A DNA stretch of 64,000 nucleotides from Planctomycetota bacterium (GTDB taxonomy: Bacteria; Planctomycetota; UBA8108; SXIK01): assembly GCA_965223265.1 (NCBI GenBank), contig OZ244999.1:6560001-6624000 (forward strand). The letters are read 5' to 3'. The notes below the pieces were generated by a model that worked only from the letters and a program-made list of their open reading frames with translations, ran no database searches and had not been told where the DNA came from. Both the position numbers and the translations under genes were made by a program. Each line of letters begins with the position of its first letter. Within the stretch, counting starts at the first letter, position 1. Shown here one piece after another: positions 1 to 64,000 of the stretch.

Positions 1-243
1 CTCCTTGGGTACGAGCGCGATGACATCGCGAGCCACCTCCCCTTTCGACAGGTTCGCGAACGGCAAGTCCCAATGTTTCGCGAGGGCACGACTGACCTGC
101 TCCTGGGAGCAGACCTCCTGCTTGACGAGCGCTTCGCCGATGCGGCAGTCGTTCGTCTCCGCGTATTGCGCCGCCTTTTCGAGCTGTTGGTCCGACGCGG
201 CACCCATCGCCTTGAGAATCTGACCAACCGATTTCTTATTCAA
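1..243 (-). CDS. PilB/GspE-family ATPase, N-terminal MshEN-like region (partial, runs off the window start)
   Basis: Absent from the ORF track; manual translation from TTG at 243 (SD AGGAGG upstream) gives MNKKSVGQILKAMG...CRIGEALVKQEVCSQEQVSRALAKHWDLPFANL..., the typical PilB/GspE N-terminus. Confidence 0.75.
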   Translation of the reverse strand, partial: MNKKSVGQILKAMGAASDQQLEKAAQYAETNDCRIGEALVKQEVCSQEQVSRALAKHWDLPFANLSKGEVARDVIALVPKE

Positions 244-453
244 CGTAACCTCCTACGGGAAAAACCTTCGACGCGCCGCGCGACCGCTACGACGGTCATC
301 GCAACAGAATCTCGAAGGTTGTCGCTCGTCCGAATCCTCCAGATGATTGGAGGATTGATGATGAGGTGAGACGGGGACGGTTCGCGACGGAAAATGCGGA
401 TCGATCTTGGGGATAAGAGCGTCCAAGCGAGACTGGACGCGGAGTAAGAAATT

Positions 454-481
454 AGTATATGCTCGACACTTAACGAGTCAA
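454..481 (-). promoter_or_regulatory. sigma-70-like promoter for the pilB/gspE-like gene
   Basis: TTGACT-N16-TATACT on the minus strand in an AT-rich patch. Confidence 0.5.
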
Positions 482-653
482 GGGTGCCCACGTGGGTGCC
501 GGGCGGCAACGAGACCGGCCGGCAGTCAACACGCCCCTAAGACCGCAAAGCGTGCACGCCAACCCCGCCCCCCTTGCCGGTCGAAACCCCTTCCGGACGG
601 GCCCTTTCCGGACGGGCCCCGCCTCGTGGCCGAGCTGGACATTCAGCGGACTG

Positions 654-1574
654 TTAGTCGCCAAACGTGGAAAAGTCCTTCAATGGCCACCATCGGACCA
701 CGACCTTTCCTTTAACGTTTTGGACCGAGACGGCATCGAACGAACGGCTGTCGTGGCTGTCAGGCCGATTATCTCCGAGCACGTAAAAAGAGTCGGTGGG
801 CACCGTCTCGTCGATGGCTCGCTCGTGGTAGTACGTAGGTGGGGTGATGTAATCTTCGTGGAAAAGTTCGCCGTTGAGGTAAACCTGGCCGTTACGGATC
901 TCAACAGCGTCTCCGGGAAGCCCAACCACACGCTTGATCAGATCCTTCCCCGGATCCTCCGGCGAAGCGAAGACGATCACGTCTCCCCTACCGACGCTAA
1001 AGAGTGTCTTGAGGACGACCACGCGTTCGCCGTTGTGAAACGAAGGCTCCATGCTGCGGCCCTTGATCTCGTAGGCCTCGGCGACGTAGGTCTTCAGCGT
1101 CAGCGCCAACGCGAACGCAACGCAAACCAACGCGAGAGCCTCAAGGAGACCACTTCGCTGTCGCGGCGGCGACGGCTTCGACTCGACCTCTTTGGCGGGC
1201 GGCGCGGTTGACGGCAGTGCCGGCTCCGGTTCTGCAAGGCCGAGCGCGAGATCGTCGAGCAGGCGTAATTCGTCGTCGTCGGATGCGAGGGCACTGCGGC
1301 GGCGGCGTAGCGGATGGGAAGGTTCGAATTCGTCGTCGGCGTCTTGAAGATCTTCCTCCCTGGGAAAAGCCTCGCTTGGGAAGGGAACGTCGTCGGCGAG
1401 AGGCGGCGCATCGCGCGAACCGAGTCGCAGATCGTCTCCTGAACCACCTCGGAGCCCGCCCCCATCGCCGTCCTCACCATCGCCCGCACCGTATCGACGA
1501 GACGGCCATGGTTCCTTCGAGAAGTCAGAAGCGCTTGACTTCGAGGCGTTAGGAAAATCGTCGATCGGTTTCAC
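654..1574 (-). CDS. lepB: signal peptidase I with a long acidic N-terminal extension
   Basis: TM segment followed by GRSMEP (catalytic Ser), DLIKRVVGLPGD (catalytic Lys) and LGDNRPDSHDSR. Confidence 0.95.
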   Translation of the reverse strand: MKPIDDFPNASKSSASDFSKEPWPSRRYGAGDGEDGDGGGLRGGSGDDLRLGSRDAPPLADDVPFPSEAFPREEDLQDADDEFEPSHPLRRRRSALASDDDELRLLDDLALGLAEPEPALPSTAPPAKEVESKPSPPRQRSGLLEALALVCVAFALALTLKTYVAEAYEIKGRSMEPSFHNGERVVVLKTLFSVGRGDVIVFASPEDPGKDLIKRVVGLPGDAVEIRNGQVYLNGELFHEDYITPPTYYHERAIDETVPTDSFYVLGDNRPDSHDSRSFDAVSVQNVKGKVVVRWWPLKDFSTFGD

Positions 1575-1850
1575 AAATCCCTCTGCTGAGCTCTAGCCTC
1601 GAGTCTGGCCATTTCGCGTCGAGCCTGGGAGCGCCAGGAGCGTCGAGGCCAAGGAGCGACTCGGGCGCGATCCCGCCCGGGTCGTGGCGGAGGACGGGCG
1701 CAGGCATCGGCGCTCCTGGCGCTCCCCGAAGGGCCGGACAGGAGTTTTTGAACATGCACAAGCGTTCTCAGGGTAGAAAAAAGTCGAAACGGCCTCGGAA
1801 TCCTCGCGAAACTCGTCCGGCCAGGCCGGCGCGAAATGGCCAGACTCGAG

Positions 1851-1938
1851 CTAGCAGCCCGCCTGAAAAAGTCATTCGGCTGAGAAACCGGCCTCTTCAC
1901 GCCCAGTTTTCAGCTCGTAGCACTCAACAGGCTGCTGG
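1851..1938. mobile_element. MITE-like element, internally deleted copy
   Basis: Same ends as the 13902-14068 element (CTAGCAGCCC...GAAAAAGTCATTCGGC and TCAACAGGCTGCT); central hairpin missing. Confidence 0.7.
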
Positions 1939-2421
1939 CGACGGGCGTGACGACGATGGTAGCAGGAAGGCCGACAGTCCACAACCCGCCCCCCAGCCGC
2001 TTTCCCAAGCATCGTGCTGTAGAAGGATTACGTCGTTTCGGCTTGGACTCGATGCGCCATCGCTGGGCGCGGCTCCCCCGACAAGGTGCGCTGGTCGTCG
2101 CGGGGAGTGCCAATAAGGGGCGCGTCGGCCGCGACTGACGGCCGACGCTCGGGCTCGATTTGCCGCCGCGCGAGTACCCGAATATACTTCGAACGTGAGG
2201 CCGCAGGCCGCGCGCTGTGCCGAAAAGCGATGGTGGCAAAGAATCCGCCCGGCGCTGGGTTGTGCGCCGCCGTCAAAGAGCTCGCGGCTCTTTCGCCGAG
2301 TGCCTACCGCACGGAGCGGGCCAGCTAGCCATCGCGTGGTTTTTGCCTGGGAGCACTGCGCAACTCCTAAACAGACAGCACGACCTGCCCGCGGGTCCGC
2401 AGCAGTTGAGGGAACAACACG

Positions 2422-3744
2422 GTGGAAAAGTCCGAAACTGGCTCGGCCGAACTCCTGGCTGACGACCTCGAGGTCACTACCACCGTCTACGAGTTCGCGG
2501 ATGGAAGAATCAGTCGCTCGATTCATGGCCCGCTCTGCCTCCTTGAAATCGTTGGGACCTATACGGCGCCCCTCGGCAAAGAGCTCGAGCGCCTGGCGGT
2601 GTGGCAAGGCGATCTCGGAATCGTCTTCGGCGAGATCAAGGTCAACCCCCGAACCAAACGCCGGTTTGACGGCACCATGGTCGCCCTCCTGAGCAACATT
2701 TCAACTCGCCGCAACGCGAGTGGTCGCAGCCTCTCGCTTTGCCAACCACCGAGCGAGTTGGTCGACGCTCTGAAACTCGCTGGCACGGAGATGCGGTTCG
2801 ACATCATCAGCGCCGAGGAAGTCGAAGATTGGGCAGAGAGGACACGCGGAAGGAGTCCGAAGACACCGACTGAAACCTCTCCCAACTCAAATCTCACCGA
2901 CGACGCGCAAGCCCCAACGGGCGAGGCGACCACCGCGCGCCGGCGCATCCGACGGTTCAATCAATCACTCAAACGCACCGCAAAACTGGAGCATGGGCTG
3001 GATGTCGCGGCCCGTTACGTCGAGCGATTCCTCCCTCGTCATGCTCCCAAGGTCTCCGGCTATGAGTTCGCCCACGTCTATCGTACGTCGGAGAAGGTCG
3101 GCGGCGATTTCTTCGATTTCATCCCACTTGAAGGAGGACGACTAGGCATCGTGATCGGCGACGTGTCGGGCCACGGAATCGACGCGGCTCTGCTCATGGG
3201 AATCTCAAAGAAGGTCCTGCGCATTCGCGCTACTGACGACGCAAGCCGATCGCCCCACGAGGTCCTTTGCACGGTGAGCCGGGACATCAGCGATGATTTC
3301 GAGCGCTCGAGCTTCGTCACCGCAGTCTACGGCATCCTTGACCCGCCAAGCGGCCGCTTCGTTTACGCGCGGGCCGGACATGAAAACCCGATCGTGGTCT
3401 CGCCCCGCGACGGGCGCGTACAGACCGTCGCCTCCCGCGGCGCCCCGCTAGGGCTTGACCAGGTGTGCGATCTCCCTGGCTTGCTGGAACAGGCCGAGCT
3501 CAACCTAGCGCCTGGGGAACTCCTTGTGCTCTCGACCGACGGACTCCCCGAGACACGCAACGACAGAGGCGCAACCTTCAGCCGTGGTCGCGCCGCCTAT
3601 GCACTCTCTAAGGTGCCGGAAAACGCCAACTGCCAAGAAGCACTCGATGTTCTCGCCGATTCCCTCGACGAGTTCTCCGGCGACGCGCCACAAGAAGACG
3701 ATCTGACCGTGCTGGTGGTCAAGCGGTCGGTTATCGGCTCATAG
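2422..3744 (+). CDS. STAS domain plus PP2C (SpoIIE/RsbU-type) Ser/Thr phosphatase
   Basis: VGGDFFDF, IGDVSGHG, STDGLPE and QEDDLT motifs; N-terminal STAS-like segment (LSLCQPPSELVDALKLAG). Confidence 0.9.
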   Translation: MEKSETGSAELLADDLEVTTTVYEFADGRISRSIHGPLCLLEIVGTYTAPLGKELERLAVWQGDLGIVFGEIKVNPRTKRRFDGTMVALLSNISTRRNASGRSLSLCQPPSELVDALKLAGTEMRFDIISAEEVEDWAERTRGRSPKTPTETSPNSNLTDDAQAPTGEATTARRRIRRFNQSLKRTAKLEHGLDVAARYVERFLPRHAPKVSGYEFAHVYRTSEKVGGDFFDFIPLEGGRLGIVIGDVSGHGIDAALLMGISKKVLRIRATDDASRSPHEVLCTVSRDISDDFERSSFVTAVYGILDPPSGRFVYARAGHENPIVVSPRDGRVQTVASRGAPLGLDQVCDLPGLLEQAELNLAPGELLVLSTDGLPETRNDRGATFSRGRAAYALSKVPENANCQEALDVLADSLDEFSGDAPQEDDLTVLVVKRSVIGS

Positions 3745-3846
3745 AATTGCTCGATGCCCGAAATCAGGTCACTCTGAGATGAGCCCATAGCTATCCAGCG
3801 GCAAGTGTAACTAGACTAAGAACGACGACATCATCGAGATCACGTA

Positions 3847-6800
3847 GTGGCTTTCAGAGGCGACGTTTCCCAGATCCCCCTGTCCAACATCGTTCAAGCT
3901 CTGATGATGAACGGGCAGGAAGGCGTGCTAACTCTTGAAGGCGACCGCTTCGGCGCCCGCCTCTGCATGCTCAAGATCGGAATCCGACCTCTGAACCATC
4001 AGCAACAGCCGCCCGATCTTCTGCGGCACATTTTGCTGAAACAAAAGCTACTGACGGAGTCGCAGTTCCAGAACATATTCTCGACATGGGTGCCGGGAAC
4101 CTCCTATCCCGGCGACTACCTGATCAATCGACGGATTCTCAAGCCCGAAACGGTTCACACCGAGCTTCGCAAGCAGCTCGAGGATTTCATCTTTCAGATC
4201 TTCTTGGAGCCGCGACTCAAGTACGAGTTCATAGCGGGAGAAGATAGCACCAGTTTTGAGCTCTTCTCACCGGACGGTCTTGGAGAGTCGCTCATCTACA
4301 ACACGAACGGCGTCCTCATGGAGACCGTTCGGCGACAGGATGAATGGAACCGCTTCCGCGAAGTGATCGCAGCTCCGCAGGAGATCTACAATCTCGATAA
4401 GGGGGCTAAGATCAATGCGGAGGAATTTGGAGTTCCTTCTCAGCGTGTGGAAGAAGTCCAACGATTGATCGATGGTTCTAGTAGCGTCGAGCAGGTGATC
4501 GCCCGATCAATCTACAGCCCGTTCGACGTCTACGAAGTACTATTCCACTTCCACAATCGGGGCTTGATCAGGCAACTCGACTTAGGCGAAAAGAAGAGAC
4601 TCGCTCAGCGTCTGAGCAAATCTCTCCGTCCACACGACTCGATCTCGATCTACCAGAGCCTGCTGCTGGACGACCCCGGCAACGTCGGAATCCGCAAGAA
4701 GCTGATCGGGTTGCTGCACAAAAACGGCGCCTCGCAAGCCGAGTTGGTCGAGCAATACTCAAAGCTGGCAGCCGTTTTGGAGGAAGAGGACCCCGAGCAA
4801 GCCGGCGAATGCCTCCGCAAAGTTCTTGCGATCGAACCTCGCAATCTCGCCGCCCTTGACCAGTTGTTCGACCTCCACATCGCAGCCGGCCACCAACGCG
4901 AAGCCGCACAGGTCATGCGCACGCTCGTGAGCGTAGCGCAGGAAGACCTCGACTCGCAAGCCGCCATCGAGCTGCTCTACAAGTTGGTGAACTATTTCCC
5001 CGAAGACGTGACCCTCTTCCATCAACTGGCAGAGATCCTCGCGGACACCAACAACATCGACGAAGCGGTGTCTTGCTTGAAGTCCGTTGCGGAGGTGTAT
5101 CACCGCCGCAAGGACTACCAGAAGCTGCGCAAGACGTACGAAAAGATCAGCCGCCTACGTCCTGAAGAAGGCGCGAAGCTTAGGAAGCTGAAAGACATTG
5201 AGAAGCGCACGGAGCGCTCCAAGGGACAACTCGTCAAGTTCGCATCAATCACCCTGGTCGTTGGCTTGCTGGCAGGGTTCGCGAGCGTCGCTGCCATGCA
5301 TGAGCTGCGTGCACGACAGCTGTATCGAGAGGTCGTTCAATCTGTCTCAACCATGACGGAACTTGAGGAATACCAGCAGGCCGAGCGACTATTGGCCGAT
5401 TTTCGCTCGACGTTTCCATTCTCAAGCGTTCGCAGTGAGGCCTACGCCCTTGAACTCGAATTGGGCACGCTTCGAGAACAACAGACGGTGGCTGACCGGG
5501 AAAAAGAGAAGAGTCGGACGTTCGAGGAGCGCTCCAAGTTCACGAAGGTCAAAATCAAATATAAAGAACGAGAGTATCTCGAGGCTCACGAGATTCTTGA
5601 AACTCTCGACCCCAAGCTTCTCTCGGTCAAGGCGCAGAGAGAGGTCGAAAGCATTGCCGCGTTGATCGAGGAGCACTTCGCAGTTGCGGAGGAGACGTGG
5701 AAGCGCGCCGAACTGGCGTTCGAGAACGGAGACTACGCGACCGCACACAAGTTTTCGAGATCCATCGTCCTCGATGGAACAAGCTCCCCGACCGCCGAGC
5801 ACGTTCGGATACCCGTCTACGTGGAGACCATTCCGCCTGGCGCGGAGGTACTCGTCGCCGGCGAAATCGTTGGTAATACTCCGTTGGCGCTCCGCTTCAT
5901 GCCGAAAAGCAAGATTCCGTCTGTCGAGATTCGGAAACTCGGATACGAAAGCAGAAACCTCGACGAACTGGAGATCGACGAACAACCGTTCAATCCACTG
6001 ACGACAGCGAGTTTGCGGATCGAGCTGCCCAAATCAATCGAATGGAGCTTCGACTCCCACGGCCCGATCGAAGGATTCCCTGTGGCGGCGGACGGCCGCG
6101 TGTTCTTCGGAAACCGATCGGGGAGTGTCTACGCACTGAAGCTCGATTCGCGTCAAGAGGTTTGGAGGTTCGAGGTCGACTTCCGCATGGACGTGACAGG
6201 TGGCATCAACACATGGAATCAACTCATCTACTTTGGTTCGGCGAACGGATACTTGTACGTCCTCAACGCAACCAACGGCCAACTGCTCCAAAAGGTTGGA
6301 GCTTCTCGGAACATGCTTCCGGTGAAAGAAGCGCCCTCGAGAGTGAACGCCGAAGGCGTGACGTTCGTCAATTGCGGTGGCAAGACCCTCTCCGCGATTA
6401 AGCTGACAACTGGCAAATTCGCGTGGCCGAGCGTTTCGACTCAACGCCGCCAATTCGTCGGCACACCGATGCTCCGAGAATCCTCTTGCATCGTCATCAC
6501 GTCGAGTGGTGAGGCTGTTGAGTTTTCTCAACAGACGGGCAAACGACTGGTGACGCATTCAGTGACGTCGGCCCCAGTTTCGCTGTCGGGAGCCATGGTC
6601 GGTCAACGTTTGATCGTATGTGACGGTGCGCACAAGGTCGTCGTCTACGACGTCGAGAAGAGATCCACGAAGTGGACGTTCGACTGCGGTGCCAAGATCA
6701 CGGCGCCACCGACCGTCGACGCCGACTACGTGGTTGTCGCGACGGCGGCTCGGCAGCTGATATGCCTCGGGGAGGATGGCCAAAAGCTGTGGACCATCAC

Positions 6801-7029
6801 GACCGAACACCCGATCACGACCGCCGGAACGATTTTCAAGAGTCTGCTGATTGTCGGGTCGTCGAGCGGAGAGCTCCTCTGCGCCGATCTCCTAACAGGT
6901 CGGAAGATGTGGACCTATAAGACGAGCGGCTTTCCGACGCACGGCATCACAGCGCGTGGCGCTGTGGACGATGGACGAATCTATATCGGAGCACAGGACG
7001 GTGCGTTCTACTGCGTCACTGCGGAGTAA
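3847..7029 (+). CDS. DUF4388-TPR-TM-PEGA-PQQ-type beta-propeller protein
   Basis: MAFRGDVSQIPLSNIVQAL...GVLTL (DUF4388-like), TPR helices, TM near aa 465-485, VETIPPGAEVLV (PEGA), repeated W-x-F/GxxxW propeller blades. Confidence 0.85.
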   Translation: MAFRGDVSQIPLSNIVQALMMNGQEGVLTLEGDRFGARLCMLKIGIRPLNHQQQPPDLLRHILLKQKLLTESQFQNIFSTWVPGTSYPGDYLINRRILKPETVHTELRKQLEDFIFQIFLEPRLKYEFIAGEDSTSFELFSPDGLGESLIYNTNGVLMETVRRQDEWNRFREVIAAPQEIYNLDKGAKINAEEFGVPSQRVEEVQRLIDGSSSVEQVIARSIYSPFDVYEVLFHFHNRGLIRQLDLGEKKRLAQRLSKSLRPHDSISIYQSLLLDDPGNVGIRKKLIGLLHKNGASQAELVEQYSKLAAVLEEEDPEQAGECLRKVLAIEPRNLAALDQLFDLHIAAGHQREAAQVMRTLVSVAQEDLDSQAAIELLYKLVNYFPEDVTLFHQLAEILADTNNIDEAVSCLKSVAEVYHRRKDYQKLRKTYEKISRLRPEEGAKLRKLKDIEKRTERSKGQLVKFASITLVVGLLAGFASVAAMHELRARQLYREVVQSVSTMTELEEYQQAERLLADFRSTFPFSSVRSEAYALELELGTLREQQTVADREKEKSRTFEERSKFTKVKIKYKEREYLEAHEILETLDPKLLSVKAQREVESIAALIEEHFAVAEETWKRAELAFENGDYATAHKFSRSIVLDGTSSPTAEHVRIPVYVETIPPGAEVLVAGEIVGNTPLALRFMPKSKIPSVEIRKLGYESRNLDELEIDEQPFNPLTTASLRIELPKSIEWSFDSHGPIEGFPVAADGRVFFGNRSGSVYALKLDSRQEVWRFEVDFRMDVTGGINTWNQLIYFGSANGYLYVLNATNGQLLQKVGASRNMLPVKEAPSRVNAEGVTFVNCGGKTLSAIKLTTGKFAWPSVSTQRRQFVGTPMLRESSCIVITSSGEAVEFSQQTGKRLVTHSVTSAPVSLSGAMVGQRLIVCDGAHKVVVYDVEKRSTKWTFDCGAKITAPPTVDADYVVVATAARQLICLGEDGQKLWTITTEHPITTAGTIFKSLLIVGSSSGELLCADLLTGRKMWTYKTSGFPTHGITARGAVDDGRIYIGAQDGAFYCVTAE

Positions 7030-7233
7030 GCCCCCGTACGTGAGAGCGAATCCGCTCTTGCGTATCGCTCGCCGGTACACGGCTTCACCGTTTTCGGACG
7101 ATGCAGGCCTCTTGTAACGCACCGATTTGCCGGCTCAAACCGTCCATCCTATTCTCACTTGGATACATGAGCTAAAGAACCCCCGACGAACCGATCGAAG
7201 AAACGGTCAGACTCAACTCAGGAAATAAGCCCC

Positions 7234-8292
7234 GTGTTCTCACTCTTCTCTGCACTCCTAAACACATACCGTCGCAAGCAACTCGAAGCTGCCTACGACA
7301 GATACAAGGCGTCGCCTGGGGCCCAAGAGAGCATCCGTCTGTCACGTTTATTGCTCGCCACGGGTCGAGGGTATCAAGCCGTCAAAGTCATCTCCGAAGC
7401 CAAGCGGCAATACCCCGATCACGCAGGGGTCTTGAAGCAGCACAAACGAACCAAGATCCGCCAGGCGATCGCGTCGCTCAATCGAATCGACCGGCTTCTT
7501 GCACGGGACCGCAGCTTAAGACTCTTGTGCAAAGCGTCGGATTTGGCGTGCGCTCAAGGCGACTACGCGAAAGCAGAACGCTACGCGGAGGAAGCCGTCC
7601 AGGCCTTCCCGGAAGATTGGCAATCGCATTTCGCAATGGGAAAGCTCTTCTTTCACCGTTTCAACGCCACGCGTGACACTGAGGACCAAGAGCGAGCTCT
7701 GTCGTCTCTCGACGAAGCTTATCAGTTGAACTCGGAAGAATACGACGTTCTCCTGCTGCTCGGCTTGACGCTTGCGAGAGCCGGTGAGTACGCCGCCGCC
7801 CGTGACGTCACGAACCTGATCCTCGAGATCGAACCGGACGATATTAAAGCGTCCCAACTTCTTGACTACGTCGAGCAGTCGCTGCGTCGAGCCTCTTCAG
7901 CTCCTGCCGCAATTCAGACCGAAGAGCGCGTCGTTTCGGACGTCGACACGGACGTCCTGTTGGAACGCCTCCAAGACATTGAAGGTGTCGTCGGCCTCTA
8001 TCTCTTCGACTCCGAAGGCAACTTGGCGACTACGTTCGCCAAGGAGAACCAGACGTTTGCCTTCTCCGATTCTCACTCGCCGATGGATGCCATGCTCAAG
8101 ACGTGCCATCTGGACGTCTCCCGCATTGGTCTCGGGAGTTTTCGTTCTTGCCTGATCTGCGGCGAAGGCTGGCAAACGATCGTGCGCTCTTTCGAGAGCG
8201 TTCAAGTGATCGGGTTCTTCGAGCAGTACCCGCACGGAGAGGCACTCGAACAAGAAATCGACGATATCGTGCGAGCCTCAGCCGTTGCGTAG
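7234..8292 (+). CDS. TPR protein with a C-terminal roadblock/LC7-like domain
   Basis: TPR helices, then LLERLQDIEGVVGLYLFDSEGNL roadblock signature; located in the mgl cluster. Confidence 0.8.
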   Translation: MFSLFSALLNTYRRKQLEAAYDRYKASPGAQESIRLSRLLLATGRGYQAVKVISEAKRQYPDHAGVLKQHKRTKIRQAIASLNRIDRLLARDRSLRLLCKASDLACAQGDYAKAERYAEEAVQAFPEDWQSHFAMGKLFFHRFNATRDTEDQERALSSLDEAYQLNSEEYDVLLLLGLTLARAGEYAAARDVTNLILEIEPDDIKASQLLDYVEQSLRRASSAPAAIQTEERVVSDVDTDVLLERLQDIEGVVGLYLFDSEGNLATTFAKENQTFAFSDSHSPMDAMLKTCHLDVSRIGLGSFRSCLICGEGWQTIVRSFESVQVIGFFEQYPHGEALEQEIDDIVRASAVA

Positions 8293-8376
8293 GGCATTGA
8301 CGATAGTACTGCCGATCCCAGACCTCAGATTCGATAGATAACGTCACAGCGGACAAACGGTAAAGAAAGCCACACC

Positions 8377-8727
8377 ATGCAAGAGATACTCACAAAGCTC
8401 AACGATAGAGCCGACGTCTTAGGCAGCATGGTCATCACACCTGACGGAATCACTGTGGCGACGGCCCTGCACTCCGACCTCGACGAGGAGACGGTCGCAG
8501 CGTTCGCCTCCTCACTTCTTGTTACGCTCAAGAAAAGCCTTTCGGATCTGGAAACTGCCGGAACGCTCTCCTTCTGTACGCTCAATTCGACGGAAGGAAA
8601 ACTCGTCTTCTTTGACATGAAAAACTCTTATCTCGTGGTGGTGACGAAGCCGAATACTCAGATTGCAAGTCGCATCGTCGCAATCGAACAAGCCATCGAC
8701 GAGATTCAGAACCGCCGGGTCGCATAG
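8377..8727 (+). CDS. roadblock/LC7 domain protein (MglB/MglC-like)
   Basis: DVLGSMVITPDGITVA...ETVAAFASSL roadblock pattern, 116 aa, directly upstream of mglA. Confidence 0.88.
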   Translation: MQEILTKLNDRADVLGSMVITPDGITVATALHSDLDEETVAAFASSLLVTLKKSLSDLETAGTLSFCTLNSTEGKLVFFDMKNSYLVVVTKPNTQIASRIVAIEQAIDEIQNRRVA

Positions 8728-8757
8728 ATCGGGAGTAGCACTGGAGCATAACACGTT

Positions 8758-9777
8758 ATGGTACAAATCAACTTTGCTCTAAAAGAAGTCAACTGCAAGA
8801 TCGTCTACTACGGACCCGGCCTGAGTGGAAAGACGACGAACCTCGAAGTCATCCACAGCAAGGCCCCAAAGACGAACGTTGGCGAGTTGACCTCGATTGC
8901 GACCGAAGGCGACCGAACTCTGTTCTTCGATTTTCTCCCGCTAAGTCTCGGCTCGGTTGCTGGAATGACGACGAAGTTCCAGATCTACACCGTGCCGGGC
9001 CAAGTCTATTACAACTCGACGCGCAAGCTCGTTCTTCAGGGAGCTGACGGAATCGTTTTCGTCGCCGATTCCCGACGCGGAAAGATGGACGAGAATCTCG
9101 AGTCTCTCTCCAATCTAATGGAGAATCTCGAAGAGTACGGCATGAACGTCAACACGCTCCCCTTGGTCATGCAGTACAACAAGCGCGATCTCCCAGACGT
9201 CTACGCCGTCGAGGAGCTCGAAGAGAAACTGAATCACCTCAACACGCCTCACTACGAGGCGGTGGCCGTTACCGGCGAAGGAGTCTTCCCAACGCTGAAG
9301 AAGCTCTCCCAAATGGTTCTGGAGAACCTCAACAAACAGCAAGGGTCGACCGTAGTGAAGGTCCCGAAGAAACAGGTCGAAGCCAAGGAGCCTGTCGCGG
9401 TCGGCGCGCCCGCACGCGCTGCGGCGAACACCAAGCAGAGCTCGAATCGACCTCGAACCGCGGCAGCCGCGTCGGCTGGCGGTGCTGGCGGACGCGCAGG
9501 CAGCGTCGTCCGGGAGTCCGTGACGTCGTCGCCAGGAGTTAAGCAGATCGAACGCAAGACTCCCGCAGCCAACGAATCGGGTGTCCAAACTCGTCAAAAG
9601 AAGCGACCGAGCACGGTCCAGAATCGAACACGAAAAGCCGGCTCTAGCCGAAAACAAACGCCGCCAAAGAAAAAGAGTTCGGCCGGCATTTGGGTCGTCG
9701 TAGTGATCTTGACTCTGGCAGCCGCCGGTGCTGGTTTGTACTTCAGCGGCGTTCTTGACTCCGTCTTGGGTAAATGA
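8758..9777 (+). CDS. mglA: MglA-family small GTPase with a C-terminal basic linker and TM anchor
   Basis: KIVYYGPGLSGKTTNL, TEGDRTLFFDFLPL, TVPGQVYY, QYNKRDLP; hydrophobic C-terminal helix. Confidence 0.93.
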   Translation: MVQINFALKEVNCKIVYYGPGLSGKTTNLEVIHSKAPKTNVGELTSIATEGDRTLFFDFLPLSLGSVAGMTTKFQIYTVPGQVYYNSTRKLVLQGADGIVFVADSRRGKMDENLESLSNLMENLEEYGMNVNTLPLVMQYNKRDLPDVYAVEELEEKLNHLNTPHYEAVAVTGEGVFPTLKKLSQMVLENLNKQQGSTVVKVPKKQVEAKEPVAVGAPARAAANTKQSSNRPRTAAAASAGGAGGRAGSVVRESVTSSPGVKQIERKTPAANESGVQTRQKKRPSTVQNRTRKAGSSRKQTPPKKKSSAGIWVVVVILTLAAAGAGLYFSGVLDSVLGK

Positions 9778-9871
9778 GAACAACTAAAACGTTGTCGCTC
9801 CGGTCAGAGATCTTCATCTCTCACGTGACAACAGATTTCTAAGTGAGCTTCCTTAGCTCAGGAGGTGGGCC

Positions 9872-10381
9872 ATCATAACCGACAGTGACAATATCAGAGA
9901 AAAACGCCTCGTCTTCTACAAAGACGACATTGACAAGATCAATGGCATCCTCAAGGAGTTCCTCAATCTTTCAGATTGCAAATGCAACATCTTGATTGAT
10001 AAGGAAGGTCACCTTGTGACCAAGGCGGGAAGCACGGACGACTTCGACATGCAGGCCGTCTCCGCTCTTGTTGCTGGAAGTTACGCCGCGACTCGCGAAA
10101 TGGCACGTCTCCTGGGAGAGGACGAATTCTCCGTGCTTTTTCACCAAGGGCGCAAAGACAACATCCAGTTGACACTTGTCGGCGACCGCACGATCTTAGC
10201 GACCGTATTCGACGAACGCACGACGATCGGCATGGTGCGGCTCTACGCCAAAGAAGCGGCGGAAAAGTTGCAGCAGATCTTTGGAGAAATCTCGAAGCGA
10301 GGCGACGACGGCACGAAAGCTCTGGGCAAAGAGTTTTCCGAATCCGCCAAGAATCAGCTCGACACTTTCTTCGCCGATTAA
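9872..10381 (+). CDS. mglB: MglB GTPase-activating roadblock protein (start probably ATC at 9872 or ATA at 9875)
   Basis: LVFYKDDIDKINGIL...LIDKEGHLV...SALVAGSYAATREMARLLGEDEF...IGMVRL resembles myxobacterial MglB; homology extends upstream of the track's TTG at 9992; SD AGGAGG at 9860-9865. Confidence 0.88.
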   Translation: MITDSDNIREKRLVFYKDDIDKINGILKEFLNLSDCKCNILIDKEGHLVTKAGSTDDFDMQAVSALVAGSYAATREMARLLGEDEFSVLFHQGRKDNIQLTLVGDRTILATVFDERTTIGMVRLYAKEAAEKLQQIFGEISKRGDDGTKALGKEFSESAKNQLDTFFAD

Positions 10382-10441
10382 GGCCGCAGGGCAGAACCGC
10401 AAATCGTTCCTACATCTGCCCTGCGCTGGCCGCACCCGTTC

Positions 10442-10747
10442 TCAACGGAGTTGAGGCGTGTCCACGTCATCGTTGACTGGCATCACCGGCCGCGACGAGA
10501 CGTCGGCTTCGCGATCGGCGAAATCCGCTGCGGCCTGGGCGATCTCGCCGAGGCATTTGAAGCTGAGAAAGAGCGCCACGCCACCGATAATCCAGATGAC
10601 GAGACTCAGCAAGAACAGAGACGTCGAGCGAAACTCTCCCTGCCGCCAGAGCTGAGCGGTCAAACCGATGCCCACCGCGACGAGCAGTACTTCTAGATAA
10701 GCCCCGACGATCATAAGATTCGCGAGCGATCGAAGCGGCGAACGCAT
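10442..10747 (-). CDS. small two-TM membrane protein, function unknown
   Basis: 101-aa ORF with two hydrophobic helices, GAGG upstream, co-oriented with the HEAT gene. Confidence 0.7.
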   Translation of the reverse strand: MRSPLRSLANLMIVGAYLEVLLVAVGIGLTAQLWRQGEFRSTSLFLLSLVIWIIGGVALFLSFKCLGEIAQAAADFADREADVSSRPVMPVNDDVDTPQLR

Positions 10748-10876
10748 CTCCGGGCCCTCCTCGAGCCCTCCCCATGGCGCCTGCCCACCGCGTCGATGGA
10801 ACGTCTCGCGCCGGAGACTTCTCTGAGGCCTTAGCTTGCAGCTGGACGCCGTGGCTCCGCGGGAGCCGCGCCGCCC

Positions 10877-13453
10877 TCAGACGTCGTCTTCTTCAAGATC
10901 TTCGTCGTCCTCGAGATCTTCCTCGTCCTCGAGATCTTCCTCGTCCTCGAGATCTTCCTCGTCCTCGAGATCTTCCTCGTCCTCGAGATCTTCCTCGTCC
11001 TCGAGATCTTCCTCGTCCTCGAGATCTTCCTCGTCCTCGAGATCTTCCTCGTCCTCGAGATCTTCCTCGTCCTCGAGATCTTCCTCGTCCTCGAGATCCT
11101 CCTCGTCTTCGAGGTCCTCGTCGTCCGACAGATCTTCCTCGTCCTCAAGACCCTCGTCGTCTTCCGCCAACCCGGCGACGACTGAATCTCCATCGTCGGA
11201 GCGCAGCAGCACCTCCAGTCGTGTGGCGGCTGGTGCTGAAGCGCCGCCAAAGGCGATCCACGCGAAACGCCGTAGAGCCGGATCTTCTTCCGCCATGCCA
11301 TCCTGGATAGCGCTGAGAACACGACCCGACGCTCCTCCGCTGCCACGCAGCACTCTCCCAAGCGCGTCCATCGCCGCAGCACGGATTTCCACTGAGTTGT
11401 CTTGGTTGGAGTACACGCTCGCCAGCTCCTCTGCGGCTGACTCGGCACCCATGCGCCCGAGAGCTACCAAGCTCGGAAGCCGAATGCTGTCGGGACGATC
11501 GTGGATCACCCGCGTCAACGCCGCCGCGGTGTCTTCAACGGGAATCAGCGTGTGAGACGCCGATGACAGTTCCGCCAACGTCGACGCAGCATCAACCGCG
11601 ATCGCTGTCGCCTCTGCCTGGGCTCCCCTCTCAGAGCGGGCGATGCGCTGATAGATGAGTTCCCTGAGACCTTGAGTGTCAATGTTCTCTGAAATCACGG
11701 TCACTTTCCGCTCTTCACTCTCGTGGAGCGATCGCGCTTCAGCGAGATCGGCGGACGGTACCACGACGACGACTGGGACGTTCGCCGTCCGGTAGTTGTT
11801 CCGCAGCTGCTGAACAAAATGCGTTACGGGAGCAACGCCGCGCGGCGAACTCTCAAGTCTGACGCTCAGGTCAACCAACACGGCATCAGGTGGCGTGCCC
11901 GTCACGGCCGCATAGCCCTCTTCGAACGACTTCGCGGCGCCGAGAGAATCAATGTTCAGCTCCCGTAGCATGCGGTCCATGCGATTCGCGAGGGCTTGGT
12001 CGGCCATAATCCGCTGCACCACACGCGAGCCACCCGTCTGGACGGCCTCCGCCAAAATGCTCGCGACGTCGGCGCCGGCATCGAAGTCCTCCGCTGGGTT
12101 CCACTCCGCAATCACGGTCGCCGCAGCAAATCGAACGAGCCTCGAGTCGCTCCGAAGAGCCTGCGTCACTTGATCAGGAACCGAGCCGCGGCTTGGCCCG
12201 ACGGCACGAACCGTCTGGAGCAACCTACGCGCCACGAGCGGACGCGGCCGCTTCGTGTTGAGTGCCACCCCGAGCGCCTTATAGAGAACGCGCGCGGGGG
12301 TCGCCAGCAAGCGAAGCCGCAGGAAATTGTTTACGTACGGTCGCTGCGACTCGAGAATCTGGGCGATCGCAGGTTGGGCGGAGCCTACATTCTGGTCGTA
12401 CTCAAGCAGCATCGCCGCGTCCACGCAGGCGAGGAGAACACGTGCCTCTTCGTAGTCGGGGTCGAGCTGCAGCGCTGCTTCCAAGGACTGCTTCGCCATC
12501 ACATCGCTGAGCTGGAACTGAGCCACCTCGACCGCCGCGATTTGCTCGCCATCCTGCATGAACACCTGCGGGATACCTTGCCGTTGATCGAACAAATTAC
12601 GGCTCGGACGGTAGAAGTAGTTGTAGGCGTTCAGCAGATAGTACTGCTTGGCCGAACGACCGCTACGATACTGTCGAAAGCCCGACAGACCGCCGATCGA
12701 TTCGCTGGCGACCCCGCGGACTTCAGCGCTCGCGTCGGATTCTGCCATCGCACTCAGCGCCGCCAGCGAGCTCGGATGCTTCAATTGCCCGAGAAGCGTA
12801 GCAACGTTGCGTCGCACCAATTCGTTCGGAAACGTCGTCGCGGCTTGTAAGACCTGGATCACTCCGATGTCGAGGTCGGCGAGACTGTGAAGCCACAGAA
12901 GAGCAACCGTCCGGTTGCTCGCATCGGCGTGACCAAGCCGCGCGACGAGTGCTGGAGCTAAAGAGCGGCCGTAGGCGACGGACGCTTCCGCGCGGGCGCG
13001 AAGCGCTCCACCCTGGGCCAGCACTTCCTCCACCACACTCTCGACGGCTTCACGATCCGCGCGACGCGCGCGCCCGATCTCAGCACTGCGCGACAAAAGC
13101 GTCAATGCAACGCCGCGGGCCTGTGGGTCCTCGCTCGCGGCCATCCGCAGCACTTTCTTCATGCGACCGTCGCGGAGCGAGTTGTAGAGACTTTCGCTCG
13201 ACGGATCTTGCTGCAGGATTCGCTCCAACCTCTCCGCCGCGGAGCGGAGATTGCCGGCGTCGAATTCTTCCAGCGCGCGTGCGACCTGGTCTCCCACCTG
13301 GGCGTCACATGGTCGGCTCGCGACCACAGAGGCAACAAAAACAACAGCAATCAAAGCGCTTGGGAGCGCACGCCGGGCGAAACGGCTCTCGATACCCATG
13401 ACCTCAAAACCCTTTCTTACGATGATGAGCAAGGCGACGGGTTCCGTTCGCAC
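10877..13453 (-). CDS. exported HEAT-repeat protein with a receiver-like domain and acidic repeat tail (start may be ATG 13399)
   Basis: Signal-peptide-like N-terminus, HEAT motifs (VRRNVATLLG, IRAAAMDALG), REC-like PPDAVLVD...RTANVPVVVV, (EDEEDL)n tail. Confidence 0.85.
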   Translation of the reverse strand: MRTEPVALLIIVRKGFEVMGIESRFARRALPSALIAVVFVASVVASRPCDAQVGDQVARALEEFDAGNLRSAAERLERILQQDPSSESLYNSLRDGRMKKVLRMAASEDPQARGVALTLLSRSAEIGRARRADREAVESVVEEVLAQGGALRARAEASVAYGRSLAPALVARLGHADASNRTVALLWLHSLADLDIGVIQVLQAATTFPNELVRRNVATLLGQLKHPSSLAALSAMAESDASAEVRGVASESIGGLSGFRQYRSGRSAKQYYLLNAYNYFYRPSRNLFDQRQGIPQVFMQDGEQIAAVEVAQFQLSDVMAKQSLEAALQLDPDYEEARVLLACVDAAMLLEYDQNVGSAQPAIAQILESQRPYVNNFLRLRLLATPARVLYKALGVALNTKRPRPLVARRLLQTVRAVGPSRGSVPDQVTQALRSDSRLVRFAAATVIAEWNPAEDFDAGADVASILAEAVQTGGSRVVQRIMADQALANRMDRMLRELNIDSLGAAKSFEEGYAAVTGTPPDAVLVDLSVRLESSPRGVAPVTHFVQQLRNNYRTANVPVVVVVPSADLAEARSLHESEERKVTVISENIDTQGLRELIYQRIARSERGAQAEATAIAVDAASTLAELSSASHTLIPVEDTAAALTRVIHDRPDSIRLPSLVALGRMGAESAAEELASVYSNQDNSVEIRAAAMDALGRVLRGSGGASGRVLSAIQDGMAEEDPALRRFAWIAFGGASAPAATRLEVLLRSDDGDSVVAGLAEDDEGLEDEEDLSDDEDLEDEEDLEDEEDLEDEEDLEDEEDLEDEEDLEDEEDLEDEEDLEDEEDLEDEEDLEDEEDLEDEEDLEDDEDLEEDDV
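10886..11160. repeat. 18-bp coding tandem repeat (GTCCTCGAGATCTTCCTC)
   Basis: Ten identical units at 10907-11086 with degenerate flanking units; encodes LEDEED on the minus strand. Confidence 0.97.
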
Positions 13454-13697
13454 CCTTGCTTCTCTCTCTTACGGACGGTCGAAACCAAGTTTCCGTCGCC
13501 GAACTCGTCGCTCGGCCGCCCCCGGCGGAAGAAGGCTCTGTGGTAGCACTCGCCGCGGTGGAAAAATCAAAACGCGGCTCTCAGATCCAGCGACCAGTCT
13601 TGGCAGTTGCCGCACATCGCTGAAGCTGAGGCTCGTGACCCTCAGACTCGAGTATAGATCGTGATTCAGTGGGACGTTACCGGAAATTGGCTGGTGA

Positions 13698-13727
13698 ATT
13701 ATACGGCTGCTGCGAAGCCAGTGTCAA
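13698..13727 (-). promoter_or_regulatory. sigma-70 promoter for the HEAT-repeat gene
   Basis: Exact TTGACA-N18-TATAAT on the minus strand. Confidence 0.75.
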
Positions 13728-13901
13728 GGAACGCAGAAAGAGCGTGAACGCTGGGGCGAACAAATGTTGAAAACGTGCCTCGGGTGGGAAACCGGGTCCA
13801 GTCGCGCCCGGATCGGGGCCGGAACGCCCACTGATCCGGCCGACCTCCCACGACGCCAGCCACTCGAGCGCTGAGGAATCGATCAATGTTCGGTCCATAG
13901 G

Positions 13902-14068
13902 CTAGCAGCCTGTTGAAAAAGTGCTTCGAGTCGAAAACTGGTCGCTTCGCGTCCAGATCGACCGCGGCGAACGTAGGTAATCTCCGAGATTTTCGAGGCT
14001 CGCCGCGGTCGATCTGGGCGTGAAGAGGCCAGTTTCTCGGCCGAATGACTTTTTCAACGGGCTGCTAG
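13902..14068. mobile_element. MITE-like element (IS5/IS1182-like ends)
   Basis: TIRs CAGCCTGTTGAAAAAGT / ACTTTTTCAACGGGCTG flanked by CTAG on both sides; internal palindrome CCAGATCGACCGCGGCGA...TCGCCGCGGTCGATCTGG; related copies elsewhere in the window. Confidence 0.8.
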
Positions 14069-14260
14069 GGGTCCTGTACGATCACGTGCCGCCGCCCCGC
14101 GTGAAACCGCCAGAGCCCCGCAGTGTTCGCCGGCGCAGCAGCCATGATACAATGCAGCGTCAACGGCCGTTGCCCCCGCGTCCACACACACAGCCGATTC
14201 ACGTGCGCTGCCTCGACGCTCCCAGCGCGAGCAGGCTGACGCGAAGCGGCCAGACACGAG

Positions 14261-14442
14261 CTAACAGCCGGTTGACAAAGGGGCGTCGAGCCGAAAACTG
14301 ATCTCTTTCGCGTCCGGAATCGGCCGCGGCAGACGCGGGTGATCGGGCGCGCTTGGGCGCTCTCGGACGGGCTTGAGCAGGTCTTGAGCGATCGAGGAGA
14401 GGTGAAGAGGCCGTCGTCCGGACGCATGATTTTTCAACCGCT
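14261..14442. mobile_element. MITE-like element, degenerate copy
   Basis: CTAACAGCCGGTTGACAAAG...GAAAACTG...GTGAAGAGGCCG...TGATTTTTCAACCG aligns by eye with the 13902 copy. Confidence 0.6.
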
Positions 14443-14508
14443 CGGTTTGCCACTGTCCATTTGTGCCCGGATGGCCCAGTCTCGAGCGCGAAGCACCGCC
14501 GGCCAACT

Positions 14509-15852
14509 ATGACACGTATCGCCTACTTTCAACCGTTCTCCGGCATCAGCGGCGACATGGCCCTTGGCGCGCTGGTCGACGCAGGAGTTTCGTTACCCGA
14601 GTTGTCACGGCAGCTCGAGGCGCTTCATCTGCCGGGTTGGCGCCTGGCGCACGAATCTGTTTATCGCGGCGCCTTTCGCGCCAGCCGAATTCGTGTTCTC
14701 TTGGAGAACGACGCCGCAACAGCGCAGGGGCACCCACACCAGCATCGCTCTTCACAAGTGCATGACGCCGGCGAGCACGAGCATGAGCATTCACACTCAC
14801 ACCAACATGGGCATGCGCATGCTCATGAGCACGAGCTACACCCGCCGGGCGGCGACGGCGCTCCCGGGCAAGAAGATCGCTCGCTGTCGACGATCCGGCG
14901 CCTGATCAACGCCAGCGAGATTCCTCCCGAGGTCAAGAGCCAAGCGATCGCAGTCTTTGAGCGACTTGGAAGCGCGGAGGCCAAAGTCCACGGCATCCCC
15001 GTCGAGCAGGTGCACTTTCACGAAGTCGGCGCGATCGATTCCATCATCGACATCGTCGGCGTCTGCCTCGGTCTCCACCTCCTCGGAGTGGACGCCGTGC
15101 ACTCAGCGCCGGTCACTGTCGGCACCGGATACGTCCGCGGCGATCACGGTCGAATGCCTCTCCCGGCCCCCGCAACGGCGGAGCTCCTGCTAGGGTTTCC
15201 GATCGAACAGCGCGACAGTCGCGCCGAGCTCACAACCCCAACCGGTGCGGCGCTCCTGACAACACTCGGCGCCGGGTTCGGCACCATGCCGCGCGGAAGC
15301 ATCACGAAAATCGGCTACGGCGCAGGCGACGATCGTCCGGGCGCGGTCCCCAACGTTCTGCGGCTCTTCCTCCTCGACAGCGCTGAAACTCCGCATGGCG
15401 ACCGTGTCGTCGTTTTGGCGACGAACATCGACGATCTCTCCCCGGAGTGGCTCGCGCACGTGGTGGAGGAGACGTTTGCGGCTGGTGCTCTCGACGTTTG
15501 GCTGACGCCGATTCTGATGAAGAAGGGACGCGCCGCCCACGAACTCAAAGCCATCGTCAAAGAGTCCAAGCGCGAAGAGGTGATTCATGCACTCTTTCGC
15601 CAGGGCGCCACACTGGGCGTGCGCATCACCGAAACGGACCGCGCCACACTCCAGCGACGACAAATTGAGGTCCAAACCTCCTGGGGACCGGTGCGGGTCA
15701 AGATCGGTACGTTCTGTGGCGCGGAAGTCTCAGTGGCGCCGGAATTCGACGATTTGCAAGCGGTTGCACGCAAAGCGAAACGGTCGATCCGAGAGGTTCA
15801 TCAACTCGTCATGGCGACCATTTCTGCGGACGGCACCACTTCGGGGACGTGA
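14509..15852 (+). CDS. larC: nickel pincer cofactor biosynthesis protein LarC
   Basis: FSGISGDMALGAL, His-rich linker, AEAKVHG...VHFHEVGAIDSIIDIVG, ELTTPTGAA, TNIDD, ILMKKGR, PEFDD. Confidence 0.95.
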   Translation: MTRIAYFQPFSGISGDMALGALVDAGVSLPELSRQLEALHLPGWRLAHESVYRGAFRASRIRVLLENDAATAQGHPHQHRSSQVHDAGEHEHEHSHSHQHGHAHAHEHELHPPGGDGAPGQEDRSLSTIRRLINASEIPPEVKSQAIAVFERLGSAEAKVHGIPVEQVHFHEVGAIDSIIDIVGVCLGLHLLGVDAVHSAPVTVGTGYVRGDHGRMPLPAPATAELLLGFPIEQRDSRAELTTPTGAALLTTLGAGFGTMPRGSITKIGYGAGDDRPGAVPNVLRLFLLDSAETPHGDRVVVLATNIDDLSPEWLAHVVEETFAAGALDVWLTPILMKKGRAAHELKAIVKESKREEVIHALFRQGATLGVRITETDRATLQRRQIEVQTSWGPVRVKIGTFCGAEVSVAPEFDDLQAVARKAKRSIREVHQLVMATISADGTTSGT

Positions 15853-15950
15853 GAGGGGCGGCCTGTGCCCGCATCTTGGCTTGGCGCGATCGACTATCCT
15901 GGAGGCTCTCCGCGTGAAGACCCTCAGAGAGACGGCGCTAGCTGTCGGCT

Positions 15951-16874
15951 TCAGCTCAAGAGTTCGGCTTGGTACTTCTTCAACTGATTCTTAAGCCGAA
16001 AGATGATACGGGAGTGAAGCTGGCAGACGCGAGACTCGGAGAGATTCAGTGTCGCACCGATCTCGCGCATGGTGAGATCTTCGTAGTAGTAGAGAAGCAG
16101 GATGAGACGTTCCTTGCGACTCAACCCCTTCGTAATGAACTCCGTGATCTCCTTGCGTTTCAACTCGTACTCGGGATCGACGCCTTTCTTGTCCTCGAGG
16201 ACATCGATCTTGCGAAGCGTTTTCGATCCCTGATCTTCTTTCGTCTTGTCGGTCAAACTGACGATCGTGATCGCGCTCGCTTCGCGGATCAACTCGTGGT
16301 ACTCGTCGATCGAGATCTCGAGCGATTGGGCCATCTCCATGTCGGTCGGAACACGGCCGAGCTGGACCTCGAGAGTCTTCCACGTCGTCTCGATGCGATT
16401 TGCCTTATTGCGAACGATGCGAGGCACCCAGTCGAGCGAGCGTAACTCGTCGAGGATGGCGCCCCGAATGCGTGTCGTGCAGTAGGTCTCGAACTTGACG
16501 CCGCGGCTGAGGTCGTAGCCGTTGACGGCGTCCATCAAACCGAAAATACCGGCACTCGTAAGGTCATCGAGCTCAATATTCTGCGGCAGTTTCGCCAGCA
16601 GGCGCTCAGCGATGTATTTGACCAGCGGTAGGTATCGTTCGATGAGGATGTTGCGAAGTCGTTCGTCGCCTGTGCGTTTGAAATCGCGCCACACCTGCTC
16701 TATGTCGATGCCGGAATCTTTGACAGCGCGAGCGCCGCCTCGCTTCGTTGTCTTGGCGACGCGAGTCCGTGGCCTTGCGGGGCGCGAGGCCGCCAAGCGG
16801 CTCTTCCCCGGCTTCACAAGCGCACCGGCGGAAGTCGTTTCTCGAGTTCTCTTACGTTCTCTGGCTCCGCTCAC
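15951..16874 (-). CDS. fliA: FliA/WhiG-family sigma-28 factor
   Basis: YLPLVKYIA, GVKFETY, RIRGAILDELRSLDWVPR, YYEDLTMREIG...SESRVCQLH. Confidence 0.95.
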   Translation of the reverse strand: MSGARERKRTRETTSAGALVKPGKSRLAASRPARPRTRVAKTTKRGGARAVKDSGIDIEQVWRDFKRTGDERLRNILIERYLPLVKYIAERLLAKLPQNIELDDLTSAGIFGLMDAVNGYDLSRGVKFETYCTTRIRGAILDELRSLDWVPRIVRNKANRIETTWKTLEVQLGRVPTDMEMAQSLEISIDEYHELIREASAITIVSLTDKTKEDQGSKTLRKIDVLEDKKGVDPEYELKRKEITEFITKGLSRKERLILLLYYYEDLTMREIGATLNLSESRVCQLHSRIIFRLKNQLKKYQAELLS

Positions 16875-17127
16875 CGCGGTTCCTCCACACTTCTTCCGAC
16901 CCGCTGCTGCGGTCCGGCACTCTTCTCAAGATCAGTCGGTCGAATGCGGCCCTCACGGTCGATTTGCACGTCGGTTGGTCAGGCCATCAATTTCGCGGCC
17001 CCCTCCTCCCTCGAATACAGTCGGGGCCAACTTCGCTTCTCTTCTCGCTGCGTTGACGCAGCAACCCAATCAAAAACGCTATTCGGCCGAGAAACTGAGT
17101 CTTCGACTCGAAGCGCCTCGTCGTAGG

Positions 17128-17976
17128 CTATTGACTCTTCATTCCATAGACGGCAGTTGCGAACTTACGAATGAACCCAGTCGCTGGTGCCTGCTCTGAG
17201 ACGATTTTCTCCGCAATCAGCCGAATCTTCCGGGCGGCCGACGACTTCGGTGAGCCGACGACGAACGGGACGCGCCGCCGAATCGCATGGCTGACGCGCT
17301 GATCCGTGGGAACAAAACCCAGACCATCGACTTCGAGCGATAGGAATTTCTGCGCCACCATCCGGATGCGCTCGAACACTCGCCCCGCTTCCCGAGCGTC
17401 CCGACACTGGTTGACGATCAATCGAATGCGTCCACGTCCCTTCTCTCTGGCCACCGCCTTGATCACCGCGTACGCATCGGTCATCGCGGTTGGTTCCGGA
17501 ATCGTGATAACCAACACCTCGTCAGATATCGCCGCAAACTGAACCACATTCTTCGAGATTCCCGCCGCCGTGTCGAAGATGACGACATCGAAGCTGCGAC
17601 CGAGATCCTGAAAGCCCTGCACGAGGAAGTCTCGCTCCGCTTGTTCCAAGTCCGAAATGTGTCTGACACCGGTACATCCGGAAAGGAGCGTGACGCCAAA
17701 GGGTGTTGGCACCAAGGTGTCGCGAACACTCGTTTCCCCTGAAAGAACATGGCCGAGGTTGTAGCGCGGCTGTACCGATAACATCACGTCGACGTTCGCT
17801 AGGCCAATGTCGAGATCGACGAGGGCAACGCGCTTGCCAAGCTGCACCAGCGAAACCGCCAAGTTGACGGCGCAACTCGATTTCCCGACGCCACCTTTGC
17901 CGCTCGCGACGGCCAAGAACTTCGCTCGCCCCTCCTCCCCTGCGACAAGGTCCCTCAGCTTCTTTGCCTGGTCCAT
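17128..17976 (-). CDS. flhG: FlhG/FleN MinD-like ATPase
   Basis: MDQAKKLR, ASGKGGVGKS, DLDIGLANV, PEPTAMTDAYA; lies between flhF and fliA. Confidence 0.92.
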   Translation of the reverse strand: MDQAKKLRDLVAGEEGRAKFLAVASGKGGVGKSSCAVNLAVSLVQLGKRVALVDLDIGLANVDVMLSVQPRYNLGHVLSGETSVRDTLVPTPFGVTLLSGCTGVRHISDLEQAERDFLVQGFQDLGRSFDVVIFDTAAGISKNVVQFAAISDEVLVITIPEPTAMTDAYAVIKAVAREKGRGRIRLIVNQCRDAREAGRVFERIRMVAQKFLSLEVDGLGFVPTDQRVSHAIRRRVPFVVGSPKSSAARKIRLIAEKIVSEQAPATGFIRKFATAVYGMKSQ

Positions 17977-17985
17977 GTGGCACCT

Positions 17986-19179
17986 TCAATGAACTGCGTT
18001 CTTGAGCACAAGATCGGCAAGTCGTTCTGGATCGCCGGGCATGATGTCATCCGGGACATTTTGACCATCGGTGATGAATGACACGGGCCGTCCGATCGTA
18101 AAAAGCGCTTTCACGAGCGCGCCGAAGGAAACGGTCTCGTCGACCTTCGTCAGGATCACGGCGTCAAAATCGATCCCCATGAAGCGGTTCGCGATATTCT
18201 CCAGAGTCGAACCGTGAGTCGTGGTACTCAAGACGAGGTGCGTCTCGACATCCGGCAGCACGGATAGAAATCCTCTCAGCTCGGCCATCTTGAGTTCGTC
18301 GCGATGACTGCGGCCGGCGGAATCGATGAAAACAAGATCCACCTCTCGCTCGCGAAATTCATCGATAACATCGCTCAACTCCTGCGGCTGCGCGGCCACT
18401 GCCATTGGTAGCCCGATGATCTCCGCATACTTCTCCAACTGGTCGATCGCAGCGATACGGAACGTATCGAGCGTCACGAGACCAACCCGCATCCGTTCAT
18501 TGATCTTGGCCCGTGCAGCCAGCTTTGCGATGGTCGTTGTTTTGCCGACGCCGGTCGGGCCAACGAGTGCGATCAAACGCGGCTTGATCTTCTTGTTGAG
18601 GGGCGGGGACGGGAGAAAGAGCTGCGTCAACTGGGAATGGACGACTGAACGCACTCGCGCGGGCTCCGGAAATCCTTCCGGAATCTTCAGCGTCGCGATG
18701 TGCTGCGAGAGCCGATCAGCGATCTGGGGATCGACCTCCTTCGAGATCAGGAGCTCGTAGCATTCCGAGAGAAACGGATGGTCATACTTCTGAAGCCCGC
18801 CGGTGCGAGAGACAAACTCCCGGATTTCTTGGCGGATTTGACTCAGGGCGTTGGCGAATTCTTCGTACGACGCAGACGATTGATCTTCGCTTGCCTCGGT
18901 CGCTGGGGTCTCGACTGGAGCCGAGCCGTTCATGGTTTCCGCGCGACTGGGTACGATCTTCCGAGTTCGATTCAGATTCTCTCGCTTGACGTTCTCGATT
19001 CGAGATCGCGTGTCCGCAGCGAACACTTCGACCACCTCGCGACCGCCGAAGCCGAGAACCCCTCCACGCCGAAACGTCCGCGTCTTGACGATCATCGCGT
19101 CGCTCCCCAGCATGGTGCGAACCTTTTCTAAGGCCTCGTCCATGGTGGGGGCTTCGACTCTCGTGAGTCGAAAACTCAT
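17986..19179 (-). CDS. flhF: SRP-family GTPase FlhF
   Basis: GPTGVGKTTTIAKLA, DTFRIAA, DSAGRS, TKVDE, GQNVPDD. Confidence 0.95.
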   Translation of the reverse strand: MSFRLTRVEAPTMDEALEKVRTMLGSDAMIVKTRTFRRGGVLGFGGREVVEVFAADTRSRIENVKRENLNRTRKIVPSRAETMNGSAPVETPATEASEDQSSASYEEFANALSQIRQEIREFVSRTGGLQKYDHPFLSECYELLISKEVDPQIADRLSQHIATLKIPEGFPEPARVRSVVHSQLTQLFLPSPPLNKKIKPRLIALVGPTGVGKTTTIAKLAARAKINERMRVGLVTLDTFRIAAIDQLEKYAEIIGLPMAVAAQPQELSDVIDEFREREVDLVFIDSAGRSHRDELKMAELRGFLSVLPDVETHLVLSTTTHGSTLENIANRFMGIDFDAVILTKVDETVSFGALVKALFTIGRPVSFITDGQNVPDDIMPGDPERLADLVLKNAVH

Positions 19180-19274
19180 ACTCTCTTCCTCCTTTTGCTC
19201 GCTTTTCTGTCCACTGTTTTCATCGCTCAGCTTCGCGGCGACCTCCTACGCCCCACGACGATCGATATCGGCGG

Positions 19275-21413
19275 CTATGCAACGTGCTTCAACGCAACGA
19301 CACCACCGCTTTCGACTTGGATGTCGTCTGGAACCTCCTCATAGGCCAAAACCGGAAGATCCGGAAGTCGACGCTGGACCCAACGCTGCAGAAGCGGTCG
19401 CACGACGCCGGGGCAAAGAACGACTGTCGGCGCAGACTGATCTTCGACCGAGTCATAGCTCTGCGCCAGCGCGTCCGAAACGAGTCGTTCAAGCTCGGAG
19501 CTCGACGACTCGTCCGTCTCTTCGCCACCACCAGCCGCACGCTGAAGCATTTCCTCGTCAGCTGGGGAAAGATAAAGCGCCCGTAGCCTACCGTTAGGCC
19601 CTGCGATGACTCGACAGATAACGTCGCCCATAGAGCGCCGCACGCGTTCAGCAAGAAGCATCGGATCGCGGCACTCGCCGACGTTTTCAGCAAGAACTCC
19701 GAGTATCGATTCGAGGTCGCGGATCGAAATCCTTTCGCTCAGTAGCCTCTGCAAAACCTTGTGCAGCTCGGTGAGCTTCAAAACTCCTGGCACGAGCTCC
19801 CCAACCAGAACCGGGGAGCGATCTTTGAGATCGGCAACAAGCCGCGCCGTCTCCTCTCGCGTGAGAATCTCCGCAGCTCGCGCTCTAACGACGTCGTAGA
19901 GGTGATCAGAAATCAACTCTGGAGTCGTCCTCATCGTCGACGCAGCGCTCGCTGGCGAGGCGCCTTGGTCGTTCTTGATCCATGCCCCTTCTTGTCCGGT
20001 TATGGGGTCCTCACCGATCTTCGCGTGCGGGACCTTCGCCTGCGGCGCAATCGGCGAAACAAAGACGTGATCCGGATACACACGCCAAGCGCCAAGGGAC
20101 TGACCGCGCAGTCGGATCGAATACTCCGTCGGGCGCAGGCGAATGTTGTCACGAACCTTCACAGCGGGCATGACGAACCCAAGTTCCAGCGCAATTCTCT
20201 CTCGTACCCGAGCAAGACGGTCAAACAGATCGCCCCCACGCCCCTCGTCGACAAAGCCGACAAGTCGAAAGCCAACCTCGAGCTCGATCGGCTCGAGGAC
20301 AAGCAACGACCGGACCGATTCCGGCGAAGCGCCATGCGGTTCTGCGAGCTCAGGCTCGTCGAACGGTTCCTCGGAGGGATAGTCCTCTTCCAGACGCGGC
20401 CGGCGCAGGTACAGCCCGATTCCAAAGCAGACTCCGGCACCCGCAATCAGTACGAGCTTTGGCAGCCCCGACGCCAGCAGCAAGAGCAGAAATCCTCCGA
20501 GGACGAACAGCACGCGGTCGTTGACGAACAACTGCCTTGTCATGTCCCGACTCAAGTTCTCACCGCCGGTGTTCTTGGTCACCAACAACGCAGTCGCGAC
20601 GCTCACCAAAAGGGCCGGCACCTGGCTGACCAGCCCGTCGCCAATCGTGAGCCGTGTGTAGACCTCGGCTGCCTGAGCAATGCCCATGTTGCCCAAGCCC
20701 GCGCCGATGCAGAACCCAGCCACGATGTTGACGAAAGTAATGATGAGACCCGCCACCGCTTCGCCGCGCACAAACTTGCTGGCTCCATCCATCGTGCCGT
20801 AAAAGTCGGCTTGCTCGCTGAGCTCACTCCGAAGCTCCCGCGCAGTCTCTTCGTCGATCAACCCAGATGAATAGTCGTTGTCGATGCTCATTTGCTTCCC
20901 CGGCATGGCATCGAGAGCGAACCGGGCGGCGACCTCGGAAATACGTGTCGCCCCCTTCGTAATGACGACGAACTGAACGACAACGATGATCGCGAAGACG
21001 ATCAAGCCGACGACGATGTTGTCGCCAGCAATAAAGTTTGCGAACGCGTCGATCACGCCACCAGCCGGCTGTGAAGCGCCGGGAACGCTACCAAGGATCA
21101 GTCGCGTTGTCGCGATATTCAACGAGAGTCGGAAAAACGTGATCAGTAGAAGCAGCGACGGAAACACACTGAACTCGAGCGGTGACGCGAGACACGCTGT
21201 GGTCATGAGGATCAGCAGCGAGACAGTGATGTTCAGGACCAGCAGCGCGTCCATAAGCCCTGGCGGAAGCGGGACCAGGATGACGAACAGCACAGCGAGA
21301 AGCCCCGCTGGCACGGCGATGTCGGCTCCGAACCCGGTGCGTCCGAAGGAGTGTGCGTCAAAGTGAGTCTCGCGACTCTGATCGCCAGGATCGGCTCGTC
21401 CCATCTCTTCCAC
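19275..21413 (-). CDS. flhA: export gate protein FlhA
   Basis: FSVFPSLLL, RLSLNIATTRLIL, ITKGATRISEVAARFALDAMPGKQM, FYGTMDGASKFVRG. Confidence 0.96.
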   Translation of the reverse strand: MEEMGRADPGDQSRETHFDAHSFGRTGFGADIAVPAGLLAVLFVILVPLPPGLMDALLVLNITVSLLILMTTACLASPLEFSVFPSLLLLITFFRLSLNIATTRLILGSVPGASQPAGGVIDAFANFIAGDNIVVGLIVFAIIVVVQFVVITKGATRISEVAARFALDAMPGKQMSIDNDYSSGLIDEETARELRSELSEQADFYGTMDGASKFVRGEAVAGLIITFVNIVAGFCIGAGLGNMGIAQAAEVYTRLTIGDGLVSQVPALLVSVATALLVTKNTGGENLSRDMTRQLFVNDRVLFVLGGFLLLLLASGLPKLVLIAGAGVCFGIGLYLRRPRLEEDYPSEEPFDEPELAEPHGASPESVRSLLVLEPIELEVGFRLVGFVDEGRGGDLFDRLARVRERIALELGFVMPAVKVRDNIRLRPTEYSIRLRGQSLGAWRVYPDHVFVSPIAPQAKVPHAKIGEDPITGQEGAWIKNDQGASPASAASTMRTTPELISDHLYDVVRARAAEILTREETARLVADLKDRSPVLVGELVPGVLKLTELHKVLQRLLSERISIRDLESILGVLAENVGECRDPMLLAERVRRSMGDVICRVIAGPNGRLRALYLSPADEEMLQRAAGGGEETDESSSSELERLVSDALAQSYDSVEDQSAPTVVLCPGVVRPLLQRWVQRRLPDLPVLAYEEVPDDIQVESGGVVALKHVA

Positions 21414-21455
21414 TTCTCTAGTGCGACGGACGTCAAACGCGTCCGACCGCAGGTG

Positions 21456-22223
21456 TCACTGCAGCGGTTCCCTACGCTCTCGCAACTGGGCGCGGCGGCG
21501 CGCTTTTACACTTTGGTTTCCGTCCTCACGCAGCGCTTCCTCGCGCACTTCGGCGCGCGTCATCCGAAGGCTTCCCTCGAGAAACCATCGCTGCACGCCA
21601 TAGTCGATGGCGCCCAGCACGACGAGTGCCAGCGCCAACTGTAGTGCGAATCTCAGCACGTTTTCCCAAGTCCCGACCCATGGAGACTCACTCGCCGCGA
21701 ACCCACCGCGCGTCACAAACCCGGCGAGGGCAAACCAGAACATCAGCCCGACGACGAGCAGCTTCAAGGCCGCAAAAATGCCCCGAGCCACACTCGAAGG
21801 AGCCAGCAGTCGTGACAAGCCTGATAGCGGAGCGACGCGGCCCCACTGGGGCAGCACGATCTGCGGAAGAAAAACCCACACCCCTTGCAGAGCGAAACAG
21901 AGGACCATCGTCAGGCAGGCAAACACCGCGATCGGAAAGACACTGGCGGCAAGATATGATGAGAGCTTCCCCGACAGAGTCGCCAGCCCCCCCTCGGTGA
22001 CGAGTTGCCTGGCGTCGTTGAGCTGCGAAAGAGTGCTGCTGGTGAAGCGGAAGGTCTGATCGGCGAGCTGCGGCATCAGCCATCCGAGGCAGGCGAACGT
22101 CGCGAGCAATGAGAAGGCGACGGTCAAATCGCGACTCTTTGCGATCTGACCGCCTTGTCGAGCCTCCCTCCGTCGTCGTGCGGTCGGCTGTTCAGTCCGC
22201 TGCTCTTTGTCATGATCAGCCAT
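21456..22223 (-). CDS. flhB: FlhB, membrane part only (C-terminal NPTH domain absent)
   Basis: RTEQPTARR, QIAKSRDL, LRMTRAEVREE...DGNQSVKARRR then stop; no NPTH. Confidence 0.88.
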   Translation of the reverse strand: MADHDKEQRTEQPTARRRREARQGGQIAKSRDLTVAFSLLATFACLGWLMPQLADQTFRFTSSTLSQLNDARQLVTEGGLATLSGKLSSYLAASVFPIAVFACLTMVLCFALQGVWVFLPQIVLPQWGRVAPLSGLSRLLAPSSVARGIFAALKLLVVGLMFWFALAGFVTRGGFAASESPWVGTWENVLRFALQLALALVVLGAIDYGVQRWFLEGSLRMTRAEVREEALREDGNQSVKARRRAQLRERREPLQ

Positions 22224-22322
22224 GTGGATTTCCTCGGTCGCAGAACTGCTCGAAGAGACGACCGTGCACCGAGCACCTCACGACAGCACCTAAAGTCAGA
22301 TCCACTCTTGTGCGGTGCGTTT

Positions 22323-23129
22323 TCAATTCACGAACCCCTGCACTGATAGCCGACTCTCGGAAACCGCGGCGTCGAAAAACCGCGCGCAGGTGTCGACGAA
22401 GAACGGGAGCGAAAGCGCCACGACTCCAAGGGCAACGAGCGTACGAAGAAGGAAGCCGAACACGACAGTCTCCAGCTCTGGAAAGAGCCGACTCAAAAAC
22501 CCCTGAGCAACGGAAGCCAAGAGGAGGACGGCAGAAACCGGCAGGACGAGTATCGGCACGGCTTGGAGCAGTAAGGCGCCGACCATCAGCGTGATGCGAC
22601 CGAGGCCGGCTGCAAGACCGTCGGCAGTGAGTTGCCCGGGAGCGATGATCTGGAAGCTGTCGGCAACGGCTCTCAAGATCTCGTGATGAACCTCGACTGC
22701 AAGCAGCGTGAATGTCGCGAGACCACCGTACAGAAGCTTCAACACAGAATCGCCAGCGTCGGCATAGGGATCCAGAAATCCACCAAACGCGAAGCCAGTC
22801 TGCTCGCCGATGAGCGTCGCCGCCGAGCGTACCGCAGCGATCACCAGCAGCGAGGCAGCTCCGATCGCTGCGCCGATGACCGCTTCGCCGAGGATGGTCG
22901 GCAGGAGCGCCAGCGAAACGGGCGGGACGGCTGGCGCCGGCGGCAATCCTTGGAGCAGCGCGAAGGCCAACAAGACAGACACCGCGAGTCGAAATCGAAA
23001 CGGCAGAATACGGCTGGAAAGAACCGGCAACGTCATTGCCAGACCCATGAGACGAGCGGCCGCGAGAAGCGGCACCGCACCGATTCCACTCCACAGCGTT
23101 GACCAGGTTGTCGACGCTATATCGATCAT
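22323..23129 (-). CDS. fliR: export gate protein FliR
   Basis: Polytopic; ARLMGL...PVL, GEAVIG, IGEQTGF, GFLSRLFPEL; lies between fliQ and flhB. Confidence 0.9.
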   Translation of the reverse strand: MIDIASTTWSTLWSGIGAVPLLAAARLMGLAMTLPVLSSRILPFRFRLAVSVLLAFALLQGLPPAPAVPPVSLALLPTILGEAVIGAAIGAASLLVIAAVRSAATLIGEQTGFAFGGFLDPYADAGDSVLKLLYGGLATFTLLAVEVHHEILRAVADSFQIIAPGQLTADGLAAGLGRITLMVGALLLQAVPILVLPVSAVLLLASVAQGFLSRLFPELETVVFGFLLRTLVALGVVALSLPFFVDTCARFFDAAVSESRLSVQGFVN

Positions 23130-23153
23130 GAAAAGACCTCGGCCCTACGCATC

Positions 23154-23435
23154 TCAGCTACCGAGAACCACATTCATCATGGTTGTCAGCACACTCCGGG
23201 TGTAGTCGGTCACAACATTCAGGATCCACGGCATGAAAAAAAACAGCGTGGCCGCCATCGCAAGTAGCTTCGGAATGATCGAGAGCGTCTGTTCCTGAAT
23301 TTGCGTCACCGCTTGAAAGATGCTGACGAGTAAACCAATGACTAGCCCCACGACAAGAACAGGCAACGCAATCTGCATCGCCGTGAAAAGCGCGCCTCGA
23401 CACAACTCCGTTGCAAGGTCCAGCTGATCCATCAA
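23154..23435 (-). CDS. fliQ: export gate protein FliQ
   Basis: GLLVSIFQAVTQIQEQTLSIIPK. Confidence 0.96.
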   Translation of the reverse strand: MMDQLDLATELCRGALFTAMQIALPVLVVGLVIGLLVSIFQAVTQIQEQTLSIIPKLLAMAATLFFFMPWILNVVTDYTRSVLTTMMNVVLGS

Positions 23436-23452
23436 TCTTTCGACGCCACCCT

Positions 23453-24346
23453 CTACTGAAAGCTTTGCATCACCTGTCCGACGACCAAGTTCCAGCCGTC
23501 AACGAGAACAAAGACGAGAACCTTTAGCGGTAAAGAAACAAGAACCGGCGGCAACATGAACATGCCCATCGAGAGGAGCACAGCGCTGACAACCAGATCG
23601 ATCATCAAAAACGGCAGCAGCAAAATGAAACCGATCTGAAACGCAGCTTTGAGCTCGCTCAGAACGAACGCCGGCAGCACGATCAAGAAGCTGAGGTCTT
23701 CCACCTTGGTGGCACCGCCAGCGTGTGGGTTCCCGGCTGGATCGGTACCGGCGGACGCGCGTGGCCGCCGTGACGCACCGTCGCCATCAACCAGTTCCAT
23801 CATGAGCGCCAAATCGGATCGCAGCGTATGACGCAGCATGAACTTCTTCAGCGGCGCCTCAGCCAGCGCGACGGCGGCGCTGAGATCTTCGATCTCCCCG
23901 CTGACGAGCGGATCGTAGGCTTTGATACGAACCTCTTGCCAGACCGGAAGCATCACAACGGCAGTGAGAACCAATGCAAGACCATTCATCACGTGGGGCG
24001 GCGGAAGTTCCTGGGTTCCTAACGCTCGCCGCAAGAACGCCAGCACAATCACGATGCGTGGATAGCAGGTCGTCAGAAGGACGATCGTCGGCACAGCCCC
24101 GAACACAGTCACCAACATCATGAAACGAACGGCAACTTGGATGCCTCCAGGCTCAGCACCCATGATCTGGCGCATCAAACCGGACGACCCACCGGCGTCG
24201 TTCGCCCACAGCTCCGCCGGCGTCACTAGGCCGACGACCACGGCTGCCGCGGCACAGAATGCGCGCGTGAGAGTTCGGCGATCCGTCACGGGTCTGAACA
24301 TGTTAAGCGCCCTATCCATTGTGTCTTCGCCGTTTGAATCCGGCAC
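23453..24346 (-). CDS. fliP: export gate protein FliP
   Basis: RIVIVLAFLRRALG, PAFVLSELKAAFQIGF, SMGMFMLPP, VLVDGW. Confidence 0.95.
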   Translation of the reverse strand: MPDSNGEDTMDRALNMFRPVTDRRTLTRAFCAAAAVVVGLVTPAELWANDAGGSSGLMRQIMGAEPGGIQVAVRFMMLVTVFGAVPTIVLLTTCYPRIVIVLAFLRRALGTQELPPPHVMNGLALVLTAVVMLPVWQEVRIKAYDPLVSGEIEDLSAAVALAEAPLKKFMLRHTLRSDLALMMELVDGDGASRRPRASAGTDPAGNPHAGGATKVEDLSFLIVLPAFVLSELKAAFQIGFILLLPFLMIDLVVSAVLLSMGMFMLPPVLVSLPLKVLVFVLVDGWNLVVGQVMQSFQ

Positions 24347-24348
24347 GG

Positions 24349-24528
24349 CTAACAGCCCGTTGAAAGAGTCATTCGGCCGAGAACGGGCCTCCGTACGCTC
24401 AGCTCGAACGCGTCAATACTCGCCGTAGTACCTTAGAGAAGAGGGCCGGGGATTACCTGCGCTGGTGACACCCGATCTGGATGCGAAGCGACCGGTTTTC
24501 GACTCGAAGCACTTTTTCAATCAGTCTG
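24349..24528. mobile_element. MITE-like element between fliO and fliP
   Basis: CTAACAGCCCGTTGAAAGAGTCATTCGGCCGAGA...GGTTTTCGACTCGAAGCACTTTTTCAA, a reverse-orientation copy of the 13902 element. Confidence 0.75.
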
Positions 24529-24573
24529 GAAACCTCAATTCAGCGATTGGATTGGCGCCCTTGAGATCCCGCG

Positions 24574-25284
24574 TCACGGGCTGCGTTCGAAACGCTCGCC
24601 CTCACTGCCAGAGCGCCAATTCTGAAGCAAACTACGCAACCTCGTGACTTCACGCCGATACGGCGTCAAGTCATCGGTGAGTTTCGAAGAAGAGGGATTC
24701 CCACCGCAGGATTCACCGTCCTCAGGATCATCACCCCGAGACTCGCTGTGCGGGCGGAACCAGTACGGGTCCCCGCCGCCGCCCTTGGCAGTGACCGCCG
24801 AATCGAGCGTCAAGGGTGAAACACCCTCGGCGCCGGCATGAACACTGCTCGGTCGGTCGAAAACCGCTAGTGTGGAGATGTTGTCCGGAGTCACGCCGAC
24901 AACAAGCTCGCGATCTCGAACTCGAAGTACCCAGACAGAGTGACGCGGAGAGAGCGCCAGACGATCGACAAGACGAATGTCGTCTCCCGAAGTGCCGACT
25001 CCTAGCCTGCCACGCCGTCGGCGACGATAGACGAACGCGAGACAGCCGACGAGACCGAGCCCGGCTGCAATGTAGCCGACGAGCTGCAGCCTATCCCGAG
25101 CAGGCGAAACACTACTTCGCGCTGGCAGTTCGCGAGCTGAGCGCAGCGGCTGAATCGTGTCTCCAGGCCGAACGTACCCGCCGCTACGAGCGGTTTCAGC
25201 CTCCACCCTAATGCCCGATAGAGTGACGGTGACTGCGACGACGACGGCAGCAATGAGCTTGCCGAATCCTGTTGCTTTCTTCAT
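24574..25284 (-). CDS. fliO: FliO/FliZ-like chaperone
   Basis: TM followed by IRLVDRLALSPRHSVWVLRVRDRELVVGVTPDNISTL; lies between fliN and fliP. Confidence 0.8.
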   Translation of the reverse strand: MKKATGFGKLIAAVVVAVTVTLSGIRVEAETARSGGYVRPGDTIQPLRSARELPARSSVSPARDRLQLVGYIAAGLGLVGCLAFVYRRRRRGRLGVGTSGDDIRLVDRLALSPRHSVWVLRVRDRELVVGVTPDNISTLAVFDRPSSVHAGAEGVSPLTLDSAVTAKGGGGDPYWFRPHSESRGDDPEDGESCGGNPSSSKLTDDLTPYRREVTRLRSLLQNWRSGSEGERFERSP

Positions 25285-25706
25285 GCTCCCTCCCCATGAC
25301 TGCTGCCCGGGGTTGGCAGAACTTCGGTAACACGGACGCAGAAGCAGTTGTTGAGCACGAGGATCTCACCCCGAGCCAAGAGGATGTCGTTGACGTACAG
25401 GTCTACCGGCTCGTCGGTCCCTCGATCTAGTTCGAGCACAGACCCGCTCTGTAAACGCAAAACGTCCCGCAGCGGCATCCGGCGTCGCCCAAGCTCGACC
25501 CGAACGTCGAGATGGAGCTGCCGGGTGAGCTCAGGAATGGAGTCTTCCACTCCACTGGCAGACACACGATTCTTCGCGGGCGCGGCGACCTCCGCCTCCT
25601 CAGCCGGAAGATCAAGAACCGGCGTCAGGTCGGCGGGAATGTTCGTAGAATCGAGCGCCTCGGCCAGAAGATCGCTCGACTCATCACCTTTTTTTGACGC
25701 GACCAT
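25281..25706 (-). CDS. fliN: C-ring protein FliN (SPOA domain)
   Basis: LDVRVELGRRRM...GSVLELDR...PVDLYVN...ARGEILV. Confidence 0.92.
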   Translation of the reverse strand: MVASKKGDESSDLLAEALDSTNIPADLTPVLDLPAEEAEVAAPAKNRVSASGVEDSIPELTRQLHLDVRVELGRRRMPLRDVLRLQSGSVLELDRGTDEPVDLYVNDILLARGEILVLNNCFCVRVTEVLPTPGSSHGEGA

Positions 25707-25835
25707 TCTCTAATCTCCTACGGCTCGACGTTCGTCCCTACCTCTGGTTCGAACGCCAGACGACTCTTCAACTCGCTCTGTCCCTTCACTTCTTCACCTC
25801 TTGTCATGCGACGGCACCCGCTGACGAGCTCTCTC

Positions 25836-26300
25836 TCAACCGTTCGTGCCTCCGGGGACAGGGTCAAACCTCTCCCTGCCGCGTGAGACCCGGGAGATGA
25901 CGGCGTCCTCGTAGTCACGCTCGCGCAACCTTGACTCACGCGCCACAACATCGCGCCGCCGACGCGCCACCAATCTGTCAGTTGCTTGGAGACGGTTCTC
26001 GTCTCTCACCCACTCTTCGAGCCGGACTTGGAGGCGCGTTTGAAGTCGCTGCAACGCGCTCTCAAGAGTCAGTTTCGCGGCAACTCTCTGAGCGAGAGCA
26101 CGGCGCCTCTCAGGCTCACTCAGCGTCGCGTCCGCGTCGACACGCTCGCACCCTTGGAGACAATTGCGCATCCGTCGCTGCAGCACATCGAACTCCTGAT
26201 GAGCGCTCAGGTAGAGGGCCTTGCTACGCGCCAGGTCCAGTTCCCTCAAGCGACGCAGCGCCTGCATCGACCGAATGGTCTCATTTCGTGCGTCAGTCAT
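25836..26300 (-). CDS. fliJ: FliJ-like coiled-coil stalk protein
   Basis: Helical ORF of about 150 aa overlapping the fliI stop; LRRLREL near the N-terminus; assignment mainly positional. Confidence 0.6.
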   Translation of the reverse strand: MTDARNETIRSMQALRRLRELDLARSKALYLSAHQEFDVLQRRMRNCLQGCERVDADATLSEPERRRALAQRVAAKLTLESALQRLQTRLQVRLEEWVRDENRLQATDRLVARRRRDVVARESRLRERDYEDAVISRVSRGRERFDPVPGGTNG

Positions 26301-27627
26301 GCACAGCCTCCTCCACATCACCCGCTGCTGCTGTCAACGCTACGAGACGATCCACTGTGCTGGCGAGTTCGCTCGTCTCGAACTCGCTCTGCCGCAAGAA
26401 CGCCTCGATTTCGGGGTAAACCTTCAAAGACGCGTCGATCTGTGGATCCGTGCCCAAGGAGTAGGCGCCCAAACGCACAAAGTCCTCGACTTGACGGTGA
26501 CGTGCCAAGTGCGCTCGCGCCCTGTTGGACGCCGCGAGATGCTGCGGCGTCACGATGCGGCTCTGCGCTCGACTCAGACTAGACAGCGGATCAATCGCGG
26601 GGAAATGCCCCTTCTCCGCCAAGTCACGACTGAGCCAGAGGTGACCGTCGAGAATTCCTCGTGACGAATCGGCGATCGGATCGTGGCGGTCGTCGGCCTC
26701 GACGAGAACTGAGAAAAAACCGGTGACGCTTCCCGCCTCCGTCGGCCCCGCGCGCTCAAGAAGTCGCGGCAAAAGGGCGAATACAGACGGCGGATAACCT
26801 CGAGTCGTCGGTGGTTCGCCGCAGGAAAGCCCTAACTCCCGTTGAGCGGTCGCGACGCGAGTGAGCGAATCCATGAGCAACAGCACCTCGTGCCCCTGGT
26901 CACGGAAGTGCTCCGCGATCGCCGTGGCGACGAACGCAGCTTGAATGCGTCGCAGTGCGGACTCCTCGCTCGTGGCAGCCACAACGATGCATCGACTGAG
27001 GCCATCGTTACGGAGAACCTGCTCGACAAAATCTCGCACCTCGCGACTACGCTCGCCGATCAGCCCGATGACGACGATGGACGCCTCCGTGTGCCGCGCA
27101 ATCATACCGAGAAGCATGCTCTTGCCGACACCGCTGCCGGAGAAGATCCCCATTCGCTGGCCGCGCCCGACGGTCACCAACGAATCGATCACGCGCACGC
27201 CTGTAGCGAGTGGGCGTCGGATCTGCGCACGACTCAATGGGTTTTCAGGGGGGCGATAGAGAGGCACATCGACACCGCGGGAGAGCCGTCCATCGTCGTC
27301 GAGAAGCCGCCCCTCGGAGTCGACGACGTGGCCAACCATGTCATTGCCGACCCGGACTGTGGTGGTCTCTCCTTCGTAGACGATCCGATCGCCGGCGGAG
27401 ATACCGCGCAGGTCATCAAAAGGTGCAACGAATGTATTCTCACGCCGAAAACCGATCACCTCCGCAGCCAGTCGGCGACCGTTGCGACACGTGATCTCGC
27501 ATCGTGCACCGAGCGGCGCGAAGAGCCCACGCGCCTCGACCGTGAGGCCGGAGACGCGGTGAACGCAGCCTTCGATCCGTGCCGCGAAAGCGCTGCGGAC
27601 GATCTGCTCCAGACCGTTCATGTCCAA
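26293..27627 (-). CDS. fliI: type III export ATPase FliI
   Basis: GQRMGIFSGSGVGKS, IGERSREV, LLLMDSLTR, GEPPTTRGYPPS, GILDGH. Confidence 0.96.
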   Translation of the reverse strand: MDMNGLEQIVRSAFAARIEGCVHRVSGLTVEARGLFAPLGARCEITCRNGRRLAAEVIGFRRENTFVAPFDDLRGISAGDRIVYEGETTTVRVGNDMVGHVVDSEGRLLDDDGRLSRGVDVPLYRPPENPLSRAQIRRPLATGVRVIDSLVTVGRGQRMGIFSGSGVGKSMLLGMIARHTEASIVVIGLIGERSREVRDFVEQVLRNDGLSRCIVVAATSEESALRRIQAAFVATAIAEHFRDQGHEVLLLMDSLTRVATAQRELGLSCGEPPTTRGYPPSVFALLPRLLERAGPTEAGSVTGFFSVLVEADDRHDPIADSSRGILDGHLWLSRDLAEKGHFPAIDPLSSLSRAQSRIVTPQHLAASNRARAHLARHRQVEDFVRLGAYSLGTDPQIDASLKVYPEIEAFLRQSEFETSELASTVDRLVALTAAAGDVEEAVHD

Positions 27628-28649
27628 CGCTCCCGCTGCAGATCACGTCCATCCTCGTGGCGGCGACGCGCTTTTGACACAACGTTTTCTGCACCGACGT
27701 CGTGTGCGTCGACACCGCCCTGCACGCGGCCCGCCGCCATGGCCGACACATTCGTACTTTGCAGCAGCGCGTCTTCAACTGCCTTCGTCACCAGCTCCAA
27801 CTGCACCCCTATGCTCTGGTCGACGATTCCCGTCCCCGAGACGACGCGACAACCACCGCGGTCGACGTCGACACACTCGGCAACTTCGATGGCTTCGAAT
27901 CCTTCGATCCAACGAGGCTTGCGGCTCAAGATCTCCCGGAACGCCGCGGCATCGTCGGGATGAAGCTGTACCACAACGTCACCGCGGCGAAACGTCAAGT
28001 CGACGGCGCTCTGAACGTTGCGCAGTGCGACCTCGCTGTCGTGAGCAATCTCGTGCTTGAGAATCTTGCGAGCGATCTCTTTGGCAATCAGGACGACCTG
28101 CGACGACAGGTCGGCAAAGGAGTCGTCGAACTTCCCCTGCACGTCGCGCACGGCGGTCGTGAACGCGCTCGCGAGATGAGCCAGCTCTGATCGAGCCTCC
28201 GTCCTTCCCGCATCGATCCCTTCTCGCTCGCCGGCGTCATAACCAGCGCGATACCCTTCCTCATAGCCTTCCTTGCGCCCAGCTTCGAACCCAAGCTCTC
28301 TGCCGGCAGAGGCCGCCTCATCCTGCGCCAGGTCGAATGCCTCTGTAGCCATCTGCTGACGCCGATCGATCTCCGCTCGCACGTCCTGCTCGTGGCGCTC
28401 AAAGTCCTTGCGCGCACAAATCCAGCGCTCACGGATTTCATCCTCAAGCCGCCGGCGTAATCCCTCGAGCTCTTGGAGCCGGTCGCGTGCCGTGCGGATC
28501 AAAGAGGTGCAGATCGCATCGACGCCGCGCTGCTCGACATGCTTTGAGAAATCTCTGCGGCGCGACGGCGCGTCCTCCCCCGTCGTGACAGCACGAATCA
28601 CACGTCCGCTCCCTGCCAAGCTCTGCCGATCGTCAGGCACTTGTCTCAT
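27618..28649 (-). CDS. fliH: FliH/SctL
   Basis: GxxxG repeats (GFEAGRKEGYEEGY), VQLHPDD, RGGCRV. Confidence 0.9.
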   Translation of the reverse strand: MRQVPDDRQSLAGSGRVIRAVTTGEDAPSRRRDFSKHVEQRGVDAICTSLIRTARDRLQELEGLRRRLEDEIRERWICARKDFERHEQDVRAEIDRRQQMATEAFDLAQDEAASAGRELGFEAGRKEGYEEGYRAGYDAGEREGIDAGRTEARSELAHLASAFTTAVRDVQGKFDDSFADLSSQVVLIAKEIARKILKHEIAHDSEVALRNVQSAVDLTFRRGDVVVQLHPDDAAAFREILSRKPRWIEGFEAIEVAECVDVDRGGCRVVSGTGIVDQSIGVQLELVTKAVEDALLQSTNVSAMAAGRVQGGVDAHDVGAENVVSKARRRHEDGRDLQRERWT

Positions 28650-29989
28650 GGCGTCGGCCTCCGCTCAGCGTCTCGCTTCTGGTCAGAGAGTTCGCGCACG
28701 AGCTCTGTGGTCACGCCGCCCTCATGAAGCTCGAAGATGCCTTCGAGAACGCGGCGACGAGCAGCTTCGACTTCGAGAAGGCGAGTTGGTCCGAGAGCCT
28801 GGATCTTCTCGCGTAGACGCTCCCCATGACGCCGTGACAGGTTACGTGTCACCTTCTTGAAAACCTCGCGCCCCGTGCTCTTCAGTGCCATCGCGAGGTC
28901 ATTGGGATCGACCCTTTTGAGCGCCTTCTGAAGGTACCTGTCCTCGAGCTGGATGAGCTGTTCGAAGACGAGGAGATGCTTGCCGACCTCTTCGGCAATC
29001 TCCGGTGCGACCTGCTTCATGTGGTCAAATGACTCGGCCGCTTCGTCACGGTTAGACGCCCTGAGAATTTGAGCGACAGCTTGAGCGCCCGTCTGACCAG
29101 AGAGCGATGCGAATCGTGCCCCCGACAGCTGCGTCTTCAGGACTCTTTCGACAGCACGAAGAGCTTCCTGCGAGGCGCCGTCGAGCGTGGCCAGACGTCG
29201 AAGAACACCATGGCGACGCTGCGGGGTCAGCCGTGCCAAAACGTCGGAGGCGAGTGCCGGACCAACGTGTGCCAGGACGATCGCTACGGTTTGCTCCCGT
29301 TCGTCTTGCAGGCAGGAGAGAAGACTTTCGCCGTTGACGTGCTTTGAAATCGAAAAATGCTTGCGGCCGTGATGGGCAGCCAAGAGCCGCAGCAGGTGAT
29401 CGGCCTTCTGCGGCGCGATCGAACTTCTGATGAGCTTTGATGCCAACTCCCAGCCGCCCTCTTGGACAACACCTTGGGCTCGCTCGATGTCGTGAAACTC
29501 CTCGATCACCTCCATGACGGCGTCTCGATCCACGACACCAAGGCTAGCGATCTCCGCAGTGACGCGACTCATCTCCTCGTCGGAAAGGCAGCGTAGGAGA
29601 CGTGAAGCCGCTTCCTCATCGAGCGCGAGGACGAAAATGGCGGCTTTCGAGATTCCCTTCAGCTGAGTGCGACGCGGGTCAGGATGACGCGGGTCAGGGT
29701 GACGGGGGGCGAACGCTCCGACGGTGCTTTCGTCTGCGGGACTGGTGCGGCTGTCAGCGCTCGACAGCAGGTGAGACGGCGGAGCCCCTTCGTCAACGGC
29801 GACGAAGTCGTGGTCGAGGTCTGCTGCGTCCTCAGGCTCACCGTCGTCGAGCCGCTCCGCACCATCAAACTCCGCGGCAGCGTCCTCAGGCTCAAGGTCC
29901 GTAGACGAGCGCGCGGTCTCATCGAGGTGAGTACGACGGTAACGTCGGCCTTGAGATTCCTGATCGACCGCGATGGCGTCGACTTCCAT
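28646..29989 (-). CDS. fliG: C-ring protein FliG with an acidic N-terminal extension
   Basis: GISKAAIFVLAL, EREQTVAIVLAH, LVFEQL, DLAMALK, NLSRR, GPTRLLEVEAA. Confidence 0.9.
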   Translation of the reverse strand: MEVDAIAVDQESQGRRYRRTHLDETARSSTDLEPEDAAAEFDGAERLDDGEPEDAADLDHDFVAVDEGAPPSHLLSSADSRTSPADESTVGAFAPRHPDPRHPDPRRTQLKGISKAAIFVLALDEEAASRLLRCLSDEEMSRVTAEIASLGVVDRDAVMEVIEEFHDIERAQGVVQEGGWELASKLIRSSIAPQKADHLLRLLAAHHGRKHFSISKHVNGESLLSCLQDEREQTVAIVLAHVGPALASDVLARLTPQRRHGVLRRLATLDGASQEALRAVERVLKTQLSGARFASLSGQTGAQAVAQILRASNRDEAAESFDHMKQVAPEIAEEVGKHLLVFEQLIQLEDRYLQKALKRVDPNDLAMALKSTGREVFKKVTRNLSRRHGERLREKIQALGPTRLLEVEAARRRVLEGIFELHEGGVTTELVRELSDQKRDAERRPTP

Positions 29990-31668
29990 CAGTGCGCATC
30001 TCCTTCGGCCTGGAGCGAAGACTTAGAGTCTTCTGAAAGCCACACGCGCACCACCGACGCCGCTGCCTGGGGCCGCTCACAGACCCATTGGCTCGCGCGT
30101 TCGACTGAGCCGAGAAAGGACTCTGGCGTCGCAGCTTGCTCTGCTTTGGCACCGTACCCACCCACTTGAGACGTGTCGTCCGCGACTTCCTCTTGTTGAG
30201 CCGCAGCTCCTTTGCGACCGGTTGCAACGCGCCGCCGCGCCGCACGGCGGCGCCAGAAAAGACCGACGAACGCGACAAGGACGACACCAGACGCAGCGCC
30301 GGCAACCCAACGCTTCGGCTGAGAATCGAACAAGACGAACAACGACCCGAAGGCGCGTTGGAACGACTGCAAGGCCGAAGTCGGCTCACTGGCGGCCGTT
30401 GACTCGCCGGTCGCTGGGTCGTTCCCCACCTCCTCGGTGCCAGCGCCTTCTTCGGTGTCTACCACGGTTGCAACCCCTTGGGGTTCAGTGTCGCCATCGT
30501 CAGGCCTCACGACGATCAAGACGTGAGACACAAACGGCGCAAAGTGTGTCAGCAGCTGACGTCGGTGCGCATCTTCAAACCAGCGTAGTTCTAGCGAGCC
30601 GTCGTCGCTGTCGACACCATCAGCGACGCTGCACGATAAGCGCAGCACGGCCGATTCGGCGAGTGTGACACGAATCCGTGCCGCACCGGCGAGCTCCACT
30701 ACATCCGCGCTGGATCCGCTCGCGGCGTGCCCGGCGGCCGGCGACGCGCCACCTACGTCGCTGCCGGCATCGTCTCCCAACGCTTCGTCTCCGATGGCGC
30801 CGTCTCTTGTGGTAGCGTCATGGGCGACGCTCGGAACTGGCTGAAAAGTACCAATGCCGCCGGCAGCGCCATGTGCAGCCGCTCGACGCGGCACGCCTCG
30901 AACAACGCGCACGGAGACGTCGAATTCGTGCGGCGGCAAGACGCCGCCGTAGAACTCACCCAAGCCATCGAGCAGCCACTCGTGTAGCTCTTCGGGCGTC
31001 CGAGGTGCACTCACCCGTTGAGTGTAGACGTTCCCGTGATCGTCGGTGATCGAAACTCGGTCCGCGCCGAGGTTGAATGACCTGCTGACCATCTGACGCA
31101 CGGCACGGGCTTGACGTGCAGGCAGTCGCATCACGCCGTGCCCGAGCGTAAGAAAAACCGAGGCCGTACCGTCTGCCGCGTCGTGGAGGCGCCCTCCCCG
31201 CGGCTTGTTCAGTTCGACCGTGGCCCGGGCGACGGTACTGTAGCCCTCGATGTTGCGGCTGATGCGCTTGCGCTTCAAATCTGCGTTCCGATCTGAAAGC
31301 CAGGTCGAAGGCACCCACGGGGACGGTGGCTTGTCAAACGCATTCGGCGGTTCGGCCGACTCGACCTCAAGAAGCTTGACGGCACGGGGCAGTTGATCGA
31401 CCGCGACCTCGAGGCGACTACCGCCAGCCGCCGGGGCAGCGCGGACGATGATCCCCGCCCCCTCGAGCCGCTGGCGGAGGGCCGCGACTTCGTGATCCGA
31501 GGAGTCGAGGAGCACGACGAACTCAGGCCTAGGAACGGTCGTCGCCCCCCACACAATCAAACCAAGCGCCGCGGCCATGACGCCGACGTAGGCGAGCCTT
31601 TGCAGTGGCGACAGCGACTGCCAGAGGTTCCTCACCTCAGCTTGAATTCGGTGCACGAAGGGTCTCAC
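29989..31668 (-). CDS. fliF: divergent MS-ring protein FliF (start could be 31710)
   Basis: N-terminal TM, ring motif VARATVEL...ASVFL...VSITDDHG, second TM, C-terminal PQAAASVVRVWL; overlaps the fliG start. Confidence 0.78.
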   Translation of the reverse strand: MRPFVHRIQAEVRNLWQSLSPLQRLAYVGVMAAALGLIVWGATTVPRPEFVVLLDSSDHEVAALRQRLEGAGIIVRAAPAAGGSRLEVAVDQLPRAVKLLEVESAEPPNAFDKPPSPWVPSTWLSDRNADLKRKRISRNIEGYSTVARATVELNKPRGGRLHDAADGTASVFLTLGHGVMRLPARQARAVRQMVSRSFNLGADRVSITDDHGNVYTQRVSAPRTPEELHEWLLDGLGEFYGGVLPPHEFDVSVRVVRGVPRRAAAHGAAGGIGTFQPVPSVAHDATTRDGAIGDEALGDDAGSDVGGASPAAGHAASGSSADVVELAGAARIRVTLAESAVLRLSCSVADGVDSDDGSLELRWFEDAHRRQLLTHFAPFVSHVLIVVRPDDGDTEPQGVATVVDTEEGAGTEEVGNDPATGESTAASEPTSALQSFQRAFGSLFVLFDSQPKRWVAGAASGVVLVAFVGLFWRRRAARRRVATGRKGAAAQQEEVADDTSQVGGYGAKAEQAATPESFLGSVERASQWVCERPQAAASVVRVWLSEDSKSSLQAEGDAH

Positions 31669-31963
31669 CGCGACCTCAGAGCCAGTCCGGGCGGCGACGC
31701 CCAGCAGCAATCCTCTTCCGAGAAAAAAAGGGAAAAGGAACGAGCGTCCACGACCAGAAGACCCGTCCCCGTTTCCCGTCTCTCCTAGCGGCCAAAACCG
31801 CTAAGCTCCAACCCCGAATGCTCCAAACTCTTCTCTCTTCACTCACGACAGCTGACCCGCGGGGGGAGCAGCCGCAATCCAAGGGCGCCGGGCTTGGAAA
31901 TCCTTCCGTAACCCCAAGTTATGGCTCTGGAGCACTCGAGAGCTGGTCCGCTAACATAGCGAC

Positions 31964-31984
31964 TGTTTTACAAAGTGTAAAGCA
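31964..31984. promoter_or_regulatory. palindromic operator TTTACA-N3-TGTAAA upstream of fliF
   Basis: TGTTTTACAAAGTGTAAAGCA; near-identical site at 32562-32576. Confidence 0.45.
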
Positions 31985-32214
31985 GATTCTGAGATTTCCG
32001 GAACCATGTGCCCTGAAGGCTTTTCGGCCTTTGCGCGGGACGGAGTGCAACCGCCGCAACCGGGACTCGGAAGGGTCGCAGTTCACCCTCGGAGCGGCTA
32101 CAGCTCACAGCTCGCCGTCCGTCCCCACAGCCTCCGCAAACACGCGTCGCGGGCGGGGGAGCGAGGTGCGAGTTCGCGACCGCTTCGGTCCCAAGTCAAC
32201 GTCCCGACGGCACT

Positions 32215-32463
32215 TCAAGCACGGCGACTGGCGTCCTGCTCCTGGACAAGCCGCATGATCTCCTTCAGGCTATGGTGCTCACGCAGTCGCTTGATCAGCT
32301 CCAGACGATCGAACACCTCCTCAGGGTACAGCCGATGCCCTGACTCAGTGCGCTCCGCTTCCGTGATGAGCCCCAGCATGGTGTAGTTGTGGATCGTCTG
32401 CCGCGACAGCTCCGAGTAGCGCATCACTTCGCCGATCTTGAACAGCTTCTTCGGTCGCGGCAT
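32215..32463 (-). CDS. MerR-family HTH regulator (HTH only)
   Basis: FKIGEVMRYSELSRQTIHNYTMLGLI...RTESGHRLY. Confidence 0.9.
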   Translation of the reverse strand: MPRPKKLFKIGEVMRYSELSRQTIHNYTMLGLITEAERTESGHRLYPEEVFDRLELIKRLREHHSLKEIMRLVQEQDASRRA

Positions 32464-32561
32464 GGTCAGTCAGTCTCTTCGTTGCAGTCGCCCGCTCCGC
32501 TACCGGCGAGGCAATCTCCGTAAATACCTTGTCGAGCATCGGGGCCGAGAATCTTGAGTCG

Positions 32562-32576
32562 TTTACAAATTATAAA
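32562..32576. promoter_or_regulatory. second palindrome TTTACA-N3-TATAAA upstream of the MerR-like gene
   Basis: TTTACAAATTATAAA; half-sites differ by one base from the 31967-31981 site. Confidence 0.4.
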
Positions 32577-32788
32577 GTGTCTCCGGCGCCAAGCGAGACG
32601 GGCGCCGCGCGCTGGGCCTGCCGAAAACCTAGAATCACCCGCACGCCGGACTGACCTTCGTCTCTTGCGCCGCGTCGAGCTGAGCGTGCGCACCTTTGCC
32701 GAACCCCGGGCGGCCCGCCGCTGATAAGATGGTTGTTTGTCGGGCGACTCAGCTCGGTTCTGGCCTCATCGGAGTGGAGGACCTCAAC

Positions 32789-32962
32789 GTGGATAAGAAA
32801 GCCAAGAAGAAGATCCAGTTGCTCAACAAAAAAATCTCGAGCCTGCGCCAACAGCTGAAAGGAGCGAAGACTCAACTCGACGACAAGAGTGAAGTTGCTG
32901 ACATGGAAGCCCAGCTCGCCAACCTGCTGAAAGAACTCGAAGCGACGAAGCAGTCCGGCTGA
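32789..32962 (+). CDS. small coiled-coil protein
   Basis: GTG start after GGAGG; MDKKAKKKIQLLNKK...LKELEATKQSG, heptad pattern. Confidence 0.7.
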   Translation: MDKKAKKKIQLLNKKISSLRQQLKGAKTQLDDKSEVADMEAQLANLLKELEATKQSG

Positions 32963-33036
32963 GCGACAAGCGCAGCAAAGAACTGCGCCGCCGCGGACAA
33001 GACTCCGAGCCGAGACAGCACGCCGTAGCCCCTATT

Positions 33037-34932
33037 GTGAATTCGACTAGCGAACCAGATTCGAACTATCGTGCCGTAGAAATCGTCGAGCGGCTGACGG
33101 AACAGATGCGCTCGCTTCCTGATCTCGGTAGCCAACGCCTCGCCGAGCTGCGGAACGCCACGCTTGTGCTTCTCGAGACCAAGCTTTTGCCGGAGACTCG
33201 CATCGAGTCTCTGCCGGTGTTCGTCGCCGTTCGCGGCGGTGCCAATGTCGGCAAAACGACGGTGTTCAACGCCCTCGCCGGACAACTGATCTCCCCGTCC
33301 ACCGTCCAGGCAGGCTCTACCCGACACCCTCTCGTTTTCCTCCACGAGAAATGGCGCAGTGCGTTCTTTCCGACGCCATGCTTGGCGGGTGTCGAATGCC
33401 GCGAGCTCAAAGACCCCAGAGAGCTACTCGAAGACGCAGATCGCTCCGACCTGCTCTTTTTCCGTTTTCATGACAGCGCCCGGTCGGAATCGCTCGCCCT
33501 CATCGACTCACCTGACGCGGACAGTTCCGAGCCTTTCAACAGAATTGGGTCGCGCCGTGCCAGCGCCTTGGCGGATCTCACCGTGTTCGTGACGACAGCA
33601 CAGAAGTACAACGACCTCGTGCTCGTTGACGACCTCATCGAAACGCTGCAGCGCCAGGCGCGTGTTTACGCGGTGTTCAACTGTGTTGGAGAAGATGTAG
33701 TTTTTGAGACACTCCTCGCCGATCTGAAGCGGGTCTTGGCGCGGACGCCCGGGCTCCCTGCTCTCTCAGGTGCGTGGAGGCTTCCACTGAGTCACCACCG
33801 ACACCCCGAGGAAGACCTGGGACCGTTCTTGCGGCAAAACCTCGTCGACGAACTTGGTTCTCTGCAGGCCGAGCAGGTCAAACCGAAACTCCTGCGCAGC
33901 ACCGTCGCAACCATCAAGACGAGCACTGATGCCATCACGGACGAGCTCGCCGGAGAGACGGAATTTCAGTCACAGCTCGCGACTCTGATTGAGCTTCAGA
34001 GAAAAGAGTGCACAGACGCCTACGCTGCCGCGTCTCGCCTTGCGTTCCCAGAAGAAAGCGCAGCCTTGGCGAAGGTTCTGCGCTACACCGAAGTTGGCTC
34101 GTTGATCGAGTCGTGGAGTCGGATCGAAAACGCCAATCGCTTGCTCAAGACGTTTGGCCGTGGCATGCGTCTCGTCAACGAAAAAGTCCGTCGTCTTCTG
34201 CTCCTTCTCGCACGGCGCCATGAGGGAACAGTGTCGGAAGAGCGAGGCGGTCTGGAGGAGTACATCGAGACTCGTGACCAGAGTGACGCCGACGCGGCGA
34301 CGAAACACGCCGAGAGTCTGCGCGTTCGCATTGAGAGTTTTCTACGCGATCACGAAGCGACGTCCGCCACGGCGAGGCACCTGCTAGCGAACCATTCAAC
34401 ACCGTCGCAAGCACGCGAGTTCGCTCCCGGTTTTCACGATGCATACCTCGAACACGTTCGAACCATGCCGGACCGTGGTTCGGATCTTTTGCCGCGTGTG
34501 GACGCATGGATCGAAGCGAACCGCTCTACCGTCCGCACACTACAGGCGCTGAGTATGCTATTCAAAATCGGTCTAGGACTCACCGTGGCGTATATCCTGC
34601 CCCCAGCCACGGGCTTCTTCCAAGGCCTGTTTCACATCCTCAAGTGGTTCTATTTCTCCCTTGGCTACCTAGGCGCCAGCTACCTCCTCGCCGTGATCGT
34701 CTCGAAGCGCCTGCCAGACCGAGCAAGATTTCGTGCAGCGCGGCGTACAGCCCTCGAAAACAAAATCGACGAGAGGCTGCTCGAACCGCTGCGCACGGCG
34801 GTGGACGGTCTTCACAGCAAGTCCACGTGCCAAGAGATCTCGCGGCTAACGCACGAGTTGAGCCGCGCGGTCCGCAGCGGCCAAGAGCCCGAGGCTGCGG
34901 CCGCGCAAGTCGAGAGCTCGGGGGACGCTTGA
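33037..34932 (+). CDS. dynamin-like/TRAFAC GTPase with C-terminal TM helices
   Basis: G1 GGANVGKTT, G3 LIDSPDADS, TTAQKYND, helical stalk, two hydrophobic helices. Confidence 0.8.
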   Translation: MNSTSEPDSNYRAVEIVERLTEQMRSLPDLGSQRLAELRNATLVLLETKLLPETRIESLPVFVAVRGGANVGKTTVFNALAGQLISPSTVQAGSTRHPLVFLHEKWRSAFFPTPCLAGVECRELKDPRELLEDADRSDLLFFRFHDSARSESLALIDSPDADSSEPFNRIGSRRASALADLTVFVTTAQKYNDLVLVDDLIETLQRQARVYAVFNCVGEDVVFETLLADLKRVLARTPGLPALSGAWRLPLSHHRHPEEDLGPFLRQNLVDELGSLQAEQVKPKLLRSTVATIKTSTDAITDELAGETEFQSQLATLIELQRKECTDAYAAASRLAFPEESAALAKVLRYTEVGSLIESWSRIENANRLLKTFGRGMRLVNEKVRRLLLLLARRHEGTVSEERGGLEEYIETRDQSDADAATKHAESLRVRIESFLRDHEATSATARHLLANHSTPSQAREFAPGFHDAYLEHVRTMPDRGSDLLPRVDAWIEANRSTVRTLQALSMLFKIGLGLTVAYILPPATGFFQGLFHILKWFYFSLGYLGASYLLAVIVSKRLPDRARFRAARRTALENKIDERLLEPLRTAVDGLHSKSTCQEISRLTHELSRAVRSGQEPEAAAAQVESSGDA

Positions 34933-35035
34933 CCTCGTAGCGGGCACACGCCACGGCGTGCCGTCCGCTCACTTGTCAGTCCTGAGCACCGAGTCACCTC
35001 GACACAGGCACGGGTTCACAGAGGTTAACTTAACG

Positions 35036-35806
35036 TTAAGGCACGGGGTCATAACCGCCGCGTGCCAGCGGATGGCAGCGCAGTAGACGCCGCGAACCAA
35101 GCCACAATCCACGCAACACGCCGTGGCGGCTCACCGCTTCACAACAAAACTCGCTGCACGTCGGGTGGAACCGGCACGCCGCGGGAAGCAGAGGCGACAG
35201 GCGTCGCTTGTAGAATCGCAGGCAGCAAACAACCGCACGTTGAAGCGGCGCGGCGTCGGCGCCTAGCGCGTCGCTGCCCTCGGCCACGGAGCGATTCGCG
35301 CCGCTACTCGCTGGCTTTGCTTGGTGCGTTCGAGACGCTGAATGAGTGCCATCGCGTCGAGCTCGACCGCCTCCAGACGCGCTTTTTGCGCCGCCAGAAT
35401 CGGTCCGGCCGCTATGCCTGCCACGCCCCGGGCGCCGGCGTCGCGGTCGCGGCCGCGGCCGAAACGGAGGCGCGCCAGACTCGATGAAGGCAATGCAATC
35501 CCTAAATGCTGCGTCGAATTCGGCAAGAGAGTGAAGGGCCGTCGGCACGAAAACGATGTCGTGGTTCCGCGGCAACGCGCTCTTGTGGCGTCGAAACGTC
35601 TCACGCAGCAGACGCTTCAGCCTTGAGCGTACCGGAGAATTACCCAGTTTCTTCCGCACGACAAGGCCGAGCCGGGAGTCGTCGCGGGCGGTTGGCATGT
35701 AGTGGATGACGAGGTAGCGAGTCCGATAGAGAAACCCGTCGCGGAACACCCGACGATAATCGAGCGGTGTCTTGAGGCGCTCTGCCGGTCTCAAGGTCTG
35801 ACTCAT
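35036..35806 (-). CDS. rnpA: RnpA (RNase P protein)-YidD fusion
   Basis: N-terminal ERLK...[28 protein letters not shown]; C-terminal [20 protein letters not shown]...RCHP...GGYDPVP; one open frame. Confidence 0.85.
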
Positions 35807-36086
35807 CGTTACCAACTATAGACTCTTTATAGACTCTCCCCCGACGCCCTCCAAACAGCGGCGAGCCGAAGGCGTCTCTTGCCGTCATTTATCGCAGGTT
35901 ATGGGGTCTACTCCGTTATCGTCGGCTGCCGCATCTTCATACGATACTCGAGCGCATGGCCCGCTCAACCCTGAGGCCTGAAAAAGGAGCACGGATCTAC
36001 ATAACCTCGGAGGCATGATCCCGCGGCGCAGAGTTGTTCTCCATGCCCAGGCGACATAACGCTCGCCACCGCTCCATGTGGCGAGC

Positions 36087-36114
36087 TTGACAGCGTCACC
36101 TAGGGGCATAGAAT
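36087..36114 (+). promoter_or_regulatory. sigma-70-like promoter for the lolCDE-like genes
   Basis: TTGACA-N16-TAGAAT, followed by AGGAG before the TTG start. Confidence 0.6.
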
Positions 36115-36156
36115 CCTGTTTCGCCGGACCTCCTTAGCGCCATCAGGAGTTGATCT

Positions 36157-37710
36157 TTGCACAGCGTCATCGGCACGGCTTTCCATCCCCGAACCATCGT
36201 CGTCCTCGTCAGCGTCGGTGTCGTTCTGTGCGTGGTCCTCGTGGCGCTCAACAGAAGCTCGCGCCCCTATCAGACAAGCCTCAGCCGCCGCTACCTATTC
36301 CGCCGCTTCTCGGCGTTCGCCGCGTTCCTGTCGATTGGCTTCGGTGTCGCGGTCATCCTCATCGTCCTCAGCATCATGGGCGGCTATCTGGCAGAGTTCC
36401 GCAAGAAACTTCGAGGACAGGTTTCCGATGTCGTCGTGGAAAGTCGCGAATACTACGGCCTTACAGGGGCGCGCGAGATCAAGACGCGCCTCAGCGGCAT
36501 CGACAACGTCGCGGCGACCTCGACATTCGTCGAGTCGCTGGCTATGTTTCGCAGCCTGGAGCAATTCAACCCTTGCGAGTTGATCGGCATTGATATTGAC
36601 CGTCACCTAGCGGTCAGCGATCTAGGAAGCTATACACTTCGCCCAGAGGAGCTGACTGACGTGCTGTCGCGCGCAGAGCGAGACGCAGACGGCGCCATCG
36701 CGACAGCTTCGAGTCGCCAGATCATCGCTACGGAATTGGTCGACGGGCTCCTGCGTTCACCTGATCGCCCCCCCCTATCGAACGAAGAGTTCGCGCAGCT
36801 CTTCAACGTCGAGACAAGGCGTGAAGTCCTACGGCAGCACAATCACCCAGAGGTATTCCGGGAGCTCCAGCGCGCCCCGCCACAAGGCGTTTTGGTGGGC
36901 GCTCAATTACTTTTTGAGGGTTCCTTGTTCCTCGGTCAAGTACTCAGCGTCGTGACGGTGAAGCCTGGCACCACCGAACATACAGACCTTCAGCTAGTGG
37001 TTGTGGGCGCGTTCAAGACCGGCGCGTTCGAGGCGGATTCTCAGATCCTCTACACCAACGTCCAAACGCTGCGAAACGCCCTAGAACTCTACGATCCAGA
37101 AACTGGCGCACGTCGTTACCAGGGGCTGAAAGTCGCGATCGCTGACCATTCGCGCTTCGAGGAGACACTTGATGAAATCAGGTCGGCACTTGCCGTTCAT
37201 TCACCCGAACTGCGGGCCAGTGCGTGGTATGAACGACGACGCACGACGATGATGGCGGTCGAGCGCGAAATGTTCGTGATCTATTTTCTGCTCGTTCTCC
37301 TCGTCGCTTTCACCGCCTGTATGATTTTGCTCATGCTGCTTCTCACCGTGATCGAGAAGACCCGAGACATCGGAATCTTACTTGCACTCGGCGCAACGCC
37401 TGCCGGCATCGTGCGCGTTTTTCTCATCAACGGACTGACGCTCACTCTGGCAGGCACGATGGCAGGCCTATTGGGCGGCTACGCGTTCTGCCGCAAGATC
37501 AACGAAATCCATGCGGCGTTTCATGGTTTGACGGGGATCCATTTGTTCCCTCCCGAAATCTACGACATGGATAGAATCCCGGTTCGGTTTGACCCTTCGG
37601 ACGTCCTTTTGAGCGTCGCTCCCGCCCTCTTGCTGGGTTTCCTCGCCAGTTTGGTGCCGGCAGTTTGGGCTTCCCGCCATGATCCTGTTAAGGCCATTCA
37701 TCAAGAATGA
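36157..37710 (+). CDS. LolC/E-family ABC permease
   Basis: IGFGVAVILIVLSIMGG, EKTRDIGILLALGA, IYDMDRIP, PAVWASRHDPVKAI. Confidence 0.9.
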   Translation: MHSVIGTAFHPRTIVVLVSVGVVLCVVLVALNRSSRPYQTSLSRRYLFRRFSAFAAFLSIGFGVAVILIVLSIMGGYLAEFRKKLRGQVSDVVVESREYYGLTGAREIKTRLSGIDNVAATSTFVESLAMFRSLEQFNPCELIGIDIDRHLAVSDLGSYTLRPEELTDVLSRAERDADGAIATASSRQIIATELVDGLLRSPDRPPLSNEEFAQLFNVETRREVLRQHNHPEVFRELQRAPPQGVLVGAQLLFEGSLFLGQVLSVVTVKPGTTEHTDLQLVVVGAFKTGAFEADSQILYTNVQTLRNALELYDPETGARRYQGLKVAIADHSRFEETLDEIRSALAVHSPELRASAWYERRRTTMMAVEREMFVIYFLLVLLVAFTACMILLMLLLTVIEKTRDIGILLALGATPAGIVRVFLINGLTLTLAGTMAGLLGGYAFCRKINEIHAAFHGLTGIHLFPPEIYDMDRIPVRFDPSDVLLSVAPALLLGFLASLVPAVWASRHDPVKAIHQE

Positions 37711-38498
37711 CACAGTCAAATTCACACGACTCACGAGCCGAGACGAATCAAACGACGACGGCAGAAGAGGGCCGAGAGGTCGGCGAGGCGATCTATCGAG
37801 CGGAGCGCATCACGAAGGACTATGTAATTCACAGCGGCAGCATCTCCGTCCTCAAGGGTGTCGAGTTTCAGATTCATCGAGGCGAAATCATTTCAGTCGT
37901 TGGCATGTCGGGAGTGGGCAAGAGTACGCTTCTCAACATCCTCGGGCTTCTGGACACGCCGACGTCGGGCCGCCTCGTCTACCGCGGTCGCGACGAGAGT
38001 TTGAGAGACCGTGACCTCACGACTCTCAATGCACGCCGACGCGCGGAAGTGCGGAATCGGGAGTTCGGTTTCGTCTTTCAGTTCTATCACCTCTTGCCTG
38101 ATTTATCCGTGCTCGAGAACGTGCTCCTTCCGGCCATGATCAGCCATCGGGGTGGCGCTTACAGAAAACTTCGCAAAGAGCTAACGGCACGAGCTAACGC
38201 CTTGCTCGAACAGGTCGGCATCGCGTCGCGACGAGACTTCTCCCCGACTCGCCTCTCGGGCGGCGAACGCCAACGCGCGGCGATCGCACGCGCGCTGATG
38301 AACGAGCCAGAAATCTTGTTCTGCGACGAACCAACCGGCAATCTTGATACTGCGACGGGCGAGAAGATTCATAAAGTGCTGCTTGAGCTCAACCGTTCGA
38401 CAGCCGTCGCGCTTGTCCTCGTGACCCACGAGGGTAGCTTGGCCAACCTCGCAGACCGAAAGCTCTCCATGCGCGATGGACTTTTCGTCGAAGCTTGA
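37707..38498 (+). CDS. lolD: LolD-like ABC ATP-binding protein
   Basis: GMSGVGKST, GFVFQFYHLLP, LSGGERQR, CDEPTGNLD. Confidence 0.9.
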   Translation: MTQSNSHDSRAETNQTTTAEEGREVGEAIYRAERITKDYVIHSGSISVLKGVEFQIHRGEIISVVGMSGVGKSTLLNILGLLDTPTSGRLVYRGRDESLRDRDLTTLNARRRAEVRNREFGFVFQFYHLLPDLSVLENVLLPAMISHRGGAYRKLRKELTARANALLEQVGIASRRDFSPTRLSGGERQRAAIARALMNEPEILFCDEPTGNLDTATGEKIHKVLLELNRSTAVALVLVTHEGSLANLADRKLSMRDGLFVEA

Positions 38499-38901
38499 GC
38501 CTGGGCCCCGCGACACCGGCGAGATCTCCATGCATCGTGGGATCATCTCCAAGAGTTGGCGAGCAGTCACTCGTCCTGTCAACAGCTGGCGAACAATTCC
38601 CTTAGGCGAGCCACGATTCGTCGCTCTTCCGTGCGACTCGGAAAGGAAAGAAAAAATGGTCTTTACGAGATGAGGAAAAGTTCAGAGAATCGCAGCAGGC
38701 CGTTCGTTGAGTGACGTGGCTTTGGAATCGAATCTTCAAAGCCTCCGGAACGGCCGCGGCGACGCGTGCGGACTCCGTGACCGAATCGAGTCTTGACGCA
38801 CTCTATCCAACGACTCGATTCCTCGGCCGCATGACGGTACGGGGGACTGCGTTAGCCGCCCCAGAAATGCACATCCTCGCACAGCGGACGGAGACTCCTT
38901 C

Positions 38902-40416
38902 ATGGCGATCTTGCGCGTCAAGCAGGGCCCCAACGAGGGCAAGTACTACGAACTCAACAAGGATAGCCTGACGATCGGCCGAGAGCCCGGAGACGGGATC
39001 ATCATCCCAGACACTGGCGTTTCGAGGAAGCATGCGGAAGTCATCGCGATAGGCGAAGTCTTCTTCATTCGCGACCTCGACAGCCGCAACGGAACGTTCG
39101 TGAACGATCAGGCTGTGCAGGAGGAAATCCTCCGGTATGGCGATCGGATTCGCGTCGGCAACACGACGCTCCTGTTCGAAGACAAGCTGTCGTACCTGCA
39201 GGACACGGGACGGCTGATTAAGGATAGCGCCCTAGCGGGCGTCAACCCGAGCTCGACGATCCAGTTCAGCCTCACAAGCGTGCCAGGCACCGCGGCCCAC
39301 GCCGACGTCGACACCGCGGAAAAGCGTGATCTGAATCTTCTCTTTCATATCGCCCACATCATCGGCGAAGAACGAAACCTCTCGGTCATCCACCAGCGCG
39401 TCGCCGAGCTCTTTGGCAGGAACATCGAAGCCGATCATGTCTACGTTCTCTGGACGAGTCGAGACGGCGACAAGGAATTCGAGATTCATGGTCGCTATCA
39501 CGCGAATCCCGACGAGATTGAAAGTGATGACACGCACGGCATCTCGCGCGGCATCGTCAAAGATTGCACAACTCTTCAGCGTGCGACTCTCACTGCAGAC
39601 GCATCGCTGGATCAACAGTTTAGTGCCATGGAGAGCGTCGTAGCCAACCAGCTCCACTCGGTGATGTGTGTACCAATTACAGTTCTGGGAAAGACCCTCG
39701 GCGCTCTTTATACCTACTCGCACCGCGCCGACGCTTTCAGTCCTGAGGACCTTGAGCTTGCGTCGGTCATTGGAATCCAACTTGGTACGGCGGTCGGCCT
39801 ACTCAATGTCGTCCGCAACAGCGATCGATTTTTCCGAGACTCCGTCGGTGTGATCGTCTCGGCGAGCGAGATGCGAACGCCAGAAGCTCGAGGCAACTGC
39901 GAGCGCATGGCGACGTATTCCCTGGCGATAGGTAAGGAACTTGGATTCGAGACGCATGCGCTGCGCAACACATGGCTTGCCGGCATGCTCCACAACATCG
40001 GCCTCATCCCGATGACAGACAGCGAGCGTCGGCAAGAGCTAACTCTCGAAACCAAAAAGAACCACTACGCGCGTGAACTTCTCAAACGCGTTCCAGCACT
40101 CGAGGAAATCCTTCCCGGTATCGAGAGTCAGAACGAGCACTTCGACGGTACGGGCGCACCGGAAGGCAAAAAGGGCAAAGAGATCCCCCTTTTGGCGCGC
40201 ATCCTGGCCGTCGCAGGCGAATTCGACCACTTACTCTACGGCGTCTCTGAAATTGGCGAAGAGATGAGCATCAAGGCCGCACTTCTCAAGATTCGAGACA
40301 ACGCCGGAAAGAAGTTTGACCCCGAGGTTGTCAAGGCGATGCTCATTGCCTACCGCAAGGGACGGCTCTTCAACCAAAAGGAAGAGTTTTTCGAAATCCC
40401 TTTGACGTCAGAGTAG
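38902..40416 (+). CDS. FHA-GAF-degenerate HD-GYP protein
   Basis: FHA (IGR...VSRKHA...DLDSRNGTFVN); GAF (SVMCVPI, FSPEDLEL); HD-GYP-like region with HNIG and DGTGAP. Confidence 0.88.
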   Translation: MAILRVKQGPNEGKYYELNKDSLTIGREPGDGIIIPDTGVSRKHAEVIAIGEVFFIRDLDSRNGTFVNDQAVQEEILRYGDRIRVGNTTLLFEDKLSYLQDTGRLIKDSALAGVNPSSTIQFSLTSVPGTAAHADVDTAEKRDLNLLFHIAHIIGEERNLSVIHQRVAELFGRNIEADHVYVLWTSRDGDKEFEIHGRYHANPDEIESDDTHGISRGIVKDCTTLQRATLTADASLDQQFSAMESVVANQLHSVMCVPITVLGKTLGALYTYSHRADAFSPEDLELASVIGIQLGTAVGLLNVVRNSDRFFRDSVGVIVSASEMRTPEARGNCERMATYSLAIGKELGFETHALRNTWLAGMLHNIGLIPMTDSERRQELTLETKKNHYARELLKRVPALEEILPGIESQNEHFDGTGAPEGKKGKEIPLLARILAVAGEFDHLLYGVSEIGEEMSIKAALLKIRDNAGKKFDPEVVKAMLIAYRKGRLFNQKEEFFEIPLTSE

Positions 40417-40457
40417 CCGTCTCAAGAGCTAGCTTCGAAGCGGTGACGCACGAGGGT

Positions 40458-43400
40458 TTAAGCGACTCCGATGTCGAACTCGAGTTGCTGGTAGGCGAAC
40501 GGGACGAGGTTGAGAAACGGCTGTAGAAGCCAGAGGCTGCCCGTGCCTTGCCCCGGTAACTTTGCGTCGGTCATGTAGAGGACACCGCGGTGCGTCGCCG
40601 TGATCTGCACCGACAACACGACGAGGGACGTCAAGGAGATGTTCGCGGCGCGCAAGTGACCGGCGGTCGCTTGATCATCGGCCATATCGGCGACGATCAA
40701 GGACTCGCCCTTAGCCAGCACGCCCTCGATCACATCGAGGCACAGAATACCCTCTGGTTCGACCTCCAACGCCCCTGCGGAGCTTCGCGCCGCCTCGAGG
40801 CTGAGGTTTTGACCGTTTACGGTCAACCAAAGCGCCGCGTCCCCTCGAAACACCTCGAGTAGTTCATCGAGGAAACGGTCCAGGAATACCTGCACCGAGA
40901 TATCCGACTGCATGAACACCATCAGGTCGTTGACGCGACGCAGGGAGTCCTCGGCGCTGAGCACAGCAGGTTCGTTGGTGTCGCTCTCAGCTGGACTCTT
41001 CGCGGGAGACGACGACTTCTCCGCCTTCGGGATAACCACGCTCTGGCGCCAGTCACGAAATCGCTTCTTCTGCTGCGCCGCATAGTCGTTCCGAAATTCT
41101 TCCGGGAGAATGTCGAACACTTCACGGAATCGCTTCTCCGCGGCTTTGTAGTACTGGGTAGCTTCACGCAAGAGGCGCAAACGGACGAGAGTCTCCGCCA
41201 TTTCAAAATTCGCCTCGCCTGCAAGCTCCGGTGCGACTTGGGAGTCACAGAGAGAGAGTGATTTCTCCAGCAACTGCAAGGCCTCGTTCGCGCCCTCTTC
41301 ACCTGCTTCGCGCTTCAACCTGGCTTCTTCCATGAGGCACTGCACGCGGAGGTGACGGCTATCCATCTCCTCAGCGTAGCACTTCCCTTCAGTCACCATC
41401 CCAGCACCTTCGGCATGGTTGCCTCTCAAGCGCTGGAGCGCGGCGATCTGCAGCAACACTTCGCAGAGACCACAGCGATTCCCTTGTTTAGTGAACGCCG
41501 TCAGAGCGCGGAAGAAATTCCCCTCCGCCTTGGAAAACTCGCCTTGTTCGCGCAGCGCGGCACCTCGAACGACGTAGTTCTGAATGTTCAGGTAGCGCAT
41601 GCTGTACTCTTTCGAGAGTTTCATCGATTCATCGAGGCTCTCCCAACCCTTGTCCGGCTGACCGACTTTGAAGTAGAGCCGTGAGAAGTTGTGCAGCGTC
41701 AGCGCGCGACCGTAGGGATCGCCGATTTCTTCGCTCGTGGCGAGCGCTCGACCAAGGTGCTCCAAGGCTTCGCCATACTCACACCCGACAAGAAAGGCGG
41801 CGGCAAGGTGATTCAGCGAGACGATCGTTTCAGGGATATTCTCGAGATTCTCCTTAATCTCGAGACTCCGACGATGGTACTTGATCGCTTCGCCGATGTT
41901 CCCCTTGTAGAAGTTAGCGCTACCGATGGTGTTGAACACCATTGCATGTTCAAGGCGTTCGGGAACATGCTCGATGACTCGCAGAGCTTCGAGTGAGATC
42001 GCCATGGCCTTGTCGTACTTCCCCATGTTGACATAGACCCACCCGATGCTGTTGAACATCCAAATGCGCTCGATCACGAGATCGTTCTTGCCGAAATTGG
42101 CCAAGTAGTTTCTCGCGTCCTTGTAGCACGTCAGAGCCGAGTCATAGTCGCCCTGTATCTCGTAGACACGGCCTCGGCTGATGTACAACTTGACCACGCG
42201 CTTCGGATCGAGAGATTCGAGCCCCTCGTCGCCCAGGACGACGCTGTAGCTGCGTTCCGCCATTTCGTAGCGACCCATGATCGTGCACAGCTCTCCGAGC
42301 TTCTCGTGCACCTCGACCCACAGCTCAAACCGATCGGCGTCTCCGTCCACCTGTTCCATCACGTACAGGTAGTACTCGCACGCGTCTTCGTTGGCATAGA
42401 TCGCCTTGAGGCGATCCCCTGCCATCATCGCTGTTTCGATCGCCCGGCTGGTCTGGTCACTACGTTGAAAGTGGAACGCCAGTTCTTCGAGGATCTCCTC
42501 TTCGCGGCCGCGGTACACCTCTTCGTAAACCGCAGCGACGTCGCCATGATATCGACGCTTCGTCTCCTCCTCCATGCGATCGTACAGAATCTCACGCATC
42601 TTCGTCTGCTCGATCTGAAAGCGAATCTTACCGCCTTCGAAGGACTTGGAGATCAACCCACTCTGCTCGAGCTCTCGCAGTTCTACAAGCAACGGCACGT
42701 TCGCGAAACGCTCGAATCGTTGGAGGAATCTCGGTGCCGTTGGCTTGTCCAAAACGCTCAAGAGTTCAAGGACTTCTCGCTTTCGTACGTCGAGCTTATC
42801 GAACCGACCGGTGAGCATGTCCTCCATGTTCTGAGGAATGTCGATGCAGTCATAGTTCGCGGCTTTGATGCTCCAACCATCAGCAGAGTGCCTAAGAATC
42901 CCCTCGTCCTGAAGCGTCTTCAGCGTCTCGACGATAAAAAGCGGATTGCCACCGGTCTTCTCCGCAAGCTTGGCGACAAAGCGCTGTGGCACGTCCGTAA
43001 AACTCAGCATTGCGCAGAGAAACTCATAGATCTGAGCTTCCTTGAGCGAGCGGACAATGAGGTCGGTGGATTGTCCAGCCAGTCGCCACTTCTCGAGAAG
43101 ACCGGCCAAACTTTCGGGCGCCGGCTCTTCAGGTCGCATACTCACGACCAGTAGCATCTTCACCGACCTTGAGCTCCGGAGCTCGGCGAGACGTTCGGCA
43201 AAGTGCTCCAAGAGGTCGAGACTTGCATCGTCGACCCAATGCAGGTTGTTGATGATCATCACGTACGGCGAGCTCTCCGCCGCTTCAATCAACAACTGGG
43301 ACACGCGCTCAATGAAGTAGAGCCGCTCTTTGTCGAGCCGCGCGCCTCCTTCGTCGTCTGCGTTACGCTTCGGAAGCTCCGGTAGCAGCTTCGTGATCTC

Positions 43401-44759
43401 TCGTGAGTACTTGCGACACAAGTCCGAGTCGAGACCGAAGCGATAGACGATCTCATTCAGCAACTGGACGAAAGGCTGGTAAGCCTTCTTCGATCCCTCG
43501 TAACAGTTTCCGCAGTAAACACAGAGATCGTTGAGTCGGAGGAAGTGCTGAAACTCTTCGAGCAGTCGCGACTTCCCTGATCCCATTTCGCCGCTGACGA
43601 CGACGACCGCAGGCACCTCCGATGGCGTTCCTCCGCTCTCGGGTTCCTCTTTGGCAGCTTGGTCAACAGGAGCCTCGGCCTCCAGAGACGGGTCGATGCC
43701 GACGAGCTCTGTACTGCCCTCGCTGTCCTGCCGCCCCGGCGCGTAGAACGTCTTCTCGTGTAGTTCCTTGAGAAGATTCATCTCCCGCTTTCGGCCGACA
43801 AGCTTCGCCGAGTAAAAGTAACTGGCTCTCGTCTCTTCCGTCTCGATCTCGAACTTGTATCCCGAACTCCGATTGATGAACTGAATGACGTCTTTGGCAG
43901 ATTGGTACCGCTGCTCGACACGCTCCTCCAAGAGTCGCATGATCAGCGTGCGCAGATACTCAGGATGATTCTTCATGTACATCTCGAAGAGATCGGCACG
44001 CGTGGCGCCCGGCGCAGGCGAGGCGTCCGGGAACCCAGAGAACTCTTGGTAGAACGGCAGGCTGCGGTTGACGACCTGATAGATCGTGACGCCGAGTGAA
44101 TAGAGATCGGCGCGTTTGTCTGGAGTCTGCCCGTTGAGGATCTCGGGAGCCAAGTAGTTCAGCGTCCCCTTGATCGCGAAGCTAAAAGAACCGGTGATTT
44201 TTTCAGCTAGGCCGAAGTCGATCAGTTTGACCTTGGGCTTCGACAAAAGTGCGTCGTCGTCGCCAGTGAAATCCGCGTTTTCAAACTCGACCTTAGAACC
44301 TTCCTGAATGCCGATCGTCTTGTGACGCGTGACGAGGATATTGTCGGGTTTGATGTCGAAGTGCACATAGCCCTGCGCGTGGATGTATTCCAAGGCTCGA
44401 CAGATCTGCACTATGATATCGACGAGTTCTTCGTAGTTGAGGTATTCGGTCGCTGAGAAAAGATCCGTCCCTTTGATGAACTCCGAGACGATGAAATAGT
44501 CGTGCGTCCCCGCGATGCGCCCGAAGTTGAACACCTTCGCCAAGTTCGGATGACGCAAGCGCGTGAGAGCCTCGTACTCCCCTTTCGCCCACACGTCCTG
44601 GTCGTCGAGGTTGTCAGAAACCAGTACCTTGAGCGCGACACGCACGTTGTTGGCGACGGAGTCTTCACAGAGGTAGACACTCCCCATCGCGCCAGCACCG
44701 AGCTTGCGGATGACTCGATATCGATTATTGACCGTGTCGTTGGACTGGAATTCTTGCAT
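40458..44759 (-). CDS. Ser/Thr kinase-AAA(STAND)-TPR-GAF protein
   Basis: LGAGAMGSVY, VALK, HFDIKPDN, DFG, GEMGSGKSRL, TGGNPLF, many TPRs, GAF-like C-terminus. Confidence 0.92.
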   Translation of the reverse strand: MQEFQSNDTVNNRYRVIRKLGAGAMGSVYLCEDSVANNVRVALKVLVSDNLDDQDVWAKGEYEALTRLRHPNLAKVFNFGRIAGTHDYFIVSEFIKGTDLFSATEYLNYEELVDIIVQICRALEYIHAQGYVHFDIKPDNILVTRHKTIGIQEGSKVEFENADFTGDDDALLSKPKVKLIDFGLAEKITGSFSFAIKGTLNYLAPEILNGQTPDKRADLYSLGVTIYQVVNRSLPFYQEFSGFPDASPAPGATRADLFEMYMKNHPEYLRTLIMRLLEERVEQRYQSAKDVIQFINRSSGYKFEIETEETRASYFYSAKLVGRKREMNLLKELHEKTFYAPGRQDSEGSTELVGIDPSLEAEAPVDQAAKEEPESGGTPSEVPAVVVVSGEMGSGKSRLLEEFQHFLRLNDLCVYCGNCYEGSKKAYQPFVQLLNEIVYRFGLDSDLCRKYSREITKLLPELPKRNADDEGGARLDKERLYFIERVSQLLIEAAESSPYVMIINNLHWVDDASLDLLEHFAERLAELRSSRSVKMLLVVSMRPEEPAPESLAGLLEKWRLAGQSTDLIVRSLKEAQIYEFLCAMLSFTDVPQRFVAKLAEKTGGNPLFIVETLKTLQDEGILRHSADGWSIKAANYDCIDIPQNMEDMLTGRFDKLDVRKREVLELLSVLDKPTAPRFLQRFERFANVPLLVELRELEQSGLISKSFEGGKIRFQIEQTKMREILYDRMEEETKRRYHGDVAAVYEEVYRGREEEILEELAFHFQRSDQTSRAIETAMMAGDRLKAIYANEDACEYYLYVMEQVDGDADRFELWVEVHEKLGELCTIMGRYEMAERSYSVVLGDEGLESLDPKRVVKLYISRGRVYEIQGDYDSALTCYKDARNYLANFGKNDLVIERIWMFNSIGWVYVNMGKYDKAMAISLEALRVIEHVPERLEHAMVFNTIGSANFYKGNIGEAIKYHRRSLEIKENLENIPETIVSLNHLAAAFLVGCEYGEALEHLGRALATSEEIGDPYGRALTLHNFSRLYFKVGQPDKGWESLDESMKLSKEYSMRYLNIQNYVVRGAALREQGEFSKAEGNFFRALTAFTKQGNRCGLCEVLLQIAALQRLRGNHAEGAGMVTEGKCYAEEMDSRHLRVQCLMEEARLKREAGEEGANEALQLLEKSLSLCDSQVAPELAGEANFEMAETLVRLRLLREATQYYKAAEKRFREVFDILPEEFRNDYAAQQKKRFRDWRQSVVIPKAEKSSSPAKSPAESDTNEPAVLSAEDSLRRVNDLMVFMQSDISVQVFLDRFLDELLEVFRGDAALWLTVNGQNLSLEAARSSAGALEVEPEGILCLDVIEGVLAKGESLIVADMADDQATAGHLRAANISLTSLVVLSVQITATHRGVLYMTDAKLPGQGTGSLWLLQPFLNLVPFAYQQLEFDIGVA

Positions 44760-44843
44760 CTTCTACCCGATTTAGCCCCCATCAGAAGCTATCCCAGTAC
44801 GTCCAAGCCGGCAAACCTCGCACGCCCGTAACAGCGATCGCCT

Positions 44844-44897
44844 CCGAGAAGGCACCGAGAAGGCACCGAAATGGCACCGAAAAGCACCGAGAAGGCG
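44844..44897. repeat. about five copies of an 11-bp direct repeat (CCGAGAAGGCA)
   Basis: ccgagaaggca ccgagaaggca ccgaaatggca ccgaaaagca ccgagaaggcg. Confidence 0.85.
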
Positions 44898-45267
44898 CTG
44901 CGAAGTCACCGCGTCGAGATGAACTCGGAACTTGAAACGCTTACCGGACGTTCACGTCGGCACGCGAGAAGTGCTCGCTGAAGTTTCAGAACTCTACAGA
45001 TGCATATGCTCTCCCCGCCCACGCCGGCACACGCATGGGCCCACACGAGGCGCACGCTCAATGGGCACTGCGAAGCCGTCGCATGAAGCGCTTTTTTTTG
45101 CAGCAATGGGGTCAGCGTGCGGGCACTGCGCTTTCGACGCGAACCGATCGACGCCAGCGCATCAACGCGGCAGACGCCTCGACCGCGCCGCCCGCGACAC
45201 CGACTGCATAGACGACGGAATGAGGCGCCTGGTTGCGCATGTCGCGCTCTGCGCTCGTGGAACGAAG

Positions 45268-47472
45268 CTATTTGTCTGCTGGTGACGATGCTGAGAGGAT
45301 CGATCGGCGCTTGGCTGCCCACATCGGCTCGAGGGTGCCTTCGATTTCGAGCCACCGCAGAGACCCGCGACCGATGCTGATCGTGAGACGTCCGGCGTGC
45401 GGCACCTCCGCTCCCCAGACGAGTTCGTCGTCGCGCGTCGTCACTGCGATGCGCTCCGGCCACCACACGAGCCGAAAGAAACCGTCCACTGCGACGACGA
45501 CGTCACTCTCGTTGACACCGGCGTCCTCCCCATCCGGCAGATCCTCCGGTGCACTCGACACCATCACGAAGTGGTCGCCAAAGCCAACGGCAGCGCGACT
45601 CTCTGGGCCGAGCTGACAGCGCACTGTAGCCGGTGACGTCAACCAATAGATCGTGTCCAAAGACGTCTCCTTCGCAGCGGCTCCGGCCGTCACCCCGTCG
45701 GCAGTTAGGCGGACCGATCGGCGCGCACCACGAAAATCGGACAGGTCCGCATCCACACTCGTGAAGTCGTATCGAAGCCATACGAGGATGGACGCCGGTG
45801 TGGACGAGTTGCCCACAAGGTGAACGCGCGCAGCGTTGAAACTCTTGGCCAGTTCGGCAAGCTCCCTCGGCTGGGTCAGTCCGATTTGCAGAAAGGAATT
45901 CTGCCACTGCTGGACGACCGTCACGGCCTCGCGCGCCCGCTCCGCCGCCCCGACAGCCAACCGCCGCATAGCTCGCACCAAGGACCTCCCCGTGTCGATG
46001 GCGTTGGTTGACGCTCGGACTTCGGCCAGCTCCGCCGCCACTGCCGTCGGGGTGTCGGAAGCTTGCAAACCGGTGACGGACTGCGGCGACGCGGCGGATG
46101 GTGTCGTTGAGCGTGGATCGAGCCGCGGAGTCGCCTGCAGCGGCGCTGGGCTTGAATCACCAGGTGAAACGCTCGGCGGTGCATTGCCTCGCGAACGTCC
46201 GGCCGCTGGCGCCTCAGCCCCGCTGACGCCGCGACGGTCGCGAAGCACCTCAGCGCGTCGGGCTGAAGTGGCTGGCGCTGGCGACGCCGCGCGACCTTGA
46301 GTCCCTTGGTGCGCGTGGCGGCGCACGTTCCCAGTGGAGTATGACCACCCGCCCCAGGTAGCTACCGCCCCCAATGCGACGACCACACACGCTGCGGCGC
46401 ACCAACGCCTCCGACGCGCAGCCCTTGCCACGCCAGATGGCGCGCATCCCAGAGAATCCCCAAGACTCCGGACTCGTTCCTGCAGCTCGGCCGCGCTTTG
46501 CGGCCGCTGCGAAGGGTCTTTCTCCAGACATGCTGCGATCGCTGCTTCGACCGCTGCGGGCACACCCGGAGCGAACTCTCGCACGCCCGGGGGTCTTTGC
46601 GCCCGGTGTGCCTCGATTACGGCCCGCGTCGTCTCACCAACAAGAGGCGGGCGACCGGCGAGCAAGTGAAACCATGTCGCACCCAGGGAGTAGAGATCGC
46701 TCCGCGCGTCCACACGCCCGCCCCGCATCGTCTGCTCGGGAGCAAGGTAGTGTGGCGTGCCACAAAACTCGCTCGTGCTGCCAAGCGCTTCGTCACCCAT
46801 GCGGGTCGAGTAGGCCAAACCAAAGTCGATAAGCTTCACCACGTCTCGATTGTCGACGAGAATGTTCGCTGGCTTCACGTCTCGGTGCACGAGTGAATGC
46901 TTCTCAAGCTGACGCAGCGCGGCACAGACCGTGTCGATGATTGAAACGGACTCATGGACGCTGAAACATCCCTGACGCGCCAGACGCTGCTGCAAGCTCT
47001 CACCGTCGATGTACTCCATCGCGAGGTAGTAGTGCCCGTCTGCCGAGCCTGCATCAAACGCGTGCACAAGATGTGGATGGTCGAGTCGAGCGAGAAGGCG
47101 AGCCGCGTTCATGAAACTGCTCACCACGGTCTCGTCGTGCGCATGGCGCGCCTGGAGCACTTTGAGGGCAACACGTCGATTGAGACGAGTATCCCGAGCC
47201 TCAAAGACGTTGCTCGAGCCCCCGTAGCCGATACGCCGAACCACTTCGTAGGCAGCAATCCGCCGCGGTCCAGTGCGCCTCAGCCGGCGCCGCAAGTCGC
47301 CGAGTTGCGCGTCGGTCAACAACTCTTGACCCGCGAGGATGTCGAGGATGTCCTTGTCGAGCCCCATCGCTTGCGAACGATCGGCGAGTGTTAACGCGCG
47401 ACGCGCGTCGGGTTCGGAGAGCCAGCCGAGCCTAAAAGCCAAACGAGTTGTTTCAAGATCCGCAGGTTTCAC
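45268..47472 (-). CDS. membrane Ser/Thr protein kinase
   Basis: IGYGGSSNV, VALKVL, HRDVKPAN, DFG, GTPHYLAPE, TM, Pro/Ala linker. Confidence 0.92.
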   Translation of the reverse strand: MKPADLETTRLAFRLGWLSEPDARRALTLADRSQAMGLDKDILDILAGQELLTDAQLGDLRRRLRRTGPRRIAAYEVVRRIGYGGSSNVFEARDTRLNRRVALKVLQARHAHDETVVSSFMNAARLLARLDHPHLVHAFDAGSADGHYYLAMEYIDGESLQQRLARQGCFSVHESVSIIDTVCAALRQLEKHSLVHRDVKPANILVDNRDVVKLIDFGLAYSTRMGDEALGSTSEFCGTPHYLAPEQTMRGGRVDARSDLYSLGATWFHLLAGRPPLVGETTRAVIEAHRAQRPPGVREFAPGVPAAVEAAIAACLEKDPSQRPQSAAELQERVRSLGDSLGCAPSGVARAARRRRWCAAACVVVALGAVATWGGWSYSTGNVRRHAHQGTQGRAASPAPATSARRAEVLRDRRGVSGAEAPAAGRSRGNAPPSVSPGDSSPAPLQATPRLDPRSTTPSAASPQSVTGLQASDTPTAVAAELAEVRASTNAIDTGRSLVRAMRRLAVGAAERAREAVTVVQQWQNSFLQIGLTQPRELAELAKSFNAARVHLVGNSSTPASILVWLRYDFTSVDADLSDFRGARRSVRLTADGVTAGAAAKETSLDTIYWLTSPATVRCQLGPESRAAVGFGDHFVMVSSAPEDLPDGEDAGVNESDVVVAVDGFFRLVWWPERIAVTTRDDELVWGAEVPHAGRLTISIGRGSLRWLEIEGTLEPMWAAKRRSILSASSPADK

Positions 47473-47544
47473 AATAGGCGTGGCTGCTCGCCGACTGAGC
47501 TAGGCCCTTCCGTTCCGGCCGCTCAGCCAGTTCGACGGAGCCTG

Positions 47545-48030
47545 CTAGAGTTCGTCTTCCACGCGCTGCAGCTCACGAAGTGCTTCGTCAGCTTGGCGCA
47601 TGATCGACTCCGCTCGCCTGTGAAGCGGCGCGAACGTCGCGTCACCGTCGGCACTCTCTTGCAGGAGGCTCGTCGCTTCGCGGCAGCGTTCCTTGACCTT
47701 TTCAGTCGCCAAAAAGGCCCAATCGAGGAGTCGTTTCTTCAATCTGAAGTCATCAACGCTTCGCGTCAACGAGAGAAATCCTCCTCGCACGTTACGATCA
47801 AGAATCCTCTGGGCGTCGTCTAGGTAGAGTGTGATCTCCTCTTGGTCGATGAGCCGCTCCGGTAACTGGTCGCTTCCGTCGGCTTGACGTTCACTGGCGT
47901 AGAGCGACGCCAGCATCCAGCCGCAAACGGGCAAAACGGCGAGCAGCGTGGCGCCGAGCACAATGTCCGCGCTTTGGGCCGCCCCAAGTTGGCGTCGGCG
48001 CCGCTGAGCGAAAAGCTGCAGATTGATCAC
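47545..48030 (-). CDS. hypothetical single-pass helical protein
   Basis: 161-aa ORF with a TM segment, co-oriented with the kinase. Confidence 0.6.
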   Translation of the reverse strand: MINLQLFAQRRRRQLGAAQSADIVLGATLLAVLPVCGWMLASLYASERQADGSDQLPERLIDQEEITLYLDDAQRILDRNVRGGFLSLTRSVDDFRLKKRLLDWAFLATEKVKERCREATSLLQESADGDATFAPLHRRAESIMRQADEALRELQRVEDEL

Positions 48031-48109
48031 AATGTTCCTCGTCTCTGGAAATGACTAGGTCCCGGTGAGATCGGACACCCGGGACGCGCAGAAAGCCGAC
48101 GCATCACGT

Positions 48110-48544
48110 TCAGAATCCGGAAACTCGAATGAGGTCGATACGGACGCTCTCCACTTCCTCCGCAACCCGGTCGTAACCTCTGAGCGATTCGGGAAGCTCA
48201 CCGCCCTCAATACGGTGCGGGTCGAACACGAGATTCCACTCTTTCCGCCACTGCTCGACGTCGCTCCGGAGCCTTTCTGCGTGCGCCTTTGCGTCCGGGT
48301 GTTCGCTCTTGAGCTCGGTGGCGACGGTCCGAAGGCGCTTGCGAAGGTCCCCCACTTGGGCCTCGAGGCGCTGGATCTCGGAATTCGGGTCCACGGAAGC
48401 CTTGACGGTCTCGTTGTCGCTCTGGCGCCACACGACGACGGCCACGGCAAGGAGAACGAGCGGCACGACGATCAGAACAATCTTGGGTCCCGGTGAGGAG
48501 GCCCCGCGAGGGGCGCGCGCCTTCCGACGTCCGCTGGTCGCCAT
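48110..48544 (-). CDS. hypothetical single-pass coiled-coil protein
   Basis: Basic N-terminus, TM IVLIVVPLVLLAVAVVVW, heptad region; AAAGGTGA upstream. Confidence 0.65.
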   Translation of the reverse strand: MATSGRRKARAPRGASSPGPKIVLIVVPLVLLAVAVVVWRQSDNETVKASVDPNSEIQRLEAQVGDLRKRLRTVATELKSEHPDAKAHAERLRSDVEQWRKEWNLVFDPHRIEGGELPESLRGYDRVAEEVESVRIDLIRVSGF

Positions 48545-49095
48545 TCTGCGAATCACCTTTCAAAAGTGTTGCGGCTGCCCGGCTGTCACGAAGGCACGAA
48601 CACTCGCGCCACGGATTCCCGGGAATCTCACTGTCGCGCACGACCCTCGTTGGGGGCGGACTGCGCCGCCGGCGCAGCGATCCGTGGAATATTTTAGCAC
48701 CGGGAAAAGGCACCAGGCGCACCAAAATCAGACACTGGAGGTACCGAATCGACTCTGTGTCCCACCGCGTCAATGGGCTGGACAAGGGTTTTCGACGGTT
48801 CGTCACGACCGGCGCGCGGGTTGCTATGAGTCGACGTGAACGAATTCCCGCCGAGTGCGGCTCCACCACCACCAGCGCACCAACGCCCGCCGTTCGGACT
48901 GTGCAGCGGTCCTCCGAGCGAGAACTACCGCCTGCCAGCACTCCCCAACAGCTCCCCTAACGTTTCCTACACAGGCGCACTAACGCATCACTACCTGCGC
49001 CAACGAGAAACCCACCATAAACCTTTTGATTTCTATGGCTTATGCTCACAGAGCACGATCGAGGGTGACGCCACGGATTTCACCCCGCTCAAAGT

Positions 49096-49112
49096 TGTAA
49101 AGTCATTTGACA
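49096..49112. promoter_or_regulatory. TGT-N11-ACA enhancer-like site upstream of the PEP-CTERM gene
   Basis: TGTAAAGTCATTTGACA in an AT-rich region. Confidence 0.4.
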
Positions 49113-49263
49113 GTTTGAGTTTCGACAAAAAAAGCGATTGCAAAGCGGTTCGGGCAGGAATAGAACAGTTCTTACACTTTTGATTCAGAAACGAGGCCCC
49201 GCGACCAAACTCGTGGGGAGTCAAACGAGGCGCCGAGACCCTATTTTGGGCAGGAGGTTTTTT

Positions 49264-49890
49264 ATGATTCGAACCTTTTCAATTGTTGCCTGTGTTGCAC
49301 TGCTCTGCAGTTCGGTGCAGGCGGAAACCGTGACGTTCGACCTGAACTGCGTGCTCAACAACGACGCCGGGTTCGACCCGATCCCTGCGTCGTTCGGAAC
49401 CGTCACATTGACCGACAACGGTGACAGCGTCGACATCCTGGTGACCCTGTCGACCGGCACGAAGATTCAGTCGATCTACCTCAATGCGGATCAAAGTCTG
49501 CTCGACGCCGGCGCGGACTTCTCGACCGGCTCAAACGACATCACCGAGGACCCGGACTCCATTCCGAACGGGAACAGCCTCGGCGGACTGAAGTTTGACT
49601 TGGCAGACCCGGACAACGGCAACCTCGGGACCTCCCCGTACTCGGAGACGATCTCAGCGGTTGACTCGAATGGCGATGCCATCGACCTCGACGTCGAAGA
49701 TTTCCTCTTCACTTCGGGTGATGGAGTCTACATGGCGATCCATATCGGCGGGCTTCCCGGCGATGGTGAATCGATCTGGGTCGGCGCCAAGCTGCGCCCA
49801 CCGGTGCCTGAGCCAGCCTCCCTCATTCTCATGGGAACGGGCTTGCTCGGAATCGCTGGTCTGCGACGTCGGAAAACTCACTCTGCGTGA
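49264..49890 (+). CDS. PEP-CTERM sorting-signal protein
   Basis: AGGAGG then ATG, signal peptide ending VQA, acidic beta-rich body, VPEPASLILMGTGLLGIAGLRRRK. Confidence 0.93.
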   Translation: MIRTFSIVACVALLCSSVQAETVTFDLNCVLNNDAGFDPIPASFGTVTLTDNGDSVDILVTLSTGTKIQSIYLNADQSLLDAGADFSTGSNDITEDPDSIPNGNSLGGLKFDLADPDNGNLGTSPYSETISAVDSNGDAIDLDVEDFLFTSGDGVYMAIHIGGLPGDGESIWVGAKLRPPVPEPASLILMGTGLLGIAGLRRRKTHSA

Positions 49891-49908
49891 TTTTCCGCTC
49901 GACGAGCG

Positions 49909-49954
49909 AAAACGGGAGACGGATTTTAGATCTGTCTCCCGTTTTTTTTTTTTG
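49909..49954 (+). terminator. Rho-independent terminator (possibly bidirectional)
   Basis: AAAACGGGAGACGGAT-loop-ATCTGTCTCCCGTTTT followed by a long T run. Confidence 0.9.
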
Positions 49955-49976
49955 CGCTTGCTGGCTTTGAGCGCGC

Positions 49977-51041
49977 TCACGCGTGCGCCGGCGTCACGCG
50001 GAGGACCTGCGCGTCCACCGCCGTCCCGGATCGCTGGAGCTGGTAGTCGCCGAGAGCTGCTGGCAGCAACGCCACGTCGCCTTGCCGCAGTGACATCGCC
50101 CCGCTGCTCGGCGCCACAATCTCTGCGCCACCCCCGTAGCCGATGAGGATATGACAGGTCGATGTGGCATCCCGCGGCGTCGTCGTCAGCGGCACCTCTG
50201 CCGCGTCAGCGGCGAGATCGACAAGCTCGATCGAGAAGTACTGGCATTCCAGCAGCGGGCGGACAGCCCCGCCGGGCTCGCCGGCCGCAACGGCGGGGAT
50301 TCGGCTCCACGGGCATTCGACGACCTCGAAGCTCGACACCGACTCCGCCTGCTCGAGGTGCAGCGCACGCGGCGCCCCGTCGAGACCGACGCGGCCCCAA
50401 TCGTAGATGCGATAGGTCGTGTCACAGGTCTGCTGCACTTCTAGCAGAGTGATCCCGCGTCCCAAGGCGTGGATCGTCCCTGCGGGCACGAATACCACAT
50501 CGCCTCGAGCCACGTCGATCCAGCGAAAAAGCTGCTGCTCTTCCGCGCTTGTCAGTCGTTGGCCGCGCCGCTTGAGCGTCTCGAAGAGCTCGCCCTGGGC
50601 GGCGACTCCGTGAACGATCTGGCTGCCGGGCTCGGCGTCGAGAATGATCCAGGCCTCGGTCTTGCCCGCCGCGACGAGGCCTTGCCTGGCGAGATCGTCG
50701 TCGGAGGGGTGCACCTGCACCGAGAGGTTCTGACGAGCGTCGAGGAGCTTGACGAGGAGTGGAAAGGCACCATCCGGTGCCCGCGCCGCGGCGCCCAGGA
50801 GCTTTGTCGGAAAACGCTCGAGAAGATCCCTGAGCCTTGTGCCTTCGTAGGCACCGGACGCGACGCGGCTTAGTTGCTCGTCGACGTCTGAGAGTTCCCA
50901 CGACTCGCCGATCGGTGCGCCGGACTCGGCGACGTTGCGGCCGTAGCGCCGCAGCCCATCGCCGCCCCAGACGCGCTCCTGAAGCTGCGGGACGAAGGTG
51001 ATCGGGTACGGTGTGAAATCCGCTGTCACTCTACTTTGCAC
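49977..51041 (-). CDS. manA: class I mannose-6-phosphate isomerase
   Basis: RVWGG, IGESWE, FPLLVKLLDA..NLSVQVHP, GKTEAW, GTIHA, EVQQ..DTTYRIYDWGR. Confidence 0.93.
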   Translation of the reverse strand: MQSRVTADFTPYPITFVPQLQERVWGGDGLRRYGRNVAESGAPIGESWELSDVDEQLSRVASGAYEGTRLRDLLERFPTKLLGAAARAPDGAFPLLVKLLDARQNLSVQVHPSDDDLARQGLVAAGKTEAWIILDAEPGSQIVHGVAAQGELFETLKRRGQRLTSAEEQQLFRWIDVARGDVVFVPAGTIHALGRGITLLEVQQTCDTTYRIYDWGRVGLDGAPRALHLEQAESVSSFEVVECPWSRIPAVAAGEPGGAVRPLLECQYFSIELVDLAADAAEVPLTTTPRDATSTCHILIGYGGGAEIVAPSSGAMSLRQGDVALLPAALGDYQLQRSGTAVDAQVLRVTPAHA

Positions 51042-51090
51042 TCCTAGCTCCGGCCGGCGCTGGAGTGAGTGGCTCTACCGCGATCGGCTG

Positions 51091-51363
51091 CTACAGCTCT
51101 TCCATCAGGCGCTCAACCGCCTTCTCGATCTTCTCCAGGCTCTCGTAGCGTCCCGTCGAGATGATCTGACGCAGCTCCTCGACTTTTTCCATGCGGATGT
51201 CAGGAACCTCCGCGAGACGGCTCAAGAGCTGCGCGGTTTCGGAAATCTCGGCGCGGTCACCGACCGCCGCGCTCAGCTCCGTCTTCTCTGCTCGTGCGGC
51301 CGAAATCTTCTGCGGCTCGATCCGATTGGGACCCGAGATTCCGCTCGGTCCTTGAATCTCCAT
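51091..51363 (-). CDS. flgM: anti-sigma-28 factor FlgM
   Basis: GDRAEISETAQLL...PDIRMEKVEELRQIISTGRY; GGAG upstream of ATG 51363. Confidence 0.88.
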   Translation of the reverse strand: MEIQGPSGISGPNRIEPQKISAARAEKTELSAAVGDRAEISETAQLLSRLAEVPDIRMEKVEELRQIISTGRYESLEKIEKAVERLMEEL

Positions 51364-51520
51364 AGTTTTCCCCTCCCTGGTGCTCTCGGTCCCTGGACGA
51401 CGCGCCCAGCGCGTTCCGGTCAAGAGGCCGACCTGCCGTCGCTCCGGGGGCTCAGTGCCCCAATACGCCGGCACACGAGAGCTCGGGAGAACGACAGGCT
51501 ACGAGATCTGTACTCTTTTC

Positions 51521-51548
51521 TTATCGGCGCCGGTGACAAGAAAGTTTA
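51521..51548 (-). promoter_or_regulatory. sigma-28 promoter of flgM
   Basis: TAAA-N16-GCCGATAA on the minus strand. Confidence 0.8.
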
Positions 51549-52037
51549 GCGCTTCCTGAAAAAAAATCCTCTCCCGTTCACTTTTGTTACTCGGACCATG
51601 TTGTGCTCGCGCGGTCGACGCCCCGCAACAGGTAGAGCGCCCGTCGTAAGGGACCACAAGCTCACCGCTTAGTTAGCACCCCAGCGATTGGCGGGAACCG
51701 TCAACCAGACGCCCAGCCCGCCGACGTGGGAGGGAGGCAACTCCGCCCCAACCAGAAATGGAGGCGCTGGGAGCGTCAGGAGGCCAAGAAACGACTCAGG
51801 GCACGGTCTCGTCCCCATCGTCACGGCAACCGCTGGCAACGGCGCGTCCGGTGCTCCGCGGAAGGGCCGGAGAGAACTCCCACGTGCACCGAATCTCAGG
51901 GGTGCGGGAACGTCCAAGAACGCTCTGAAGTCCGGTGGGACTCGTCCAGACCGGCGCGGATTGGTCGAGCTTGAGGTTCAGCGGCAAGCAGCCAAGCCCT
52001 CTCCGCCCGGGCGACCGACGTGCGCGGCATCCGGGCG

Positions 52038-52077
52038 AAGAAAGCTCAGTTCAACGCCGACTGGCTGGGCTTTCTTA
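52038..52077. terminator. stem-loop after the carboxypeptidase-repeat gene
   Basis: AAGAAAGCTCAG...CTGGGCTTTCTT inverted repeat directly at the stop codon. Confidence 0.45.
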
Positions 52078-55000
52078 CTGAGCCTGCAGCTCCAGCACCA
52101 CGTCCCGGCCACCGCCGGACGTCACTGTCAGCGAAGCTTCTGCGACCCGCAGTTTTCGGTCCGCTCCGGAAGCGTAGACGTGGGCCTTCACCGAATAGTC
52201 ACCCGGAACCACGTTGTTGAACGAGAAGCGCCCTTGCTGGTCGGTCCGGAGACTCTGGTTCATGCTCGGATCGGAGCCAATCAAGAAGACCTGCACATTG
52301 GCCCTGCTGGTGCCATCAGGCTCCAGCACCGTGCCCGACACCTGACCGCCGCGCTCAAGGGAGATCTCGAGGTCCTGTGAATCACTCTCGAGGTCGGGGT
52401 TTGCCTTCACTTCAATGGTGACAAACTCGGGATGTCGAATCCGCAGCGTGAGTTCACCGCCCTTGAGGTCGGAGAACGAGAAACGACCGCGGCTGTCGGT
52501 CGTCTGCGTCGGTGTTTTCCGTCCGCCGCCGCCAGACGGGCTCGGGGACACATTGGCAAGGAAGCGGCCGACGCCTTCGACGATGCTGACCCGGGCATTG
52601 AAGACCGGCTCACCGCTTTCAGCGTCGATGATCACACCGTTCACCTGGCCGCCTGACTTGAGGACAATCTCGCCCAAATCAATGATGCCACCAGTCTCGA
52701 CGACGACGTCCGCAATCGTGGCGCCCGAGAAAGCGGGCGCCCGGACCTGCACGTCGTACGTGCCGGCCGGCACGCGCTCGTACGTGAAAATTCCGTCCTC
52801 GGTGTTGAACGTTTGGGCGCGCAGCTGGCTACGGGCACGCCGCGCCTTGCTCCGCGGTTGAGGATGCACCGAAAACGCCGGGACAATCTCGCCCATGGCG
52901 TCCTTGACGACGCCGCGGACCTTGCCGAGCGCCTGCAGCACGACGGATAGCGACTCCCCAACGTCGACCTGGTCGACGAGATAGGTCGCATACTCGTCGT
53001 GGCTCACCTCAAGCTCGACGGTGGAACTCGTCGCCAGTCGCTTGATCTCAAAATGACCGTCGCTCCCGGTTTTGCCACGACTCTCCGAAGCGCCCCGCGT
53101 GAAGTCCCGGGCGATGACAACCGCTCCGATCACTGCCGCGCCGTCCTCGTTCGTGACACGGCCGCTGAGAGTGGATCCGGCGGCGAGCTCGACGTCCACG
53201 TGGCTCTGAACTTCGCCCTCAAGCGCAGCGACACCAGACACAACGGCTTCCATGTAGTCGACGTGGGAGACGACAACGTCGACTGTGCCCGATTCCAAGC
53301 CTTGGAGACGGTACTCGCCGTCGGCGTTGGTCTGCGCGGTCGCGTTCATCGCTGTCGTGGCGGTCTCACCTGGACGTCGGAACGTCACCGAACACCCGGA
53401 GACGGGAATGCCATTGGCGGTAACGCGACCCGCGATCGTCGCGCCGAGTTGTAAGACAATCGGCGGCAGCTCAACCGCACCAGCGCTTTCGAGGAGAAAG
53501 AAATCCGAAATCCCTTCGAGGTATCCCGAGCGCTTGACCCGCACCCAAAGCTCGTCGTTGGCCTCGACGCTGTCGATGGTGTAGCGGCCGTCACGATCGG
53601 TGGATGCATTGGCAATGGTGTAGTCGACACTGCCATTCTGATGCGACTTTTTGACCATGACGCGCGCACCACCGACAGGGTCATTGTTACTGTTGACGAC
53701 CAACCCTGTGAGCACGCCCGTGGCTTCCATCTGGAAGTTGTGCTCGACCTGTTGATTGGCTGTGACGCGCACTTTGTCCTGCTGACGCGCAAATCCGTCG
53801 GCGGTAACCGTGACGTTAACGACGCGACGATCCACCTTGATACCCTGCAGAAGAAAGTTCCCCGCTTCGTCGCTGATCGCTTCCTTGCGTAGGTCCGCCA
53901 CGTCGTTGGCAACGATCCGCGCACCCGGAATCGCGTTGCCGCCGATATCGGTCACGATCCCGGCGATCCGACCGCCGATGCCCATCTTGAGCGTCACATC
54001 CTCGCTTCCAACCTGCAGGCCCTTGCGCCGAAGACTCTCGTAGTCCGGATGAAAGACCGTCAAGTTGTAGCTGCCGTCCTCGAGTGTATCGAGCAGGAAG
54101 CGGCCGTCTTGATCGGACTGCACGCTGTCGTCATTGAAGCGGATAGCGACGATGTCGGGACGCCCCCCGGCGCTACTCCCGATGCGTTGATAGCGGATCT
54201 TCGCGCCGGCGACCGGTTCACCCTCTGGCCCCTCCACGATGCCGCTGATGATGCCGCCAGGCCTGAGCTCAAAACGCAGATCCGCTGCCGACTCGATCTC
54301 TATCTTGGTCTGCGTCGAATTCTGAAAACCCGGTGCCGAGATCACGAAGTTGTAGACTCCACGCCCGAGTGTCTCGAACTGAAACGCTCCGCCGGCATCG
54401 CTGAACACCGTGTCCACTGGCGGGCGCGACTTTGCCAAAATGATTTCGAACATCGCACTGGTGCGCGGCTCTCTGAAGGCATCAACTCTTGCGCCTTCGA
54501 TCGGACCGCCACCGCTCTCAACGACGGTCCCAGCGACGAGATTGCCGGCCGCTAAAGCGACGTTGACCTGCTCACGCGGCGCCGGCACCTTCTGGACCTC
54601 GCCAGGAGAGTAACCAGGGGCGATCGCCCGGATGCTGAACCAGTGCGCTTCGAGACCGTCGAGCTGATAGCTGCCGTCGTCACGTGTCACGGTTTCGGAG
54701 AAGACGTAGTTCGTCATCTTGTCCAGCTCCGTCAGGGCGATCAGGCTTTCCTCCAGATCCGCGCCAGGCGCGGAGAGTTCCTTGAACGCGTAGACCCTGG
54801 CGCCACCGATTCCCGCGCCGGTCGCCTCGTCGATGACGCGACCCGCGATCGAGTTACCACGCTCGAGCTCGAAGACAAGTTCGACGGGAGTCCCCTTGAC
54901 GATGGTGACGCTACGGCGCTCCCCGGTGAAACCGGGACACTGGGCGTGGAACATGAACGCGCCGGGCGGCAACTGAAACTTGAAACTGCCGTCGCGTCCG

Positions 55001-55332
55001 CCGTCGCGCCCCGAATCCCACACGGCCGGACCGGACCGCTGGCCGTCGAACTCCTGGGTCACAACGAGCCGCGCCTGCGCCAAGGTCCGTCCGGTGCCCT
55101 TCTGAGCAACCTTCGCCGTCACATCGACGGCCTCTTGTGTGATCGGCTGCGTGAACGGTGTGCCGGCCACCGGCTCGGCGATATCGTCAACCGACTCAGG
55201 GCTCGTGTCCACGACGGCGGAATCCGGAGTCGCCTGCGGCGGCGGCGCATCGCGCAGGAAGATGAAGAAACCGCCAACGACGGCAAGAATGACGACGGCA
55301 CTGATCAGCGCCGCTTTGGTGACCAGGTTCAT
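52075..55332 (-). CDS. membrane-anchored protein with carboxypeptidase regulatory-like (Cna-B-like) repeats
   Basis: N-terminal TM; many repeats of I.GxV.D..G.P..GA.V and TD.DG.F...L..G.Y. Confidence 0.88.
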   Translation of the reverse strand: MNLVTKAALISAVVILAVVGGFFIFLRDAPPPQATPDSAVVDTSPESVDDIAEPVAGTPFTQPITQEAVDVTAKVAQKGTGRTLAQARLVVTQEFDGQRSGPAVWDSGRDGGRDGSFKFQLPPGAFMFHAQCPGFTGERRSVTIVKGTPVELVFELERGNSIAGRVIDEATGAGIGGARVYAFKELSAPGADLEESLIALTELDKMTNYVFSETVTRDDGSYQLDGLEAHWFSIRAIAPGYSPGEVQKVPAPREQVNVALAAGNLVAGTVVESGGGPIEGARVDAFREPRTSAMFEIILAKSRPPVDTVFSDAGGAFQFETLGRGVYNFVISAPGFQNSTQTKIEIESAADLRFELRPGGIISGIVEGPEGEPVAGAKIRYQRIGSSAGGRPDIVAIRFNDDSVQSDQDGRFLLDTLEDGSYNLTVFHPDYESLRRKGLQVGSEDVTLKMGIGGRIAGIVTDIGGNAIPGARIVANDVADLRKEAISDEAGNFLLQGIKVDRRVVNVTVTADGFARQQDKVRVTANQQVEHNFQMEATGVLTGLVVNSNNDPVGGARVMVKKSHQNGSVDYTIANASTDRDGRYTIDSVEANDELWVRVKRSGYLEGISDFFLLESAGAVELPPIVLQLGATIAGRVTANGIPVSGCSVTFRRPGETATTAMNATAQTNADGEYRLQGLESGTVDVVVSHVDYMEAVVSGVAALEGEVQSHVDVELAAGSTLSGRVTNEDGAAVIGAVVIARDFTRGASESRGKTGSDGHFEIKRLATSSTVELEVSHDEYATYLVDQVDVGESLSVVLQALGKVRGVVKDAMGEIVPAFSVHPQPRSKARRARSQLRAQTFNTEDGIFTYERVPAGTYDVQVRAPAFSGATIADVVVETGGIIDLGEIVLKSGGQVNGVIIDAESGEPVFNARVSIVEGVGRFLANVSPSPSGGGGRKTPTQTTDSRGRFSFSDLKGGELTLRIRHPEFVTIEVKANPDLESDSQDLEISLERGGQVSGTVLEPDGTSRANVQVFLIGSDPSMNQSLRTDQQGRFSFNNVVPGDYSVKAHVYASGADRKLRVAEASLTVTSGGGRDVVLELQAQ

Positions 55333-55435
55333 GGGGCCCTCCGCAACTGTTCAAGGTTTCTCTATTTGGGTGCTGTTCGCTCTCGAAGTGACATCAAAAG
55401 AGCAAGATAGACGCATCGCACCGGTCCAGCCAAAC

Positions 55436-55451
55436 AGCAAATGGCGTTCCG
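55436..55451 (-). promoter_or_regulatory. putative sigma-54 -24/-12 promoter
   Basis: CGGAACGCCATTTGCT, i.e. GG-N10-GC, about 100 bp upstream of the 55332 start. Confidence 0.45.
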
Positions 55452-55597
55452 TTAAAGAAAAAACCGTAAGGCGTCTGATCACGGCACCTTAGCAAGAACG
55501 GTGCGCCAGCGGCGGGTGTATCAAACCCACACACTGTGTGCGATTCGCTGGCGAACGAGCAACGGGTCCCCCCGGACGGTTCGCGTACTCGCCCAGC

Positions 55598-58500
55598 TCA
55601 CCTCGCCTTGTTCGGGCTCTCTTGCGCTTCGGACTCTGCCTGGCGCAGAATCTCAGCGGCGCGATCGTGGCCCTGGTCTAGCTCGAGCACCTTGCGCGCG
55701 AACCCCGCCGCACCTCGACGATCACCGCTCGCCAAATAGGCCTCAGCGAGTGCCTCGTAGGAAGCCTGGGGATCGGCGTCGGGATACTTGAGAATCAGGA
55801 GGTGTTCGCGAATGGCCACGTCGTACCTATTGAGCTCCGCCGCCGCCGCGGCAAGCCGCTGATGCAGCTTCAGATCGTACGGCATGACGTAAATCGCCTC
55901 GTTCAGAGCACGAAACACCTTCGAGGCTGCCGCCTTCGTCTCGCCCTCGGCGGACAGGTAGTGCTGGGCGATGAGGAAACGGCACTTACCGTCCTCCGGC
56001 GCATGGCGAGAGAGCTCCTCCAGGTGCACGACCGCCGCCGCAGCGTCATCGTCCTTGTCGAGCTCGAAGAGACGGTAGTAGACGTTCGTGCCGCCGAACG
56101 TTGCGGCCGCGCGCGGCGCCGTTCGTTTCGCTTTCTCATAGTGATCGCGCGCACGTTCGGTGTCCTTCTCAGCGGCGGCGATCTCACCGAGCGCCAGGTG
56201 AGTACGGAACACGAACCTCGTGCCGCCCTCCAGGGCGCGCTCCAACTCCTGACGTGCGGTCTTCGGCTCCTCTGCCTTCAGATGTGCGTGCATACCGAGA
56301 ATGAAGTGAGCGTCTGCGTTGTCGGGATCCTTCTCGAGCACCTTGGCGGCTGTGAACTTCGAGTCCTCTTCAATCGGGCCGTTATTCATCAGATAAGCCC
56401 ACGCCAAGTCGACGAGTTTCTTGGGGTCAGCCTCAATCTCGATGTCGAGCTCCAACGGTGCGATCACGTCGTTGGCAAGCGCTGGTTGATATCCCGTCTC
56501 ACGCGCCCAGGCTTCGATGTAAGCGAAAAAGCGCCGATCGAACTCATCTAGCGAAAGGCTCAGTGCGTCCCGAAAGTTCTCCTCCAACGACTTGTGCTTC
56601 TTGTAACCGTCAAGAATCGCCAAGACGCGATCGAACCCCCACTCCTTCTCGATGAAACGCACGACAAGACAACCCTGAAAGTAGGACATCAGGATCTGAT
56701 TCGGATACTTCGGCTTCGAAAAGCCAAAGTCAAGTTCGCGAATCGGAAGCAAGCGTCCAGACCCGTAGGCGTCAACGACCTCGCGGTCGAAGTTGCGTTC
56801 CCATTCGGGTCGGTCGTGACCCTCTTCGTAGACGCTAAGCCCTTCGGTGAGCCAACGCGGCACGCGATTGTCTGTCATGTTGAGCGTGATCACGTGGGCA
56901 AACTCGTGCCAGGCGACGGCGCCCCAGTTCTGCATCGGTAGGGCGCGCGGGGTCGCCAGCGTGACCAGGTTGCCGAAGCATGCCCCGGCGGCGGCGAGCC
57001 CTTCGAGGCCAATCGTGCGGGCCGAGAACCACTTGTGCGCCGAAAACGCCTCGATATAAACCGGCAGTTTGATCTTCGTCTTATACCGCACGGTCATGCT
57101 GTCGAGAGCCTCTTCCAGCAGCGGCTGTAGGTAGGTCTTGAGCACGTCGTGCTCGGTCTTGGGGACGCGAAACACGAACTGTTCGCTCTCCCAGCTGCTG
57201 TGGTTCTTGTCCATATGCTCGGTCAACAGCCGCGTGTTGAACACCCACGGGTTGAATTTGTCCTGCGCCCACGACTTCTCAAGAAAACTGCGGCCACGCT
57301 CTTCCTCTCCCGTGCGCATACAATTGACGCCGACTGTCGCGTACGCAGGCCAATAGTTTGGGTCCACCTCGAGAGCAAGATCGCAGAACTTCACGGTTTC
57401 GGCGTAGCGGAACTTCGTCTCAATGGCGACAGCGATGGTATGGAAAAACTCAGCGCCGCGCGGATTCAGCTCGAGAGCCTCACTCGCCGCCGCCTCAACG
57501 GCATCCGTTCGCCCCAGTAGGTGATCACACGTGGCCACGAGGCCGCGTGCCCGCAGCGAGCTAGGGTTCAGCTCGACACTACGAACGAAGTCTTTTCTCG
57601 CGGCGTCGAGGCGACCGTCACTCAGCGCGAGGAGTCCCTTTACGAGATGCGCGCGTGCGTGACGTGGGTTCACTTCCAGCGCTCGTTCGACGTATCTCTG
57701 TGCCAGATCGTAGCGCTTGGTTCCGACCTGAAAGTCGACGAGGTAATTGTCGGCCAAGAGGGCTAGAGCGTCCGCACTGTTAGGATTGAGATCGAGAAGA
57801 TCACGGACGCAGTCGCGAGAGTCCGGATAGTTGTACTTATCAAGGAACGCCTGTGCCTGTGCCAGGAGAAGCTCAGGGTTACTATCGTCCTTCTCCTGAG
57901 CTTGCTCGAACATCACTGAATTCGCTTCCTTGTAGCGATTCAACCCGATCAGTGCGCGCCCCATGTCGACCAGCACCTCGGGAGCCATCCGTTCGACATC
58001 TTCGTACGAGGCTTGCTCGTAGATCTCGATGATCTTGTTCCACTCGGTCTCCGCTGCTGCCACGAGGCCTTGGGACGCGAGCGTGCTGCCGAGCCACACG
58101 ATCGACTCGACGTGGCGTGGGTCGATCTCAAGGGCGCGGCGAAACAAAGGCTGCGCCGCCTTCAATTGGCCACGGCGGACGTGCAGCCGGCCGCGGGCTG
58201 CAAGCAGCGTCGGCGAAGAGTCGAACGCTGCGGCCGATTCGAGAACCTTCTCTGCCGACTCGAACTGACCCTGTTCGATCAGTGCCGAAGCCCAAGCTCG
58301 GCGTCCGCGTTCAAGCAAACTGGCCAACGCATCACCGCCAGGCTTCGCTTCCGCGGCGTCCTCGAGCGCGGCGAATCGTTCGACCGCCTCCTCGTAGTCG
58401 CCTTCGAGCAGTGCTGTCGCACCTTCGTCGAAGAGGGCCTTGGGGTCGACATCCGCGGCGACGTTTTCGCCCGCGGCGCACACTGCGTCGCGGATGGTGA

Positions 58501-58636
58501 ATCCAAACACGGGCATCATGACAAACGCCATGACGACGACCGACTTGCCGAGCCCCATCGCTTCTCGAAAGCTTCGTTCCTTCATCATTTCCTTTGATCG
58601 TCTCGCACGCCACGTTGTGTTCTTGTCTTCTTTCAA
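55598..58636 (-). CDS. TPR-rich exported protein with a gluzincin (peptidase MA-like) domain; start probably downstream of 58636
   Basis: WHEFAHV (HExxH), then VPRWLTEGLSVYEE, flanked by TPRs; signal-like segment. Confidence 0.88.
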   Translation of the reverse strand: MKEDKNTTWRARRSKEMMKERSFREAMGLGKSVVVMAFVMMPVFGFTIRDAVCAAGENVAADVDPKALFDEGATALLEGDYEEAVERFAALEDAAEAKPGGDALASLLERGRRAWASALIEQGQFESAEKVLESAAAFDSSPTLLAARGRLHVRRGQLKAAQPLFRRALEIDPRHVESIVWLGSTLASQGLVAAAETEWNKIIEIYEQASYEDVERMAPEVLVDMGRALIGLNRYKEANSVMFEQAQEKDDSNPELLLAQAQAFLDKYNYPDSRDCVRDLLDLNPNSADALALLADNYLVDFQVGTKRYDLAQRYVERALEVNPRHARAHLVKGLLALSDGRLDAARKDFVRSVELNPSSLRARGLVATCDHLLGRTDAVEAAASEALELNPRGAEFFHTIAVAIETKFRYAETVKFCDLALEVDPNYWPAYATVGVNCMRTGEEERGRSFLEKSWAQDKFNPWVFNTRLLTEHMDKNHSSWESEQFVFRVPKTEHDVLKTYLQPLLEEALDSMTVRYKTKIKLPVYIEAFSAHKWFSARTIGLEGLAAAGACFGNLVTLATPRALPMQNWGAVAWHEFAHVITLNMTDNRVPRWLTEGLSVYEEGHDRPEWERNFDREVVDAYGSGRLLPIRELDFGFSKPKYPNQILMSYFQGCLVVRFIEKEWGFDRVLAILDGYKKHKSLEENFRDALSLSLDEFDRRFFAYIEAWARETGYQPALANDVIAPLELDIEIEADPKKLVDLAWAYLMNNGPIEEDSKFTAAKVLEKDPDNADAHFILGMHAHLKAEEPKTARQELERALEGGTRFVFRTHLALGEIAAAEKDTERARDHYEKAKRTAPRAAATFGGTNVYYRLFELDKDDDAAAAVVHLEELSRHAPEDGKCRFLIAQHYLSAEGETKAAASKVFRALNEAIYVMPYDLKLHQRLAAAAAELNRYDVAIREHLLILKYPDADPQASYEALAEAYLASGDRRGAAGFARKVLELDQGHDRAAEILRQAESEAQESPNKAR

Positions 58637-58835
58637 TTTAACCCGAGGTTGGAGAAATGGCGGCGAAAATACGACGGTTCGGGTTCTGGATCACGAAATC
58701 TCTCGGCGACGTGCGAGACCCGTGGACTGCATCACGGGGAAGCCCCCACGGCGCACCAACCCGCCCGCGCTTCGAGTCTCTCACCGTCACTGTACACGGT
58801 CACAGAATTCATTGAGCCTAACGCTTGACAGCCGT

Positions 58836-59810
58836 CTATCGGCGCCGGACAAGGTCTTCGTCGCACGCTGGAGATTGTCGGCGGACAGGCTCGATGTCAC
58901 GCAAGAATCGGCGCGCGTCCACGGCGTAACCCGCCGTCGGTTTGAGGCCGCTTTTCAATCGGCGCCAATACGCGTTGAAAAGATTCATGTGCAGCTCACG
59001 AAGATACTTCGCAAGCATCGAAGCCAAGGCTACTGGTAGTGAGGACTCCTCACTGCCCTTGCTGAAGTGAACTCGCATCTCTGTTTCATGCCGTCGCCGC
59101 CGAAGTCGGTACACCGAAGTCTCATCGGTTTGTTGGTCGATACTAATACTCTGAGGCTTGATCAGCGTGTAGAGATGCGGCGCGTAGCGCTTACGACCGC
59201 CCTGGCGGTCCACGAAAACGACCACGTCTTCACCAGCAAACTGCTTCCAGAGCCGAGTCAGAAACGCGCCGATGGCTTGAAAAGACACCTCGGCCTTGTT
59301 GCCGCGACTCTCGACGCCACGATTGAACTCGTAGACCTCGATCGGGTAGGACGACAGCCCAACGAACTCGACATTCGCCGCCGTCAGGGTAGCGGCCAGC
59401 TGCGACGCGCGTGAACGAAGGACGCCGCTGAAGGTGTCGACCGGCAAGTCCAGATCGGCGGCCGCATACCACGGGTAGCGTTCAAGGTAAGCGTCTGCTC
59501 GACCCTCGGACGATGGGACGACGGCGCCGAGCAAATCGCGAAACGTCTTCGGAATGGACGCCTCGCGAACGCCTAGAAACGGTAGCACCCCCTCCTCCAA
59601 GTTCTGCAGCCCTTGGCGCTGCTGAAAGAGCTTCTTTGAGTCGTCGATCGGCATCCGGCGTCGATCCGGCCGCCGGCAAACGGCCGCGTCCAGCGCCGCC
59701 CACAGGTCGATGCTGACATCTACGTCCGGAAGACGAAAAACGCTGACCGAAACCACCAGCGGCCCAAGCGTCGGGCCATACCCAGCCTCATCGATTCCCG
59801 CGACGATCAT
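58836..59810 (-). CDS. RNase HII-like protein
   Basis: AGIDEAGYGPTLGPLVV, DDSKKL, VALASMLAKYLRE, AGY. Confidence 0.85.
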   Translation of the reverse strand: MIVAGIDEAGYGPTLGPLVVSVSVFRLPDVDVSIDLWAALDAAVCRRPDRRRMPIDDSKKLFQQRQGLQNLEEGVLPFLGVREASIPKTFRDLLGAVVPSSEGRADAYLERYPWYAAADLDLPVDTFSGVLRSRASQLAATLTAANVEFVGLSSYPIEVYEFNRGVESRGNKAEVSFQAIGAFLTRLWKQFAGEDVVVFVDRQGGRKRYAPHLYTLIKPQSISIDQQTDETSVYRLRRRRHETEMRVHFSKGSEESSLPVALASMLAKYLRELHMNLFNAYWRRLKSGLKPTAGYAVDARRFLRDIEPVRRQSPACDEDLVRRR

Positions 59811-59923
59811 GGCGCCAGGCTAGGGTAGAAGAGCTCACGTTTGCAAGCCCCTTCGCGCCTGTTGCCGTGGATGCTGCCGCGCCTCGCGTTGGTCTCGAGA
59901 TCACCCCACTCCCACGTTCGACG

Positions 59924-60107
59924 CTAGCCCGCCCGAAAAAGTGCTTCGAGCTGAAAACTGGTCGCTTCGCGTCCAGATCGGCCGCGGCGAACGCAGGTAA
60001 TCTCCGAGCCCTCTTCTATAAGATATACACGGCGAGGCTCGCCGCGGCTGATCTGGGCGTGAAGAGGCCGGTATCTCAGCCGAATGACCTTTTCAACGGG
60101 CTGCTAG
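59924..60107. mobile_element. MITE-like element
   Basis: CTAG...GAAAAAGTGCTTCGAGCTGAAAACTGGTCGCTTCGCGTCCAGATC...TTTTCAACGGGCTGCTAG, nearly identical to the 13902 copy. Confidence 0.8.
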
Positions 60108-60338
60108 GCTAGCAGTAGAATCAGATCACATGAGCCGCGCGCAGCCAGATCAAAGGAATCGCGAGATTTCGCATCGCGAGGCCGATAGAATCGCCGCAGC
60201 AGCAATCAGCTCGGCGGCTCCACCGCTATGGGACACTTTCGCCCGAAAAAGAACGCTTAGCAAACATGAGTAAAGATATCGCCCTGCTTTGGCGAAAGTA
60301 CGTCAGACAGACACTCCATCAGCCGTGCGAGAAAAGTC

Positions 60339-60734
60339 ATGACGTACGTCCACGAAACCGAGAAACGCGAGTTCGTCCGCGTCCACACCGATATTCCCGT
60401 GCGATACAAGTTTCTCAGCCATTCGGTGACGATCGACGAGAATGTCTTCGAAGGGACGACGTGCAATATCAGCAGCCACGGTTTGTTGCTGTTCGGCAAA
60501 GTACCGGGAATGAGCTGGATCCCAGGCTTGCTGATGAGCGAAATCCTTCTCGGTCTCAATATTCTTCTACCGTCGCTCGACATGCCCGTGAAAGCGCTTG
60601 CGCGCGTCGCATGGGTGGAATCTTTCGAAAAGGGGAGCGACAAATGCTCGCTGGGCCTGAAGTATCAAGAGATCGGCAAGGAAGCCCAGGACGAGATTCT
60701 GAAGTACATCATCAAGGCGCAAATCAAGCGCTGA
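60339..60734 (+). CDS. PilZ domain protein
   Basis: KREFVR (RxxxR) and NISSHG (D/NxSxxG) motifs, ARVAW. Confidence 0.9.
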   Translation: MTYVHETEKREFVRVHTDIPVRYKFLSHSVTIDENVFEGTTCNISSHGLLLFGKVPGMSWIPGLLMSEILLGLNILLPSLDMPVKALARVAWVESFEKGSDKCSLGLKYQEIGKEAQDEILKYIIKAQIKR

Positions 60735-61327
60735 GCGGCTGGAACGCGCACGTCCTACGCGGCTTCACCCTCCTGATTGTGCTTCTCGTAGCCGCTTGCC
60801 AGGCGAGTAATCGTAGCGGTGACACGGGATCGCGGCGCAGTGGGTCGTCACGGGAAGGCCTGATCGTCTTTCGTGAGGTTCCTTACCAACTGGGTTCAGG
60901 AAGTAACCCACTGCGAAAGCGGTTCTCACCGCAGACGTTCGTCTTCATGACCGACCCGGATGCATCCGACACCTCGGACGTCCAATCTGATCCGAACGTC
61001 CAAGTGACGACGGGTACCGGTTCTAGCGGCGGCCAGGGATTCCGCGCGACGGCAACCCCCATGGTCCGAGTCGTTTCGCCGCAGTCGTTCGCTGACCTGT
61101 GGGACAACCTTGAGGCGACCGGTCTTTTCAAGCTGCCGCGGTACTCAGGTTCCACGCCTCCGAAGGACGCGAGCTATTTCGAGCTCGAGTCCGAGGGGCA
61201 GCGATGGATCTTTCGCCGGCCGAGTGTCCCCTCGGGCGCGAGACTCGACCCCGATTCACCGGAAACTCAAGCTGCACTTCGGTGGCAGCTGGCGACGAGT
61301 ACGATCGTACAATTCATCGCCCGGTAA
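60731..61327 (+). CDS. putative lipoprotein (start uncertain, possibly CTG at 60731)
   Basis: LLIVLLVAA-C lipobox; the track ORF from 60266 overlaps the whole PilZ gene, so the real start should be near 60731. Confidence 0.65.
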   Translation: MSGWNAHVLRGFTLLIVLLVAACQASNRSGDTGSRRSGSSREGLIVFREVPYQLGSGSNPLRKRFSPQTFVFMTDPDASDTSDVQSDPNVQVTTGTGSSGGQGFRATATPMVRVVSPQSFADLWDNLEATGLFKLPRYSGSTPPKDASYFELESEGQRWIFRRPSVPSGARLDPDSPETQAALRWQLATSTIVQFIAR

Positions 61328-61438
61328 TCATCTACGAAGAACGGCGAAGTACGCTCCACGTGCCGCCATTCTCGAGACGTCGCTACTGACGCACACTTCG
61401 CCGTGCTGGTTCGCCATCTTCCTGCAGGCGTTGAGGTC

Positions 61439-64000
61439 TCAGTTGCACGCAGGAAACGCGCCGCAGTCGAGATCATCCGCCGTCGCATCGCTGCCGCAGG
61501 TCGGATACGGACGTGGCAGGGACGGCTTGCTACCGAAAAGGTGCAGAAGAATCCAGATCGAGTCGGTCACCGTAATGCGACCATCGTCCGTCGTGTCCGC
61601 GGCTTTGCGACAGTCTGGAAACGCACCTTCGCGAAAGAGAAAGTCGAGTCCAAAGATGGCGTCTGCGAGATCCACAAAACCGTCCGAGTTGACATCACCA
61701 CGCCGAAAGCGCGTCACCCCACCGTCGGTGTCAACGCGATCAAACGCGAGCACCTGAGCGGTAACGATCGGGTTCAGGTCTCGGTCGAGGTAGCGTGCGA
61801 TGGCCTGTGGCTTCGTGGGCGGCTGCGGCGCTTCAATTTCCACCGCGAACACCTCCGCGTTCGCGCCCGGAAGACTCAACCCTGAGTCGAATAAGACGCG
61901 ATATGTCACGAACGTGTTGTGCCTAAACGACGCGTACACCAGTCTCCAGTAGTCGACAACACGCTCGTAGACCGCCGCCGCCGCGATTTCGCCGGCAACG
62001 AGGCTGGCTGGCCCCGTGCGATTAGGATCAGCGCTCGGCTCAAAGCGCTCCTCGAGACGGACAACGACGCCGCCTTCGAGAAGAAGTTCGATCTCCCAGA
62101 ACGGCAGTGTCTCGTAGGTACACGAGGCGTATGTGATGCTGAGCGGCGGCTCGGAGTCGAGAAATCCGGTCATGAAAAACGATCCGGCAAGGTGACTCTC
62201 GTCGAAGATGAGCGTCGGCTCGCGCGGCACGTCACCGACGGCGCGAAACTCCAGATCCTGGAGATTGATCTCGAAGCGCGACTCCGGCGCGCTAGCCAGA
62301 GTGAACGCCTGCTCATACGTGTAGCGGTAAATCGTCTCCCCGCCTGTCGACGGCCGCTGCGTGACGCGAAAACGTCCCGCGCTCGCCGGCTGGGCGATCT
62401 CCTGGGTTGGCCCAACGCGGACCTCGTCGATGAGGTCGACGCTGACCGTCCCGGGTCGCCCCTCAAGCACGACCTCGCCGCCCTTGAAACGCACGGTGCT
62501 TTTCGTTGCCAGGGCGATGTCCGGATCTGGATTTGGCGCGTTGACGTCGAGCACACCGCAGACCGTCGTGCCCTCAGGAATCTGTAAAGAAAATATCGGC
62601 GTCGGTGTCGCGTCGGTGGTGAGGAGGAACGGTCGCACCTGCTTGACCGCCAACGAACCGTCTGCCTCGACCTTGAACTCCATGTCGAGCAGGATGTCCT
62701 CGCGATCGCGCCCCCCGAGCGTCACCGGGAAGTTCTGGTCAACGTGCCACATGAATCGTCCGAGTTGTCTCAGCTCGTCGTCCGACATCACGAAACGGTC
62801 TGCAGGGACAAGTGTCGAGCGCGTGGCACGAACGATGTTGACGACTTCGCCGTCCACGACTTCGAGGAGCGACTTCTCTGGCAGCACACCCGGCTCCGGG
62901 CTGACGACGCTCTCCTCGCCGATCTGCGCCGTGACGACGAAACGGTCGTCCCCTGGATTGGCGAGATCCCCCGTGAAAGCAACGCCGTTGGCACGTTCGT
63001 CGATGAACGCGCGGCTCGCGAGGATCCCCATGGCGGCGCTCAACTGCGGGATCTGAAAGAAGGCTCGTTCCTCGTGAGCCCGGAACGTCCAAAGACTCGT
63101 CCATACCTTCTTCAGCGCACGCTCGATCGTTCGTTCGTTTCGATTGCCTGCGTCGCAAATCGATGGCCCGGCGTCGTCGCCGTCCAATTGGTCGGCAAGA
63201 CACGCGCCTGTCGACTCATAGAGGCCCGCGCCGTTGAACTCGAGGAGATCCTCGACGTTCGACGATGATCGAAAGCGCACTTTCGTCTCGCGCCCGAAAA
63301 CTTCCTCCATACGAACAGCGATCAGGTCCAACAAAGATGAGGACACAACGCCGGAATCGCGGGCAAAGTCGCGAAACTCATCAAGTGCAGCAAAACGGCG
63401 GCTCGAGTCCGATTGAAATTCAGGCACAGTGGATAGTTCGGCGAGATACTCCTCGTAGGTCACTTGACGACCGGGATCGAGCGGCGACGGGATCGAATTG
63501 CTGCGCATGAACTCCAGGTAATAGCGCATCGGAATGATGAAGCCACGCTCCTGAAATTCGGTGAACTCCGAGTCAAGAATTGTCTGGAGCCTGGCGAGAT
63601 TGCTGCCCTTGCCGCCGTAGCGCGACTCGGGCGAACTCACCGCCGCGAAATCAATGTCCCGCAGACGGTCAAGGCCGGCGTACTCGGCATCGACAGGGTC
63701 CAGCTCTGAGAGCTTTGGACGATTGGATGCCCAAAACTCCTCTGCCTCAGGAAGTTCGGCAGCACGAACGTCGAAAGTACCAGCCGAAACTTCGAGCCGC
63801 ACCAGTTGACCGTCGTAGGGCTCAAAAACGTCGAGGGCGTTCGCAACGAAAGCGTTCGGCGTACCGCGCCGAGCCGTACGGATTGAAACGTGACTGAGCT
63901 GTCCCTGCGGTGTCCCAGTGATCACACCACCAACAACACCTTCGATGTCGCGGGGTGCCTGGTCAATCACCAGGACATCCTGAAACGTGAAAAGCCCGGC
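61439..64000 (-). CDS. PEP/pyruvate-binding (PPDK_N ATP-grasp-like) protein with a C-terminal dockerin-like domain (5' partial)
   Basis: YGGKGSNL, RFRSSSNVEDL..FNGAGLYES, ANGVAFT, DMEFK, KQVRP; FRRGDVNSDG..DLADAI...AADTTDDG...CG.D; frame open to the window end. Confidence 0.88.
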   Translation of the reverse strand, partial: AGLFTFQDVLVIDQAPRDIEGVVGGVITGTPQGQLSHVSIRTARRGTPNAFVANALDVFEPYDGQLVRLEVSAGTFDVRAAELPEAEEFWASNRPKLSELDPVDAEYAGLDRLRDIDFAAVSSPESRYGGKGSNLARLQTILDSEFTEFQERGFIIPMRYYLEFMRSNSIPSPLDPGRQVTYEEYLAELSTVPEFQSDSSRRFAALDEFRDFARDSGVVSSSLLDLIAVRMEEVFGRETKVRFRSSSNVEDLLEFNGAGLYESTGACLADQLDGDDAGPSICDAGNRNERTIERALKKVWTSLWTFRAHEERAFFQIPQLSAAMGILASRAFIDERANGVAFTGDLANPGDDRFVVTAQIGEESVVSPEPGVLPEKSLLEVVDGEVVNIVRATRSTLVPADRFVMSDDELRQLGRFMWHVDQNFPVTLGGRDREDILLDMEFKVEADGSLAVKQVRPFLLTTDATPTPIFSLQIPEGTTVCGVLDVNAPNPDPDIALATKSTVRFKGGEVVLEGRPGTVSVDLIDEVRVGPTQEIAQPASAGRFRVTQRPSTGGETIYRYTYEQAFTLASAPESRFEINLQDLEFRAVGDVPREPTLIFDESHLAGSFFMTGFLDSEPPLSITYASCTYETLPFWEIELLLEGGVVVRLEERFEPSADPNRTGPASLVAGEIAAAAVYERVVDYWRLVYASFRHNTFVTYRVLFDSGLSLPGANAEVFAVEIEAPQPPTKPQAIARYLDRDLNPIVTAQVLAFDRVDTDGGVTRFRRGDVNSDGFVDLADAIFGLDFLFREGAFPDCRKAADTTDDGRITVTDSIWILLHLFGSKPSLPRPYPTCGSDATADDLDCGAFPACN

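Follow-up and report, generated by a model that had tools for sequence, protein, structure and literature searches.

A remodelled flagellar export operon retained without rod, hook, filament or stator genes in a Planctomycetota bacterium

The window, the whole stretch of 64,000 nucleotides that was analysed, comes from a Planctomycetota genome (G000) that is complete as one contig of 9.18 Mb, with a marker-gene completeness of 91.65%. Positions 15951-31710 hold a minus-strand operon that reads FliF-G-H-I-(FliJ?)-N-O-P-Q-R-FlhB-FlhA-FlhF-FlhG-FliA. Its genes, the features around it and two related genes found elsewhere are as follows.

29989-31710, minus: fliF, MS-ring protein, 573 aa (PF01514 YscJ_FliF, E 3.8e-10)
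28646-29989, minus: fliG, 447 aa (FliG_N, FliG_M and FliG_C domains)
27618-28649, minus: fliH, 343 aa (PF02108, E 3.4e-16)
26293-27627, minus: fliI, export ATPase, 444 aa (ATP-synt_ab, 1e-84, and T3SS_ATPase_C)
25836-26321, minus: putative fliJ, ~154 aa, rich in Arg, Glu and Leu, placed between fliI and fliN
25281-25706, minus: fliN, 141 aa (PF01052, E 1.6e-23)
24574-25284, minus: fliO, 236 aa (PF04347, E 5.3e-12)
23453-24346, minus: fliP, 297 aa (PF00813, E 1.1e-65)
23154-23435, minus: fliQ, 93 aa (PF01313, E 1.4e-28; above the NCBIfam fliQ cut-off)
22323-23129, minus: fliR, 268 aa (PF01311, E 1.1e-38)
21456-22223, minus: flhB, membrane domain only, 255 aa (PF01312, positions 1-239 of 335)
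19275-21413, minus: flhA, remodelled, 712 aa (FHIPEP, E 3.6e-214)
17986-19179, minus: flhF, SRP-type GTPase, 397 aa (SRP54 domain; above the NCBIfam FlhF cut-off)
17128-17976, minus: flhG, MinD/ParA-type ATPase, 282 aa (ParA/CbiA families)
15951-16874, minus: fliA, sigma-28, 307 aa (Sigma70 regions 2, 3 and 4; above the FliA_WhiG subfamily cut-off)
31953-31981, minus: sigma-70-like promoter TTTACA-17-TATGTT upstream of fliF, overlapping the palindrome
31967-31981, minus: palindrome TTTACACTTTGTAAA
32215-32463, minus: MerR-family regulator, 82 aa (PF00376, E 9e-11; PF13411, E 3.6e-10)
32562-32576, minus: TTTATAATTTGTAAA, another copy of the palindrome, lying upstream of the MerR-like gene
51091-51363, minus: flgM, anti-sigma-28, 90 aa (PF04316, E 3.3e-9, above cut-off)
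51521-51548, minus: canonical sigma-28 promoter TAAA-N16-GCCGATAA upstream of flgM
G000:C1:5124176-5125669: fliM, orphan gene (FliM and FliMN_C domains)

An earlier, sequence-only reading had proposed this gene order, with intact catalytic motifs in FliI, FlhF, FlhG and FliA, fliJ and fliN 129 bp apart and a MerR-like gene ahead of fliF. Pfam supports 14 of the 15 named genes at these coordinates, on this strand and in this order. The exception is fliJ, the one unassigned ORF in the cluster, which found no match in Pfam, NCBIfam, PDB-sequence or profile-profile (hhalign) searches; its name is putative, based on position and size. The gap to fliN is exactly 129 bp. Spacing within the operon runs from -29 to 253 bp, with only 42 bp between flhB and flhA, and frameshifts or stop codons were found in none of the 15 ORFs. 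The motifs are indeed intact: FliI keeps Walker A (GSGVGKS) and Walker B (LLLMDS), FlhF its G1, G3 and G4 motifs (GPTGVGKTT, DSAGR and TKVD), FlhG a deviant Walker A (KGGVGKS) within a protein that shares 54-62% identity with relatives' FlhG, and FliA its regions 2, 3 and 4, at 79% identity to the FliA of a flagellated relative. In an alignment with solved FliP, GMFM occupies the methionine-gasket region, and its surroundings are strongly conserved. Nearly all components fall below NCBIfam equivalog cut-offs, and for each shared component the flagellar models outscore the injectisome (Sct) models (for FliI, 558 bits with FliI clade 1 versus 518 with SctN). The FliF C-terminal domain PF08345, detected in two of three flagellated relatives, was undetected in G000 and in five other FliFs from stripped loci, i.e., those with FlhA in genomes without rod or flagellin. 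Because the gene 3' of fliA is identical in kind to that of the flagellated relative G005, the operon locus is ancestral.

In flagellated relatives of the same class, flgC-fliE precede fliF and fliK-flgD-flgE-(motB) lie between fliJ and fliN, the ancestral order that the earlier reading had presumed in proposing a clean loss of every axial and motor part. Rod, hook, FliE, flagellin, cap, P-ring, FliS and MotB are indeed missing from the complete 9.18-Mb genome (0 matches to PF00460, PF06429, PF00669, PF02049, PF03963, PF02119, PF13677, PF02561 and PF07195, each family searched with positive control genomes), and none of the families tested for axial parts, outer rings, stator or late chaperones was present. 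The genome's two MotA_ExbB matches, considered as stator candidates, both adjoin ExbD and were rejected. No pseudogene remnants turned up, in line with the earlier reading: 134 ORFs taken from flagellar loci in three flagellated relatives served as tblastn queries, and the cluster was the only match. Sister genomes, too, lack rod, hook, filament, stator and full-length FlhB. The genome also holds no injectisome and no second FlhA/SctV or FlhB/SctU gate. The claimed absence of FliM, in contrast, was mistaken, since an orphan fliM lies far outside the window; fliM of flagellated relatives is likewise outside the main operon, which makes an operon without it the ancestral condition here and not the result of a loss.

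Two C-ring proteins differ in sequence from those of flagellated relatives. FliM lacks the N-terminal LSQxEVDALL-type peptide present in 4/4 flagellated relatives. FliG has an acidic N-terminal extension of ~108 aa in G000, G001 and G002, altered torque-helix charges in G000, and a stretch reading RRH..REK..GPTR versus KRA..QEE..GPVR in 6/6 flagellated relatives; within family f1, N-terminal extensions are conserved on both FliG and FliM. Loss of the FliM peptide and the FliG charge changes would fit a ring used for export or docking, not rotation. A second FliN is encoded elsewhere in the genome, outside the operon.

The export gate is altered at two points. FlhB stops just past the KxRRR linker, before the autocleaving NPTH domain (FlhB-C), the switch domain whose lack the earlier reading had noted, and is the only PF01312 match genome-wide; the end point is identical in all six profile-tested stripped loci of f1, f2 and f6, and full-length FlhB occurs in three flagellated relatives and in G022. 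FlhA retains 72 of the 86 columns invariant across 25 flagellar FlhAs, the 14 losses being the most of any row. Its equivalents of Salmonella R147, R154, D158 and K203 are unchanged, D208 is conservatively replaced by E, and the charged transmembrane residues stay in stripped rows generally. F459 and T490, invariant in 25/25 flagellar references, are T and D in G000 and in f1 as a whole (4/4); the two columns are also changed in f2 (12/12) and in stripped f6 (9/11 and 11/11, respectively). F459 is described as part of a conserved dimple for docking chaperones and substrates (10.1101/2022.03.25.485897). The alignments thus indicate that two stripped clades independently lost FlhB-C and replaced chaperone-docking residues of FlhA while keeping the ion-path residues, a remodelling that, to judge from sequence, is specific and convergent.

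FlgM went unnoticed in the earlier reading, although it lies in the window (51091-51474). Its ATG is at 51363, 3' of a GGGAGGGG ribosome-binding site, and the longest ORF extends to 51474. The strict sigma-28 consensus occurs at three sites in the genome versus ~1 expected by our base-composition estimate, and of these the flgM promoter alone looks convincing; sigma-28-like elements also precede flgM in G001 and G002, and f1 (4/4) and f2 (13/14) retain FlgM. The 15-nt motif TTTAnAnTTTGTAAA, represented by the palindromes upstream of fliF and of the MerR-like gene, has just two copies in the 9.18-Mb genome. The MerR gene itself lies upstream of fliF, as had been proposed, and a homologue does so in G001 too.

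This state is not peculiar to one genome. FlhA is present in 39/41 genomes of the class, whereas rod and flagellin occur in only nine, the same nine in both cases; 31/41 carry FlhA without rod or flagellin. The FlhA tree nests the G000 protein among flagellar FlhAs from its phylum and splits the stripped rows into three separate clades; constraining these rows to a single clade was rejected (delta lnL 84, p-AU 0.00086). For FlhA, four unsaturated stripped pairs give dN/dS values of 0.069-0.279, and flagellated pairs 0.09-0.14. FlhA is thus under purifying selection, and since the operon also has undamaged, closely packed ORFs and unbroken catalytic motifs, we conclude that it is not in decay. 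The genome-wide absences and the purifying selection both favour the earlier reading.

The retained genes encode the inner-membrane and cytoplasmic machine only and cannot build or turn a flagellum. What they would supply is an MS ring (FliF), a C ring (FliG and FliN, with the orphan FliM and second FliN), an ATPase complex (FliH, FliI and perhaps FliJ), an export gate (FliOPQR, the FlhB membrane domain and FlhA), the factors for placement and number (FlhF and FlhG) and the sigma-28/FlgM pair. We consider it probable that this is a working, vertically inherited derivative of a polar flagellar operon. Judging from gene content, the machine most likely still assembles, probably at a pole, and proton-motive force and ATP would drive unfolded protein through a FliPQR channel that, since FliE, rod and outer rings are missing, would open into the periplasm. 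FlgM is the one recognisable candidate for a surviving substrate, and for this reason we prefer a secretion-coupled switch as the mechanism, in which export of FlgM would free sigma-28 and so tie a non-flagellar sigma-28 regulon to assembly or activity of the machine; other substrates are possible. In model flagella, FlgM export is known only after the FlhB-dependent switch. Loss of FlhB-C abolishes flagellar assembly there (10.1101/2021.09.03.458937). Export by the G000 machine would therefore require compensating changes.

Alternatively, one could envision rings and gate that secrete nothing and act as a scaffold or signalling platform, whether a polar landmark or an assembly checkpoint sensed by a regulator. 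FliF, FliOPQR, FlhB-N, FlhA, FlhF, FlhG and FliA are present in all eight stripped loci examined, whereas the ATPase FliI is absent from genus g5 (0/10), which also lacks FliM and FliG_C; the parts that recognise substrates, FlhB-C and the FlhA docking dimple, are gone; and a dedicated pair of putative MerR-type operators marks the operon. In g13, the genes directly upstream of fliE-fliF encode a sigma-54 activator and a histidine kinase, and in Campylobacter FlgSR two-component activation is described as requiring the type III secretion system of the flagellum (fT3SS) with its MS ring and rotor (PMC3760246). However, a pure scaffold would need neither the FlhA ion-path residues (D208 as E) nor the FliP gasket region nor the FliI motifs, all still conserved, and the retained genes include FlgM, an anti-sigma factor that model flagella secrete, together with its sigma-28 promoter, so we regard this reading as unlikely. 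That the machine builds or feeds something new (a non-flagellar structure in the periplasm or at the surface, a membrane nanotube, or delivery of cargo other than flagellar parts), with substrates unrelated to the axial proteins of flagella, we find more doubtful still. The FlhA docking surface shows replacement, not mere degradation, and its new residues are fixed within clades; long stems (0.35, 0.26 and 0.71) lead to the stripped clades, with purifying selection afterwards; and the f1 extensions of FliG and FliM are conserved. There are precedents in the non-flagellar cargo exported by the flagellin-less fT3SS reported for Lysobacter enzymogenes (PMC7688988) and in the motility-less, intermediate T3SS proposed to translocate protein in Myxococcales (PMC3459982). 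Yet nothing linked to the G000 operon qualifies as candidate cargo, as a needle or secretin, or as another new conserved gene, flagellar models beat injectisome models throughout, and there is no second gate. If true, this reading would resemble what has been proposed as the first step in the evolution of injectisomes.

A functionless remnant of a recently lost flagellum is very improbable. The number of invariant residues lost from G000 FlhA, the divergent FliI of sister genome G001 (no T3SS_ATPase_C match and no fliJ slot) and the stepwise shrinking of the retained set across lineages might be taken for decay, and the phylum does offer a genuine case, an FlhA frame with 17 stops in G156. But the 15 ORFs are undamaged, FlhA dN/dS is well below 1, the state is common to whole families whose FlhAs are just 37-54% identical, the truncation point and replaced residues recur in independent clades, and complete loss is usual in the phylum (no FlhA in 66/151 sampled genomes), which suggests that unused genes are purged. 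It is scarcely credible that the flagellum is complete after all, its axial proteins highly divergent or encoded on a replicon outside the assembly: short axial-protein models can miss divergent sequences, and marker completeness is below 100%, but the assembly consists of one contig, the Pfam models that were used detect rods and flagellins in 9/9 flagellated relatives of the class, rod and flagellin are absent from the family's three sister genomes and from each of the 14 f2 genomes sampled, and FlhB-C, FliE, FliS and MotB are missing as well.

Chlamydia retains a sigma-28. Like that member of the wider PVC group, G000 combines residual export genes (FlhA, FliI and FliF) with a sigma-28 and no axial genes; the export-type genes of non-motile Chlamydia are described as of unknown role (PMC2830194). 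Chlamydia, however, has roughly three orphan genes next to a complete injectisome, whereas G000 is free-living, with a 9-Mb genome, no injectisome, and a 15-gene operon that includes C ring, FliOPQR, FlhB-N, FlhF and FlhG, plus FlgM. Buchnera, which is non-motile, carries hook-basal bodies without filament, presumed to be protein transporters. That reduced endosymbiont kept rod and hook; the large G000 genome has no axial parts left. The Bacillus subtilis CORE (FliOPQR, FlhB and FlhA) has been proposed as a nanotube platform. Exactly these proteins lie within the set common to all stripped lineages, and dependence on them has likewise been reported for a non-motility structure, the hat-like complex of the inner membrane, which is related to the fT3SS core (10.1101/2021.09.03.458937). 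CORE and hat-like structures, however, coexist with complete flagellar genes and full-length FlhB, whereas G000 has no flagellum and a cut FlhB, plus FliF, FlhF, FlhG and FliA. Non-flagellated L. enzymogenes OH11 is reported to express its remaining fT3SS genes (PMC7688988), which are needed for non-flagellar protein export and twitching (PMC7688988; PMC7277350). OH11 is described as still carrying genes for hook, rod, L-ring and P-ring along with FlgD, but not FliH (PMC7688988), and so probably exports through a hook-basal body; G000 lacks hook, rod, both of these outer rings and FlgD and has lost FlhB-C. The closest conceptual counterpart of a machine ending at the inner membrane is the 'Myxo' T3SS of Myxococcales, argued to be a long-conserved protein translocator with no motility elements or secretin (PMC3459982), although it belongs to the injectisome (Sct) lineage and G000 components score higher with flagellar models; in the same article, Abby and Rocha (2012) mention 59 partial loci 'of flagellar origin' without analysing them (PMC3459982). 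As in Streptomyces, where WhiG is described as a sigma-28 family factor serving a non-flagellar developmental programme (PMC12871210), such a factor is retained; Streptomyces has no export apparatus and RsiG as anti-sigma factor, whereas here the apparatus is kept and the anti-sigma factor is FlgM.

A large free-living bacterium thus retains flagellar rings, gate, placement factors and sigma-28 switch without the parts of a propeller. The retained set varies among stripped lineages, and since the stripped genera of f6 lack FlgM (as well as FliM and FliG_C), the FlgM switch cannot be a function common to all of them. Related lineages reached the same reduced state separately, and the remnant therefore probably serves some purpose other than swimming.

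The genome of G000 is one contig of 9,179,496 bases (GC 0.608, marker-gene completeness 91.65%), and at window 15951-31710 it carries 15 consecutive minus-strand ORFs, separated by gaps of −29 to 253 bp, with no extra ORFs found in the cluster. A sequence-only reading had listed these as a flagellar operon running from fliF to fliA; its order holds for the 14 genes that Pfam names, but the name FliJ, which it gave to the remaining ORF, is without homology support.

15951-31710, minus strand: FliF, FliG, FliH, FliI, unnamed 161-aa ORF, FliN, FliO, FliP, FliQ, FliR, FlhB, FlhA, FlhF, FlhG, FliA, in this order (Pfam)
25836-26321, minus strand: the unnamed ORF, candidate FliJ
32215-32463: MerR-family gene (PF00376, E 9e-11), upstream of fliF as had been claimed

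The gate proteins FlhA (Pfam E 3.6e-214), FliP, FliQ and FliR and the assembly factor FliO all exceed their Pfam gathering scores; of the gate proteins, only FliQ reaches its NCBIfam equivalog cut-off, with FlhA at 683.6 (cut-off 772.1) and FliP at 208.8 (cut-off 217.45). FliP retains its gasket region, GMFM, and the residues around it are strongly conserved. FliH and FliI are clear by Pfam, and FliG has its N, M and C domains plus ∼108 extra N-terminal residues; a difference in the FliF C-domain rests on marginal scores and is given little weight. Of the putative polar placement pair encoded after flhA, FlhF has intact G motifs and scores over its equivalog cut-off, and FlhG is recognized at the MinD/ParA family level only (motif KGGVGKS); FliA scores 261 bits against the FliA_WhiG cut-off of 189.6 (NCBIfam). 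The catalytic motifs that had been called intact, among them those of FliI, are so. The FliJ candidate has a fitting place and size between fliI and fliN, from which it is separated by exactly the 129 bp reported, and is rich in Arg, Glu and Leu. It has no match in Pfam (E up to 0.5), NCBIfam or PDB sequences (E up to 10), and hhalign against the corresponding ORFs of five relatives gave a probability of 0.2%, although that five-row FliJ alignment is itself poor, with a Pfam FliJ match in one row only. The sequence of window 19275-23129 was found in contigs of four runs from one study, of unstated library type and with no RNA run listed.

Whole-genome family searches of G000, each run with positive control genomes, bear out the predicted genome-wide absence of rod, hook, flagellin, stator and full-length FlhB. 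There were no matches to the rod/hook domains PF00460 and PF06429 (FlgB/C/F/G, FlgE), FliE (PF02049), FlgD (PF03963), flagellin (PF00669), the FliD cap (PF07195), the chaperone FliS (PF02561), FlgI or MotB_plug; by tblastn, a relative's MotB and relatives' FlgC, FliK, FlgD and FlgE found no match; and the genome holds no second FlhB, free FlhB C-domain or second FlhA gate. Two MotA_ExbB matches were considered as stators and rejected, since each adjoins an ExbD gene and is thus of ExbBD type. The flagellar loci of three flagellated relatives (class members having both rod and flagellin) served as an independent test: phmmer against all G000 ORFs of at least 50 aa, and tblastn of 134 of the relatives' ORFs of at least 100 aa against the raw genome, matched only the window's own cluster, so that there are no detectable pseudogene remnants, again as claimed. 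The description of the system as lacking FliM, however, is wrong for the genome, where C-ring genes were also found outside the operon.

C1:5124176-5125669: FliM, with FliM and FliMN_C domains and an N-terminal extension of ∼175 residues; adjoins the enolase gene
C1:5426083-5426364: FliN-like protein of 93 aa; adjoins gatCAB

An injectisome was also considered and rejected. The locus has no Sct-type core with secretin, needle and SctD, and NCBIfam flagellar models outrank the Sct models for FlhA, FlhB, FliP, FliQ, FliR and FliI, mostly below equivalog cut-offs. In the FlhA tree, the G000 protein is nested among flagellar FlhAs from its own phylum.

The flagellated relatives show what was removed. 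Their gene order is (flgB)-flgC-fliE-fliF-G-H-I-(J)-fliK-flgD-flgE-(motB)-...-fliN-O-P-Q-R-flhB-flhA-flhF-flhG-x-fliA, with an flhB of 364-370 aa and fliM outside the main operon. The ancestral order that had been assumed is thus right in placing flgC-fliE before fliF and fliK-flgD-flgE-(motB) before fliN, but fliM lies elsewhere. Because the same nickel-insertion (LarC-like) gene follows fliA both in flagellated G005 and in the window (14461-15852), the G000 operon is the ancestral one, still in place but with two segments cleanly excised and flhB truncated.

The FlhB of G000 was correctly described as lacking its switch domain: at 255 aa, it covers profile positions 1-239 of 335 only. Alignment with the full-length FlhBs of relatives shows that it breaks off a little past the basic KxRRR linker, with the whole autocleaving NPTH domain missing and only 42 bp between flhB and flhA. 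Six profile-tested FlhBs from stripped genomes (those with FlhA but without rod or flagellin) of families f1, f2 and f6 end ∼10-25 residues past this linker, whereas those of three flagellated relatives and of the stripped genus g13 run through the NPTH domain. Among the best 150 of 5,669 FlhB-like public cluster representatives, 66 are at most 310 aa (median ∼267 aa; of these, at least one is a fragment from the edge of a contig), including 19 of the top 20, and NP[TE]H occurs in 0/66 short but 49/84 longer proteins.

FlhA has been edited as well. Of 86 columns that do not vary among 25 flagellar FlhAs, drawn from many phyla, 72 are kept in G000, 74-81 in the other f1, f2 and f6-stripped rows, and all 86 in g13. 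Positions were mapped on the solved chain 36hw (692 residues), which we take to be from Salmonella. The charged transmembrane residues equivalent to R147, R154, D158 and K203 are kept and D208 is Glu in 4/4 f1 proteins; we assume these five to be ion-path residues of the export gate. The columns of F459 and T490, the latter presumably a residue of the chaperone/substrate docking dimple, are invariant in 25/25 flagellar references. They are Thr (4/4) and Asp (4/4) in f1, replaced in 12/12 and 12/12 f2 proteins and in 9/11 and 11/11 f6-stripped proteins, and kept (3/3 and 3/3) in g13. The numbering fits the Salmonella residues of 10.1101/2022.03.25.485897, which places F459 in a conserved hydrophobic dimple recognizing substrates and chaperones. 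In FliM, the N-terminal LSQxEVDALL-type peptide is found in 4/4 flagellated relatives and 0/4 f1 proteins, and FliG reads RRH..REK..GPTR in G000 versus KRA..QEE..GPVR in 6/6 flagellated relatives. The FliM peptide binds CheY-P, and the charged helix of FliG contacts the stator and generates torque. Overall, the transport engine is conserved, and the parts for flagellar-substrate choice, chemotaxis input and torque are not.

This reduced form is widespread in the class. In our sample of 41 class genomes, G000 included, FlhA is present in 39, rod domains and flagellin in the same nine, and FlhA without either in 31. All ORFs of the stripped loci were scored against the families; FliF, FliP, FliQ, FliR, FlhB, FlhA, FlhF, FlhG and FliA occur in 8/8 loci read, and FliO in most. 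The remaining parts vary by lineage.

Parts retained in stripped lineages of the class
f1 (G000 and three others): FliM 4/4, FlgM 4/4, FliG_C 3/4, FliI C-domain 3/4, FliE 0/4
f2, genera g9-g11: FliM 3/4, FliG_C 4/4, FliI 4/4, FlgM 4/4
f2, genus g5: FlhA 9/10, FlgM 9/10; FliM, FliG_C and FliI 0/10
f5, genus g13: FliE 3/3, FliG_C 3/3 (middle domain deleted), FliI 3/3, FlgM 2/3, FliM 0/3
f6, genera g14, g17 and g18: FliI 11/11; FlgM, FliM and FliG_C 0/11

In G011, of genus g5, FliF is followed by a 202-aa protein with a FliG_N domain only. The g13 genome G022 (locus L101), without rod or flagellin, encodes FliE, an FlhB of full length, an FlhA with all 86 invariant columns and a FliG with its middle domain deleted, and a sigma-54 activator and a histidine kinase lie directly upstream of its fliE; the g13 form may represent a stage of reduction that is younger, or that differs in mechanism. 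The f6 stripped loci read have FliH and a Pfam-supported FliJ. In three of their genera (L102-L104), a conserved protein of 582-618 aa without a Pfam match is encoded directly downstream of fliA on the same strand, and is a candidate lineage-specific partner or substrate.

Across the phylum, an evenly drawn sample of 151 genomes contained FlhA in 85, FlgD in 80 and no FlhA in 66. Because FlgD is an imperfect marker (flagellated G021 has rods but no FlgD match), a genome was counted as stripped only if FlgD and rod domain were both missing; eight of the 151 are so, namely G000, four f6 genomes, and G043, G083 and G166, which belong to three other families. The named public sequences nearest to the G000 FlhA are from Planctomycetota, mostly Phycisphaerae MAGs.

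A quick IQ-TREE search (LG+G4) was run on 55 FlhA rows (30 stripped, seven flagellated of the class and 18 named outgroups); the FlhAs of G013 and G032, being fragments, were excluded. All class rows group in a single clade, and in it the stripped rows split into three.

Stripped clades in the FlhA tree
f1 plus f2: support 100, stem 0.35
g13: support 100, stem 0.26; sister to flagellated G028 of the same family
f6 stripped genera: support 100, stem 0.71; sister to flagellated f4 and f6 rows

Enforcing a single stripped clade cost 84 log-likelihood units (p-AU 0.00086), and since long-branch attraction would unite the stripped rows, their separate placement is the conservative result.

FlhA is also constrained in the stripped lineages. 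Nei-Gojobori estimates for FlhA in four unsaturated stripped pairs gave dN/dS of 0.069 (G011-G020, dS 0.50), 0.153 (G023-G035, dS 0.13), 0.194 (G030-G033, dS 0.17) and 0.279 (G022-G024, dS 0.26), as compared to 0.093 and 0.136 in two flagellated pairs; the pair of G000 with its relative G001 is saturated (dS 2.3, ratio 0.19). The check on selection that accompanied the original claim thus came out as purifying for FlhA. Amino-acid identity of the operon proteins to G001, G002 and G005, respectively, is highest for FliA (79%, 72%, 79%), FlhF (74%, 64%, 46%), FlhG (62%, 53%, 54%) and FliP (61%, 48%, 47%). Elsewhere in the phylum sample, at G156:C1:618299-620040, the FlhA frame is broken by at least 17 stop codons in an otherwise 99%-complete genome; this is real decay, contrasting with the intact genes of G000.

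The sigma-28/FlgM module is complete in G000 at the level of genes and motifs, comprising a FliA-family sigma factor, FlgM and a predicted sigma-28 promoter on flgM.

51091-51474, minus strand: flgM (PF04316 score 37.3, cut-off 25); 90 aa from the probable start ATG 51363, which is preceded by a GGGAGGGG ribosome-binding site
51521-51548, minus strand: canonical sigma-28 promoter TAAA-N16-GCCGATAA, 158 nt upstream of the flgM ATG
31953-31981: sigma-70-like promoter TTTACA-17-TATGTT upstream of fliF, overlapping the palindrome TTTACACTTTGTAAA
32562-32576: sole further match to TTTAnAnTTTGTAAA in the 9.18-Mb genome, located upstream of the MerR-like gene

The strict sigma-28 pattern occurs three times in the genome, and close versions lie upstream of flgM in G001 (TAAA-N16-CCCGATAA) and G002 (TTAA-N16-GCCGATAT). 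No shared sigma-28 motif was found upstream of the relatives' flagellin genes, and relaxed scans (14 and 22 matches), falling mostly within long ORFs, were set aside as noise. The other two strict sites are at C1 238872 (minus) and 3956116 (plus); one is followed, after 7 nt, by the ATG of a long ORF that has a membrane segment at its N-terminus, the other is upstream of a ∼435-aa protein with a signal peptide, and the genes behind them are possible regulon members. Since the palindrome pair occurs only at fliF and at the MerR-like gene, the small MerR-like protein may regulate both itself and the operon, as the sequence suggests. From flgM to fliF, a stretch of ∼20 kb shows synteny among G000, G001 and G002; it encodes, among others, two Ser/Thr kinases, an FHA-GAF-HD protein and an ABC/FtsX pair. 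The order of window 33037-55332 is kept in the three genera (L149 in G001, L150 in G002), whose FlhAs are 51-54% identical; the stretch holds a 1433-aa kinase-AAA-TPR protein (2089 bits to G001) and, just upstream of flgM at the same position in all three, a 1085-aa CarboxypepD_reg-repeat protein.

Some further loci of G000 were noted. About 6 kb from the operon, window 3847-10381 (plus) is a candidate polarity module whose arrangement we take to be reminiscent of MglA/MglB.

3847-7029, plus strand: DUF4388/TPR/beta-propeller protein, followed by a TPR protein
8377-8727, plus strand: Roadblock/LC7 protein
8758-9777, plus strand: Arf/Ras-like GTPase
9992-10381, plus strand: second Roadblock/LC7 protein

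At C1:334332-337585 (plus; L111:6332-9585), two tandem genes encode an N-terminal TIR fused to a homologue of the FlhA cytoplasmic domain (FHIPEP positions ∼320-655, E 1e-51 and 5.6e-63); their neighbours are an astacin-like peptidase and a phage-sheath-like gene. In the first of the two, the TIR is similar to defence-type TIRs (bSEFIR, ThsB), but the pair fits no PADLOC system, and their docking-dimple columns are also unlike those of flagellar FlhA. The promoter scan also met a sequence that is present four times without change, upstream of a 443-aa ORF (C1 near 912166, 2361511, 2376111 and 3476072), presumably an insertion sequence.

Our results support the view that the reduced apparatus is a selected machine for something other than motility. 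The mechanism we prefer, on the basis of the retained parts and the workings of model flagella, is that export through the gate would end in the periplasm, with FlgM as the only recognizable substrate and sigma-28 activity as the output. The main objections are that model organisms need the FlhB C-domain for export (10.1101/2021.09.03.458937), that the f6 stripped genera have no FlgM, and that g5 has no ATPase; as regards the last, export by proton-motive force alone, the subject of PMC4230889 by its title, would fit.

Alternatively, with the FlhB switch cut away, the gate may act as a non-secreting scaffold or checkpoint, a role in which the conserved gasket and ion path would have to be accommodated; or, with the late-substrate docking site replaced, it may export new cargo or build a new structure. 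Decay without function is unlikely: the stepwise smaller gene sets across lineages might suggest it, and G156 shows that it does occur in the phylum, but the stripped FlhAs are under purifying selection. A complete flagellum hidden elsewhere is likewise unlikely, for the searches of the one-contig genome found none of the axial parts. A bolder reading, which we put forward tentatively and rather doubt, is that free-living Planctomycetota have on at least three separate occasions converted the polar flagellum into a type III machine that lacks rod and stator, has a cut FlhB and a rebuilt FlhA docking site, and exports new, non-flagellar substrates.

Relatives in kind of the G000 machine are known. 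Chlamydia has residual flhA, fliI and fliF, Buchnera is said to form basal bodies without filament, and Bacillus reportedly uses the gate proteins as a nanotube platform, CORE, whose B. subtilis gene set is present, as genes, in the G000 operon. The hat-like complex is another (10.1101/2021.09.03.458937), as are the flagellin-less system of Lysobacter, which still has rod, hook and rings (PMC7688988), and the secretin-less T3SS of Myxococcales, which belongs to the injectisome lineage (PMC3459982). Full-text searches turned up no account of the present system in Planctomycetota, although supplementary tables of the cited papers, which the search did not cover, might list partial loci. What is unusual here is the free-living host with a large genome, the class-wide spread, the repeated origin and the convergent edits to FlhB and FlhA: two of the three stripped lineages share loss of the FlhB C-domain and replacement of the FlhA residues at which late substrates dock with their chaperones.

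Flagellar gene sets in reduced form tend to be dismissed as decay or as oddities of symbionts; here they are found in the complete genome of a large free-living bacterium, under purifying selection, in whole families and with at least three origins. This makes it testable what the flagellar export core does alone and how a motility organelle becomes a secretion or signalling device. The natural "minimal" machines, one without ATPase, one without C ring, and one with FliE and full FlhB, could inform studies of structure and mechanism that ask how the gate opens and how substrates are chosen. For annotation, FlhA and FliPQR with a short FlhB, in the absence of rod or hook, should not be taken to mean motility. 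On the prevailing view the injectisome evolved from the flagellum, and the bolder reading, if true, would mean that the first step of that transition has been repeated, more than once, in living bacteria; with 66 of the 150 closest public FlhB clusters naturally truncated, it would also point to a widespread, unrecognized secretion or signalling system.
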